A program made the translations under genes and the position numbers. A stretch of 64,000 nucleotides of DNA from Heterodontus francisci (lineage: Eukaryota), in contig NC_090404.1 in the NCBI RefSeq assembly GCF_036365525.1, positions 12,304,550-12,368,549 of the forward strand, in the 5' to 3' direction. Every line of letters begins with the position of its first letter. Position 1 is the first letter of the stretch. Positions 1 to 64,000 of the stretch are shown one piece after another. Below the pieces are notes generated by a model. That model was given only the letters and a program-made list of their open reading frames with translations, was not told the DNA's origin and made no database searches.

Positions 1-1429
1 AGGCCCCAAGAACCCCACCTGGTAAAACAAGGCGGCCTTCTTGCGGGCTGGGTAGGGGGCCCTCCTGATCAGGCACCCTGTGCCCAACGCAGGACCGCCC
101 CCCAATCCCCAACAGCCCGCAACCCACAGCAATACTCCACCCCCCAAACAACCGTTCTTGCCTCCTAGGGCCTGGCTGATTGACCCCGGCGGGGCCCTAA
201 AGACTTATCTGACTTCCGAGCCATCCTTTCTGTTGCATCCAATGGCTGGGTGTAGTCCCAGAGGTAACCGCCACTCCCGGACTAAGAGCTGCCAGCCCGC
301 TGATAGGCCGACAGCTCCATTAGACGGGACTTGTTGCCTCAAGGATGTGGAAGACCCGGCCAAGACTAATTAAGCACCTGAGGAGAGAAAGATCTCAGTG
401 CTGGCAGAGCAAAGAATTGAACTGCTGGGAGGCACCGCCGCAGCACTTTAAACAGGGAGCACGGCCTCAGGGCCACAATTAGAGGGTAGAGCTGTTCACA
501 GTGTCTGTTCCCTGTGGACTGTGGAGCGGGGCAAATGGAGTCCAACTTGCTGCAAATGGTTTGAAATAAAACTGATTTATTATAGATTGGCTCTTTATTT
601 ACTCTCAGGGAGTTAGACATCAGACAGTCTCCTGCCAATATAGAGCTGTATATTGAATGGAGGTGGCATTACTGAAAGAGCTGCCAATTATTCCAACTCC
701 CCTGGCATTTCCCCAGAGCCCTGCAAACTCTTCCTTTTTAATATTTATCCAATTCCCTTTGGAAAGTTATTATTGAATCTGGTTTCATTTCCCTTTCAGG
801 CAGTGCATTCTAGATTGCAGAAACTAGCTGAGTATTTTGCCAATTATATGCGGTGTTTGTTGTTAAATACATTTGCTCAGAAGATTTAATTTTAAAGTTA
901 AATAGGATATGCAGGCGTGACGCTGTATTCACACATTGAAGGTGAGAGAGATGCTGTGGAACACCTGGTAAGTCCAGAACCTTAAAATGATTTGTGTTTA
1001 GTGATCCTGGGCGTGTTGCTGACACCTTCTCTGGATCCCAAGGCTAGGAGAGGCACTCTGGAAGGTATGGGGAGCTGGTACCAGTTCAAGAGAGTAACCA
1101 AAGGTAGGAGAACTGAAACTATCTAAAATTAGAATAAAGAAAAGGCCCCAATACGGAACACTTGGTAACAGGACATCAATTAGTCTCCTGTCCTGGAGAA
1201 ATCAAGGTCTGGACAAGCGTGTGTTGGAAAGAAATCTGATTTATTTGGTAAACATAAAAAGAAACTCCAGCCTAGTTGTAGGGGTTATTAACATTAGCAG
1301 AAACAAACTCCACTTTTAGAATGAGCATGGTTTAGTCCTGGACAGAATCCAACCACTTCAACAAAAACAACTTGCATTTAGATAACATTTTCAGCATAAT
1401 ATATCAGTCCAAGGGTATTATAAAACAAA

Positions 1430-1960
1430 ATATATACCAAACAGTCTAGTGCAATATAAACAGAAACAGGGTGTCATGTCATATAAAGAGATAGGGTCTA
1501 GTGTAATATAAATAGAGACAGGGTCTAGTGTAATACATCAGAGACGGGGTCTCGTGCAACATAAAGAAACAGGGTCGAGTGTAATATAAACGGAGGAAGG
1601 GTCCAGCGTAATATAAGCAAAAACAGGGTCTAGTGTAACACAAAGAGGCAGGGCCTAGTATATTGTAAACAGAGGCAGGGTCCAGTGCAATGTAAACAAA
1701 GACAGGTCCGAGTGAAATATAAACAGAGATCTGTTCTATTACAGTATAATTGAGCGTAAGCCTAATGCAATATTAGCAGAGACATGATCTAGCATAATAA
1801 TAGCAAAAATAGGACCGCATGTAATATAAATAGAGACATTGTCTGTTGTGATAACTGAGACAGAGCCTTGTGTAATAGAAAAAGAGAGATGTTCTACATT
1901 CCTAATAGCAAGAACAGATCCAGCTGTAATGCAAACAGAGACATGTCTACAACAAGTACT
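1430..1960. repeat. Degenerate ~30-bp minisatellite (GGGTCTAGTGTAATATAAACAGAGACA-like)
   Basis: Tandem units visible. The same family recurs at about 3200-3340, 54780-55140, 56850-57090, 60870-61270 and 62560-62690. Confidence 0.8.
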
Positions 1961-2209
1961 GTATTTATGAAGCACCTTAAACTCAATGAAATGTCTCATC
2001 AGCAGGTAACAACGACCTTACTGAAACATCAGTGCAGCAGAGGTTGATGTTGCTGAACGCATGTTAAGTCGCCGTCTGCACTGTCAGAGGAAGTAAGATT
2101 ATTGGCAACAATATTAATAATACTCAGATTACTGCACAGCTCAATGTTAAGAGAACAGGTAGCTTTAGAAATAATCTGAAGGTGAAATAATGATTAAATT
2201 TATTTCAAT

Positions 2210-2700
2210 CCACACTTCAAGGAGGGTTGCAAGGCCTTAGAGAGGGTGCAGAGGGGATTTAATAGAATTGGACGAGGGTTGAGGAACCTCAGTTCTCCGG
2301 AGAGATTAAAAAAGCTGGGATAGTTTCCCTTAGAACAGAGGGGTTTAAAGGGAGATTAAAAAGAGCTGACGGATTATGAAGGAGTTTGATAGTGTTGATA
2401 GTGAGATACTGTTTCCATTGGTAGGAATGCCGGTAAGCAGGGGACACAGATTTCAGATAATTGGTAAAGGAAGAGGATGAGAGTTTTTTTAATGCAGCGA
2501 GCGATTGGGAGCTGGAATGAATTACCTGAAAGGGCAGTGTAACCACATTTAAAAGCAACCTTCAAAAGGGATTGGATAATTACTTGGAAAGTATTCAGGG
2601 CTTTCGAGAAAGACCAGGAGAATGGAACTGATTGGATAACACTTTCATAAAGCTGACACAATGGGCCGAATTCCCTCCTTCTGTGCTGTCAGATTCCATA
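2210..2700 (+). mobile_element. CR1-like LINE 3' fragment (family A)
   Basis: ALERVQR-like coding remnant and GGGCCGAA...CCTTCTGTGCTG tail. Confidence 0.7.
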
Positions 2701-3339
2701 ATTCAATGAACTTCAATTGCATCAATCAATAGTTTTGTAATTGCGCTCCTGAAATTGCTATTTGTGATATTTCTATATGTTGTACTGTGATAATTGCTAA
2801 CTATTTCTTTTCACTGCTAAGGGATGTTTTTATTTGGGATTTTCTATTTATCTTTTGTCTAACCCACTGACTGTCAGACAGAGTCTGGAACCATGACCGC
2901 ACAGCACAGCCGTATGGACTCCCGCAGGGTCCTAAACTCCACTGAACAAACCCAGCTGCACGATCGGAACAACCTAAAAATAACCGAGCACACACAAACA
3001 CTCATAGAAGTGTATGTATGTGCATATGTGGATTCGACAAAGATAGATGATTATCTTCACAAATTATGTTTTAACATTTTATTTTCTTCTATTCAAAACG
3101 TAATTCCAGATCATTTATTGCATTCGAGCAAGGCTCTAAATTTATTACACAAGATGATTTCGCTGTTTATTTTACATTATGCTACATCTCCGTCTATATC
3201 ACACTAGATACTCTCATTTATTGCTGCATTGCACAATGTGTCAATTTATATTGCACCAGATCCGGTTTCAGTTATTACTAGACCGTGCCATGTATCTGTT
3301 TACATCATATTAGCCTTTGTCTCAGTTTTCATTGCACTA

Positions 3340-4830
3340 CTCCAGTAGAAAAATAATGATTATGATAAACTTTAACAAAACACCAGTAGGACTCAGCTAG
3401 AGTATTGTGTCCATTTCTGGGTGCCAAATTTTCAGAAGGACATCGAGGCCCTAGAGAGCGTCCAGAAAGATTTTCTAAAATGGTACCAGGGATGAAAGAT
3501 TTCAGTTATGTGGAGAAGCTGAGGTTAAAAGGAGATTTTATAGAGACATACAAAATCATGAAGTGGTTTGATAGAATAAATAAACGGAAAATATATCCAG
3601 TGGTAGAAGGGCTGATAACCAGAGGACACAGATTCAAGGAAAATAGCAAAATAACTAAAGACAAAATATAAACTACTTGGATCTCGGAATATGGAGTAGA
3701 ATCCAAAAATTCGCAGATGACACCAAACTTGGAGTTGTGGCAAACAGTGAGGATGATGTAAATCGATTGCAACAGGACACTGATAGGCCAGCAGAGTGCT
3801 CAGAAAAGTGGCAGATGGAACTTAATGCTGATAAGTGTGAGGTGATGCATTTTGACAGAAGGAATATGCAGAGGCAATATGTACTTAATGGCACAGTTCT
3901 AAAGAGTGTACAGGAAGAGAGGGACCTTGGGATGCATGTGCATCGATCTTTGAAGGTGGAAGGGCATATTGAGAGAGTTCTTCATAAAGTATGTGCGATC
4001 TTGGGCTTCATAACACAGGCATTGAGTATAAAAGCAGGGACGTTATGCTGAACCTATATAAAGCTCTGGTTAGGTCACACCTGGAGTACTGCGTTCTGTT
4101 CTGGTCACCACACCTTTGGAGGGTCCTTGAGAGAGATTTATTAGAATGGTTCCCTGGATGGAAGATTTTAGTTATAAGGTTAGCTTGGAAAATTGGGTTT
4201 ATTCTCCTTAGAACAAAGGAGATTGAGGGGAGATTTAATAGAAATGTACAAGGTTATAAAAGACTTAGGTAAGTTAGATAAGGAAAAACCGTTCATATTA
4301 ACTAATAGTACAAGGACTAGGAGACACAGATTGAAGGTTTTGGGTAACAGATGCGGAGCAAATATGAGGAAGAACTTATTTTTATGCAGCGGATGGTAAT
4401 GATCTGGAACTCGCTGCCCATAAGGGTATTGGAAGTGGAGACAATAAATGACTTCAAAATAAAATTGGATGACCACTTGAAGTAAGTAGACTTGCAGGAC
4501 TACGAAGATCATGCGGGCGAGTGAGACTGACTGACTAGCTCTGTGGAGAGCCAGCATGGACTCAAAGGGCCACCTTCTGTACCGTAAATGACTGTAGACG
4601 ATAAGAGGGGGAAGATAAATGACAGAGCGAATTGTTATGTTTTGGAATGCACTGCTTGAAAGAGCGGTGGAAGCAGATTGAATAATAACTTAAAAAAAGG
4701 GAATTTAATAAATATTTTAATGGAACAAAATTGCAGGGCTCTGGGGAAATAGTAGGGGGCAATGGATAGTTCTTTCAAAGAGTTGGTACAGTCCTGAAAG
4801 GTTGAATGGTCTCTTTCTCAGCATTATCAT
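3340..4830 (+). mobile_element. Nested CR1-like LINE fragments (family A)
   Basis: RT motifs KFADDTKLG, WQMELNADKCEVMHF and LYKALVRSHLEYC, with frameshifts. Confidence 0.88.
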
Positions 4831-4919
4831 TCTAGGAGTGCATGATTCATCAGCTCAATCCAACACTATTTTTACACCTATTATTAATAAAAAGAACAAA
4901 ATAAAAACGGTGCTTTTAA

Positions 4920-5300
4920 ACAACCCCCGTTCATGATCACAGGCCCTCTCAAAAGATTTGCAGCCAATGAACTACTTATGAAGTATCGTCACTGCTATCA
5001 TGTAGGAAATTCAGCAGTCAATTTCCACTCAGCAAGCATGCGAACACACGAATTAGGAGCAGGAGTAGGCCACTCGTCCCCTACACAAGCAGCAATGCGA
5101 TAATGACAAGATAATCAGTTTTTGTGATGTTGATTGAGGGATAAATATTGATCAGGACACCAGGGTAACTCCACTGCACTGGTTTGAAATAGCGCCATGG
5201 GATCATTTGTATCTGAGAGGGCAGAATGCACCTCGGTTTCATGTCCGATTCGAAAAAACGGCATCTCCGACAGCGCAGCACTCCATTGGAGTGCCAGTGT
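4920..5300 (-). mobile_element. Deu-domain SINE (SacSINE1/AmnSINE1-like)
   Basis: Core GAGGGATAAATATTG...CAGGACACC...CCATGGGATC...CTGAGAGGGCAGA...CCTCGGTTT shared with copies at about 20640-21060 and 33085-33440. Confidence 0.7.
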
Positions 5301-7546
5301 AACTTCTGCAAACTCAGAGGGGAGAGTAATACCAACCGAGCAACGGCTGATGATCCAGGGTCGTTGCTAATTAAAATATAGATCAAGGAGGCAAATGGAA
5401 CTCCAGGCATTCAACAGTTCAACCTCCGATATAGATACAGTGTTAAATCAGAGAGAGTCCGAGCCTTTCAGGTATTCCTCAATAATGTACACTATGGCCG
5501 GTAGTACAGACATTGACTGTGAGTCTCACCTTGAATCCAACACCAGAATAAATCTGCCATTCTGGGAACTGTACCGTATCATTCATTTAGTAAGTAACCC
5601 AGAACTTCACAATAATCTAAGCTATATGGATAAACTCGGTTATTTTCTACATAAGAAACTTCAGTGGCCGTGAATCGTTAAAGAATTGGTGATCACTAGT
5701 AGATTGAGAAACATCAATCGATTGGGAGTGGTGAAAGGATTGGGATTCATTGATGGACAGAGAGACATCAATTGGTTGTAAGCTGTCAATTGCTTGCGAA
5801 AGTTAATGGCTGTGGATCAATAGATTGGAACCATCAATGGATTGAGAAACATCTAATGTTTGGGAAACTCGATGAAGAATAAAAATATTGAGAAATATCA
5901 TTTGTTTTGAATATGAAACCCGATTGACCCCTCCCCTTTGTATAATAGGGAAATACCTATTGATCCAGAAATGTCTCTCGGTTTATCTGTTTCTGTTAGT
6001 GGGCGCAGAGACAGTTTGTTACTCCTGGTACCTGGGTAATGAGCGGGAATGGGAACTGTGCACAAACCAGATTAATAATCCTAGATTACGGGAGACAGCC
6101 GTACAAGGGAGAGGGGTCAATCAGGAATCGACCAACTCGGCACCATTCTCCTATAAACACCTCACTAATATACCTGACTGTTAATAATTCATTTTTCAGC
6201 GCCTTGGAACATTCCGAAAGGGTTTCAAGGTATAAATTCGGAGCAGACATTTGTGTGGAAAACTAATTATTGAATATTCTCATACTGGATTCTTATTGGA
6301 GGCTTTATATCCATACAGCAGTTTTCTCGGACACTAAACAAGTCTAACGCAGAAGTGCAACCGGATGAAAAGCAAGACTTTGTATTAACCTCATGACGTA
6401 GAGCACTGGCCTGAGAATCATGTTCAAAATTGTGATTGAAATCACCATATTCAGCAACGTCACCAACACAGCTCTGTCAGGCTGATATACCATGTCCGCT
6501 CTAACCATATGTTTCCATCCTGCTCCTATTTCTTACGTCCTTATATTGTCGATTTACAAGGGAGTCAAGGGTCATGGGGGACAGGCAGGAAAGTGGAGTT
6601 CAGGCCACAATCGGATCAGCCATGATTTTATTGAATGGCGGAGCAGGCTCGAGGGGCCGAATGGCCTACTCCTGCTCCTAATTCTTAGATTGTTATCACA
6701 GTCACCCTGTACCATCAACCTGAGTACATCTCACTGAAGTACTGAACTCGTGAACGATTTATTCAGTGCATGAATAGACTGAATGGCGAGGCTCTGGGGA
6801 GTGTGGTTATAGGAGTTAAGGACATTTGAATTTGTAAGCACAATGCGTAATATCCGCAGGATATATTACACTGTGGCTGTGACTTACAATGAATACATGT
6901 CGGTGAAGAAAGTCATGCTCCTTTTATCCGTGTTGTTTAAAGTTCTGTGACTGTACCAGTCTCACAGAGGAACAAATATTTATGTAGGGAAGTGGACAAA
7001 ATGTATCCAATGGTTTGCTGTATTTCTGCCTTGATTGAAGTAATTCGGGTGAGGATATGTTGAGTGCTTTGTTGTACATGAAAGGACCACATGTTCAGCA
7101 ATATTACAATCGTCCTTGTCAACCCAGTCATATTCTCCCTTTATATCTTTGAGACGAAAATTTGTCAGCAGTAAAGAAGGATCATCTGTACCGCAGGGAT
7201 ATCTCCAGAATTCTCTTGGTGAATTGAGCTCGTTAGTTCTAGATATCCTAGCGACTGAAATGATCCAGACAATCAGGAAGAACTGAAGGCGTCAGACTGA
7301 TACAAATGAAATAAAGGGGCTGCTTCATGTTCGGAATAGTCAATCACACTGATGAGCATGTAAAACAGAATCATTCAGGCCCATCTATCCATCCATTCCT
7401 CAATCCATTCATTGGTCCTTTAAACAAAACATGCAGACATCCAACTATATATTCATGCCTGCATTGCTGCATCTGTCGCTCCATCCACACAAATAAGCAT
7501 ATTTATCTATTTCACAATGTACCCTCTCTCTCTGACATTTATGTCT

Positions 7547-7547
7547 G

Positions 7548-7611
<64 letters not shown>
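7547..7611. repeat. (TCTA)n microsatellite
   Basis: Pure tetranucleotide run. Confidence 0.97.
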
Positions 7612-8384
7612 ATCCAATGTTATGATGAGCTGGAAAGATTCTCTAGTGGACTGTTGCTACTAACATGGTGTCTGAGGCACTGAATGTATTTCCTTTACTT
7701 AGATAGGAACAGTTCACATAGTTCCACAAAGGATAAAATAAAATTGTATCCAGCGTTGCTGCTGGGTAGATTTGTTTCTGAATAGGTCTCACTGATAATG
7801 TTCAGGGTTTGAAGTTGGCTGGCAGCCAAGCGGTCAGTAATGAGGAAACAGATCTTTGATTATTGCACAGAACCCCCAGATGCTTCTTGTAAATGACATT
7901 GGGTGTTCGAGCCTCCCTGACGGCGATCGGCTGGGTTACTGCCAAATAATGTGTGGGTCAGATGAGCGTGAAAATGAATGGGCAAAGATGGGATTAAATC
8001 ATTTGAGCATTAACTTATTCAGCAGTGCTCTTACAAAAAAAAGAAAGCATTTTCCTTGGTATCACATCTAAAGAATGATTTTCGGTAAATTCAGTGTTCA
8101 TATCATGATAAAATGGGATCACTAAATAATAAATTGACTCACGTGAAAATTAAATATAATTTTGGATAATTAAGACCATTTTTTCCGTGCTGCATGATGT
8201 TCTAGAGATTTTAATGACCCCTACACACCGTATTGAGATATTAGGAATCGCAAAGTAAATAAATAGGTGGAATTGACTTGAACCTCCTTCAGTTACGTGA
8301 ATTTTCTCAGAGATCTGTAAATCACATTAAAACTGAAGACTCCTTTATTACTGATAACAGGTGCAAATTGTACTGTTTGATTTT

Positions 8385-10250
8385 AATAGACAGAGCTAAG
8401 CGATCCCATAACCAACGGATCAGATCTAAACTCTGCAGTCCTGCCACATCCAGCCGTGAATGGTGGTGGACAATTAAACAACTAACTGGAGGAGGTGGCA
8501 CCACAAATACCCCCATCCTCAATGATGGGCGAGCCCAGCACATCAGTTCGAAAGATAAGGCTGGAGCATTTGCCACAATCTTCAGCCAGAAGTGCCGAAT
8601 TGATGATCCATCTCGGCATCCTCCTGAAGTCGCCAGCATCACAGATGCCAGACTTCAGCCAATTCGATTCACTCCACGTGATATCAAGAAACGACTGAAG
8701 GCACGGGATACTGCAAAAGCTATGGCCCTGACAATATTCTGGCAATAGTACTGAAGACCTGTGCTCCACCCCGAGCCAAGCTGTTCCAGTACAGCTACAA
8801 CACTGGGCTCTACCCTGCAATGTGGAAAATTGCCCGGGTATGTCCTGCACACAAAAATCAGGACAAGTCCAACCCGGCCAACTACCGCCCCATCAGCCTA
8901 CTCTCAATCATCAGTAAAGTGATGGAAGGTGCCATCAACAGTGCCATCAAGCGGCACTTTCTTAGCAATAACCTGCTCAGAGATGCTCAGTTTGGGTTCC
9001 GCCAGGGCCACTGAGCTCCTGACCTCATTACAGCCTTGGTTTAAACATGGACAAAAGAGCTGAACTCAAGAGGTGAGGTGAGAGTGACTGCCCTTGACAT
9101 CAAGGCAGCATTTGACTGAGTATGGCATCAAGGAGCCCGAGCAAAACTGATGTCAATAGGAATCAGGGGGAAAGCCCTCCGCTGGTTGTAGTCATACCTA
9201 GCACAAAGGAAGATGGTTGTCGTTGTTGGAGGTCAATCATCTGAGCTCCAGGACATCACTGCAGGAGTTCCTCAGGTTAGTGTCCTAGGCCCAGCCATCT
9301 TCATCTGCTTCATCAATGACCTTCCTTCAATCATAAGGTCAGAAGTGGGGATGTTCGCTGATGATTGCACAATGTTCAGCACCATTCGTGACTCCTCAGA
9401 TACTGAAGCAGTCCGTGTAGAAAGCAGCATGACCTGGACAATATCCAAGCTTGGGCCGATAAATGGCAAGTAACATTTGCACCACACAAGTGACAGGCAA
9501 TGACCATCTCCAACAAGAGAGAATCTAACCATCTACCCTCGACATTCAATGGCATTACCATCGCTGAATCCCCCACTATCAACATCCTAGGGGCTACCAT
9601 TGACCAGAAATTGAACTGGAGTAGCCATATAAATACCCTGGCTACAAGAGCAGGACAGAGGCTAGGAATCCTGAGGCGAGTAACTCACCTCCTGACTTCA
9701 CAAAGCCTGTCCACCATCTACAAGGCACAAGTCAGGAGTGTGATGGAATACTCTCCACTTGCCTGGATGGGTGCAGCTCCAACAACACTCACGAAGCTCG
9801 ACACCATCCAGGACAAAGCAGCCCGCTTGATTGGCACCCCATCTACAAACATTCACTCCCTCCACCACCGACGCACAGTGGCAGCAGTGTGCACCATCTA
9901 CAAGATGCACTGCAGCAATGCACCAACGCTCCTTGGACAGCAACTTCCAAACCAACGACCTCTACCAACTAGAAGGACAATGGTAACAAATACATGGGAA
10001 CACCACCATATGCAATTTCCCCTCCAAGTCACACACCATCCTGACTTGGAACTATATCGGCGTTCCTTCACTGTCGCTGGGCCAAAATCTTGGAACTCCC
10101 TTCCTAACAGCACTGTGGGTGTACCGACCCCACATGGACTGCAGCGGTTCAAGAAAGCAGCTCACCACCACCTTCTCAAGGGCAATTAGGGATGAGTAAT
10201 AAATGCTGGTCTGTCCAGCAACGCCCACATCCCATGAATGAATAAAAAAA
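8385..10250 (+). mobile_element. 5'-truncated CR1/L2-clade LINE (family B), relatively well preserved
   Basis: RT motifs NYRPISLLSIISKVME, QFGFRQGH, GVPQ and MFADDCT; 3' tail AAGGGCAATTAGGGATG...CCCACATCCCATGAATGAATAAAAAAA; several stops and frameshifts. Confidence 0.93.
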
Positions 10251-11211
10251 GTATGTTGATTTGGCTTGCTTAACAAGCCCTCTCATGGCCAAGCTACCAA
10301 TGGGTGGAGAAATGGTCAGTTTGTGATCCGTTTCCACAGCAGATAACGCATTTCTTCTTGTGATATTCAGTAGCATAGTGTTAATTTCTGAAATACCGTG
10401 TTCCTGATGACAGTATATGTTACACCATCTGTCGTTATTAACTTAGCTGCAATGATTTGGGAGACGGGGGATAGATTTGCTGATCGCAATATCGGTTCTG
10501 ATTCACTAGCTCCTCTTTTTCAAAAGCTGATCTGAATTTTTTGTGTCACTCCTTAATTATCAGGCAAGCGGACTTCTTTTACAGCTAATTTTCAAAGGGC
10601 TGGCTTAGAGTTACAGAATCAGGAGCAATTCGAGAAATACATGGAGAGAGACACACTTGCATAATGTGAGGCGTTTCTATTCACTCTGGTCCTAAATCGT
10701 GTAACTACAGCCATTCGCAGTGCAAATAGAATCACTTTATTAAAATCCTGCATTTAGTTGCATAAATTGAGCACAATTCATATTATCGTGGATATTTTAT
10801 TGGTATAGATTGAAGGGATAGATAGTGAGAGATGGAGCAACAAATACCCGCAGTCACTTTAGACCCTGGTAATGTAATTCAACCTAAGAAATTCAATTCT
10901 CTGTGAAGAGCTGAGGAAATAAAGGGATTCAATTCACAATCTGCAATGCAATTATTTACGACTGAACGTCTGAACTACAATATCTGTATTTAGTACCCAG
11001 TAATACATTGCATGGAAACCATACAGCCAAATAACTATCCCTGGATACAGATAAAAATTTCACATTTAATAATATCCCAGTATAATGATATGAGTCCATT
11101 CTGTTCGTGATGTGGAAGGTGGGATGTAAATCCAGTCACTGCATCTATCAGGGAATCAATAGGCGGCGCCTGTAACTCCCCCACCCCACCCCCACCCCCA
11201 CCTCTGCCAGG

Positions 11212-11219
11212 TATTTAAA
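11212..11219 (+). promoter_or_regulatory. TATA-like box of the VH gene
   Basis: TATTTAAA about 100 bp upstream of the leader ATG. The same GGTATTTAAA motif precedes the TCR V at 40866. Only an octamer variant (ATGTAAAT, 11124-11131) is present upstream. Confidence 0.6.
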
Positions 11220-11310
11220 TGCCAGTCAAAGAGACTGCAATACAACAGTCTGGGAGCGGGTTTGCTCAGTGAGTTCTTGCCAGAACGTTTTTCTGAAAAT
11301 TGCCAGAAGG

Positions 11311-11356
11311 ATGAGGTTGGCGATTTCTCTCAGTTTATCGCTGGTTTTCTTATCCC
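11311..11356 (+). pseudogene. IGHV: IgH V leader exon (MRLAISLSLSLVFLS)
   Basis: ATG at 11311, hydrophobic signal peptide, phase-1 GTGAGT donor at 11357. Confidence 0.93.
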
Positions 11357-11483
11357 GTGAGTAGTTTTTATTGTCCCAGTCTCTCACTGTTACTGTCTCA
11401 GTGTTAGTCACTCTCTGGAATGTTACAGAGTCAGGAATCATTTCACCAGGATTAATCCTCAGGGTTTTTGATGCTTTTCATAG

Positions 11484-11786
11484 GTGTCCATTCGGATGTC
11501 GTGTTGAGTCAACCAGAGGCAGAGACTGGGAGACCCGGAGGCTCCCTGAGACTGATCTGTAAAACCAGCGGGTTCCATCTTGGCACCTACGGTATGCACT
11601 GGATCCGACAAGTTCCCGGGTAGGGGCTGGAGTGGTTGGTTTATTACTATACTTCATTCATCAATAAATACGCCTCAGGAATTCAGAATCGTTTTTGCGT
11701 CCAAAAAAACATCAAGCAACATATTCGCTTTAGACATGAAGAACCTGAAGATCGAAGATACCGCCATCTATTATTGTGCAAGATAC
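11484..11786 (+). pseudogene. IGHV: Shark IgM VH exon, pseudogenised
   Basis: Acceptor ttttcatag, then [69 protein letters not shown] / ASKKTSSNIFALDMKNLKIEDTAIYYCAR. In-frame TAG at 11621-11623 and a frameshift near 11695. Confidence 0.96.
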
Positions 11787-11825
11787 CACAGTGAGAGGAA
11801 CCCAGGCTGAACCCGTACAAGAAAA
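11787..11825 (+). other. VH recombination signal sequence, 23-bp spacer
   Basis: CACAGTG (11787-11793), 23 nt, ACAAGAAAA (11817-11825). Confidence 0.93.
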
Positions 11826-12484
11826 GCTCGAGGGGAAATTCAACAACTCCTGTTACAGCCTAACGGTCCTTAATTGTATTTAATGCAATATTAACGGCAG
11901 TGTTCAGAACCAGATCATGTACCATTTCTCGAAAAACAGAGTAAAAATTCAATGGTGCAAATCTAAGACACTGACCGATATACTGATGAGCAATTTTGGC
12001 TGCGCTGATTTTTAAAGTTAACAGTGTCAGCAATTGTGGACCTGGATAAGATACTAGTTTCAATGTAACCGATACCGAGAGGGAGTTACTTGGAGCTGTG
12101 TTCAATTCCTACTGTATGGTGTATACTTTTGGATATACTCTGAACTAGATCGAAAGTGAATTTATATTTGAACCGAATGCTGCGAGGCAGTACTGAACAA
12201 ACCTGCGATCAATATCGTGGCAAGGGGTCGAAAATAACAAGGATTAAATAAAATAATGGACATAGATGTTTATAAAAATGTATAAAAGTCTTCTGCTTTA
12301 TTGGTGTTGATTGCCATGCCAACTCTGCAAAAATGCTTCAGAAGTATTCCAGTCTCCTTTATAAATATATTGACCAGTACAAACTGAACTATCTCACTGA
12401 TACACTCTTAAGGGAGTCGGAATCAGATTTTTGGATCGTCCTGTGGAACTTAATATCTGTATTTTACAGTTAACAGTCCACCAG

Positions 12485-12512
12485 GGTATTTGACATGGTG
12501 TATCTCACTGTG
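12485..12512 (-). other. 12-bp-spacer RSS 5' of the D-J segment
   Basis: On +: GGTATTTGA (12485-12493), 12 nt, CACTGTG (12506-12512). No nonamer-like sequence at 22/23 spacing. Confidence 0.85.
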
Positions 12513-12568
12513 ATATCCTGGGTATTTCGACTACTGGGGACAAGGGACCATGGTGACGGTGACTGCAG
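12513..12568 (+). other. IGHJ: JH segment with a D-like 5' extension (probable germline-joined D2-JH), YPGYFDYWGQGTMVTVTA
   Basis: WGQG motif, phase-1 GTAAG donor at 12569, and a 12-RSS directly upstream. Confidence 0.9.
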
Positions 12569-15500
12569 GTAAGAAACATGCACTTATTCAGTAACTGGTT
12601 CATTTGTGTCTTTATTTTATATTTATTATCATTTTAACGATACATTCGTTCACTGAAATATGGGTTCAGTGGATTCTGTATTGAGATATGCTGCAATATT
12701 TCATGTGATTCTGCTGCAAAGGGATTGTGGAATTCAACTCCTTCTCCACAAAAGCCAGTGCTGATGGATTGAGCCTCTGGTTGATGTGTTTTGTTGTTTA
12801 ACTGCTGATGAGGCAGTGTGTCTCACTGTTGTAAAATATTTGCGGGTTTCTATAATGCGTGTTCTCGGTAATATCTAGTTGCTACAAACTTTCTGATCGA
12901 GTGCAAACATTAGCTGTTTAAATATGTTTGTAATAAGATAGTAGGTAGAAAGCTTTAGCTGTTAAACAATGTTACGACAATTTACTGTATTCTATTTATT
13001 ATAATTAAATTATTATCCCTTAATCTTATGCTCAGTACCGCTCATATATAATAAATGAAATGTTACTGTAACTAAGAATTACATAAATAACAAATTTTCA
13101 GCATTGTTCAGATTTAAGCTGATATGACTTCATTTGTTATAATGTAATAATATAGCCCAATATTACTAAAATATGCTATCGTCTCAATATTATTTTATTA
13201 AACATGATCAATATATTCGCAATTTTTTCGCTTTGTGTTAACTATTTATTTGTTTGTTTTAATAAGTAAGTTGTTCAGTGATTGGTAGGTTCGGTGGATT
13301 CTGCATTGAGATTTTGTTGCTGCATTGTTACATTTGATTCTTGATGAACGGGTTTAGAGAGTTAAACTGCTGCCTTGCAGAACGTTCTGTTGAGGAATTC
13401 GGCCGCTCAGTGGTGTGATTTGGTGATTACACGCTGAGGAGTGTGTGCACGTAAGTTACTTTGAATACCTAAATTTTGTAAAACTCTTGGCCTTTCTATA
13501 ATGTTTAATCCCAGTGACATCGAGCAGCAACTGATGCAAACATAATTCTTAAAATGGTTTGAAAGAAAATTATCAGCAGCAAACAGGAAATTTATAGAAC
13601 TAAACATCACTCAAAAATATTTTACTGTTTTAAGTGATAATTTAGTATTAAATTATTAATCTATGGTTCACGATGTTCATAATTAATGTGAGAATTCCTA
13701 CTCTAATTAAGAACTACATAATTAGCATTTTCAGATTGAAGGAGAATTAACTTAATATAACTCAAATGACTATTACACTGTATTATCTCTCATTAATGAG
13801 TTATGCTGCAGTATGAATATTAACTTATTAGACACAAGTCACCTTCCACAATCTTCTGTACAATCAGCCCAATTAATGTGACCAGAATTTTTTCAAATTA
13901 TGCCCGACATTAATTAATTAACAACATGCTTATTACACCGCTGTGTTGAGCTTGATGATATTTTTAAATAGGCTACCTGCCTATTTTGCACAGTTGAATG
14001 TACAGATTTTATTTACTTATAAGTTAATTGTAAATTGCAGTTTGTCCATTTAATATATCTGCCGGGTTATTAAATTCTTAATGTGCACCCGAAACCATGT
14101 TATTCCTGTTAGATGGCGAGATTTTTGTCCGTAAACTAATCCTAAACGCGTTGCAAGATCACAGGCTGAGAGTTATGTGTCGATGGCGGTCTAAGAACTG
14201 TTCATATACTTCTATTTCAATTCAAAGTCTATATAAGGCTGCAGACTGACAAAACGCATTACAATTCAAACAGATCAAATTAATTGAAAAGGTTAATATT
14301 GTTTTTGAATTTAATTGGAAAAAATGTTTCCCATAACTGTGCTGTATACGGGATAGAAATATAAGCAAAGGACAGGCAATGTCTCAAAGTTTTGTTTAAT
14401 TCTCATTCATATTAAAATGACCAACAAAACCTCTCCTGCATTTGCTCTTTAAATTTCAGTGTCGCAGAATATTTGAATGAATTGCTATCTTTAAATTTTG
14501 TACTGATCATTCTGCAAGTTATCTCAATAAATAACATAGTATATAGTTAACAACTAATTTACGGGGATCGTGTGCATTACAGGAGTAAAATGTAAAACCC
14601 TGCCTGTGTTATTAAACATCGGAGGCTCTGTTGTTAACCGGAAACTGAAGGGGTGGTTTTAAATTATTTTTATGCAATTAGTATTGTGCACAATGTTAGA
14701 TTTTGAAAACCTGATTATATATAGGCAATATTTCAGACCATGAGATGTGACGCCTGCCAGACTTTGAACTATTTAAAATAGTCCACTTCTAAATTCATCG
14801 TGTGAAATACACTTTAACAATAGAGGAAGTCTATGTTATATCAGCGTGGTCAGAAACGTTCAAGTTTGCATGATGTAGATAACAAGCAGGACGGTAATAG
14901 AGTTACTGATCATTTTAAACTATTCAAATATACTTTGATTTAACGAAAAATAACGTATTTGTCTGAATTCCGTTACCTGTTAAGATGATGTTTAATGTTG
15001 ATCAAGTACCATTCAATTTAATTAAAAACTTAATATTTCACATGATACCAGAAATAAACAGGTCTAGAATTACTATTAACTATTTTTACATACTGGATTA
15101 TATCATTAGCTACCATCAATATTGACTTAGAATATAATATCCGTGTTAATTCATTAAATCATGAAATTATATCAAACCAGTGGGCAATTGGTTCGCAATG
15201 CAAATGTTTCCAGGTTTGTTAAATTCTTACCCTGTCACTGAGTTCATGTTTCGGGCAGCAAATTACCCTAGAATGTGAATTATTTCGGATGTACTTGCAT
15301 TCGGGAAAATGAAATCTGGCACAGTTTTCAAGATTGCATTGAAGGAGAAACTTTTGGAAGTCGAAAGGGTTCTTGAAATGAATATCAGTTTAATTCAAAA
15401 GAACTTGCGGGCATGGAGTGGTCTCAATTTGACAATTGATAAATTAGAATGAAACTGCTTCATTGAAATTGAGAGACTGAACAGATCTATCTGCTGAGAG

Positions 15501-15789
15501 CACGCTTGTTGCACTGTTTGTATCTGTTCTGTTTTTTTGCATCTGCTCACTGTGTCGGGACCAGGAGACCGCCCGACTGGTTGTAAATCTTCTGGTTCTT
15601 TCTCCTGTATTTCAGGGCGTGCAATTTGATCCACTTATTTAAGAAGTGAGTATCTGTAAGAAATGTGAAAGTTTGACTTTATGTTTCAGGAGACGCCTCA
15701 GAAGTGAGATCAGTAATCTAGAATGTGACACTCAGCAGCAGCAGTTCACAACACGACAGACAAGCTGTAAAAGGAGCTTAGATCAGTTT

Positions 15790-16340
15790 CTAAACCGTGC
15801 CATACCCATCCTGGGAGTGTTTAATTGGGCAATACTTCCAGAGCTTTACTCTGTATCGAGCCCGTGCTGTATTGTCCCCTGATTGCTTGATGAAGTAATG
15901 GACGGAGCTTTATTCTGTATCTAACCCATGCTGTGCGTTTTCTAGGAGTATTTGATGGGACAATGTAAAGGGAACATTACTTTGTATCTAACCAGTGCTG
16001 CATCTAACCTGGGAGTGTTTGATGGGAAGTGTAGAGGGAGCTTTACTCGGTATCTAACCAGTTGTTTTTTAACTCTGTATCTAACCCCGTGCTGTACCTG
16101 CCCTGGGAGTATCTATTGCACCAGTATGGAGCAACGTTTACTTTGTATCTAATCCGTGCTGTACCTGCCCTGGGAATGTTTGATGGGACACTGTAAAGTG
16201 AAGCTTTACTTTGAATCCAACCAGTGACCTGGAGGTGTCTGTTGCACCAGTATAGAGCGCCCTTTACTCTGTATCTAACCAGTGTTGTACCGACATCTAA
16301 CCCTTGTTTGTTTTGTCCGGCAGTGTTCAAGGAACCTTAA
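15790..16340. repeat. ~65-bp tandem repeat (CTTTACTCTGTATCTAACCCGTGCTGTACCTGCCCTGGGAGTGTTTGATGGG...)
   Basis: Tandem degenerate units. Reverse-orientation copies at about 27690-27900 and 54200-54545. Confidence 0.85.
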
Positions 16341-17019
16341 CCTGCACCTAATCAATAAACTGCGAGTGCTTGAAGCAGAGATATAAAATAAATTTCTCAA
16401 TTGCCCAGATGAAACAACACACATTTATTGGTTTTAACATTCCTTCTGAAAAAATAAACTGCCAAAATTTTAATGAATTAATGTTTAAACATTTTAAATA
16501 TCAGATAATTATTGAATGAGATTGGTCTGATCTTGAGCGTGCTTTCAGAACAAACATTTCCAGGAAGTGACTGTAACGCTCCAGAAAGCAGCGTCTGTCC
16601 TGATCTGATAGGAGGCTGGAATTTATTTTGACGATTGAAATGGAGGAAGCAGGAGGCTCCTGCTCCTACTTACCATCATGATAACTTGACATTTGAAAGC
16701 ATTATTTCATTCTATTCTTTTTAATAAGGTGACAGTCAGCGATTAACTGGCGTGAGATGCGGCCATTGTACTGGGTTACAATACAAGGCACAATGTTATC
16801 GTATTGCACTCTGTGGAATATTTAAAGAAGTACAGTCAGGCTGCAATGATTCGTCATACATAACAAGTTTTAAGCCTCTGTGATAGAGTCCAATTGACTC
16901 ATTTGAATCAAATTCTTAAGGTCATTTTATCTTAAATATCCTCAAATAAATCTGATTCAGCTGTTCACACTTAAGAAGATTTCCTCCCATTAAATCGAGA
17001 AGTACTAATTCTGCTGAGT

Positions 17020-19080
17020 CATGTAGTTCCATAGAATCATTTGATCACAAAATTTTACAGCACGGAAAGAAACCATTCACTCCAAGGTGCCTGTGCCAGC
17101 TCTGAAAGATCTGACTAAATTAATCCCACATCCCAGTTTTTACTCGTATATCTGAAATTGAATCCTGTTGAAGTGTCTGTCCAGTTGCCTGGTGCACAGC
17201 ATAAATTAATAAACCTCTATGTGCAAAACATTATCCTAATTTCCCCACTAGTTCTTTCGCCAATTATTTTAAATCTGTGACCTTTGGTTTGCCAGAGGAA
17301 ACAGTTTCTCTCTATTTGCTCAATCAAAATCTCTCCTAATTTTGAATACTTCTATTACATCTCTTCTCAATCCCCTAAACCGTCTCCACTCTAAGGAGAA
17401 CGATCCCAGTTTCTCCAATTACTCTACATAACTGAAGATTTTCATCCCTAATAAATCTCCACAGCACCCTCGTCAATGGCTGTCATCTTTCCTAAAATGT
17501 GATGCCCAGAAGTGTAGAACGTAGCTGAGGCCTAACCAATGATTTGTAAATGATTAGTGTGACCTCCGTGTTTTTGTGTTACCTGTCATTTTTTACAAAG
17601 TCATACAGCCCATGGAATAAAGGGGCAGTGGCAACACGAATACAACATTGGCTGAATGACAAGAAACAGAGAGTAGTGGTGAACTGTTGGTTTTCTGATA
17701 GAAGGAAGGTAGATAGTGTGATCCTCAGGGGTCGGTTAGGACCCCAGCTTTTCATGCTATATGTTATATACATGGGTGTACAGGGTACAATTTCAAAATT
17801 TGTTGATGACACAAAACTTGTACGTGTTGTGAACTGTGAGGTGGATAGTGATGGAATTCAAAAGGACATAGACAGGCGAGTGGAATGGGTAGACAAATGG
17901 CAGATGAAATTTAATGTAGCGAAGTGTGAAGTAATTCATTTTGGTAGGAAGAATGAAGAGAGGCAATATAAAATAAAGGGTGCATTTGCACAAAGCATTG
18001 AAGGTGGAAGGGCAGATCATTAATAAGACATACGGTATCCTGGGCTTAATAAATAGGGACAGAGAGTAAAAAAGCAAGACAATTCTGATAAATCTGCATA
18101 AAAACATTGGTTTGGTCTCAACTGGCGTATTGTCTCCAATTCCATACATTACATTTTTGGACGTATGTGAAGACATGAGAGAGATTGTGGAAAAGATTCA
18201 CGTGAATGGTTCCAGGGATGAGGAACTTCATTCACGTAGTTGGATTGGAGAAGCTGGGGCTGTTCTCCTTGTAAAGGGGAAGATTCAGAGGAGATTTGAG
18301 AGAGGTGTTCAAAATCATGAGGGGTCGGGACAGAGTAAATAGGGAGAAACAGCTCTTATTGGCAGAAGGATCAAGAACCAAAGGACACCAATTTAAGGTG
18401 ATTGGCAAAAGTAGCAATGGCGACATGATGAAAAACTTTTTTTATGCTGCGAGTGATTAGGATCTAGAATGCGCTGCCTGAGATTCTGGAGGCAAATTCA
18501 ATCGAGACCTTCAAAACGGAATTGGATAATTACCTGAAAAGCAAAAAAAAAATGCAGGGCCACGGGGAAACGGCGGGAGAGTGGGACTAAGTGAGTTGCT
18601 CTTGCAGAGAGCCAGCATTGACACGATGGACCAAATGACCTTCTTCTGTACTGTAACCATTCTATGATTCTAAGATATGTTTACTTACCTTCTTATAAAC
18701 TTGCCTTGTCACCTTCCAAGATTGGTGAATATACATCCCCAGGGCCAGGTTCCTCTGCTATTGCCCCCAACGCCCGCCCCCAGAAACCCACTAAAAATGT
18801 ACTATTTAGCTTATACTACCTCTTCCTCCCAAAGTTTGTCACTTCACATGATCTGCATTAAATTGTACCTGCCATCTTCCGCCTATTTCACCAGAATGTC
18901 CATGTCTTCCTGAAGTCTGATGCTCTGCATTCATTACTTACGAATCTATCAAATTTTATATCAGCACAGTAGTTCGCAATTGCATTCTATATGCTCAAGG
19001 CCAGGCCATTTAGATATAACAAAATAAACAATTTAACGAATACTGGCAACTGCTGGTTCCTACTGCGTACTTCTTACCTG
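17020..19080. mobile_element. Cluster of CR1-like LINE fragments in the J-Cmu intron (- / + / -)
   Basis: The + fragment at about 17590-18670 encodes SKFVDDTKL and WQMKFNVAKCEVIHFG. It is flanked by minus-strand fragments. Confidence 0.8.
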
Positions 19081-19418
19081 GTAGAGAAAAAGAGCCAAAT
19101 TGATGAATAAATACAGGCTGAAATAGAGGAGGGACGAACTCCTCTGCTCTTCTATTTTAATGATTCAATCAAAGTCCTTTATTGAGGCGACTTCAAAAGA
19201 TTCTTCTATTTGTAATGTGATAGAAGTCTGGGAAAGTGTTTTTAGCTGTTGATCAGGTGATCGACAGGCGCTGATCAGCAACAATGGAAATGATGGGGGC
19301 GAATGTATTTTTTGGTCGGCATATTATGGAACGAGTTGATACTGCAGTCAAACGTTGAGTTTTTTTTAGGAGCACGAATCACAGCGGCTAACTTGTTCAA
19401 TCTGCCATACTTTTCCAG

Positions 19419-19718
19419 CGACACCGTCTCCCCCGACCATCTACGGCCTGCTCTCCTCCTGTGAACAACCCAACACCGATGGTTGAGTAACCTACGGCTG
19501 TTTGGCGATGGACTACACCCCTGAAATCACCACCGTTTCCTGGAAGAAAGATAAACAGCCGATCACCACTGGATTCAAAACTTACCCGTCAGTGCTGAAC
19601 AAGAAGGGAACCTACACCCTGAGCAGCCAGTTAACCATCACCGAGTCAGAGGTGGGAAGCAGCAAAATCTACTGCGAGGTTCGACGCGGAGAGTCGGTCT
19701 GGGTGAAGATTGGACCAG
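19419..19718 (+). pseudogene. IGHM: IgM constant exon Cmu1 with premature stop
   Basis: Acceptor ttttccag; [99 protein letters not shown]; TGA at 19484-19486; donor GTTAG at 19719. Confidence 0.95.
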
Positions 19719-20025
19719 GTTAGTATTGTGGGATACAGGGGAAATGTGTGAACATCTGATAGAACCTTGGTTAAACCAGACTTTACGTACTGTGCAGAGG
19801 TCTCGTCTCCACATCACACTTACAGCACTGTGCACAGTTCAGGTCTCCGTGTCACCCTTTGTGTAGTGTGCAGAGTTCTGGTCTCCACATCATCCTTACA
19901 GCACTATGCACAGTTCTGGTCTCTGGAAATGCATGATAGCAAAAGAAATCGCAAAACTTTAACGATATTGTTTAATTCTTAATCATTTATTTGGCAAAAA
20001 ATGTAAATAACGTATTCTCTTCAAG

Positions 20026-20343
20026 GTTATTATGAAAGTTACAGAGTCCATCCAACTGTTATCCTCACTCAGAGTACCAATGAAGAAATCACAAGCAGCA
20101 GATTTGCAACCGCCGTGTGTTCAATCATCGATTTCCATCCAAAATCAATAACCGTGAGTTGGTTGAAGGATGGACAACCCTTGGAGTCGGGCTTCGTCAC
20201 CTCTCCCGTCTGTGGAGCGAACGGGAATTTCTCAGCAACCAGTCGGTTGACAGTCCCCGCTGGGGAATGGTTCACCAATACGGTCTATATCTGCCAGGTC
20301 TCTCATCAAGGGGTTACCCAAAGCCGAACAACCAGATCTCAGG
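20026..20343 (+). pseudogene. IGHM: IgM constant exon Cmu2 (open frame)
   Basis: C1-set Ig domain ...VHPTVILTQ...[20 protein letters not shown]...[14 protein letters not shown]; AG/GT boundaries, phase 1. Confidence 0.93.
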
Positions 20344-20639
20344 GTAAGGGACACAATCCCAGGAAGTTCGGTAACATTCTACGCGCCCATGTTAGTCAGG
20401 AATGTACTGGAAATAGCACAAAGCACAACATAATTCCTGATTTCCCATCATGAAGTTTGTGTTTGTTTCTGGTGTAATTGTTGAATCAGATTTGCTGACG
20501 GTTCAGGAATCCAGCACATTACCAAAGATTGTTTTCCTCATCCACTGAGTGAAGTGACCTTAATCTCAGGTTTATCCTGAATTACGCCTGTCAGTAATTT
20601 ATAATCATGCAGTTTGTGTTTGCTTCCAATGGTTGAAAG

Positions 20640-21060
20640 CAAAGAAGCACCTAACTTTAGAAAGCGCCTTTCACGACCTCCGGAAGTCCCAAAGCGCTTT
20701 ACGGTCACGGAAGTACCTCTTGAAATGTGTTCAGTGTTATAATGTAGAAAATGAAGTTCGGCCGTTAATCTGCACACAGCCAGCTCCCACAAACAGCTAT
20801 GTGATAATAACCAGATAATCTGTTTATTTAGTGATGTTTGGTGAGAGATACATATTGTGCAGGACACCGGGGAGAACTCCCTTCGCATCTTCCAAATGCT
20901 ACCATGGGATCCTTTTTGTTCAACTGAGAGGGCAGACAGTGCTCTGTTTTAATGTCTCAGCCTATAGAAAGAACCTTGAATGATGCAGTACTCCCCTCAG
21001 TACTGGCACTGGGTGTATCAGCTTATATTTTGTGTTCAAGTATTTGGAGTGGAACTTGAA
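20640..21060 (-). mobile_element. Deu-domain SINE in the Cmu2-Cmu3 intron
   Basis: Same core as 4920-5300. Confidence 0.7.
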
Positions 21061-21309
21061 TACACGATTATTCTGAATAGGATTCCTCACGGTTCAGGAT
21101 TCCATCACCTCGCCAAAGAAGGTCTATCCCTGCTCAGAGATCAGAGTCAGTGAGGTGCTCATGGTCGCCGGTTTATCTTGAGTTGGCTGGTCATAATTGG
21201 AGCCGCAGTAGGAGGCTGCAGCCCTTTACTGGCAACAGCGTCAGGATCCCCGGGTAAAAAGGGTATCTACCCTATTTAATCCATTGTGTTCTGTTATGGG
21301 TTCAGAACC

Positions 21310-21810
21310 TCAGGAAGGACATAGTGACCGACATGCAGCACAGATTCACCAAGATGGATGCCAGCGTTAAAATGGTTAAGTTCTGAGGACAGGTTGAAAA
21401 CATTAGGCTTCCATTCCCTCAAGCATAGAAGATCAAGGGTGGTCTAATTGAGCTCTATAAGATGATGACCGGATTCCATAGGGTAGATTGAGAGAAAATA
21501 CTGCAGCTAGGGGGCAGGGGAGTTCCAGAAAAAGGGGACATAACTTTAAAACAATACCTCGGCGGTTCAGGGTGATGTTAGGAAGCATTTTCTTACACAG
21601 GGGCGGTGGAAATCTGTCCTCTATTTTGAGGCTTGGGGTCAATTGGAAATTTCAAAACTGAAATTGACAGATTTTGGTTAGGTGAACGTATAAATGGTTA
21701 GAAAACCAAAGCGGGTAGCTCGAGTTAAGTTGCAGATCCTCCATGATCTCATTGAATTGTGGAAGAGCTGAAGGACTTGAATGACCTACTCCTGTCCCGG
21801 TGTTCCTATC
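21310..21810 (+). mobile_element. CR1-like LINE 3' fragment
   Basis: QHRFTKM-like remnant and CCATGATCTCATTGAAT...CCTACTCCTG tail. Confidence 0.65.
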
Positions 21811-22483
21811 ACTACCTGTGGTGATTTCGCCATCTGAATCTCTCACCAGACTGACACATGAGAAATGCTCACTTCTAACATATATTAACAAAGTATGCCA
21901 CACTCAGCATTGCAAATTATTCTCCACCACAAAAGAAACCTTAGAACTGCATCCTCCCGACCTTTCACTTCTCCACTTAAGGTGGCTGCGACTGCTTCCT
22001 GCACATGTTCGTAGCACCAGATATCGCAATAAAACACCCCAAAAAATCGCTTTGGTTCCTGTTGCGCCTAGAAATCCGGATTTCATTGAACAGTAGTTTT
22101 GAACTAGCGCAATTGGGGTGGGGTGGTGGGAGGGAGCCATTATTATCAGCGGAGATAGTTTTGGAGCAAGGATCAATGGATGGGCCTAAAAGAGTGACGG
22201 ATTTCTGGAAGATCATTATTCAGCGCGCAACACATCTGCGCACGAATTTATTCAAATCTGTACACCGGGTATTTGCTTCACAGCCCATTATAGCGTTCTC
22301 TGGATGAAAATACACAGATATGTAAAATAGCCTCCTGGAATCGCTGTAAATTCATTGTTCATCAATTAACCAAAGGCTTGAGGTTGATCTCGCAAAGGTG
22401 ATGCATTCTCGTTGAGAGAGTGAAGACTGAATACTGGTGTCTGATTCTGAAGATGAATCTATGACTTTGACTTTGTTTTACAG

Positions 22484-22792
22484 TTCCACCCTCATGCAAT
22501 GATCCAGTAATTACACTACTGCGACCATCAATAGAACAGGTCTTACTGGAGGCGACGGTGACCTTAACCTGCATCGTGTCTAATGCTCCATATGGAGTCA
22601 ACGTGTCCTGGACCCAAGAAAAGAAGCCTTTGAAATCAGAGATTGCCGTCCAACCCGGAGAGGATCCCGATAGCGTGATCAGCACCGTAAACATCTCGAC
22701 ACAATCCTGGCTGAGTGGGGCTGGGTTCTACTGCGTGGTGAGCGATCAGGATCTGCCGACTCCTCTCAGAGATTCCATCCACAAGGAAGAAG
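22484..22792 (+). pseudogene. IGHM: IgM constant exon Cmu3 (open frame)
   Basis: [42 protein letters not shown]...[22 protein letters not shown]; acceptor ttttacag, donor GTGAG at 22793. Confidence 0.94.
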
Positions 22793-23275
22793 GTGAGCGG
22801 AGAAATTGAAGCAATAAGTGAGAGGTTGTGCCTATTTCCGGTGTTTGTGAAAGGGCTGATTCATATTATTCAGTGCAATAATGGATAACGGAATCCTCTG
22901 GAACCCAAGATAATCTGTTTAAGGGGAAGCTAGATAAGAACGTGAGGTAGAATGGAATAGAAGAATCTGCTAGCAGGGTTAAGAGAATTAAGGTGCGAGG
23001 AGATTTGTGCGCAGCATAAACACCAGCGCAGACTAGTTGGATGAATGGCCTGTTCCTGTGCTCCAAATTCTATATAATTTTCCAGTTTAACCGCTTAACT
23101 TCTCAGCGAGAAGGATTGTAGCCGCCTCTTCTCCGGGTTGGAAAACAGGACAGGCCCAGAGGGGAAAAGGAAAATCTTTAAAATTCTGGGCAAAGCAAAT
23201 TTCTTTCACATCTAACCACCGGTTTTATTGTCGCTGGGATCCTGTTTATTGACATCTATCTTAATTTTTCTGTAG

Positions 23276-23667
23276 TTAAAGATCTGCGGGAACCATCTGT
23301 GTCTGTCCTCCTGCACACGGCAGAAGAAGTCTCCACTCAGAGGTTCCTCTCCCTGACCTGTTTAGTGAGAGGTTTCTCCCCCCGAGAGATCTTCGTCAAG
23401 TGGACCGTCAATGACATTTCGGTGAATCCCGGCAACTACAAGAACACCGGGGTGATGGCGGAGAACGACAATAGCTCCTTCTTCATGTACAGCCTGTTAT
23501 CCATTGCAGCGGAGGAGTGGGCCAGCGGCGCTTCTTACTCCTGTGTGGTGGGACATGAAGCGATCCCCTTGAAGATCATCAACAGAACAGTTAATGAATC
23601 CAGCGGTAAACCGAGTTTAGTGAACATTCCGCTTGCACTGTTGGACAATGTCAATTCATGTCAATGA
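23276..23667 (+). pseudogene. IGHM: IgM Cmu4 plus secretory tailpiece (open frame)
   Basis: [12 protein letters not shown]...[17 protein letters not shown]...[23 protein letters not shown]|[20 protein letters not shown]; internal G|GTAAA donor at 23606 for the membrane form; penultimate Cys retained. Confidence 0.95.
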
Positions 23668-23695
23668 GAATCTCTCAGTTATATTTCAGTCCTGA

Positions 23696-23711
23696 AATAA
23701 AAACCAATAAA
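23696..23711 (+). terminator. Polyadenylation signals of secreted IgM
   Basis: Two AATAAA at 23696 and 23706, 30-40 bp after the tail stop codon. Confidence 0.75.
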
Positions 23712-24759
23712 GTCCTTTTCCTCCAATCGTGAGTTAAACACAAAGCCGCTCAATTAATTTTGTTTCCCTCATTTGCCAAGTGGAAATTTTTTTATCTGAA
23801 GTAAGATATTTGCAGGTCCCGGATCCAAGGCTTAGACAGCCAGCGTTCGCAGTTCAGATACACCACAGGATAGAGACAGATTGAAACTCATTTATGACAG
23901 GATTCCGCAGGGTAACGTCAGTACCTTTCCTCCTGCAAGGGGTGTTCTGAAAATTTTCAATTTTCCAACAAACAAACGCAGCAAATTTAGATCTCGGTTT
24001 CCTTGCTTCTCATGTTGTCCAGCCCCTCAGAATTGGGGTCAGTTTTAAGTTGCAACATCGCACCCACTGGGAACTGAAATGAGGACCACACACGAACACG
24101 AACCATATTCACATTACGCCAGTCAGAGCGAGGGGAAAAGGCAATTTATTGATCCACTGTACCTCAACCTCCCAACAGACAGAGGTAAAGTGCAATTGTT
24201 AACCCATTGTGTCTCCACTTCCCCACCAGAGAGAGGGAAAAGGACATTTGATAACTCATTATACCCACTCACTCACCCAGCATAGAGAGAGTAATGTCAA
24301 TTATTGTACCTTCACACCCCCAATAGGGAGAAATAGGCAAAGAACAATTGTGAGCTCATTACAGCTCCGCAACCCACCCACCCCACTTCCCCAACTCCTT
24401 CATCAGAGAGAGGGGAAAGTACCCACTCACCTCACCTCACAGCATAATATATGAAAAGATTTGGGGGCAAACATGTTCTAATCACATTTTAATGGATTGA
24501 ATTCAAATAGTTAAAATCTAAACTGGTGATTGAATCTTCCCCTGCTTTTCACAGCTTTGATCTTTATGTTTGAGGACCACCAGTTGAATTGTTGCATTCA
24601 TTCAGCTGATGTTATATTGCATCTCACACAGAACATATTTTTACACAGAGCGGTGAAGTATATTCTCTATAATCTACACCGTCAGGGTCAGACCCGATGT
24701 TGGTATTCTGTGAAATGTTGACCAATAACAAAGATGCATATACGCTGATACATACACAC

Positions 24760-25990
24760 AGTCGCACACCCACTCATACATACACACACTAACTCACACA
24801 CAAAGACACAAACGTCGATATAAACCGCTTCCCTCCCACACTCATACATGGACACACAAGCACAGCCAACGCCATCAAGGCACATATTGGCACAGTTTGA
24901 CGTTCACAAAATATTGAAATAAAATCACATACTAATTCACACGTTAACAAACATACGTAGACACACATACACACGCACATTAACAGACTCACAAACATAG
25001 GCATATAAATACAGACAGAAATATACACATGAACACATTCACCACGCACAAATAGACACCAACCTTAACATACTGCCACAGAAATGGAAACACACGTAAA
25101 TAGATAGCCAACAATATTTTATGGACACATAAACACACATTAACAATGAGATTAGCACATAAACATAGACAACAGCAGATAAAAACATAAATTAACACAC
25201 TCCCATATGAGGCAGAGAGACGCATAAACACACACACACATGGGAAAATACACCCACATTAACACATGGGGGATAACACATACACATTAACACATTTTCA
25301 CTTGACCACATAAACATATATTAACACACTCACACGCACAAATAAACACACATTAACACACAGGGACACATAAACACAGAAATCAATACAGAAACATACA
25401 GATTAACACACTCGCATATCGGTACACAAACGCATACATCAACACATGTTGGCACACAAGCACACACACTAACACATTCATACACATGCATAGACACATA
25501 AACACACACATTAACACTCATACACACATGCATGGACACATAAATACACAGATGAACAATCATCCACGGGCACATATGCACACATATTAACACTCATACA
25601 TATATGCACACACACATGCATGCACACAAACACACACACGAACACTCATGCATTAACATAATTGTACACTTATATGGACACATAAATACACATTAACACA
25701 CTCATGCACGCACATGAACACGTAAGCACAGACATCAGCATAGAATGACATAGATTAAAACACTCGCACAGGGAGACACAAACACACACATGCGGGCACA
25801 CAAATACACACACTAACACATTTGTACGTATACATGGACACATAAGCACACAAATGAACACATGCGTAAACATGCATGGACACATAAACACACACGTTAA
25901 TGTACTCGCACACACATGAACAGCCAAACGCAGTGTTATACATAGCAAGAGATACTTATACACATCTATGCAAATACGACAGTGCACAAA
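24760..25990. repeat. CA-rich low-complexity or degenerate tandem repeat in the Cmu4-TM intron
   Basis: ACACACATTAACAC / GACACATAAAC units over about 1.2 kb. Confidence 0.9.
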
Positions 25991-26585
25991 CTAAAAGCCA
26001 GCTTACAGGTGAAAGTTGAATTTAAAAGTACCCTTTGAACGAAAAGAGTCTCCAAAAATTGTCCTGAATGAATGCTGGTTCCACAAACACCAGGAAGAAA
26101 TGTCCTCACTTAGAAACTGACATGAGTCATATGTCAAGCAATTCCATCACAAATAAACAAACGAGATTGGAACACACATCCGACCTCTTACCCAGCACTC
26201 TTCACAGTTACCAAATAAGTAGATATCTACACCTACATTAAAAGTAACCGCTTTCAGTTATCAAACCTCGCTCAATGTGTCATCAGAATATTCCCTAATG
26301 ATAGATCAAACGAAATTGATCCAAAGTAAATTAATGCCTGACACGAAACAAAAAATATCATACTTTCAGTCATGGCTTTGTGATGATCATAAAGTAAGAA
26401 CAGCCGTGGAGTTAGTAACAGTGATAGATTGCTGAGAGTGATTAACGTAACAATAGGTATACATTGAAAATTAAGTTAAAGAACAAAGTAAAAACTTAAG
26501 GAAGAGAAATGTGAATGCAAATTAACAATATGACATCATGGATTGATAAACGATTTGAATATATTTCCCCCTCTACATCCCTTAG

Positions 26586-26713
26586 ATTCCTTAGATCACA
26601 TCTGGATTCAAGACAATGAGGAGGAGAGCGGCAACATCTGGACAACCGCTTCCACGTTCATCATCCTGTTCTTCCTGAGTATTTTCTACAGTACTGCCGT
26701 CACTCTGGTGAAG
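26586..26713 (+). pseudogene. IGHM: IgM transmembrane exon TM1, splice donor apparently mutated
   Basis: [43 protein letters not shown] with the conserved Ig TM motif, followed by CTGAGA where GTGAGA is expected. Confidence 0.9.
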
Positions 26714-29339
26714 CTGAGAAGCTTCAATCCACTCACACTTCAATCTGACTGAAGCTGTTTGACAAATCTCTAAAATGCTTCATGGAACAAAAATAAAAAC
26801 TTGAGATAATTGCCCCAGTCCATGAAATCTCAGCTTTATTCTTTTTTTTTTTGCTGGTCAATTGATTGGTTGAATTTTGGGCGCTGTGGATTTTCGTGAT
26901 CTGTTTATTAACATTTCTGAATCAAAAAATAATGTCCTCTTGGTGCCTCTAAAAGTAAAACACCTTCAGTTGACAGATCCGAATCTTCAGCTAAGAAAAA
27001 TCATCAGTGACATTTTCGTCTCTCTGTTTGAAATCTGTGAGATAATCGTGACTATAATATAAAGACATATCAGCATTGTACTATTCTTTGAAATGCATGT
27101 ATAAATAAGTAATTTTCTCACTCCTTATTCACAATTGTTTCCTTCCCTTTACGTTGAGCCTCTGTTTTCTCTCTGTGGTCTTTTACATTTATATAAACTG
27201 CTGGCAGCTCAGACCGGAAGTGTTCTATTCTCAACATGATAATTAATTGTTTTAATCACTTTGTATTAACTGTAAAAAAAGCTGTAAAATTTTCTCTGTG
27301 AAACTGTTAATAAATCATGCTTGAAAAATTGATTACGTTGGACTTTGCAGAATAATTTCCTCCATGGCTTCTCCATACCGCTCCATTTTCCATATCACTC
27401 GATTTTCTCCCTTTTCCCTGGCAGATATTTTTCAATCAGTACTGTTTGGGTTGTGTTGTTGTGTTTGTGCATTGGACCCTTTTGCTAAGGGGAATGGCAC
27501 CACCCAGTGTCCCATCAGAGTAAAGACACTTTTAGCTCTGCCTGTTGAAGTCAAGTCCCAGAGGCAGTATGACTGCACAGCGGCCAGGAGAACCTCAATG
27601 ACTTCTCTTGTCGACTGTCACAATCACGTGCCAGGTTATATGAAAGAGCAGGGCTGTGCTCCACCACAGCTTGATACAGTACAGTATATGGAAGAATAAA
27701 TCTCCCTCTACACTGTCTAATCAAACACTCCTAAGGACATGTACAACACTGGTTAGGTACGGGGAGATGTTCCCTGTATAGTGTCCCATCAAACACTCCC
27801 AAGGCCTTGTACAACACAGGTTGGGTACAGAGTGATGCTCCCTTTACACTGTCCCATCAAATACTTCCAGAACAGGTACAGCACGGGTTAGATATATTAC
27901 CTGGGCACAACAGTGAGCACACACCCTGGGAACAATTCCCAGAGGCTAGAGTCTATTTGACACACCAGGGAGCACAATCCCTGGGAATGATCACAAGACC
28001 ATGAAGCCGACCCGACACAGAGACTCTATCTTCGCATTTTCTATGATACACACAGACAGATTCTCCACAAGCACATACACGCAAACACACACACATACGC
28101 ACACTCCACTTTTCTGTTCTGCCCACGCTGTCTCTCTGCCTCTACCTTTTCTGTTAGATCCATTAATCCTGCCACAGTCTCCTGTTCCCCTGATTACCTT
28201 TCTCCCTGCCAGCTCCATTTCTTCTGATGCAAATATCCCTGAACACACTGAACATCACCCCAGGGATCCTCTCTCCCTGCACCATTCCCTGTGATACTAT
28301 CTCCCTGAACTCACTGAACATTACTCCAGGCATTCGCCAGTGACCTTGACGCTGTCCCTTCCTGAAGTTTCTCGCGACCTCCTTCACCATCTCATCACAT
28401 TCTTTCGGCGCCTCCCGGCCACGCGAACTTCTGCAGATGTTTCTGCTGAGAACCGAGATTCTTTTGAGATTTTCCTTCCACTGGGCAGCCGCTTTTCCTC
28501 TAAACATCTGCTGGTCAGGTGCGACGTCTCCTGTGGTTGAATATCGCATTAGTTAAGGGAAGAGAGAATTAACGGCCCTTCTGAAGGGCTCGGAATGATA
28601 TTTGGGAAAGGCTGGCGTTGATGCTTGAACTTTATCCTTGCCCCACTCTCTCTCCCTCTTCCACCCCACTGCCGTCATTCGGGGCTACCCTGACCTCTAA
28701 GCTTATCTTTAACCTCCATCAATGTCTCTCTCGATCTCTCTGCACATTCGCTAGGCTCGAGCAGACATAATCGGTGCATGGCCCCTTTACATGCCAGGCC
28801 AGACCAATCTTGGGTCACAGCCGTGGCTCATGGGTCACAGAGGTTAAGCGGAGACTGCAAACGGCACGGGACCGCTTGACCCATAATTAATTCGGGGAAA
28901 CAACCAATCATGGTCCTGCGAATTTCGGAAAGCATTGTGGCGTCATCCACAGAAGCGCAAACCGGCGTGCGCCACGTTTGTGTGACGTTCCGCACTGCCC
29001 TTGTTTGTCGTTTATTTAAAAGAGGAACTCGATTGAAAGGAAAACAGACTTCAGTTTCCACCAAAATAACAGCTCCACCTTAATCTTCAAAAGTGAAACC
29101 TTAATCTATGAAAGTGAAACTTTGGTCAGCGCTGTGGTTAAACCGGTTGTGGATGTAAGCATGTACGGCCGGTGCCACAAATAGGGCCTTTCCCAGCCGC
29201 TATGAATTGTGGGAGTCGTATCTCTCCGTGGCCCAGTCATGAACTGTGAATTCAAACCCAACCTCCTTCCAGCAGCGAACTGCCCGGGTTGTTGGTTTTG
29301 ACTGACTCAAAAATGAGGTGCTAACCTAATGAAGCTACG

Positions 29340-32300
29340 ACACAGGCTACATGCATGCTAAACAGCAAAAGCAGCATGTCATAGCGAGAGCTAAACAATC
29401 CGACAAACAGATGATTAGAGCAAAGCTCTGCATCCCTGCCCCAACCAGTCATGAATGGTTTTGAGGAATTGAACAACTAACTGGAGGCAAAGGGTCCAAA
29501 AACATCCCCAACATAAATGATGGGCGAGTCCAGCACGTCAGTGCAAAAGACAACGCTGAAGCATCTGCAAACACACACAACCAGAAGTGCCGAGTGGCTG
29601 ATGCATCTTGTCCTCCTCCAGAGGTCCTCAGTATCACCGATGGGAGTCGTCATCCAATTCGATTCACTTGACATGATACCACAAAATCACTGAAGGTACT
29701 GGATACAGCAAAGGTTAGGGGCCCTGACAAGATCCCTTGTGTAGTGAACCCTTGTGTTCTGGAATTAGTCGCACCCCTAGCCAAGCTGTCCTACTACAGC
29801 TACAACACTGGCATCTAGCCAATAATGTGGGAAATTGCCCAGGTATGTCCTGTCCACAAGCAGTTGGACAAATCCAATCTGGCCAGTTGCTGCCCCATCA
29901 ATCTACTCTGGACCGTCAGCAAAGTGATGGAATGTGTCATTGACAATGTTATCAACAGCACTTATTCAATTATAACTTGCTCACTCATGCTCAGTTTGGG
30001 TTCCACGAGGACCACGCAGCTCCAGACCTCATTACAGCCATGGTCCAAGTATGGGCAAAAGAGCTGAATTCAAGAGGTGAGGCGAGAATGACTGCCCTTG
30101 ATATCAAGGCAGCATTTGACTGAGGGTGGTGTTTATGAGCCTTCGAAAAACTGAAGTCAATAGGAATCAAGAGGGAAACTGTCCTCTGGTTGGAGTCGTT
30201 CCGCGGACAAAGGGGGACAGCTGTGGTTGTTGGAAGCCAATCATTTCAGCCATATGACATGGCTGCAGGAGTGCTTCCCACATACTGTCGAATTCAATCC
30301 CTTGAGAAGAGGTGAGATTGACTGCCCTTGACAACAAAGCAGCATTTGACTGAGTATGGCATCACGGAGCCTGACCAAAACGGGAGGCAATGGGAATCAG
30401 GGGGAAAGCTCTCCGTTGGTTGGAGTCATACCTAAGCGCAAAGGAAGATGGTTGTGGTTGTTGGAAGTCAATCATCTCAGCTCCAGGACATCACTGTAGG
30501 AGTTCCTTAGGATAGTGTCCTAGGCCCAAACTTCTTCATCTGCTTCATCAATGAACTTCCTTCAATCATAAGGTCAGAAGTGGGACTGTTCACTAATGAT
30601 TCAGTACCATTCACAACTCCCCAGGTAGTGAAGTAGTCCCTGTAGAAATGCATCAAGACCTGGGCAACATTCAAACTTGAGCTGATAAGTGGCACATAAC
30701 ATTTGCACCACACATGTGCCAAGCAACGACCATCTCGAAGAAGAGAGAATCTAACTATCTCCCCTTGACATTCAATTGTGCTACCATCACTGAATTCACC
30801 ACCATTAATATCTTGGGGTTTACCATTGACCAGAAACTTAATTGGAACATCCATATAAATACTGTTGCGACAAGAGCAGTTCAGAGGTTGGGAATTCTGA
30901 GGTGAGTAACTCACTTCCTGACTCCCCAATATTGTCCCATCATCTACAATATGATTGTCCAGCCTTTTTGGTGGGGGTGGGGGGGGGGGGGGACATTACT
31001 ATTTTTGTCTTACACATGAGGCCGGTGAGGCAATTTTGGAAGGACAAAGGCACTAAAATGTATTTTTTACAATTAATCTAAGTAGAAACAAATGTACATT
31101 TTTGTGACAAAGCTTAAAATGAGAATACTAATTAATTGACTTACTTTCTCTTCTCTATGTTGGACACTGATTTAATGAAATACCTGGCATTTTTGTGCTT
31201 GCACAAGTCGTCAATATTTGCCCGCACACTTTTAGTGATGCGGAGTATTCTGAATAGGTGTCCTTCTGTCAGGAGTGATCTTGATCACTCCCCCTTTCTC
31301 TCTATTCTCTGTCTTTCCCTCTCTGTCCCCCTTCCTCTCTCGCTGTCCCCTTTCCTTCACTGTCTCTCTTTGCCCCCGTCACTCCCACTCTCTCTCTGTC
31401 CCCTCTCTCTCTGTCATCTTCTCTCTCTCCATCACCCTCTTCTCTCTTTCCCACTCTCTCGATGTCCCCTCCCTCTTGCTATATCTCTCTGTCTCCCTTT
31501 CTGTCTCTTTTTCTCTATTACTCTTTCTCTGTTCCCGCTCACTCTTTCCTCTTTCTCTCTCTGTGCCCCTTTCTCTCTGTCTCTCTCTCTCTCTTTCTCT
31601 GTCTCTCTCTGTGCCCCCCTCCCTCCCTCTCTCCCTCTGACAGTTGCAGAGGGGAACGCTCGGCAGATGGCTAATCAGTTTATTTTTAAAAAAAATCGCC
31701 CTGTCAGTTCCACAGCTGACAGTTACACAAATTTGGACAGGTTCAGGTTTTTTTAAAGCCCACCAGAAAACTCCGAATCTGCCCAAAGTTAGAAAAAGCA
31801 TGCTCCCACTGTCACTGACTGTCTACTGTAAAATTGACTTCCGATCTTTTTAAAAGCCGGTCTGCAAGAAGAAGACAAAGGGAGATTTCTCATCTCCAGT
31901 CATGGACCCTAAGCGAGGATGAGAAATGGTCCGGTACAGTTTACAGCAGGCTGGATGGAAACTTTCGGCATGCCGGATCCTGGCCACCTGTCGTATGTTG
32001 GACAATCCTGAGCTACCAGAAACAAGTCAGGAGTGTGATGGAATACTCTCCACTTTCCTGGATGGGTGCAGCTCCAACAACACTCAAGAAGCTTGAAACC
32101 ATCCAGGACAAAGCAGCCCGCTAGACTGGCACTCCATCTAAACCCATCAACATTCACTCCCTTCATCACTGACGCACAGTGACAGCAATGTGTACCATCT
32201 GCAAGATGCACTGCAGCAACTCATCAAACCTCCTTCGACAGCACCTTCCAAACCCACGGATTCTACCACCAAGAAGGAAAAGGGCAGCAGATGCATGGGA

Positions 32301-32545
32301 GCGCCATCACCTGCACGTTCCTCACCAAGCCACACACCATAATGACTTGGAACTTTTCCTTCACTGTCACTGGGTTAGAAACCTACAGCTCCCTCCCTTA
32401 CAGCACTGTGGGTGTACCTGCATCAGATGGACTGCAGAGGTTCAAGAATGTGGCTCACCATCACCTTCTCAAGGACAATTAGGGATGGGCAACAAATGTC
32501 TCCCTTGCCGGTGAACGCTCACATCCCATGAAAGAATTTTTAAAA
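29340..32545 (+). mobile_element. Decayed family B LINE split by a DNA-transposon insertion
   Basis: Colinear with 8385-10250. Interrupted at ...CATCTACAA|...|CAAGTCAGGAGTGTG. Internal duplication at about 30062-30260 / 30305-30500. Confidence 0.87.
30950..32010. mobile_element. Non-autonomous hAT-like DNA transposon carrying a CT-rich tract
   Basis: Imperfect 14-bp TIRs (TATGATTGTCCAGC versus reverse complement CAGGATTGTCCAAC, 11/14). 8-bp TSD ATCTACAA / AGCTACCA (6/8). Confidence 0.7.
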
Positions 32546-33084
32546 ACAGTATAAATCAGCATCTTTATGCCTAATCGGACCAACCCACCTCTTATTACAC
32601 ACTTACCATTTACATGCAGGTACAGGATTTTGGGTTGCCTTTTATGTTAACTGTCATTGTAGTCTCAGATTCTCTCTCTATCTCTTCTCTCAACTTATTG
32701 TGTCCTTTGATTACCAATGTTTCTGTCAGTGGAATGACAACCTCATTATCACTTTGTCAAAAGCGATCATTATTTTGAACACAGCCATTAAATCATCCTT
32801 CAATCTTTTCTGCTTCAATTATGACTATCCCAGCTTTTCTACTGCCTCGGCATAATCAAAGTCACTCATCCCTTCAAGGGTTTATGTAAGAGATGCGGGG
32901 GTGGGGAAGGGGGGGTTGGTGGTGAGGCAGAAAGTTTTTTACACAGCGGGTAGTAATGACCCGACGAGGGTGGTGGAAGCAGACACGATGATAAAGGAAA
33001 CTAGATGGGCATTTGAAGGAAGTAAACTTGCAGGGCTACGGGGTTAGAGCGGATCAATGGGACTGATTGAATTACTCTATCAGC

Positions 33085-33440
33085 AACTGCCAGCTTGGCT
33101 CATTCGATCTCACTCCTGTATCTGAGTTGGCAGGTTCTAGCATCAAGCTTCACTCCAGAGACTTCAGTCCATAATCCCGGCTGACACTCCCGGTATCAGT
33201 ACTGGGGGAGCGCTGAACTGTTGGAGTTGCTACATTTTGGATGAGATGTTAAATGGCTAGCCCAGCAGCACTCTTAGTAAAAGATCCTATGGACACTATT
33301 GGTAAAAGGACAGCGGATTTCTCCCTGATGTCCTGGGCCAATTCTTGTTTCTGACATTAACACGTTATTCTTTGTGGGAATTTGCTGTGTGCATATCATC
33401 TTCTGCTTTTCATACATTACAACAGTGACTACACTTCAGA
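33085..33440 (+). mobile_element. Deu-domain SINE
   Basis: GGATGAGATGTTAAA...AAAGATCCTATGG...TGTCCTGGGCCAAT...TTTGTGGGAATTTGCTGTG. Confidence 0.65.
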
Positions 33441-34214
33441 ATTACCATGAGTCAGGCAGGCGGGATTTCCTAGAGGACATTATTCGTAGATATGGAATAT
33501 TAAGTATTGCAATTCCTGGAACTGTCTCACTTCCAGAATCACGCAGATAATGTTATTTATTTGGCAGAGCCTCACGCCTGGACGATGGGGTGCTGCGCCT
33601 TTCAAGGGAGCCGATTGGATTTGCACCAACTCACAAACAGTACTTCAGCCCACACCCTAAATGTTTCTCTACATCTGAGCAAGCAACATAAGACTGAACT
33701 CAGAGCAGCTAGACTTTAAGTTAAATTAGCTTCATTAATCTGCTCAAACTTTCTCCTCCATCTTTTGCGTACCCACATCCTTCAAAATAGGGCTTTCGAT
33801 GGCCCAGATTTAACGGCAAAAAATAAGATGAAAAACGTAGGCTGCCAGTTGTTATAGTAAAAACTATGATGAAATATGTGAGTTCGAATACGTTCCTCTT
33901 CTGGTCGGTAACCCTGAGCAACGGTTTCCATCTGTTGCTTGTTAAGACAAGGGGAATACGGCAGCATTAACCTCAATAGTACCAGTTATTATTTTTCTGT
34001 AATGCTTTTAGTGTTGGGAATGTGTGAGAATGGGAGGACAAGTGCAGAGAGGGTTGCAATCCGGGAAATGTTACAATAATCAGCAAGCCGCTTGAAATGC
34101 AGCAGAGGACTGTGAAAATCTGCAAATAAGTTGCAGTTCACCGCTTTTTTGAGTGATCTTCGGGGCCGTTTATTTTTTATTTCATTATACTTACATGTTA
34201 AATGTATGCTTTGA

Positions 34215-35380
34215 CGGAATATGGTCCTTGCTGGCAACATTTGTTGCCCATGCCTAATTGCCCTTGAGAAGGTGGTGGTGAGCTGCCTACTTGAACCGCT
34301 GAAGTCCATGTGCAGCAGATACACCCACAGTGCTGTTAGGAAGGGAGTTACAGGAATTTGAACGAGCGATAGTGAAGGAATGGCGATATAGTTCCAAGTC
34401 AGGATGGTGTGTGGCTTGGAGGGGAACTTTCAGCGGCTCATGTTCCCACGCATCTGCTGCCCTTATACTTCTAGTGGTAGAGGTCTCAGACTTGGAAGGT
34501 GGGGTCGAAGAATCCTCAGCGAGTTGTTGCATTGCATCTAGTATATCGTACACATTTGTTGCCCATGCCTAATTGCCCTTGAGAAGGTGGTGGTGAGCTG
34601 CCTTCTTGAACCGCTGAAGTCCATGTGCAGCAGATACACCCACAGTGCTGTTAGGAAGGGAGTTACAGGAATTTGTGTGTCGGTAATGGAGGGACTGAAT
34701 GTTTAAGGTTGTGAATGAGGTGCCAATCAAGCGGTCGGCTTGTCCTGGATGGTGTCGGGATTCCTGAGTGTTTCTGAAGCCGCAGTCATCCAGGCAAGTG
34801 GAGAGTATTCTATCACACTCCTGACATGTGCCTTGTAGATGGTGAACAGACATGAACAGAATGAGAATTCCCAGCCTCTGCCCTGCTCTGAAAGCCACAG
34901 TATTTATGTAACTGGTGCAGTTCAGTTTCTGATCAATGGTGACCCCCTGCGATGTTGATATTAGAGGTTTAGTGATCGTAATAACATTTATTGTCAAGGT
35001 AGGAGATCACGCTTTCTCTTGGAGATGGCCATTGGTTCACACTTACATTGTGCGAATGTTATTTGCCACTTATCCACGAAACCTGAATGTTGAAAGTTGC
35101 ATGCTGGCACAGACTGCTTCAATATCTGAAGAGTCGTGAATGGTGCTGAACATTATGCAATCATCAGCGAACATATTCACTTCTGACCTTACGATGGAGG
35201 GAAGGTCATTGATGTAGCAGCTGAAGACGGTGGAGCCTAGGACACGACACTAAGGAATTCCTGCAGCAATGTCCTGGGGCTGAGATGTTTGGCCTCCAAC
35301 CACCACCACCATTTTCCTTTGTTTTAGGCATGACTCCAACCACTTAGACAGTTTTCCCGTGATTCCCTTTGACTTCAATA
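34215..35380 (-). mobile_element. Family B LINE 3' fragment with duplicated tail segment
   Basis: Reverse complement of the 8385-10250 family; SCNSLPNSTVGV...LQRFKKAAHHHLLKGN. Confidence 0.88.
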
Positions 35381-36409
35381 GAATTCGCTAATTGACTTGT
35401 TCTTCTATACAACAGTTTTCATTTTTTAAAATAAGAATGGACAGTAGATTCTATTAGCTTGGAGGGCAAGGTCTCCTGTGAATAAAAACAGAAATCTTTC
35501 AATCATTTTACATTAATTTCAACCTTTCAAGCTCCAAGAAATGGAAAACTCTTTCTTACTTCGTGTAGAGGAAGGCACATTAGGAAAGTAAGGAAAGAAA
35601 CATGAAAGAAAGTGAGAAATAATAACTGCGAAACACAAAGCTACAAAGTAAGAGAAAGCCACGAATAAAGCAGTTCAGAAATAAAAATACATTTTCCTTT
35701 CAATTCACTCGGATTTCCCTTCCTCCTATTTACATAGTTGAATTGTTTGTCACACGTCACCCAACAATCGGCGCTGAAAACTGCGCCATAGGTGAACTCG
35801 CACTTTACCCATTATCCGGATACTGTAAAGTTCACAGCGTCACCGCCAGCCGGCGCAGTGGTCACACATTTCTCACTGTTATCAGCAAGAAATTATCGAG
35901 ATAAAACTTTGTGGTAACACTGCCAGAATTTCCATTTGCTGCTCTCGCTCTCATCCGCCTTTCCTGGCCTGTGCTATTGGTGAGATTTCTGCTGCTGTTC
36001 CCTGTTTGGCATTGGTTGGATCAGCAGTGCAGTGGAATGGATATCTGTACTTCTGCTCTGATAGAAGTTTCCCAGACTGCCGAGTTACAGACTCAGGAAG
36101 CACAATGCGGAACCACATCTCACCACTCCTCATCACTTTTCAGGAAGCATTTTGTTTCCATTAAAATACATTATCCCCCTTAATGCTATAACCCTGATGT
36201 TATCGTTGGCAGAATGATGGTGATGATGAGGAGGAGGTGGAGGATGTGATGATGACTGTTGCTATTACTTGATATTCGAATGGAGTCACCAAGACACAGT
36301 GGACAGTCGGTTCCTGAATTGATTGTTGAAGAGGAAAACAATGTCACACCCGCCCGCACCTTGAAAACAAGCTATTCTAACCATTCTGTACTCTGCACAG
36401 TCAACACCC

Positions 36410-37530
36410 AGGACAACAAAGAACAAAGAATTGTACAGCACAGGAACAGGCCATTCGGCCCTCCAAGCCTGCTCCGATCTTGATGCCTGTGTAAATTGAA
36501 ACATTCTGCACTTCTGGGGACCGTATCTCTCTATTCCCATCCTATTCATGTATTTGTCAAGATGCCTCTTAAACGTCGCTATCGTACCTGCTTCCACCAC
36601 CTCCCCCGGCAGCAAGTTCCAGGCACTCACCACCCTCTGTGTAAAGAACTTGCCTCGCACATCCCCTCTAAACTTTGCCCCTCGCACCTTAAACCCATGC
36701 CCCCTAGTAACTGATTCTTCGACCCTGGGAAAAAGCTTCTGACTATCCACCCTGTCCATGCCACTCATAACTTTGTAAACCTCCCGCCCATCCACCTCCG
36801 TCGTTCCAATGAAAACAATCCGAGTTTATCCAACCTCTCCTCATAGCTAATGCCCCCCAGACCAGGCAACATCCTGGTAAACCTCTTCTGTAGCCTCTCC
36901 AAAGCCTCCACGTTCTTCTGGTAGTGTGGCGACCAGAATTACACGCAATATTCTAAGTGTGGCCTAACTAAGGTTCAGTACAGCTGCAGCATGACTTGCC
37001 AATTTTTATACTCTATGCCCCTAACGATGAAGGCATGCATGCCGTATGCCTTCTTGACTACTTTATCCAACTGCGTTGCCACTTTCAGTGACCTGTGGAC
37101 CTGTACGCCCAGATCTCTCTGCCTGTCAATACTCCTAAGGGTTCTGCCATTTACTATATACTTCCCACCTGTATTAGATCTTCCAAAATGCATTACCTCA
37201 CATTTGCCCGGATTAAACTCCATCTGGCATTTCTCTGCCCAAGTCTCCAACAGATCTATATCCTGCTGTATCCTCTGACAATCCTCATCACTATCCGCAA
37301 CTCCACCAACCTTTTTGTCGTCCGCAAACCTACTAATCAGACCAGCTGCATTTTCCTCCAAATCATTTATATATAATACACACAGCAAAGGCCCCAGCAC
37401 TGATCCCTGCAGATCAGCCCTCCATTCAGAAAAGCACCCTTCCACTGCTACCCTCTGTCTTCTATGACCAAGCCAGTTCTGTATCCATCTTGCCATCTCA
37501 CCTCTGATCCTGTGTGACTTCACCTTTTGT
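36410..37530 (-). mobile_element. CR1-like LINE (family A), young subfamily
   Basis: QGSVLGPLL, SRFADD, QMEFNPGKCEVMHFG; highly similar to 47040-48570. Confidence 0.92.
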
Positions 37531-37554
37531 ACCTCCCTGTCCACCGATATCTGA

Positions 37555-39900
37555 ACATAAGAAATAGGAGTAGGAGTAGGCCATACGTCCCCTTGAGCTT
37601 GCTTCACCATTCAGTAAGGTCATGGCTGATTTGATCTTGGCCTCAACTCCACTTTTCTGCCTGTTCTCCCTAACCCATGTCTACCCGATAACTCAAGAAT
37701 CTGTCTATCTATGTCAGCCTTGAATATATTCAATGACCCAGCCTCCACTGCTCTCGGAGGTAGAGAATTACAAAGATACACGCCATCCCACTGGAAGAAG
37801 TGCCTCCTGATCTCCGTTTTAAATAGGCAGCGCCCTATTCTGAAACCATGCCCTCAGTTCCAGATTCCCCCACGAGGGGAAACATGCTCTGATCAGCAAC
37901 ACTCAAATCCCCTCAGAATATTATATGTTTCAACAAGATCACTTCTCATTCTTATAAACTCCCATGAATTAAGGCCCAAACTGATCAACCTTTCCCCATA
38001 TGATAACCCCTTTGTCCCAGGAATCAACCTGGTGAACCTTCTCTGAACTGCCTCGAATGCAAGAATATGTGTCCTTAAATAAGGAGATAAAACTGCACGC
38101 AGCACTTAAGATGTTGTTTCACCAACGCCCTGTAAAGCCGTAGCAAAACCTTTCTACTTTTATGCTGCATTTATTTGCAACAAAGCCTAACTTTCCACTT
38201 GCCTTCCTAATTACTTGCTTTGACTGTATGCTAACCTTTTGTGTTTCGTGCACGTGGACACCCAGATCCCGTTGTACTACAGCATTCTGTAATCTCTCCC
38301 CATTTAAATAATATTGTGTTTTCTTATTCTTCCTACCAAAGTGGACAACATAAGGTTTTCCCACATTATACTTCATCAGCCAAATTTATGCCCACCCACT
38401 TAATCTACCTATTTCTCTTTGTAGACTCTGTGTGTGTTCCTCACAACTTGATTTCCCACCTATCTTTGTATTGTCAGCAAATTTGGCTACAATACACTCG
38501 GTCCCACATGTCATTAAGATAGACTGTGAATAGTTGAGGCCCCTGCGCTGATTTCTGTGGTACCTCACTAGCTACAGTTTGCCAACCCGTATATGACATA
38601 TTTATCCCGAGTCTCTGTTTTCTGTAAGTTAGCCAATCGTCTATCCATGCTAATATATGACCCCCAACACCATGAGTTCTTATCTTTTACAGTAACCCTT
38701 CATGTGGTACCTTATCAAAAGCCTTTTGGAAATCGAAATACCCTACATCTAAAGGTTCGCCTTTTCCCAACCTGCTCGTTACTTCCTCAAAGAACCCTAA
38801 TGAGTTTTTCAAACATGATTTCCCTTTCATAAAGCCATGTTACCTCTGCCGGATTGGATTATAGTTTTCTAAATATCCCGTTACTACTCCCTTGATAATA
38901 AATTCCAGCATTTTACCGATGTCAGAGGTTAGACTGACTAGTCTGTAGTTTCCTCATTGAAACATGTAAAATTCTCAAGGGGCTGGCTATGGTATACGCT
39001 GAGAGATCATTTCCATTGGTCGGGGAATCTAAAACATGGGGGCCCAGTTTCAGGATAAGGGGCCGATAAGTTAGGACTGAGATGAGGAGAAATTACTTCA
39101 CTCAAAGAGTTGTGAATCTTTGGAAATCTCTACCCCAGAGGGTTGTGGAAGCTCCATCGTTGAATACATTTAAAGCTGAGATAGACAGTTTTTGGTCTCT
39201 CAGGGAATCAAGGGGTTTGGCGAGCGGGAGGGAAAGTGGAATTGTATCCTAAAATCAGCCATGATCATTTTGAATGGCACAGCAGGCTCGATAGGCCATA
39301 AGGCCTACATCTGCTCTTATTTCTTATGTTTTTATGTCCTGCTTTCTGTGACCCTCCTTTCTTGAATAGAAGCGAAACATTTCTGGTTTTCCAATCTGCT
39401 GGGGCCTTTCCAGAATCTAGGGAGTTTTGGAAGCTTACAAACAATGCATTCACAATCTCAGCAGCCACTTCTTTTAAGACTCCAGAATGGAGGCCATCAG
39501 ATCTGGACGACGTTTCAGCCTTCAGTTCCATTATCTTGCTTTGCACTTTTTCTCCAGTGATAATGATTGTTTTACGTTCCTCCCTCCCTTTTCCCCTTAA
39601 TTCTCTACGATTATAGGGATGCATTTACTGTATTCTACCATGAAAACAGATGCAAAACATTTGCTCAAAGTGTCTCCCATTTCCTTGTTTCTTACTACCA
39701 ATTTCTCAGTTTCATCTTCTGAGGACCAACGTTTACTTTAGCTACTCTCTTCCTTATTATATACTTTAGAAACACTTACTGTTTGTTTTTTATATTTCTT
39801 ACTAGTTTACTTTCTTAATCTATTTTCTCTCTGCTCTCTTTTCTTTCGTCATCTTTTGCTGGTTTCTAAAATTTTCCCAATATTCTGGTCTACCAACAAT
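37555..39900. mobile_element. Nested CR1-like LINE fragments (mostly minus strand)
   Basis: AKFADNTKIGG, FEAVQRRFTRLIPG and PADWKTRNVSLLFKKG remnants. Confidence 0.82.
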
Positions 39901-41094
39901 TTTTTTCAGTATACCTCCAGATCACAATTTTAGTTTTGTGGGTTAAATCCCTGGCAGGAAGTTAATTATTGTTTCACCAAAAACTCACCATATTTTGCTA
40001 TGCATGTCAGTTTAATAGTTGAAATCAACTTGCCTCAATGGATTGAGTTGGTACATCCGGCATTAATCATCACAAACAAGCATCCATATATCTTCTGATA
40101 TTAACCAGTGAGCAGGACACTTGAGTGGAAGGTGTGGGAGATGGGGAAAGGATATTAAAATGTGAATGACAGACACACCCTGAGATCTGTTTTCTGAAGC
40201 CATTCACTGTACCGTTAGTGGAGATCGATGTTAAAGGGGCAAAAGAAAAACAGAAGCCAATTGTATTTGTTTATTTTACTTCTCTACTCCTTTCTTAATC
40301 TCAATGAATGTTGGAAGAACAGTTTTTCATGCGCTGCTGATTTTGAGTTCTTGTTAATGCGAACGCGTCCAACACCTCATCCTGAGGGCTGTGAACCCGC
40401 TCTGCTCCCGTGGGATGAGTGGGTAATTACTGAAAAGCACCGCTGCGCCGCTCCCTCCATTCTGCCTCATTGCAAATCCAAAAAATCTGAAGGTTTTGGA
40501 TCTGTAAAGAAGTCCTCACAGGCGCAATGAAGCTACCAGATAGAATTTAAACATCGTTTTATCTCCAAACCATAGAAGGAGACAGTACTTGAACTTCGAA
40601 GCATTGTTAAAATTAAAGGGTGATTTTATTCTTGACATTTATTATTCACCATTCTAATATGACCAGTCTAGGAATCACTCTGACAAAATATGGAACCATT
40701 GTTAGTTCACCAGTTGTTGACCTGTGAGGGAAAGCTCACTGGAGTCATGGTTACCAGTGTCCTGAGGTTAACGGAATTCTAAAGAACAGATTGATAAAGC
40801 AAACCCATTAAAATGCCCGAGTTTCCGGGTCACATTTACGAGATATGGAATTCATTCCCACCCGGTATTTAAAGGCAGAGCCATTCCCCCTATAAGGACA
40901 GTGACTGCAGTCCAGCTCAAGGTGTTTCCATTCACCGGAAGCCAACTCACCACCTACCGCTCTCACATCACCACTGGGGACACAAGGAAGTGAGGTGAGA
41001 GCATTCTGAGACACCACAGCTGATTACTGAGGGTGGAGATTAGAACGGGTGTCTTCAAATATCCAAATCCCCTTTTACAGAGCGGACAGCGACA

Positions 41095-41140
41095 ATGTGG
41101 CTACTCAGCATCTGGGTTGTGTGGGGAGCATTTCTGACAG
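41095..41140 (+). CDS. TCR alpha/delta-type V gene 1, leader exon (MWLLSIWVVWGAFLT)
   Basis: ATG, hydrophobic leader, phase-1 GTAAT donor. Confidence 0.9.
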
Positions 41141-41240
41141 GTAATTTAACACATTTAATCTTTTTTTCTCATTTCCAGTTTAAATCTGAATTTTAAACTG
41201 TCGCCGGTTTGATCTTTTCCTGTTTGAACATGTTTTTCAG

Positions 41241-41549
41241 ATTTTAGTCAAGGAAATTCTGTCACTCAGCTACTGTCCTCAGATGTTAAGACAGAAGGTG
41301 AAACGGTGACTTTAAGCTGTACCTATGACACTACATGGAGCAGCTATGATTTATATTGGTACCGGCAACACCCAGATACACAGCCCGAATTTATAGTGAG
41401 GAAATCCTCAGGTGGTTATGAAGATAAAGCAGATTTTGCTAAAACCCGTTTCTCTGCTGAGCTCCAGACTTCGACTAAATACATCAGTTTAACCATCTCG
41501 TGGCTGCAGCTGACTGACGCTGCCGTGTATTACTGCGCCCTCTCAGACT
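41241..41549 (+). CDS. TCR alpha/delta-type V gene 1, V exon (intact)
   Basis: DFSQGNSVTQLLSSDVKTEGETVTLSCTYDTTWSSYDLYWYRQHPDTQPEFIVRKSSGGYEDKADFAKTRFSAELQTSTKYISLTISWLQLTDAAVYYCALSD; both Cys, WYRQ and YYCAL present. Confidence 0.93.
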
Positions 41550-41588
41550 CACAGTGATGGAAAACAGCCTCACCCCTGTACAAAAACT
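41550..41588 (+). other. 23-RSS of TCR V gene 1
   Basis: CACAGTG, 23 nt, ACAAAAACT. Confidence 0.96.
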
Positions 41589-42129
41589 GCCTTTGGACTG
41601 TGGGTGGGAGCTCCTATCTGTTGGGGTTGTGCAGAATCGCGGGCAGATGCAGCCACAATGTGCAGCGCGCTGTCAGGCGCTCAAACACACACCGAGAGGA
41701 AACCAAATTAACCTTGGATCAAACTGTCACCCAACTGTTTCCAGGACCGGCCAAGAAAATAAACTGCAGAATCCAAACAGACAGATAGATCCAGCACAGA
41801 AACGATCTACTGGTTAAACCGTCCTTCCTGCTTCTCATCATTCGTATTCCATTAAAGTTATGGATCGATATTCAGTTCAGCTCTGTAAAAGGGTTTGCTG
41901 ACACCACCAGGAACTTCTTGCTGTCGCTTCATTAATATAACAGGATGGAGTTCCCACATTCTGCCTGTGACATTTATTTATTTTATTCCTACGCGTATCT
42001 TTAAACTGCGCATGTTTGATTTCTTTAAACCAACACATGCTGTAATTAAAAAAAGAAACATTTCCATCACATTTCATTCGATTATAGTCTGGAGTGATTC
42101 CACAGTTCAGGTTTAGTGTCCTGGGGCGG

Positions 42130-43110
42130 TGAGCTGAGAGTGACGACCGTTAAAACCAAGGTAGCATTCTACCGAGTGTGGCATCGAGGAGCTGAGTAGA
42201 AATGAAACCAGTGGGAATCAAGGAAAAACACGCCACTAGTTGGAGTCCTAACTAGCATAAAGAAAGATGGTTACGGTTGTTGGAGGTCAATAATCTCAGC
42301 CTCAGGACATCACTGAAGGAGTTCCTCAGGGTAATCTCCTCGGCCCAGGCATCTTCAGCTGCTTCATCAACGACCTTCCCACCATCATTAGGTCAGAAAT
42401 GCGGATGTTCACTGATGATTACACAGTGTTCAATTCCATTGGAAACTCCTCAGATAATGACATAAAGCAGAAAATTTTAAAATACTGAGCAGGTCAGGCA
42501 GCATCTATGGAGCGAGAAACAGTTAGAAATTCAGGTCAATGATTTCCAGATTTCCAGCAACCACAGCATTTTGCTTCAGATACTGAAGCAGCGCATTAAG
42601 TAAAACCTGGGCAGCATTCAAGTTGCGATGGCATGTGGCAAGTAATATTCAAGTCACAGAAGTACCAGGCAATGACCATCTCCAACAAAAGAAATTCCAA
42701 CCACCTTCTCTTGGCATTCAAATCATTACCATTGTCGAACCACTACAAGAGTAGGTCAGAGGCCGGGAATTCTGCGGCGAGTAACTCACCTCCTGTATGC
42801 CCAAATCCTGTCCTCCATCTACAAGGCACACGTCAGGAGTGTGATGGAATACTCTCCACTTGCCTGAATGGATGCAGCTCCAACAACATTCAAAGAAGCT
42901 CGACACCATCCAGGACAAAGCAACCCGTTTGATCGACATTGCATCCACCACCTTAAATATTCAGTCCGTCCACCACTGGAGCACATTGGGGGCAGGGTTT
43001 AGCAGCCACAAGACGCACTGCAGGAACTCGCCAAGAATTATTTGTAGAAACTAACAAATCCCGCGACCACTACCAGCGAGAAGAACAAGAGCAAGGGAAC
43101 ATGATCACCC
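42130..43110 (+). mobile_element. Family B LINE fragment (with small Penelope-like insert at about 42460-42580)
   Basis: Colinear with 9080-9990. Confidence 0.8.
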
Positions 43111-44339
43111 CCCAAGCTCTCTCAGACCTCCATCTCTTCCTCTGAGTCTGTATTTGAGCTTGTTCACTCGTTAATCCAAACTACTTGCCACAATGCTACC
43201 TTACTTTTCATTCTCAACAAGCGGTCGCAAAAAAAGTGGCGGGGGATTGGGGGGTGTGGGGTGGTATGGGGTGATGGTGGAGGTGGTGGTGTTGATAGCG
43301 AACGAGCCACCTGTTATACACCCCACCAGATATTCAATTCCATGCACTTCAAACACGGTGACGAATCTGTTCCCAAAGATTTAACACAACCGTCCAATTC
43401 CACCCATCATTAACGCATCGAGCGCCTCTGTCAATGCTAATATTTTAATTGAGACACCTAACTCCCACAAACTAATATGTTTGTTTATGTGGAAAGTATA
43501 CCTGCCAGAAGTGTGCAGCAATAACTAACTGGAACAAAATTCCCACGGTATCACTTTAAAAGTGCAGATTTATTTTTCAAGAATCAATTTAAAATGAAAT
43601 TATCCCTTTAACTGATGGCTCAATTTTTTTCTGGCTCGTGCCAACATCTCTAACAAAAGGTTCAGGCAGACATTAACTTTCCCCTCCGAAAAATTACCTA
43701 CACCGTCGGGTGATGGCGGTAAGATATTATTTCAAATATCTCAAAGTGACAAAATATGGGCGAGCATATCGAAGAAGATGTTCAGCTTCTTTCACTCACT
43801 GTCACTAATCAGACTGAGGTGGTTGACGCAGTGGGTGGGGGAGGGGGAGGGGGAGGAGTCGGACTTGATCAACGCAAGAGGAAGAATTCATTGTGTGGAC
43901 ATCTCCTCTGAAAGTTGTATTAGTGTAATCACACGCTCATTCTTTTAGAATACTTTCATTATTACCGCACAGTGTGGACACTTCATTGTAAATATGTACT
44001 TTAAATCAAACAGCCTATTGAAGGCAGGTGGACTCAACTTCAAATAAGTAAAGGTAAATTTGGAACTGATATTAGGAGATGCTCACAAAGGGAGTGATCG
44101 ATCTTGGAATGGACTGTGAGCAATATGAGTGTCCCAAACCATGGGATTACCTTAGAAGCGTCTAGAATCTTGGGATAGCGGGGTTTCCTGGAAGAATTAA
44201 GTAAGCTAGGATGAACGGCCTTCATATTTTCAATTACCAATGCACTGGGTCTGCTGGATTTAAAGGATAATTATGACGAGACACCTCCCCCTGCAGTAAA
44301 TGGTTCCGATTGAGAAATAATGCAATTCTCAAATTACTA

Positions 44340-44665
44340 GTCGCCCTCTATCACCTAGAAGGCCAAGGGCAAAAGATACATTGAAACACCACCATCTGCA
44401 GGCACCACCACCACCCCCGCCCCTCCCCACCACCACCACCACCAAGTCAAACACCATCCTGACTTGGAACTATATCGCAGTTACTTCACTACTGCTGGGT
44501 CAAAATCGTGGAATCCATTCCTAACAGCACTGTTGGTGTACCTGCATCCCAAGGACTGCAATGGTTCAAGAAGGCAGCTCACCACCGCCTTCTCTAGGGA
44601 AAATAAGAATGGACGATAAATACATTCGCAGCCAGCGACGCGCATAACCCACGAAGGAATAAATA
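44340..44665 (+). mobile_element. Family B LINE 3' tail
   Basis: CACCATCCTGACTTGGAACTATATCG...AAGAAGGCAGCTCACCACC. Confidence 0.8.
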
Positions 44666-44814
44666 ATATAATACCACAAGTGGACCTCATCTGTTGTAGT
44701 TGAGAGTTGGCTTTTGTTGCAATTTGAGGGAGATCACTGAGACTTCCACAGTGGAGGCTGTTTATCGGTATGAGAGAGCCCAATGGTGAGCACTAATCGG
44801 AACTCTCAATGTCG

Positions 44815-44935
44815 GTTTTTTGTTTGGGATCCTCTATATCTCTGCAGCAGTGTGAGACTCATGGCACAGAAACACTCTTGATGTCGGAGATCAGGCCACG
44901 GTCGATCACAGATCAGTAATTTGGTACTTTTATCA
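44815..44935 (-). pseudogene. Inverted TCR V remnant (end of FR3 plus RSS)
   Basis: Minus strand ...CTGATCTCCGACATC...TTCTGTGCCATGAGTCT, then CACACTG, 24 nt, ACAAAAAAC. Clearly paralogous to the V at 52165-52450. The 5' part is lost at a Penelope-like insertion. Confidence 0.7.
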
Positions 44936-44969
44936 AACATAGAAGACAAGTTATCAGCGATGTCAGTGA

Positions 44970-45800
44970 CCAAAGCAGAAAATGCTAGAAATTCCCAGCG
45001 GGTCAGGAATCATCTGTGGAGAGAAAGCATAGTTAAAGCATCAGGTCTGTGACCTTTCATCAGAACTGGCTAAAGTTACAAATGTAATGGGATTTGAGCA
45101 AGGGAAAGGCGGGAGAGCAGAAGAAGAGCAAAAGGGAAGGTCTGTGATGAGGTGGAGGAACAGCAAAGATTAAATGGCAAAAGCTTTCATGGCACAAAGT
45201 CAAGGAAAGAAACAGAAGGTGTGTCTGGATGCGGTGTAAATGGCAGAAGAGCAGCCGTCAGAACGCAAAGTAAAGCGATTAGGAAAGGGGGAAATGAACC
45301 AGCAAAAACACGAAAAAAGAACAAAAATGGGGGCAGAGGTTAGGATTTAAAATTGTTGAATTTATTGTTGAGTACTGAAGGCTGTAAAGTGCCCAGTCAA
45401 AATATAAGCTCCTGTTACTCCAGCTTGCATTGAGCTTCATTGAGACACTGTAGCGGCCCAAGGACAGAAAAGTCAGAGTGGGAGCAAAGTGGAGAATTTA
45501 AATGACAAGTGAAAGGAAGCTCGGAGTCGCGCTTGCAAACTGAGCAGAAGTGTTCTATAAAGTGCTCACTCAGTCTGCCTTTTGTCTCCCCAGTGTAGAG
45601 GATACCGCATCGAGAGCAGTGTATGCAGTACACTAAACAAAAAGAAGTACAAGTAAATCGCTGACTTGGAAGGAGTGTTTGGGGTCCTGGATGGCAGGAA
45701 AGGAAGAGGTAAAAGGGCAAGTGTTGCATCTCCTGCGCTTGCATGAAAAGGTGCCATAGGAAAGGGGGGAGGTGCTCGGGATGACCAGGGTGTCACGGAG
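44970..45800 (-). mobile_element. Penelope-like retroelement 3' fragment (GIY-YIG endonuclease)
   Basis: LVYCIHCSRCGILYTGETKGRLSEHFIEH in ORF 45415-45744. Confidence 0.8.
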
Positions 45801-46146
45801 GGTAGTCAGTCAATACAAAAACCGACAAAGACGTCCCAATTCCTTTCACTGAATCTGGATTGTCATCTGATATTGGAACACAAACCAAATTATGGAGGTA
45901 AACAAACAAGTCAATAAATGGACAAATAGTTCATTAAACAGTTAGAGAGATAGACAGATAATGGACAGTTGCCCTGCCCTCACTTCCTCCCTCAATGATC
46001 ACTTCTTCCTTTGTTTGAAAGTATCCAGCTCCTGCAGACAGGCGCCTGTGAAATCTGGTTGTGGAGTCTGCGAGCGTAAAATGCGATGTTTCACTACTCA
46101 GTGACGCGTTTGTTCTCGTTATATTGGGAGCTGAATAATGAGATAG

Positions 46147-48570
46147 TTGGACCGGCATGTTCCTGTGAGGAAGAAGGATAAGTTTGGTAAGTTTCGGGAA
46201 CCTTGGATAACGAGGGATATTGTGAGCCAAGTCAAAAAGAAAAAGGAAGCATTCGTAAGGGCTAGAAGGCTGGGAACAGTAGAAGCCCTTGAGGAATATA
46301 AAGACAGTAGGAAGGAGCTTAAGCAAGGAGTCAGGAAGGCTAAGAGGGGTCATGGAAAGTCATTGGCAAACAGGATTAAGGAAAATCCCAAGGCTTTTTA
46401 TACGTATATAAAGAGCAAGAGGGTAACCAGGGAAAAGGTTGGCCCACTCAAGGACAGAGATAGGAATCTATGTGTGGAGTCAGAGGAAATGGGTGAGGTA
46501 CTAAATGAGTACTTTGCATCAGTATTCACCAAATGAAAGGACATGGTTGATGATGAGTCTAGGGAAGGGAATGTAGATAGTCTGGGCCATGTTGTTATCA
46601 AAAAGGAGGAGGTGTTGGGCGTCCTGCAAAGCATTAAGGTAGATAAGACTCCAGGGCCTGATGGGATCTACCCCAGAATACTGAGGGAGGCAAGGGAAGA
46701 AATTGCTAGGGTTTTGACAGAAATCTTTGTATCCTCATTGGCTACAGGTGAGGTCCCAGAGGACTGGAGAATAGCTAATGTTGTTCCTTTGTTTAAGAAA
46801 GGTAGCAAGGATAATACAGGAAATTATAGGCCGGTGAGCCTTACGTCAGTGGTAGGGAAATTATTGGAGAGGATTCTACGGAACAGGATTTACTCCCATT
46901 TGGAAACAAATGTCGTGTCTCACTAACTTGATCGAGTTTTTTGAGGAAGTGACGAAGATGATTGATGAAGGAAGGGCAGTGGATGTTATCTATATGGACT
47001 TCAGTAAAGCCTTTGACAAGGTCCCTCATGTCAGACTGGTACAAAAGGTGAAGTCACACGGGTTCAGAGGTGAGCTGGCAAGATGGATACAGAACTGGCT
47101 TGGTCATAGAAGACAGAGGGTAGCAGTGGAAGGGTGCTTTTCTGAATGGAGGGATGTGACTAGTGGTGTTCCGCAGGGATCAGTGCTGGGACCTTTGCTG
47201 TTTGTATTATATATAAATTATTTGGAGGAAAATGAAGCTGGATTAGTAAGTTTGCGGACAACACAAAGTTTGGTGGAGTTGCGGATAGTGGTGAGGATTG
47301 TCAGAAGATACAGCAGGATATAGATTGGTTGGAGACTAGGGTGGAGAAATGGCAGATGGAGTTTAATCCGGACTTTGGGGCGGCACAGTGGCGCAGTGGT
47401 TAGCACTGCAGCCTCACAGCACCAACGACCCGGGTTCAATTCTGGGTACTGCCTGTGTGGGGTTTGTGAGTTCTCCCTGTGGGTTTCCTCCGGGAGCTCC
47501 GGTTTCCTCCCACATGCCAAAGACTTGCAGGTTGATAGGTAAATTGGCCATTATAAATTGCCCCTAGTATAGGTAGGTGGTAGGGAAATATAGGGACAGA
47601 TGGGGTTGTGGTAGGAATATGGAATTAGTGTAGAGTTAGTATAAATTAGTGTAGGGTTAGTATAAATGGGTGGTTGATGGTCGGCACAGACTCGGTGGGC
47701 CGAATGGCCTGCTTCAGTACTGTTTCTCCAAATAAAAAAGAAAAAGATGTGAGGTAATACATTTTGGAAGGTCTAATGCAGGTGGGAAGTATACAGCAAA
47801 TGGCAGAACCCTTAGGAGTATTGACAGGCAGAGAGATCTGGGCGTACAGGTCCACAGGTCACTGAAAATGGCAACGCAGTTGGATAAGGTAATCAAGAAG
47901 GCATACGGCATGCATGCCTTCATCGTCTGGGGCATAGAGTATAAAAATTGGCAAGTCATGCTGCAGCTGTACAGAACCTTAGTTAGGCCACACTTAGAAT
48001 ATTGCATCCAATTCTGGTAGCCACACTACCAGAAGGACGTGGAGGCTTTGGAGAGGGTACAGAAGAGGTTTACCAGGATGTTGCCTGGTCTGGAGGGCAT
48101 TAGCTTTCAGGAGAGGTTGGATAAACTCGGATTGTTTTCACTGGAACGACGGAGGTGGAGGGGCGACATGATAGAGGTTTACAAAGTTATGAGCGGCATG
48201 GACAGAGTGGATAGTCAGAAGCTTTTTCCCAGGGTGGAAGAGTCAATTACTCCTTTTCCCAGGGTGGAAGAGTCAGTTACTAGGGGCAATGGGTTTAATG
48301 TGCGAGGGGCAAAGTTTAGAGGGGATGTGCGAGGCAAGTTCTTTACACAGAGGGTGTTGAGTGCCTGGAACTTGCTGCAGGGGGAGGTGGTGGAGGCAGG
48401 TATGATAGCGACGTTTAAGAGGCATCTTGACAAATGCATGAATAGGATGGGAATAGAGAGATACGGCCTCCAGAAGTGCAGAATGTTTTAGTTTAGACAG
48501 GCATCAAGATCGGCGCAGGCTTGGAGGGCCGAATGGCCTGTTCCTGTGCTGTACTGTTCTTTGTTCTTTG
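46147..48570 (+). mobile_element. CR1-like LINE (family A), about 2 kb of ORF2, interrupted by a SINE
   Basis: KTPGPDGIYPRIL, NYRPVSLTSVVGKLLE, YMDFSKAFDKVPH, GVPQGSVLGPLLF; (TTCTTTG)n tail. Confidence 0.95.
47377..47745 (+). mobile_element. tRNA-derived V-SINE (HE1-like) inserted in the LINE
   Basis: A box TGGCGCAGTGG, B box GGTTCAATTC, V-domain GGGTTTCCTCCGGG...TCCGGTTTCCTCCCACA, CR1-like tail GGGCCGAATGGCCTG, A-rich end. Confidence 0.85.
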
Positions 48571-48978
48571 ACATTAGCACTTCAATCATCACACTGAGTG
48601 CCTGACTGCAATGTTACCAAGAAGTATATCGGATCACGAAGAATATAAAACAATTAAATCGGAATATAAGATTAATTTAAGCAGCGGACGTAGACTCATG
48701 TTCAAACTATGACAGGTCATTCTTGAACTGGTATGAGGAAATTCTTCAGACACGGAGCAATCAATGTGTGGAATCAGCTTCCACACATACCCGGGAATAA
48801 TTTCATAAAATAATGGATTTTCCAACGGGAAAGGTGGGGGACGGATGGGGGTTGGGGATGTCATTAGATTATCTATCCAGCGACATCCTAAGAGTGACAA
48901 ATTTCCTTCTCCCGTCCAGCATGATCCTTTGATCTTGTGAACTGTGTGACGGCAGGAGTTGGCGATTGGCATTTGTGA

Positions 48979-49011
48979 TGCAGTCACATGTAATTGCCAG
49001 CAGAGGGCACT
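48979..49011 (+). promoter_or_regulatory. Extended CTCF-like site
   Basis: TGCAGTCAC, 6 nt, TTGCCAGCAGAGGGCACT matches the CTCF upstream module plus core. Confidence 0.7.
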
Positions 49012-49508
49012 GGATAGGTTTATGGAGGCGAGTTGCAGCCTCAGGACACCATTCAATGACTTTACTGAACGGATTAAGGAAACATTTTCGGGAATAGAAC
49101 CATTAATTTCAAATGGATGTGTTTTTTTCAAGGTTGTTATGAAGTATCAAAATATCATTAATGACAATATGCTCCAAATATTTTTGGAATAAGCAGCTCA
49201 TCGCAGCATCACTAAGCCTATTTTTTGCGCTCACCTGGACATTCTCCTCAAAGCCGTCAATCATTCTGTCTCATTTAGCTCCAGAACAACTACAAACTCG
49301 TTGTAACAGCTGTGGGAGGTTCTAATGGGCAGTGAGCAGCCCTTTTAATGGCACAGATGGCAGGACAACATGAACGTTTGCCCGTCACTGTCCCAGCCTC
49401 ACAGACAGACCCTGTTAAAGGTCCAACATTGAGATTAAGTGTTGTGAGGTGATGAAATTCACTCGGCTCCCTGTTTACTGCTCTGATTGTGGAAGAAAGG
49501 ATCTCTGA

Positions 49509-49647
49509 GCTGATTGGATGACGTACAGTACTAAGGCTCTGAGTGCTGATTGGATGAACTGGAGAACAAAGGATCTGTGAGCTGATTGGATGCCACCTGC
49601 TGACCCTGCCAGCAATGAACCAATCGATTGAGAGGCCGGATATTTAA
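49509..49647 (+). promoter_or_regulatory. Promoter of TCR V gene 2 (three inverted CCAAT boxes, CRE half-site, E-box, TATA-like)
   Basis: GCTGATTGGATG at 49509, 49545 and 49581; TGACGT at 49519; CACCTG at 49594; CCAAT at 49620; TATTTAA at 49641. Confidence 0.65.
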
Positions 49648-49719
49648 CAGCATCTTCTCAAAGCTTGATGAAAACAATTTCAGATTCAACCGTTCAGTGC
49701 AAATCAGCCATCTGCAAAC

Positions 49720-49771
49720 ATGCCGGCTGTTAACTTTTATTTATTCTTCATAGCTGCAGTTCTCTTAACTG
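49720..49771 (+). CDS. TCR alpha/delta-type V gene 2, leader exon (MPAVNFYLFFIAAVLLT)
   Basis: ATG, hydrophobic leader, phase-1 GTAAG donor. Confidence 0.88.
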
Positions 49772-50218
49772 GTAAGTTCACAATTGACACAACGCTGCCT
49801 TTCACATCATATTTAATCGGTCTGTTCTCTGAACACAAGGGAAACAATAGATTGATCTAAAGTGAGCAAAACAATCCGAATGCACCTTTATTCAAAACTG
49901 AACACTAAGGTAACTCGACAAGCTCCACGAGTAAAAGAAATTGGAAGTTGTGAGCTGGGATTACAGGAGAATGACAGACAGACCCATTCATCCCCCACCA
50001 GGCCTAATGACCGACACTGACACGCGAGTCTTAACCCGACAGACAGTTTGCCGTTTTCCCTTTATGCAGTCGATCCCAGAATTATCCTCTTGCAGCTCCT
50101 GAATTGCGGAAAATGTATTTGTGTTTAACTGTCCTGATTTAATTCTCAGAGTGGCGAAGGGCTGATTCTGGGGGTGAAGTGATATTGTTGAATTGAATAA
50201 CGCTCTGCGTTCTTGCAG

Positions 50219-50525
50219 GACGTTGCCGAGGAGACTCAGTTTCACAGACACCGGCTGTAATCACAGTAAATGAAGGAGACGATGTTGAGTTGCACTGTAA
50301 TTATACAGCTACAAGCACCAGCACTCCAAACCTATTTTGGTACCGCCAGTATCCCAGCAGATCCATAAAATATCTACTGCAGAAAAACAAATACAGTGAG
50401 GAACGAAATAGATTTCTCAGCGACCGTTTTTCAGTGCAGCTAGATGATTCGAACGGAACCGTCCCGCTGGAAGTGTCTAAAACCGAACTGCCCGACTCTG
50501 CGGTGTATTACTGCGCACTGAGCCC
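50219..50525 (+). CDS. TCR alpha/delta-type V gene 2, V exon (intact)
   Basis: GRCRGDSVSQTPAVITVNEGDDVELHCNYTATSTSTPNLFWYRQYPSRSIKYLLQKNKYSEERNRFLSDRFSVQLDDSNGTVPLEVSKTELPDSAVYYCALS; acceptor tcttgcag. Confidence 0.93.
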
Positions 50526-50564
50526 CACAGAGACACAGAGCTTGGCTGAACCTGTACAAAAACT
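50526..50564 (+). other. 23-RSS of TCR V gene 2
   Basis: CACAGAG, 23 nt, ACAAAAACT. Confidence 0.92.
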
Positions 50565-50859
50565 GTCATAGAGAGTCGCTCAACAGAACAGCGAGTTAGG
50601 GAAACGTTGTGATCTGAGGCGAGTACCTTCATTTGTGATTAGACCTTCTACTGTTAATGTTAATATACAGCTAGTTTTATTCCTGCAATTTTTCACTTTT
50701 CAAATAATGATCTAATTTCCTTTTATAAGTAACGATTGAATCAAGCTCCACCAACATTTTCAGACAGTGTATCACGGAGCATAACATCTCGCTGAATTAA
50801 AGGAAAATTGTCTTCCATTTTCCTCTGGTTCCTTTGGCAGGTAGCTTTGTGTTTGTGTA

Positions 50860-51370
50860 GACCTGCAACCCGGTACAACCCGCTTCCATCTCCTTCCTAA
50901 AATGCACAATCAGGACTGTCCTGGCAGACCCATCGTTTCAGCCTGTTCCACTGAACTTATTTCTTCCTATCTTGACTCTCTCTTTTCTCCTCATTACAGT
51001 CTCTTCCCGCCTACATCCGTGACTCTTCTGATGCCCTAAGTCATTTTGACCATTTACACTTTCCTGGCTCTAACAGCCTCCCTTTCACTACGTACGTCCA
51101 ATCTCTCTACACCTCCATCCCTCACCAGGACGGTTTGAGGGCTCTCCGCTTCTTCCTTGAACAGAGGCCCAAACAATCCCCATCCACCACCACCCTCCTC
51201 CACCTGGCTGAACTTGTTCTCACATTGAACAATTTCTCGTTCGGCTGCACTCACTTCTTTCAAATAAAAGGTGTTGCAATGAGTACCCGCATGGGTCTTA
51301 GTTATGCCTGTTTTTTGTGAGATATGTGGAACATTCCTTGTTCCAGTCCTACTCAGGCCCCTTCCCCAAC
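50860..51370 (+). mobile_element. Penelope-like RT fragment
   Basis: LLHLAELVLTLNNFSF...FFQIKGVAMSTRMGLSYAC, matching the Penelope RT Q..G.AMG motif. Confidence 0.78.
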
Positions 51371-52164
51371 TCTAGAATGCAATGGCCTAATGGTGAAGTG
51401 TGACAATTCTTTCACCTACTTTTTTTCCTCAGTGTATCATAAACAGACAGACTGACAATTTTATTGAACATTGTGCACCAAAGGAATTGTTATTGTTGAC
51501 CAAAAATTACAAATATCCAGAGAACATCTGAACTCTCAAGTTCCTTTATTCCTCCGCAAGAGTCAGCGCCAGAGTCAGTGACAACATTCACTTATCGTAC
51601 GTTGTGATAAACTTTCTTCGATTTAAAAGTGCATCTTTTGCCGTTTGAAATCTCACGTTAGTGGTTAACTTCATTTTCTGACTGTTTCCACAGCGATCAG
51701 TAGAGTTTCCTCTTTGCTTTGCGCTGTTACAGTCCGTCTTTTACAGACTGTGTTGATGAGTGGTCAACAGCTCTTGGGACTGCCCGCACCCCATCCCCAT
51801 CCCTCCAGCCACCCGCCCACCCCCACCCGCCCCCGTCAACACCCGGATTCAGTCTCCAATCCGCTCAGTGATTCTCTCTGCTCAACAGCCAACCTGCAGT
51901 CTGTCGTGACCCAGGGAGCACCCGGCTGGAAGGAAGTTGGGTTTGGATTGACTCCGTTGATGACTGGGCAACGGAGGGCTGCGGCTCCCACAATTCACAG
52001 CTGTTGGGAAAGGCCTGGGATGTCGCTGACAGTCACCGTTCAGTCAATGACGCTGCACTCTGAAGGTATTGCGTCATCTACCGTCAACAAACGAGACAAT
52101 ATTGCTTCTGTTTTTGGGTGTGGGAGCGCCCTCTCGTGAAGAGTATGTCAACTCTCTGTGTGTT

Positions 52165-52450
52165 TTTTTTTGCATGGGGTCCGCTGTATCTCTGCAGCAG
52201 TGTAGGCTCCATGGCACAGAAATACACGGCGATGTCGCAGATCAGAACATTGATGATCGATCGGTCAGTGAAGCCGGGGTTCCGGTTTACTATACCTGCA
52301 ATAAAATAAAACTGGTACTGAGAAGGCTGCTGGGGGTACCGAGTGCAACAGTACACTCTCGGGCTAAGATCGCTTGTTTTCAAGGTACAGTTTAGTGTGA
52401 CATTGCTTTCTTCTACCGTCTATTTAGGAACCGGGAATAAATTACTTTAC
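52165..52450 (-). pseudogene. Inverted TCR V pseudogene with degenerate RSS
   Basis: Minus strand PK*TVEESNVTLNCTLKTSDLSPRVYCCTRYPQQPSQYQFYFIAGIVNRNPGFTDRSIINVLICDIAVYFCAME. Stop at 52420-52422, conserved Trp replaced by Cys, Cys-Cys distance 57 versus 72 in V gene 1. RSS is TACACTG, 24 nt, GCAAAAAAA. Confidence 0.8.
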
Positions 52451-53189
52451 CAGGAAGTGATGGAATGATGAGAGACCGCTCCGCATGATGTTTTCTGAAA
52501 CTGAAACTGCGGTGCAGGAAATTCTTTGTCGGAGCAGAAATACAGATCCCCGCCCGATCCAAGCAGTGACAAGTATGGACCAGTGGCAAAAATCTCTCGA
52601 ATAACACATTTGGGTCAGAGTGCGAGCAGCAAATGGAAGCTGTGCAACGAGATACCGCAGACTCCAAATTGAGTGAAGTGTGCGGGGACACTCAGCTGCA
52701 TTCGGAACTGATGGAGCGGAAATATCGACGGTTGAATATTCAGAAGTCTGCGCCCATTCTGCACCTACTCACTGTTCAGGTGACTGGGAAAATTTGGTGT
52801 GGAAAGAGAATGACGGGACCACAATAAGAGAATCTTAGAGCAGAGTGAGACTATTCGGCATATTCTCTGTATACCTCTTTGAAAGAGCTTTCCAATTCAT
52901 CCTTCACTTTCCATCTTTTCGCATTGCCCTGCATTATTTAACATTTTCAAGTATATGTAAAATTCCCTTTCGAAAGTTACTATTAAATCTGCTTCCACTA
53001 ACCTTTCAAGCAATGCATTCCAAATCTTAACAAATCGCTGTGTATTAAATAAAACTTAATTTTCCCTGTCCTTTTTTAAACCATTATTTTAAATCTGAGT
53101 CCTTGGGTTAAACAGTTACATGCATTCTATTCTATACTGATATGTGGAGAACAGTCCAAACTTTTCTCGTTTCTCCACATAAAAGTTCA

Positions 53190-54150
53190 TCGTTTATTTA
53201 TTCTTTCATCGGATATGGGCATCGCTGGCGAGGTCAGCATTTATTGTCATCCCTAACTGCCCTTGAGAAGGTGGTGGTGAGCTGCCTTGTTAAAACGCTA
53301 TGTGGACTAGGTGCACAAACATTGTTGTTAGGAAAGGAGTTCCAAGATTTTGACCTAGGGACAGTGAGAAAACGGCGATATAGTTCCAAATCAGGATGGT
53401 GTGTGGCTTGGAGTGGAACGTGAAGGTGACGGTGTTCCCATGCATCTGCTGCCCTTATCCTGCTAGGTGGAAGAAATCGCTGGTTTGCAAGGTGCTGTGG
53501 AAGGAGCTTTCAGTTGGCTGTAGTGCATCTTCTTTTTTGTACACACTTCTGACGTAGTGCGTCGGTGGTGAAGGGAGTGAACGTTGAAGGTTGTGGATGA
53601 GATGCCAATCAAACGGGCTGCATGCCCTGGATGGTGTCGAACTTCTTGAGTGTTGTTGGAACTGCACCCATGTAGGCAAGTGGAGAGTATTCCATCATAC
53701 GCCTGACTTGTGCCTTGTACATATTGGACAGGCTTTGGAAAAAGAGGAGATGAGTTACTGGCCGCAGAATTCCAAGCCCGTGACCTGCTCTTGTAACCAT
53801 AGTATTTATATGGCTGCTCCAATCAGTTTTTGGTCAATGGTAACCTCCAGGATGTTGATAATGGGGGATTCAGCGATCGTAATGCCATTGAACATCAAGC
53901 AGAGATGGTTCGATTCTCTCTTGTTTGAGATGACCATTGCCTGGCACTTATGTGGCGCGAATGTTACTTGCCACGTATCAGCCCAACGCTGGATGTTGGC
54001 CAGGTCTTGCTGCATCAGGACACGGGCGTCTTCAGTGTCTGAGGAGTCGCGAATGGTGCTGAACATTGTGCAATCATCAGTGAACATAATACCTTCTGAC
54101 GTCATGATGGAGGGAAGGTAATTGATGAAGCAGGAGAAGATGGTTGCCCC
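53190..54150 (-). mobile_element. Family B LINE 3' fragment
   Basis: MFTDDCTMF, WQVTFAPHKCQAM, YKAQVR. Confidence 0.88.
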
Positions 54151-55139
54151 AGCAGATTCTTCCAAGTTCGTTATACCACAATTCTATACATAGTAACGTT
54201 TCCTCTACACTGGCTCATCAACTTCGTCCATCTCACCTACCGCACCAATTAGATACAGGATAAATGTATATAGAGGTTGTCCATCAAACCCACCACTCTT
54301 ATGAAGAACAAGTTACGTGCACAATGAAAAAAATCTCCCACTACACTATCCCTTCAAACATTACCAGCGGAGGTACAACACGAGTTATATGCAGAGTAAA
54401 ACATCCTTTATGCTAGTCGAACAAACACCCAGGTACACCATGGGTTACAGTTATGCTGCCTGCATGTTACACCATCAAGCACTCCAAGGGCAGGTACAGC
54501 AGGGGTTAGATACAGAGTAAATCCCCACACAACTAAATCATCAAAATAACTTTTAGGTTCCATCATATCAGAACAGGCAATGTTTTCTGGATCGTTACCG
54601 TCACTTTCTAAACTGATTTGGATGTGAGCTGAGGATCAGATCAATCTCGTTCAATAACTATATGATATTCAAAATGTTGAACCTTCATCAAAAACGGGGA
54701 TTTTTTAGAAAGAAGTTTAATCTCAATTTATGAGCTGCTGTTTCATCGAGGCAATGGATTAATGCGCTAGAATATGCTTCCGTTTATCTTAAACTAGGAC
54801 CCATCTCAGCCCTACTACACTTGATAATGTCCCAATTTAGATTACACCACGCCATGTCTCAATAAATGCCGCGCTCGGCCATGTCCCATTTTATATTACA
54901 CCAGGCCTTGTCTCAGAATTGCAAGAGTCTATGTATTTGTTTATATTTCATAGAGGACCTGCCTCAGCCATAATACAACAGACAAGATTTCGGATTATAT
55001 TACATTGGATCCTGTCTCAGTTACTGTTGCACTAGGCCATCCCTCTTTTTATATTTAATTCGGTCCTGTCTCAGACAATCCCTCTGTTTATTTTACACAA
55101 ACTCTCTCCCAGTTAATTTTGTACCAGGCCATGCCTCAC

Positions 55140-55715
55140 TTTAACAATAAAAACAAGAAATGCTGGAACCACTCAGCAGGTCTGACAGCATCTGTGGAAA
55201 GAGAAGCAGAGTTAACGTTTCGGGTCAGTGACCCTTCTTCGGAACTGACAAATATTAAAAATGTCACAGGTTATAAGCAAGTGAGGTGGGGGTGGGGCAA
55301 GAGATTAGAAAGGAGAAGGTGTAGATTGGACAAGGCCACATAGCTGACCAAAAGGTCATGGAGCAAAGGCAAACAATATGTTAATGGTATGTTGAAAGAC
55401 AAAGCATGAGTACAAAAAAGGTGTTAACGGACTGAATATTGAACAGCAACAAGTACAAACATGAAAAAAACAGTGCGTAAGCAAACTGAACAAACTAGGA
55501 TGAAATGAAATAAATGCAAAGAAAGGTTGTAAAAAATGTAAAAAAGAAAAAAGAAAAAAGAAAAAACAACTAAAAATGAAAGTGAAATGGGGGGCTGTCA
55601 TGCTCTGAAATTATTGAACTCAATGTTCAAGATGAGATGCTGTTCCTCGAGCTTGCGTTGATGTTCACTGGAACACTGCAGCAATCCCAGGACAGAGATG
55701 TGAGCATGAGAGCCT
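55140..55715 (-). mobile_element. Penelope-like terminal fragment
   Basis: AGAAATGCTGG...CTCAGCAGGTCTG...GCATCTGTGGA end shared with 44970-45070. Confidence 0.65.
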
Positions 55716-56297
55716 CATTTTACATTGCACTAGCCCCTATCTCAGTAGTGACTGCACAAGGCCATTATTCTGCTGGATGCATAGATGCATATTAATATAA
55801 ATAAAGACATATGTTTCCGCAGAGCAGGATACAATCATTTTTGATAGAGGCAGACATTTAATCTTGTTAGTATCATTCCGCAGTTGATTATTTCTAATTG
55901 TTCTGGTATTATATGGATAATATTTGTGTTGAAAGATTGGGGTGAATCTTTTATCAGTCTCCCAGAGATGAACTGGGATTGAGGGACAGAGAAAAGGTGA
56001 GCAATAGTGCACTGCACATACACTACACAGTGGCAAACGCTGTTGTACTAAAGTTTACGAATGCACCCTTGTGTTGTACTGTGCCCATTGCTCACAGTTT
56101 TGTTTACATGTTAAGAATTGGTTTTCCTGCAGGGCTTTCTATTTAGCTATCCCAGACCTACTGAGTGTGTTAAAGAGAGCTTGGAACCGTGACCTCACAG
56201 CACTGTCATATGGGCTGCCTCAGGGTTTTAATGTCCACTTTTTAAAAAACTATCATCTGCTTGAGAGCAACAACTGAAAATAATACACACAACCTGT

Positions 56298-56347
56298 ATT
56301 GTGTGTGTGTATTTGTGTGTATGTGTGTGTGTGTGTGTGTGTGTGTA
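56298..56347. repeat. (TG)n microsatellite
   Basis: Interrupted dinucleotide run. Confidence 0.9.
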
Positions 56348-56792
56348 TACAAAACATTATTCTTAACCTAATACAGGTTCTGGGGTAACGTAAGAAGTAA
56401 CTGAGGCTGTAATATAAACAGTCATGATCTAGTGCTTTGTAACTGAAAGAGGGCCCGGTTGATATCATGAACCAATGCGCTGTCCTTGTCACACCTGTAC
56501 TGTTGAGGTGGACAATTAAAACTCCTGTCTCCCCCATACTCTGCCATTGTCAACATTCCTCCCCTCAACCAAGATCATCAAAATTCCTTTAACAGGAATT
56601 TAGCCACTTTGCACATTTGCTGATGTTTCTGTGAGCAAATCAACAGCGTTCATCTGCAAATAGCTGCAGTTTAAATTCTTTGGGACATCCTGGAGTAGGT
56701 AATGAGCTGGAACACGAATGAAAGTTGTTTCTTCATACATTAATACCAGAAATATCAGAAACAGTAACTGACATTAACATTTTCACAATTGG

Positions 56793-56824
56793 CGCAATGG
56801 CAAGCATTGGTCACCAGGTGGCAG
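56793..56824 (+). promoter_or_regulatory. Extended CTCF-like site
   Basis: CGCAATGGC, 6 nt, TGGTCACCAGGTGGCAG. Confidence 0.6.
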
Positions 56825-57094
56825 TGAAAATCTGAATGTTTACGTTGCACGAAACAGACACTGCCGCAATTATTACTGCATTACAGAATATCTCTCTTCA
56901 TATTACAGTAGGCCCTGTCTCAGGTATTATTGCACTAGACAACGTCTCTGCTTATACTACAGTGGGTCCTGTCTCAGTTATTACTGCACTCGTACATGTC
57001 TCTTTTTGGAACGCTAGGCCCCATCTCTGTCATTACTGCACGAGAACATGCCTCTGTTTATAATACACTGGGCCCTGTCTCAATTATTACTTTC

Positions 57095-59300
57095 TCCTCA
57101 TTCGCTGATGTGGATGTTGCTAGCAAGACGAGCATTTATTGCCTACATCTAATTTCCCTTGAAAATGTGGTGGTGAGTTACCTTGAGCAGCTGTAGCCCA
57201 TATGGGCTATGTACAATCACGGTGCTAGTAGGTAGACAGTTCCAAGAATTTCACCCAGCGACAGTGAAGGAACGGTGATGTATCTCCAAGTTAGGATGGT
57301 GTGTGACTTGGAGGAGAACATGAAGGTGGTAATGTTCCCATCCATCTGCTGCCCTTGTTCCTCCAGGTGATGGAGGTCATGATTTTGGAAGATGCTGTCG
57401 AAGGAAGCTTGGTGAGTTGCTGCAGTGCATCTTATAGATGGTACACAATGCAGTCACTGTGCACCATTGTTGGAGTAAGTAAATCTTTAAGTTGATAGAC
57501 GGGGTGCCAATCAAGCGGGTTGCTTTGTCCTGCATGATGTCAAGCTCCTTGAGTGTTGTTGGAGCCGCAGTCATTCAGGCAAGTGCAGAGTATTCCATCG
57601 CACGCCTGACTTGTGCAGATGGGGGACAGGCTTTGGGGAGTCAGGAGGTGAGATATTCGCCACATAATTTCCAATCTCTGGCCTGCTCATGTAGCCACAG
57701 TATTTATGTTTCCGGTCCAGTTAATCTTTGGGGTAATTGTGATCTTCACCATGTTGATGGTGGGGGATTTGAGTGAATTTAAGGCCGTCAGATGTCAATA
57801 TCGGGGGAAGTTGGTTAGACGCCCGTTGTTGAGATGGTCATTGCCTGGCATTTGTGTGGCGCAAATTTTACTTGCCACTTATCAGCCCAAGCCTGATTGT
57901 AGTCTAGGCCTTTCTGCATGCCGGCTTGGACTGCTTCAGTATCTGAGGAGTTAGAATGGAACTGAACACTGCAATCATCGGCTAACATCCCCACTTCTGA
58001 CCTTATGATAGAGGGAAGGTCATTGACGAAGCAGCTGAAGATGGTTAGGCTTAGGACACTACCCTGAGGAACTCCTGCAGTGATGTCCTGGAACTGAGAT
58101 ATTTGGCCTTCAGCAGCCACAACGATTGTGCCAGGTATGACTACAACCAATGGCGTGATTTCAACTTATTCCCATTGACTTCAATTTTGTTCGGGCTCTT
58201 TGATGTCACAGTCGGTCAAATGCAGGCTTGACGTGAAGGGCTGTATTTCTCACCTCACCTCTTGTATTCAGCTCTTTTGTCCATGTTTGTACAAAGGATG
58301 CAGTGATGTCTGGAGTTCAATGGTTCTGGCGGAAAGCAGGGTGAGCATTTCTGATCAGATTATAGCTGAGTAAGTGCCGCTTGCTAGCACTGTCAACAAC
58401 ACCTACCATCACTTTGTTGATGATTGAGAGTAGAGTGATAGAGCAGTAACTGGTCGGATTGGATTTGTCATGCTCTTTGTGAAGAGGCCATACCTCGGCA
58501 ATCTTCCATGTTGTCGGGTAAATGGCCATTTTGGAACTCTACTGGAACAGCTTTTCCAGGGGTGCAACTAATTCTGTAATAATCCAGCACGTCATCCAGG
58601 ATATTGTCATGGTCCATAGCATTTTTTGTATTAAGCTCAGCCGTTTCTCGACATCACGAGGAGTGAATCGAAATAGCTGAAGCCTAGTTTCTCTGATGAT
58701 GGGAACATCGGGAGGAAGCCGAGATGGATCATCCACTCGGCCCTTCTGGCTGAAGTTTGTTGCAAATGCTTCAGCCTTGTCTTTAGAACTCACCTGCTGG
58801 GTTCCATCATCATTGACGATGGGAATGTTCACGGAGCCTCCTTCTTCCTTTAGTTGTGTAATTGTCCACCATTATTCGCGACTGGATAGGACAGGACTGC
58901 AGAGTTTTGATCCAAACAATTGCATGTGTGATCACTTAGTTTAGTCTATAGTATCCTGGTTCCACAGTTTAGCCTGTATGTAGTCCTGTGTTGTAGTTTC
59001 ACTGGGTTGACCTCTCATCTTTAGATCACCTGATGCCGCTTCTAGCATGCTCTCCGACATCGACATTCCCAATTGGACTAAGCTTGGTCCCCTGGCTCGA
59101 TGGTTATGATAGAGTCAGGGATATGCGGGGCCACAAGGCTAGAGATTGTAATGGAATACAATTCTGCTGCTGCAGATGGCCCGCAGTTCTTCACTGAAAA
59201 CAAGTTGATTTGCTAAATCTGTTCTGAATATATCATATTTAGTAAGGTGGTAGTGGATGCAACATGATGGACGGTGTCCTCAGTGTGGCGACAGCACCTC
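57095..59300 (-). mobile_element. Family B LINE, about 2.2 kb decayed copy
   Basis: GVPQGSVL, MLADDC, SKDKAEAFATNFSQK. Confidence 0.88.
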
Positions 59301-59379
59301 ATCTCCATGACTGCTCATTTACGTGCTGGCACTCGGTGATAGCTTCTGAAAACACAACATCAGGTTCTCCATGTACCAT

Positions 59380-59830
59380 GATGACACCCAGCTCACCTGA
59401 CAATCAGCTTTCTCCACCACTGCCTTTAATCTGTCACGCTGATTGTCCAACTTCCAGCCCTGCATGAGCTGGAATTTCCTGCAACTAAGTATTTGGAAGA
59501 CTGAAGCTATTGTTTTTGGTTTCTATAACAAACTATATTCCCTGGCCCTTGAATCCATCCTCCTCTTGGTCTTCCTCTGAGGCCGAACCTGACCGGTCAT
59601 GCCATTGAAATCCTAAATGACGCTGGGATGAACTTCTGACCTCTTAGCGACTCCATGATCAAGATCACCTCCTTCAACCTCCATAACACCGCCCGTCTCC
59701 ACCAGTGTTTCAGCACACCTGATGCTGAAACCCACATCAATATCTTTGATATCTCTTGACTTGTTTACTTCAATACTGTCCTGTTTGTCCTCCCATCTTC
59801 CACCCTCCATAAACATGAGCTCATCCAACA
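59380..59830 (+). mobile_element. L2-like LINE fragment
   Basis: Remnant resembling the L2 C-terminus (AAGACTGAAGCTATTG...TTCAACCTCCATAACACCGCCCGTCTCC...GATGCTGAAACC). Confidence 0.5.
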
Positions 59831-59849
59831 CTCATATGTAGCCCCATGT

Positions 59850-60220
59850 TGGTATGGTGATAATGTCAGTGGGCTAGTAAGCAACATTCCGAGACAAATG
59901 CCCTGGCGGTATGGATTCAAATCCCACCACAACAGCTGATGCAATTTAAATTCAATTAATTAAAAATTGCATTGAAAGCCACTCAGTAGTAGTACCATGA
60001 AAATATAAAAAAGAGATATGTCGTTCACTGATGCCCTTAAGGAAAGGAAATATGCTCTCCTTATCCTATTTGGCTTACATGTGACTCCAGAGCTACAGCA
60101 ACGTGATTGACTCGAAACTGCCTTCTGATATTGCCTAGCAAGACACTAAGTCTAAGGGAAATTAAGGATGGACAACAATGGTTGGCCTGCCAGTGGCGCT
60201 CACACCCCATGAAAAAAAAT
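59850..60220 (+). mobile_element. SINE with tRNA-like head and a 3' tail shared with family B LINE
   Basis: B-box-like GATTCAAATCC; tail AAGGGAAATTAAGGATGG...GCCAGTGGCGCTCACACCCCATGAAAAAAA. Confidence 0.6.
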
Positions 60221-60811
60221 AAACAAACAACTGTGTCCTGTTTGACCATCACCCATGTGTTCACTAACCTTGTATGCTTTAATATCAATGGGAACATGGT
60301 CCAGTTTACTATAAATAGTGAGAGTGGCTGGTTCAAATTAGCTGAGTCAGAACATCGTGTAATAGAAATAGAGGCATTGTGTAATCAATTTTGAAATGAT
60401 ACAGAGTCTAGTGTGCTGTAAATAGAGAGAAGGCCCTGTTTAATATGAGGAGGCACATGGCCGAATGCACCAGAAATTCAACAGGGCTGAGATGATATTA
60501 TGAACCATTAATCCCTCCTCCACCTCTTTTCTGTTGATGTGGATATTGAAGCTCCCATAGCCCAAATAGTGTGTCCTGAGCAACATTCTTCGCTTCAACC
60601 AAGATCTACAAAATTACATGAACAGGAATTGAGCCACTTTGCTCCATTGCTGTTGTTTCTGTCTACAAATTGGCCTCCTTAATCTGGAAATATATGCACT
60701 TTAAATCCTTTGGGACCTCCCACAGAAGGTGATCTGCTGGTACATCAGAACAATTTGTATCTTGACATTAGTATCAGAAATAGCATCTGACATCAACATT
60801 TTCACAGTAGC

Positions 60812-60843
60812 TGCAATGGCAATGTTTGTACAGCAGATGGCAG
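60812..60843 (+). promoter_or_regulatory. Extended CTCF-like site
   Basis: TGCAATGGC, 6 nt, TGTACAGCAGATGGCAG. Confidence 0.55.
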
Positions 60844-61269
60844 TAAAACATGGTTTGTACACATAACACGAAACAGACAGTGCCTCAGTTGTTGCTACAC
60901 TAGACCATGTCACTGTTTATATTAACTTAGGCACTGTCTCAGTTATTATTGCACTCGATCATGTCACTGTTTATATTACTCTAGGCACTGTCTCAGTTAT
61001 TGCCGCACTGGGTCACATCTCTTGTTTATATTACACTAGTATGTCTCGCTAATAACTGCACTAGACCTTGTTGCTACTTACATTACAATGGACCTTGTGT
61101 CAGTTATGACTGCACGTTACCCAGTCTCTGTTTAAATTACACTAGGCACTGTCTCAGATATTACTGCACAAAACCATATCTCTGCTTATATTACACTAGG
61201 CACTGTCTCACTTACTACTGCACTGGACGTTGTCTCTGTATATATTACACTAGACCCTGTCTCAGTTAT

Positions 61270-62560
61270 CACTTCTTTCCATTCACGTGATGTGAGCATC
61301 ACTGGAAAGGTACATATTTACTGCCTATCACTAATGGCCCTTGAGAAGGTGGTGGTGAGCCGCCTTCTTGAACTGCTGAATTCCTTGTGATGTAGGTGCA
61401 CACACAGTGCTGTTAGGGAGGGAGTCCCAGGATTTTGACTCAGCAAAAGTGAAGGAACGGTGATATAGTTACAAGTCAGGATGATGATGACTTGGAGTAG
61501 AAATTGCAGGTGGTGGTGTTTGCGGATTTGGAAGGGTGCTAACGAAAGAGCCTTGACGCGATGCTGCAGTGCATCTTGTAGATGGTACACATAGCTGCCA
61601 TTATGGTGGAGGGAGTGAATGTTTAAGATGAGGTGCCAGGAAAGAGGGCTGGCTTGTCTTGGATGGTGCCGAACTTCTTGAATGTTGTTGGAGCTGTATT
61701 CACTCGGCAGGTGGCGATAATCCGATCCCACTGCTGACTTGTGCTTTGCAAATGGTTGTCCGGCTTTGTGGAGCCAGGAGGTGAATTACTCTCCACAAAA
61801 CCCCTAGCCTCTGACCTGGTCTTGTAGCTACAGCTGGTCCATTTCAGTTTCTGGTCAATGGTAACCCTCAGAATATTGATGGTGGTGGATTTGGTGATCG
61901 TAATGTGGCTGAATATCAAGAGAGATGTTCAGATTCTCTCTTTTGGCGATGGCTATTGGCTGGCACTTGTGTGACACGAAAGATAAGTGCCAGTTATCCA
62001 CCCAAGACTGAATTTTGTCCAGATATTGCTGTATGCACGCTCGGACTGCTTCATTTTCTGAGGATTTACGAATGGAACTGAACCCTGTGGAATTTTATTT
62101 GAACATCCCCACGTCTGACCCTGTGATGGAGGGACTGTCATTGATTAAGCAGCTCCATAACTTGCCGCCCCCTCGCCAAGCTGCTCCAGTACAGCTACAA
62201 CACTAGCATCTACCCAGCAATGTGGAAAATTGTCAAGGTATGTCCTGTCTACAAATAACAGGACAAGTCGAACCCGGCCCCATCAGTCTACTCTCAATCG
62301 TCAGTCAAGTGATGGAAGGTGTCGTCAACAGTGCTATCAAGCGGCACTTGCTTAGCAATAACCTGCTCAGTGACGCGTAGATTGGGTTCCGCCAGGGTCA
62401 CTCAGCTCCTGATTTCATTTCAGCCTTGGTTCAAACATGGACAAAAGAACTGAAGTCAAGAGTGAGGTGGGAGTGACCGCCTTTGACTTCAAGGCCACAT
62501 TTGACCCAGTATGGCATCAACTGCAGCCAGTAGGAATCAGGGGGAAAACTCTCCGTAGGA
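61270..62560. mobile_element. Two family B LINE fragments head-to-head (- 61270-62150, + 62170-62560)
   Basis: Similarity to 9300-10250 on the minus strand and to 8770-9180 on the plus strand. Confidence 0.8.
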
Positions 62561-62889
62561 ATAACTGAGACAAGGACCAGTCTAATATAAAGAGAGGTAG
62601 AGTCTGGTACAGTCATAACTGAGACAGGACCTATTGTAACATAAACAGAGACATGGACTAGTGCAGTAATAACAGAGACAGGGCCGAGTTATCTGTTTTA
62701 TGCCTGCCTTCCCCACCAAGCACCAACACACCCCCACCTCCCATCCCCCCCCCACAATACCACCCCACCCCGCCCCTTAAATAGAGTGATTATATTTGCT
62801 AATTTCCAGTGTGATCGAACCTCTCCAGAATCTAGCCAAGTTTACAAAAACTAAAACCAACGCATTTACTACCTCATTAGCCACCTTTT

Positions 62890-63900
62890 TTAAGACCCTA
62901 AATTGAGAGTCCTACATAAGAGACTAGCGTGTAAAATTAAAGCGCATGGGATGGGGGGTAGTGTATTGTGATGGATAGAAAATTGGTTAGCAGACAGGAA
63001 ACAAAGAGTAGGGATAAATGGGCCTTTTTCCCAATGGCAGGCTGGTGGGCTAACACAGAGATCGGTGCTAGGACCCCAACTGCTCAGCATAAAAATTAAT
63101 GATTTAGATGAGGGAACTAAATGTAAGATCTCCAAATTTGTACATGACACAAAACTGGGTGGGAGGGTGAGTTGTGAGGAGGATGCAGAGAGGTTTCAGG
63201 GTGATTTGGACAAGTTGAGTGAGTGGGAAAATGCATGGCAGATGCAGTATAATGTGGATAAATGTGAGGTTATCCACTTTGATAGCAAAAACAGGAAGGC
63301 AGATTATTATCTGAACGGCTATAAACTGAGAGAGGGGAATGTGCAGCGAGACCTGGGTGTTCTCGTACACCAGTCGCTGAATGTAAGCAAGCTGGTGCAA
63401 CAGGTGGTAAAAAAGGCAAACGGTATGTTGGCCTTCATAGCGAGAGGATTCGAGTACAGGACCAGGGATGTCTTGCTGCATTTATACAGGGCCTTGGTAA
63501 GGCCACACCTGGAATACTGTGTGCAGTTCTGGTCTCCTTATCTGAGGAAGGATGTTATTGCTATCGAGGGAGTGCAGCGAAGGTTTACCAGACTGATTCC
63601 TGGGATTTTGGGACTTACCTATGAGGAGAGATTGAGTTGGTTAGGATTATATTCACTGAAGTGCTGAAGAGTGAGGGGGGGGCGGGGGATCTCATAGAAA
63701 CATATAAAATTCTAACAAGACTTGACAGGGTAGATGCAGGAAGGATGTTGCCGATGGTGGGGAAGTCCAGAACCAGGGATCATAGTCTAAGGAACGGGGT
63801 AAACCTTTCAGGACTGAGATGAGGAGAAATTTCGTCATCCAGATAGTGGTGAGCCTGTGGAATTCGCTACTATAGAAAGCAGTTGAGGCCAAAACAGTGT
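62890..63900 (+). mobile_element. CR1-like LINE fragment (family A)
   Basis: ISKFVHDTKLGG, WQMQYNVDKCEVIHF, LYRALVRPHLEYCVQFWSP. Confidence 0.92.
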
Positions 63901-64000
63901 GGAGCCCCAGCCAAACTGTAGACAATGGGAATCAAGATTAAAACTCTCCACTGGTTGGAGTCATACCTCGCACAAAGGAAGATGCTTTTGGTTGTTGGAG

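What the first reader, a model, noticed from the sequence alone, without database searches (positions are those of the whole stretch)
11311..52450. IgM heavy-chain cluster physically linked to TCR alpha/delta V genes
Seen: a complete IgM mini-cluster ends at about 26.7 kb, intact TCR-type V genes begin 14 kb later, and the VH 23-RSS has the same polarity as those of the two intact TCR Vs. Established: sharks make chimeric IgHV-TCRdelta rearrangements, and Ig/TCRAD linkage is reported in cartilaginous fish, so the general principle is not new. Inference: this is an Ig cluster at or within the TCRAD V array, the architecture that would allow such chimeras by ordinary cis deletion. This particular VH is now dead, so it would be a fossil donor.
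Basis: partly seen in the sequence, partly recalled or inferred. Interest (0 to 1): 0.8.

Follow-up and report, generated by a model that had tools for sequence, protein, structure and literature searches.

The report
Dead shark IgM cluster beside TCR V genes
A broken shark IgM antibody gene cluster is followed 14 kb later by four T-cell-receptor alpha/delta-type V segments, two of them intact, which is one more local example of an antibody/T-cell-receptor gene neighbourhood published for sharks and rays in 2025.

Summary
An IgM heavy-chain minicluster lies on the + strand at 11.3-26.7 kb: split leader, VH, 23-RSS, 12-RSS, J, Cmu1-4 with secretory tail, TM1. It is a pseudogene. VH carries an in-frame TAG and a frameshift. 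No free D segment exists.

After 14.3 kb of transposon-rich, gap-free DNA come four TCR alpha/delta-type V segments. V1 (41.1-41.6 kb) and V2 (49.7-50.6 kb) are structurally intact, on the + strand, with 23-RSSs of the same polarity as the VH. Two relics on the - strand are decayed.

V1 and V2 group with TCR alpha/delta V genes. A relative of V2 occurs in a V-J-C-alpha protein. The VH fragment matches only antibody VH.

The window holds no TCR D, J or C, so "cis deletion onto D-delta" cannot be judged.

The layout itself, IgH clusters linked to TCR alpha/delta with TCR-type V exons between clusters, was published for four elasmobranchs in 2025 (PMC12227049). This scan has already noted it many times elsewhere on this same genome.

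Verdict: real but ordinary.

The parts
11311..11356 (+). VH leader exon (46 nt, phase 1, GT donor)
11484..11786 (+). VH V exon, a pseudogene: in-frame TAG at 11621-11623 and a frameshift in a T-run near 11693-11697
   Evidence: its first 45 residues match antibody VH only
11787..11825 (+). VH 23-spacer RSS (CACAGTG-23-ACAAGAAAA)
12485..12512 (+). 12-spacer RSS in front of J (GGTATTTGA-12-CACTGTG)
12513..12568 (+). JH of 56 nt (..YFDYWGQGTMVTVTA), with about 13 extra 5' bases that may be a germline-joined D. No free D lies between V and J.
19419..19718 (+). Cmu1 exon with an in-frame TGA at 19484-19486
20047..20343 (+). Cmu2 exon, open
   Evidence: (C1-set 3.7e-17)
22484..22792 (+). Cmu3 exon, open
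23276..23667 (+). Cmu4 exon plus secretory tailpiece, open. The internal donor for the membrane form follows 23605.
   Evidence: C1-set 3.1e-20; aligns end to end with Cmu4 and tailpiece of solved IgM
26586..26712 (+). TM1 exon (..[27 protein letters not shown]). The expected donor after it reads CT, so it is possibly a further lesion. TM2 was not identified.
26713..41094 (.). Spacer without Ig or TCR exons. It consists of interspersed repeats, including a reverse-transcriptase fragment at 36978-37610 (-).
41095..41140 (+). TCR V1 leader exon (MWLLSIWVVWGAFLT)
   Evidence: The same leader-to-V splice appears in RNA contigs of close paralogues.
41241..41549 (+). TCR alpha/delta-type V1 exon, open, ending ..YYCALSD
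   Evidence: (V-set 2.4e-16)
41550..41588 (+). V1 23-spacer RSS, a perfect match to CACAGTG-23-ACAAAAACT
44815..44973 (-). Decayed TCR-type V relic: only the FR3 tail (..FCAMS) plus an RSS-like site (CACACTG-24-ACAAAAAAC, 44815-44854)
49720..49771 (+). TCR V2 leader exon (MPAVNFYLFFIAAVLLT, donor GTAAGT), followed by a 447-nt intron
   Evidence: it matches the leader of the TCR alpha chain P0021
50219..50525 (+). TCR alpha/delta-type V2 exon, open, ending ..YYCALS
   Evidence: (V-set 3.5e-16)
50526..50564 (+). V2 23-spacer RSS (CACAGAG-23-ACAAAAACT, one mismatch in the heptamer)
52087..52419 (-). Decayed TCR-type V pseudogene (..DIAVYFCAME). The conserved Trp is lost and there is no Pfam match.

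Best explanation
This is a pseudogenised elasmobranch IgM heavy-chain minicluster: V, (D)J, Cmu1-4, TM. It is separated by 14.3 kb of transposon debris from a small patch of four TCR alpha/delta-type V segments. Two of those are structurally intact and co-oriented with the cluster. Two are decayed and inverted.

It is one local unit of the elasmobranch antigen-receptor complex, where many IgH miniclusters lie near the TCR alpha/delta locus with TCR-type V exons between them.

Shown here:
- the anatomy;
- the lesions in VH and Cmu1;
- the class of each V;
- the absence of TCR D, J or C in the window.

Inferred:
- The juxtaposition is a by-product of repeated duplication and decay of miniclusters and V segments in one region, not a working Ig/TCR unit.
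- This IgM cluster makes no heavy chain.
- V1 and V2, if used at all, would have to rearrange over long range to TCR D/J segments elsewhere on the chromosome.
For: - Exon-by-exon anatomy and lesions.
- Cmu exons are C1-set.
- Cmu4 with its tail aligns end to end with solved IgM and is 79% identical to a bamboo-shark protein.
- The VH fragment matches antibody VH only.
- V1 and V2 are V-set domains with split leaders and 23-RSSs.
- Among chains with a single V domain, their best solved relatives are TCR alpha and delta chains.
- V1 relatives include a teleost protein named TCR alpha/delta variable.
- P0021 is 59% identical to V2 and continues into a J and a constant part. That constant part aligns with TCR alpha chains well past the V domain.
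- No TCR J or C lies in the window.
- The spacer consists of repeats.
- The window has no gaps.
Against: - Nothing in the window contradicts this reading.
- Contiguity across 27-41 kb was not tested independently. Reads could be laid on 40.0-46.0 kb only, and those runs may come from the assembly's own sample.
- Use of this V1 copy or this V2 copy in transcripts was not shown. The RNA contigs on V1 carry 2-9 differences and so come from paralogues.
- Neighbouring IgM clusters and the distant TCR delta-type C relic are known to me only from unchecked scan notes.
Confidence: 0.85

Rival explanations
1. The cluster lies inside the TCR alpha/delta V array, upstream of and co-oriented with D-delta/J-delta/C-delta. 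Before it decayed, its VH could therefore be joined to D-delta by ordinary deletion, making it a fossil donor of IgHV-TCR-delta chimeras.
For: - The VH 23-RSS has the same polarity as the V1 and V2 RSSs. By established 12/23 knowledge it would be compatible with a 12-RSS on the 5' side of D-delta.
- VH-to-TCR-delta-D joins are reported as common in sharks, and close linkage is said to support them.
Against: - No TCR D, J or C lies in the 64 kb.
- The only TCR delta-type constant gene mentioned in the scan notes is a dead copy about 3.7 Mb before the window start (unverified). That is on the side away from which these RSSs point.
- Two of the four TCR V elements are inverted, so orientation is not uniform here.
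- The VH, with its stop and frameshift, cannot give a productive chain now.
Confidence: 0.2
2. Assembly artefact: a chimeric contig wrongly joins an IgH cluster to a TCR V region.
For: - The spacer is rich in repeats, where assemblers can err.
- No independent long-read check of 27-41 kb was possible.
Against: - The window has no N.
- Single-copy DNA unitigs with zero differences tile the unique parts of 40.2-46.0 kb, although these may come from the same sample.
- The same layout is published in four other species.
- The scan has noted it at many other places in this genome.
Confidence: 0.03
3. V1 and V2 are not TCR alpha/delta V genes. They would belong to another V family: an Ig light chain, TCR beta or gamma, or the Ig/TCR-intermediate V exons mentioned by Flajnik et al.
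For: - Generic V-set domains score against many antibody chains in the PDB.
- No tree with all shark V classes was built.
Against: - Among chains with one V domain, the best matches are TCR alpha or delta, both for the single sequences and for a V1-family profile.
- A V2 relative is joined to J and C-alpha in P0021.
- A V1 relative is named TCR alpha/delta variable.
- Both end in YYCAL, the usual V-alpha/delta ending (sequence; my own knowledge).
Confidence: 0.04

Closest known systems
Elasmobranch antigen-receptor complex (AgRC): IgM, IgW and IgNAR miniclusters linked to TCR alpha/delta, with TCR alpha/delta-type V exons between IgH clusters (Flajnik et al., Sci Adv 2025, PMC12227049)
   Same: An IgM minicluster and TCR alpha/delta-type V exons lie on one stretch of DNA, tens of kb apart. 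The V exons stand outside any V-J-C unit of their own.
   Different: - The species is apparently another one. My best protein matches are only 58-85% identical to bamboo shark. Scan notes say horn shark, which I did not verify.
- Linkage to TCR C genes and PSMB5 cannot be seen from this window.
Shark IgH miniclusters, including germline-joined and pseudogene clusters (horn shark and nurse shark literature; my own knowledge)
   Same: - V with a 23-RSS, J with a 12-RSS, four Cmu exons, a secretory tail and TM exons, all within about 15 kb.
- Dead clusters and clusters with partly joined segments are known.
   Different: There is no free D1 or D2 here. VH and Cmu1 carry stops.
[quoted passage not shown]
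   Same: A VH-type V with a 23-RSS lies in the same chromosomal neighbourhood as TCR alpha/delta V genes.
   Different: - This VH has its own J and Cmu 0.7-15 kb downstream. It is therefore an IgM-cluster VH, not a free-standing V of the TCR locus.
- It is dead, and no chimeric transcript was seen or sought here.

Membership tests
Elasmobranch IgM heavy-chain minicluster | VH with split leader and a 3' 23-spacer RSS | tested here: met
   The VH fragment matches antibody VH.
Elasmobranch IgM heavy-chain minicluster | One or two D segments flanked by RSSs between V and J | tested here: not met
   A relaxed RSS scan of 11700-12700 finds only the VH RSS and the J RSS. The D may be fused to J or lost.
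Elasmobranch IgM heavy-chain minicluster | JH with an RSS and a splice donor | tested here: met
Elasmobranch IgM heavy-chain minicluster | Four C1-set constant exons and a mu-type secretory tailpiece | tested here: met
Elasmobranch IgM heavy-chain minicluster | Two transmembrane exons | tested here: inconclusive
   TM1 was found, with a non-GT sequence at the expected donor. TM2 is too short to identify.
Elasmobranch IgM heavy-chain minicluster | Open reading frames (a functional member) | tested here: not met
   TAG and a frameshift in VH; TGA in Cmu1. It is a pseudogene member.
TCR alpha/delta V gene segment | Split leader, V-set exon with conserved Cys/Trp/Cys, 3' 23-spacer RSS | tested here: met
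   Met for V1 and V2.
TCR alpha/delta V gene segment | Closest relatives are V-alpha/V-delta rather than VH, VL, V-beta or V-gamma | tested here: met
   The best single-V solved chains are TCR alpha or delta. A named teleost TCR alpha/delta V is among the relatives. No full tree was built.
TCR alpha/delta V gene segment | Found joined to J-alpha/C-alpha or to D-delta/J-delta/C-delta in transcripts | tested here: inconclusive
   Shown at family level only. P0021, a V2 relative at 59% identity from an unknown organism, carries J and C-alpha. RNA contigs on V1 are from paralogues.
TCR alpha/delta V gene segment | Lies upstream of TCR D-J-C on the same chromosome | not testable with these tools
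   The window holds no TCR D, J or C.
AgRC layout (Flajnik 2025) | TCR alpha/delta-type V exons next to or between IgH miniclusters | tested here: met
   One cluster plus four V elements lie in the window. Neighbouring clusters are known only from scan notes.
AgRC layout (Flajnik 2025) | Linkage to TCR alpha/delta constant genes and PSMB5 | not testable with these tools
   These lie outside the window.
TAILV | IgH-like V standing in the TCR delta locus without its own Ig J-C | tested here: not met
   The VH is followed by its own J at 0.7 kb and by Cmu exons.

The most novel reading that the evidence does not exclude
V1 and V2 are intact TCR alpha/delta-type V genes with 23-RSSs, standing between IgM clusters. 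Scan notes place a complete V-D1-D2-J-Cmu cluster 34 kb beyond the window end.

If that cluster is on the same strand, ordinary deletion could join V1 or V2 to its 12-RSS D or J. The product would be an IgM heavy chain carrying a TCR-type V, the reverse of the known IgHV-TCR-delta chimeras.

Nothing here shows this. The strand of that cluster is unknown to me.
Probability: 0.05. Interest if true: 0.7.

Novelty: new member of a known kind. Interest (0 to 1): 0.2.

Why it matters
The finding adds one annotated example, apparently from a fifth elasmobranch, to the published picture that shark antibody heavy-chain clusters and TCR alpha/delta V genes share one chromosomal region. That picture is used to explain Ig/TCR chimeric receptors and the origin of the IgH translocon.

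The local detail may help anyone annotating this chromosome:
- a dead V-(D)J-Cmu cluster;
- two intact and two decayed TCR V segments;
- mixed orientation of those V segments.

It opens no new question by itself.

Tried and rejected
1. I first read the ATG at 50113 as the V2 leader. It has an in-frame TAA and would leave an intron of only 44 nt, so I took V2 for a pseudogene. A systematic scan found the real leader at 49720-49771. It matches the leader of the TCR alpha chain P0021, so V2 is intact.

2. The protein atlas could not read the V1 sequence. Its answer for the homologue P0001 did not separate TCR from Ig.

The bamboo-shark neighbourhoods of the V1 and V2 relatives could therefore not be read.

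4. No public run holds more than 19% of the V1 words. Laid contigs could not test contiguity of 27-41 kb, nor expression of this V1 copy.

5. Species identity is not settled. The third word search, with Cmu4, gave bamboo shark at 79% as best match and no named horn-shark protein within the length range.

6. Three cited papers were not held (Deiss 2019, Ott 2021, Criscitiello 2010).

7. Scans for TCR J segments and TCR C exons found nothing beyond the IgM J and C exons.

8. A self-comparison showed only interspersed repeats and no duplicated Ig/TCR module within the window.

The constant and V exons were searched exon by exon.
Full report
**What is in the sequence**

The window has no N. An IgM heavy-chain minicluster lies on the + strand.

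| Element | Coordinates | Note |
|---|---|---|
| VH leader | 11311-11356 | split leader |
| VH exon | 11484-11786 | pseudogene, see below |
| VH 23-RSS | 11787-11825 | CACAGTG-23-ACAAGAAAA |
| J 12-RSS | 12485-12512 | |
| J | 12513-12568 | 56 nt, YFDYWGQGTMVTVTA, GT donor |
| Cmu1 | 19419-19718 | in-frame TGA |
| Cmu2 | 20047-20343 | open |
| Cmu3 | 22484-22792 | open |
| Cmu4 + secretory tail | 23276-23667 | open |
| TM1 | from 26586 | in phase with an internal GGTAAA donor in Cmu4 |

The constant exons are C1-set domains. Cmu4 with its tail aligns end to end with Cmu4 and the tailpiece of solved human and mouse IgM. It is 79% identical to a bamboo-shark protein. The first 45 residues of the VH match only antibody VH domains among the best 60 solved chains.

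- VH has an in-frame TAG at 11621-11623, where a Lys of ..VPGKGLEW.. is expected.
- VH has a frameshift in a run of T near 11693-11697.
- Cmu1 has an in-frame TGA at 19484-19486, inside ..[14 protein letters not shown]...
- After the last TM1 codons (..VTLVK) the sequence reads CTGAGA where a GT donor is expected. I mark this as a possible fourth lesion, because I had no reference TM sequence.
- A relaxed RSS scan finds no D segment between V and J.
- The J carries about 13 extra bases at its 5' end. A germline D-J fusion is therefore possible but not shown. This agrees with another first-stage note on this window.

**The TCR-type V genes**

A motif scan and tblastn with the window's own exons find four V elements downstream.

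- **V1.** Leader 41095-41140, a 100-nt intron, V exon 41241-41549 ending YYCALSD, and a perfect CACAGTG-23-ACAAAAACT RSS.
- **V2.** Leader 49720-49771 (MPAVNFYLFFIAAVLLT, donor GTAAGT), a 447-nt intron, V exon 50219-50525 ending YYCALS, and CACAGAG-23-ACAAAAACT.
- I first mistook a nearer ATG at 50113 for the V2 leader. It carries a stop. One search corrected that reading.
- With up to two mismatches the RSS pattern occurs twice in the window, exactly at these two V ends. Chance would give 0.04.
- **Two relics on the - strand.** One keeps only an FR3 tail (..FCAMS) plus an RSS-like site at 44815-44973. The other is a decayed V at 52087-52419 with no Pfam match.

**Class of the V genes**

- V1 and V2 are V-set domains.
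- In searches of solved structures, multi-V constructs such as scFv and diabodies have inflated scores. Among chains with a single V domain, the best matches to V1, to V2 and to a profile of the V1 family are TCR alpha and TCR delta chains.
- V1's closest proteins are two bamboo-shark hypothetical proteins at 64-67% identity. More distant relatives are teleost V genes, one of them named TCR alpha/delta variable.
- V2's relatives include bamboo-shark and elephant-shark V domains.
- P0021 is a 212-residue protein whose V is 59% identical to V2. It continues into a J (FGAGTRLIVKP) and a constant part.
- P0021 aligns with solved TCR alpha chains from the V domain well into C-alpha.
- Conclusion: V1 and V2 are TCR alpha/delta-type V genes. 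I did not build a tree with all shark V classes.

**What lies between and around**

- From 26.7 to 41.1 kb there is no Ig or TCR exon. The stretch holds copies of an interspersed repeat of about 1.9 kb, and LINE fragments with a reverse-transcriptase domain.
- The window has no TCR J. The only RSS-linked J motif is the IgM J.
- The window has no TCR-type C exon.

**Reads**

- No public run holds more than 19% of the V1 words.
- I laid four runs of one sample on 40.0-46.0 kb. DNA unitigs at depth about 8 with zero differences tile the unique parts: 40204-40990, 41717-42307, 42906-43467, 43587-44469, 44570-45485 and 45730-45999.
- This sample may be the one the assembly was made from, so it is not independent support. 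It also says nothing about 27-41 kb.
- Over the V1 exon the DNA depth is 80-300, so the V1 family has many close copies.
- The probable RNA runs give contigs over V1 with 2-9 differences, which means they come from paralogues.
- One such contig shows a joint from 41140 to 41246, with five differing letters replacing 41241-45. It confirms the leader-to-V splice positions for the family.
- Expression of this V1 copy is not shown.

**How it most likely works**

- The IgM cluster cannot make a heavy chain. This is shown by the stops in VH and Cmu1.
- V1 and V2 look usable, but have nothing to join to within 64 kb. Any use would require long-range rearrangement to TCR D/J segments elsewhere. That is inference.
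- I cannot see the flanks. The only TCR delta-type C that the scan notes mention is a dead copy about 3.7 Mb before the window (unverified).
- The notes also place an IgM cluster and a TCR V just before the window, and a complete IgM cluster 34 kb after it.
- The region therefore reads as alternating IgM clusters and TCR-V patches, not one Ig cluster intruding into a uniform V array.

**Comparison with what is known**

Flajnik et al. [quoted passage not shown] - this proximity supports the known VH-to-TCR-delta-D rearrangements and TAILV.

The present locus is a further instance of that layout. A search of the library found no paper on this layout in horn shark. I could not confirm the species myself, because run names are coded and the best protein matches are bamboo shark at 58-85% identity.

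The scan has already recorded the same layout at many other places on this genome, several of them followed up with the same verdict.

**Limits**

- The atlas could not read new sequences.
- Three cited papers were not held.
- The exons were searched one by one, and I left out joining them into a spliced protein.

**Verdict**

The finding is an ordinary new example of a published kind.

Noticed in passing
window 19484-19486: An in-frame TGA in Cmu1 (..NTDG*VTYGC..). The constant gene of this cluster is therefore dead as well as its VH.
   Followed up: yes
window 11787-12568: The layout is V, 23-RSS, 690 bp, 12-RSS, J, with no free D segment. The J carries about 13 extra 5' bases, so a germline D-J fusion or loss of D is possible.
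   Followed up: partly
window 26700-26720: The expected TM1 splice donor after ..VTLVK reads CTGAGA instead of GTGAGA. A GT lies 6 nt upstream. This is a possible further lesion. TM2 was not found.
   Followed up: partly
window 24700-26000: A low-complexity tract of about 1.3 kb, rich in CA on the + strand (GC skew -0.31, AT skew +0.31), lies in the Cmu4-TM1 intron. It gives long Cys/Val-rich and His/Thr-rich pseudo-ORFs.
   Followed up: no
window 41000-41600: The V1 family is multi-copy. DNA word depth is 80-300, against about 8 for flanking single-copy DNA. RNA contigs 93-97% identical to V1 show the same leader-to-V splice.
   Followed up: partly
window 42200-43000, 44400-44600, 45000-45200: Segments of extremely high copy number (summed word depth 1e5-2e6 in DNA runs) lie between V1 and the minus-strand V relic. 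They are probably SINE/LINE-type repeats.
   Followed up: no
window 8386-10250, 29309-30950, 32013-32552, 34200-35380, 42128-43088, 53190-54150, 57100-58950, 61080-62555: At least eight copies, 67-83% identical, of an interspersed repeat of up to 1.9 kb, in both orientations. A younger LINE pair (36417-37533 and 47038-48570, 89-90% identical) carries a reverse-transcriptase domain.
   Followed up: partly
window 44815-44973 and 52087-52419 (both - strand): The two decayed V relics share the ending FCAM and a similar RSS spacer (CTGCAGAGATA..). They belong to one V family, distinct from V1 and V2. Each lies 1.6-3.3 kb downstream of an intact + strand V.
   Followed up: partly

Follow-up and report, generated by a model that had tools for sequence, protein, structure and literature searches.

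A 64,000-nucleotide stretch of Heterodontus francisci DNA (NC_090404.1, positions 12,304,550 to 12,368,549 of the forward strand; hereafter the window) carries a dead IgM cluster in which a RAG-type coding joint has probably fused D2 to J in the germline and a separate deletion has probably removed D1, giving a V(23)-(12)DJ arrangement. The layout itself can be read directly, as V(23)-659 nt-(12)DJ-C-mu. A first-pass annotation of this DNA had proposed that D2 is joined to J while V stayed unjoined, and this is now supported in essentially all DNA of the sole sample that contains the locus. The same annotation held that the join leaves a single-step V(23)-(12)DJ configuration. That layout is indeed seen, but a D2-J join alone would give V-D1-D2J, so that the loss of D1, which had been overlooked, is needed as well.

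One VH, one JH, four C-mu exons, a secretory tail and a transmembrane exon lie on the plus strand in one minilocus, as in an IgM cluster, and in tblastn the V, J and four C-mu exons follow in order with 60-88% identity to IgM P0019. The VH leader exon (11311..11356) runs from ATG to a GT donor and is followed by the VH exon (11484..11786), the first 67 amino acids of which are 65-72% identical to shark VH proteins P0018-P0020. This exon is interrupted by an in-frame TAG (11621-11623) and, near 11695-11697, by a frameshift, seen as a tblastn match divided over two frames; both V lesions are present in the sequenced sample, where a contig from run X1 covers 11443-11973 with 0 differences. The V 3' RSS, heptamer-23-nonamer, follows at 11787..11825 (plus strand) with a perfect heptamer and 3 mismatches in the nonamer, and its presence indicates that V is unjoined. 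C-mu1 (19419..19718; 69% to P0019) has an in-frame TGA at 19484-19486, a stop read from the window sequence only, and C-mu2 (20026..20343; 60%), C-mu3 (22486..22793; 71%) and C-mu4 with the secretory tail (23278..23667; 83%; Pfam C1-set E=1.8e-20) are open. The transmembrane exon (26595..26752) was placed by motif scan and sequence, and its frame continues for 14 residues past ...TLVK, after which, going by the usual structure of this exon, we presume the splice donor to lie; loss of this donor may be a fourth lesion. Because the reading frames of V and C-mu1 are not open, the cluster is a pseudogene, and it cannot work as a light-chain-like receptor gene. The earlier idea of a light-chain-like configuration therefore fails for a working gene, the stop and frameshift in V and the stop in CH1 having gone unnoticed at the first pass. 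In the J-C intron, a perfect heptamer with a 24-nt spacer and a 3-mismatch nonamer (15515-15554, minus strand) is probably a chance occurrence.

Upstream of J stands a 12-spacer RSS on the minus strand (12485..12512), the putative D2 5' RSS, composed of a nonamer with 2 mismatches (12485-12493), a 12-nt spacer (12494-12505) and a perfect heptamer (12506-12512) that directly precedes ATATCCTGGG and then the JH coding sequence. By chance, a perfect heptamer with a 12-nt spacer and a nonamer of at most 2 mismatches is expected 0.01 times per 64 kb (200 shuffles). With a 22- or 23-nt spacer at this site the nonamer position would have 7 or 8 mismatches, so that a 23-RSS does not fit. A relaxed RSS scan of 11780-19500 (at most 2 mismatches in the heptamer, 3 in the nonamer and 4 in total; spacers of 11-13 and 21-24 nt) yielded only the V 23-RSS and the 12-RSS at 12485-12512 in the V-to-J interval, and none in 12513-12568, between the D remnant and J. 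The scan and the spacer test thus uphold the earlier statement that a nonamer-12-heptamer is the only RSS before J, and what characterizes a joined unit is seen here: both of the facing RSSs and the D2-J spacer are absent between the fused segments.

JH (12523..12568, plus strand) lacks an RSS of its own and is the sole J-like copy in the 64-kb window; its translation, YFDYWGQGTMVTVTA, ends at an intact GT donor at 12569, 14 of 16 amino acids agree with the J of IgM P0019, and a PstI site lies within it at 12563. The 10 nt before it (12513..12522, plus strand) are a putative D2 remnant without a 3' RSS that may include N/P bases, the name D2 being assigned from position, without a reference D2 sequence for comparison. 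The limits first given for the D2 and J parts, 12485-12521 and about 12522-12568, describe the layout correctly, but the D part occupies about 12513-12522 and J begins at about 12523.

Reads of unjoined paralogous JH segments provide a reference for this boundary. In run X5, from another sample, 6 and 7 reads represent two paralogous JH types whose heptamer lies 14 nt 5' of the Trp codon, versus 22 nt from heptamer to the J TGG in the window, and the 5' flank of the paralogs is identical to the window flank at 6 of 15 positions. The longer distance and the different flank together indicate that the 12-RSS is not native to an unjoined JH. Since none of these 13 reads has a 12-spacer nonamer end, the sharing of the 12-RSS and 5' sequence by unjoined paralogs, raised at the first pass as a finding that would undo the join, is not what the reads contain. 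Judged from paralog J length only, JH is about 2 nt shorter at its 5' end, and the roughly 10 bases 5' of J would be D plus any N/P additions. D2 segments are 11-15 nt long, and with this length neither breakpoint of the D2-J junction is more than about 5 nt away from the heptamer border expected there. V(D)J joining predicts such a placement, and random deletion would rarely produce it; the chance of a random deletion landing so near both borders is about 1 in 1000, a rough figure whose D side assumes that D2 length. The paralog picture comes from 8 of 150 pieces and 10 of 60 loose ends, with no unjoined paralog as a full sequence. Among these pieces and ends no D2 5' flank was seen running into D2 and a 3' RSS, and among the pieces the paralog intersegments are about 82-86% alike and no close unjoined sister gene was seen.

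The locus is contained in four of eight sequencing runs, all from one sample that is possibly the assembly's own, and reads were compared from four of the eight, namely X1 (sample S1, with the locus) and X5, X6 and X7 (other samples). In X1, a contig covering 12032-12558 crosses the junction with 0 differences and 0 gaps at a depth of 8.72, and the flanking contigs, identical to the window, have depths of 9.2 (11443-11973) and 8.38 (12553-12800). The junction depth in this run is therefore 0.99 of that of the flanks, with one junction sequence only, and the join is present in bulk, non-clonal DNA of S1, possibly the animal material from which the assembly was made. Since somatic shark junctions are each unique (PMC2435157), a clone-specific join could not reach 0.99 of flank depth, and the worry that the assembly had taken up a stray somatic B-cell read is answered by the same depths. 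In addition, an unjoined allele sharing this flank should have broken the X1 contig where D meets J, going by how unitigs break, and the contig runs through unbroken. Runs X5, X6 and X7 gave 45, 34 and 2 aligned reads, 0 of the 81 being at least 99% alike and none lying over 12226-12495, and the junction was uncovered in both of two RAD runs picked for the PstI site in JH. We conclude that the join is very likely germline in the one animal sampled.

The V end and the J start are 736 nt apart, and the 659 nt between the V 23-RSS and the 12-RSS are made of two paralog-aligned blocks. The first, a putative V-D1 intersegment (11826..12199, plus strand), is bounded by a sharp divergence: paralog contigs align up to 12199, and, among those listed, four leave the window at exactly that position and two joints start there. 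The second, a putative D1-D2 intersegment (12269..12484, plus strand), has two paralog contigs aligned within it, one over 12269-12469 after 144 unaligned letters and one over 12333-12433, colinear with its upstream block. Between the blocks, 12200..12268 is the probable site of D1 loss and holds no RSS relic; in fact, the relaxed scan found no D1 with 12- and 22/23-spacer RSSs anywhere in 11826-12484. Over 12200-12332, one paralog contig has 247 letters versus 133 in the window, and this difference of 114 nt, taken from 1 contig, is greater than a D1 unit of 78-87 nt. A paralog loose end at 12199 has, as its letters 13-21, AGTATTTGT, which is 2 mismatches from a reverse nonamer. A nonamer-like motif of this kind occurs in 2738 of 63970 window 30-mers (4%), and with four loose ends of median length 12 no more than 2 contigs can contain it; the D1 heptamer position lies beyond the 30 letters of the longer loose end. 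If D1 stood at the 12199 break, 453 nt would separate it from V and about 370 nt from D2 in the paralog, both inside the intersegment range of 250-500 nt given in PMC5192425. V-to-J distances in nurse shark, derived from PCR sizes, are 775-835 nt for V-D-DJ, 376-399 nt for V-DDJ and 1211 nt when unjoined (PMC2435157), and since 736 nt is nearer V-D-DJ than V-DDJ, it favours a D2-J join.

From these alignments, D1 and both its signals were probably lost by a separate deletion. With the left break about 40 nt away from where the D1 coding border would be and neither D1 heptamer kept, the loss is unlike a RAG coding joint, and a signal joint or hybrid joint at D1 was rejected on these grounds. 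It is most simply read as an ordinary deletion, though a resected RAG break may also have caused it. A decayed D1, sought by aligning the D flank locally to the spacer, was also rejected, since, of 300 shuffles for each strand, 20 (plus) and 210 (minus) reached its score. When eight nurse shark primers (PMC2435157) were compared with 11200-13500, the JH primer alone fitted, with 1 mismatch, and the best matches of the others, among them those directed at the two spacers, D1-D2 and D2-J, and at the D1 3' flank, had 4-6 mismatches in 17-18 nt, a cross-species comparison that is uninformative and places none of these elements independently. Three further X1 joints, 11641-12529 (depth 8.33), 11783-12273 (7) and 12199-12534 (5), could be germline-joined paralogs (VDJ, VD-D-J, V-DDJ). 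These and the joint 11777-11888, which may be joined paralogs or merely diverged spacers, were not counted as germline joins, and a fifth X1 joint, 11922-12004, was likewise left out.

The sequence of events most likely to have produced this locus begins with RAG, in an ancestral germ cell, cutting at the D2 3' 12-RSS and the J 23-RSS. Joining would have removed the D2-J spacer of about 400 nt and trimmed a few bases off each coding end, in keeping with the trimming and P addition that germline joins carry (PMC2193153, on PMC2193156) and with the activity of RAG in germ cells argued for the joined NS4 light-chain genes (PMC2193156, PMC2193153). A deletion of about 114 nt would have taken out D1, its start lying about 40 nt ahead of the D1 coding border rather than at a RAG cut site, and V and C-mu1 would have been inactivated, the join, the deletion and the inactivation occurring in any order. 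The leftover 23/12 pair would permit one-step V-to-DJ joining by RAG in lymphocytes, with a non-functional product. An unlikely extension of this scheme is that the D2-J join and D1 loss came first and formed a working heavy-chain cluster, with a single V(23)-to-(12)DJ step like that of a light-chain or TCR-alpha gene and a short, half-fixed CDR3, which later died here and has intact orthologs expressed in related sharks. If true, it would be a natural case of a two-D heavy-chain locus turning D-less.

The identity of the 10 bases before J is where competing explanations diverge from a D2-J joint with separate loss of D1. The 12-RSS could belong to D1 and the bases could be a trimmed D1-D2 fusion from two germline joins, with no D1 deletion; this V-D1D2J arrangement needs no non-RAG event, its V-DDJ form is a somatic intermediate in nurse shark (PMC2435157), and the 10 bases were named without a reference D1 or D2 sequence. 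We nevertheless regard it as quite unlikely, because V-DDJ predicts about 376-399 nt from V to J versus the 736 nt seen, because a single intersegment of about 400 nt is expected where 659 nt separate the RSSs, and because two paralog-aligned blocks, a sharp break at 12199 and a paralog with 114 more bases and a nonamer-like motif all speak for a lost D1. Conversely, there may never have been a second D, the cluster belonging to a subfamily built with one D only, V(23)-(12)D(12)-(23)J, in which a long spacer follows V and the sole D was joined to J, and the 114 nt of the paralog being an unrelated insertion. The window has no D1 RSS trace, the nonamer-like motif stands at the 4% chance level and a D1 heptamer would lie beyond the printed letters, all of which suit such a subfamily. 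We give it little credence, however, given the four contigs that diverge at exactly 12199, the two joints that start there, the implied spacings that suit a two-D layout, and the two D segments given for shark IgM clusters (PMC2435157, PMC5192425). A cluster of the form V D1-D2J//C, with D1 retained, does not fit either, about 114 nt being missing relative to the paralog.

The bases might also include no D at all, if JH is unjoined and its own RSS was switched from 23 to 12 through a hybrid joint or a deletion in the spacer; in horn shark clusters, germline hybrid joints are described as swapping RSSs (PMC2193153). This is highly improbable in view of the 10 extra bases between the heptamer and J, the flank that is 6/15 identical to that of the unjoined paralogous JH, and the disappearance of the full D2-J spacer length. 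Finally, since shark thymocytes and B cells contain V-D-DJ intermediates (PMC2435157) and the coverage of the locus comes from one animal, a somatic lymphocyte rearrangement or an assembly error might have been caught in the genome sequence. The junction contig at 0.99 of flank depth and its single junction sequence make this hardly credible, and a somatic D2-J join would leave D1 in place.

Further along the window, two open V-set exons with good 23-spacer RSSs are found on the plus strand at 41228-41588 (Pfam V-set E=3e-16) and 50197-50564 (E=3e-15). They are 27-36% identical to VH, and we take them, by this identity and their motifs, to be of TCR alpha/delta type. The IgM pseudogene would thus appear to sit in a TCR-V-containing region, with V segments of that type downstream of it. 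On the minus strand, 52084-52419 is a decayed V-like frame (NVTLNC...IAVYFCAM) that has no Pfam match at E 0.01. Degenerate 27/54-bp satellite-like repeats occur on both strands (1434-1853, 3205-3340, 54758-55080, 56753-57089, 60772-61280 and 62594-62695), and LINE-like fragments of decayed reverse transcriptase, many in number, take up the rest of the window. Since the 23-RSS of the dead VH (11787-11825) still looks usable, this V could pair non-productively with TCR-delta D segments; joins of IgM V to TCR-delta are reported in nurse shark (PMC5931798). Searches of other collections with the exact J pattern returned 0 loci in metagenome_contigs and 0 in viral_contigs, and when the former was scanned with VH protein, 410 sequences matched the pattern and 0 were confirmed as relatives. 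Two short motifs of the window brought up 4 papers, all on unrelated subjects.

The locus offers a clean sequence-level case of a J-side germline join, the kind least often listed in reviews, and one route by which a V-D-D-J cluster could collapse into a one-step V(23)-(12)J-like unit, and it bears on the interconversion of D-containing and D-less antigen receptor loci. Its bearing on antibody function is slight, the gene being dead and seen in one animal, unless an intact ortholog appears. If orthologs were mapped across species, the join could mark germline RAG activity at a datable point.

A germline D2-J join with an unjoined V is already published: PMC2193153, citing a review by Litman et al., lists horn shark and skate clusters as 'V DD-J//C, VDJ//C, or V D1-D2J//C'. 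Where other reviews list joined forms (PMC5192425, PMC4279169, PMC3308330), they name only VD-J, VD-DJ and VDJ, which bears out the first-pass remark that J-side joins are less often described. A D1-less V(23)-(12)DJ form was not found in the literature searched, the primary horn shark and skate papers lying outside that search, and such a cluster is a modest variant of the long-known pre-joined shark genes. The closest counterpart is the 'V D1-D2J//C' cluster of horn shark and little skate (PMC2193153), in which D2 is likewise fused to JH in the germline and V remains unjoined with its 23-RSS; the window cluster differs in lacking D1 with both its RSSs and in being a pseudogene.

Nurse shark Group 2 IgM has somatic intermediates, V-D-DJ and V-DDJ (PMC2435157), with the same type of junction, the V-to-J length of the window cluster being near that of V-D-DJ, and the distance from J to C-mu1 is similar (about 6.85 kb in the window versus 6.3-6.8 kb in nurse shark). 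Those intermediates, however, are clone-specific and absent from red-cell DNA (PMC2435157), whereas the join in the window is at full depth and lacks D1. The nurse shark NS4 light-chain genes and IgM1gj (PMC2193156, PMC4279169) resemble it in a joining ascribed to RAG in germ cells, there with trimmed ends, but are complete VJ or VDJ joins, some of them expressed in pups, in contrast to a partial join in a dead gene. As to its neighbourhood, great white shark and stingray have IgM clusters and 'IgM pseudo?' entries among TCR alpha/delta V segments (PMC12227049 table S1), and the elasmobranch antigen receptor complex described in that paper resembles the window, where TCR V-type segments lie 15-25 kb beyond a full IgM cluster. 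The clusters of PMC12227049 were compared as gene models, whereas the window cluster is described here at the level of its RSS anatomy.
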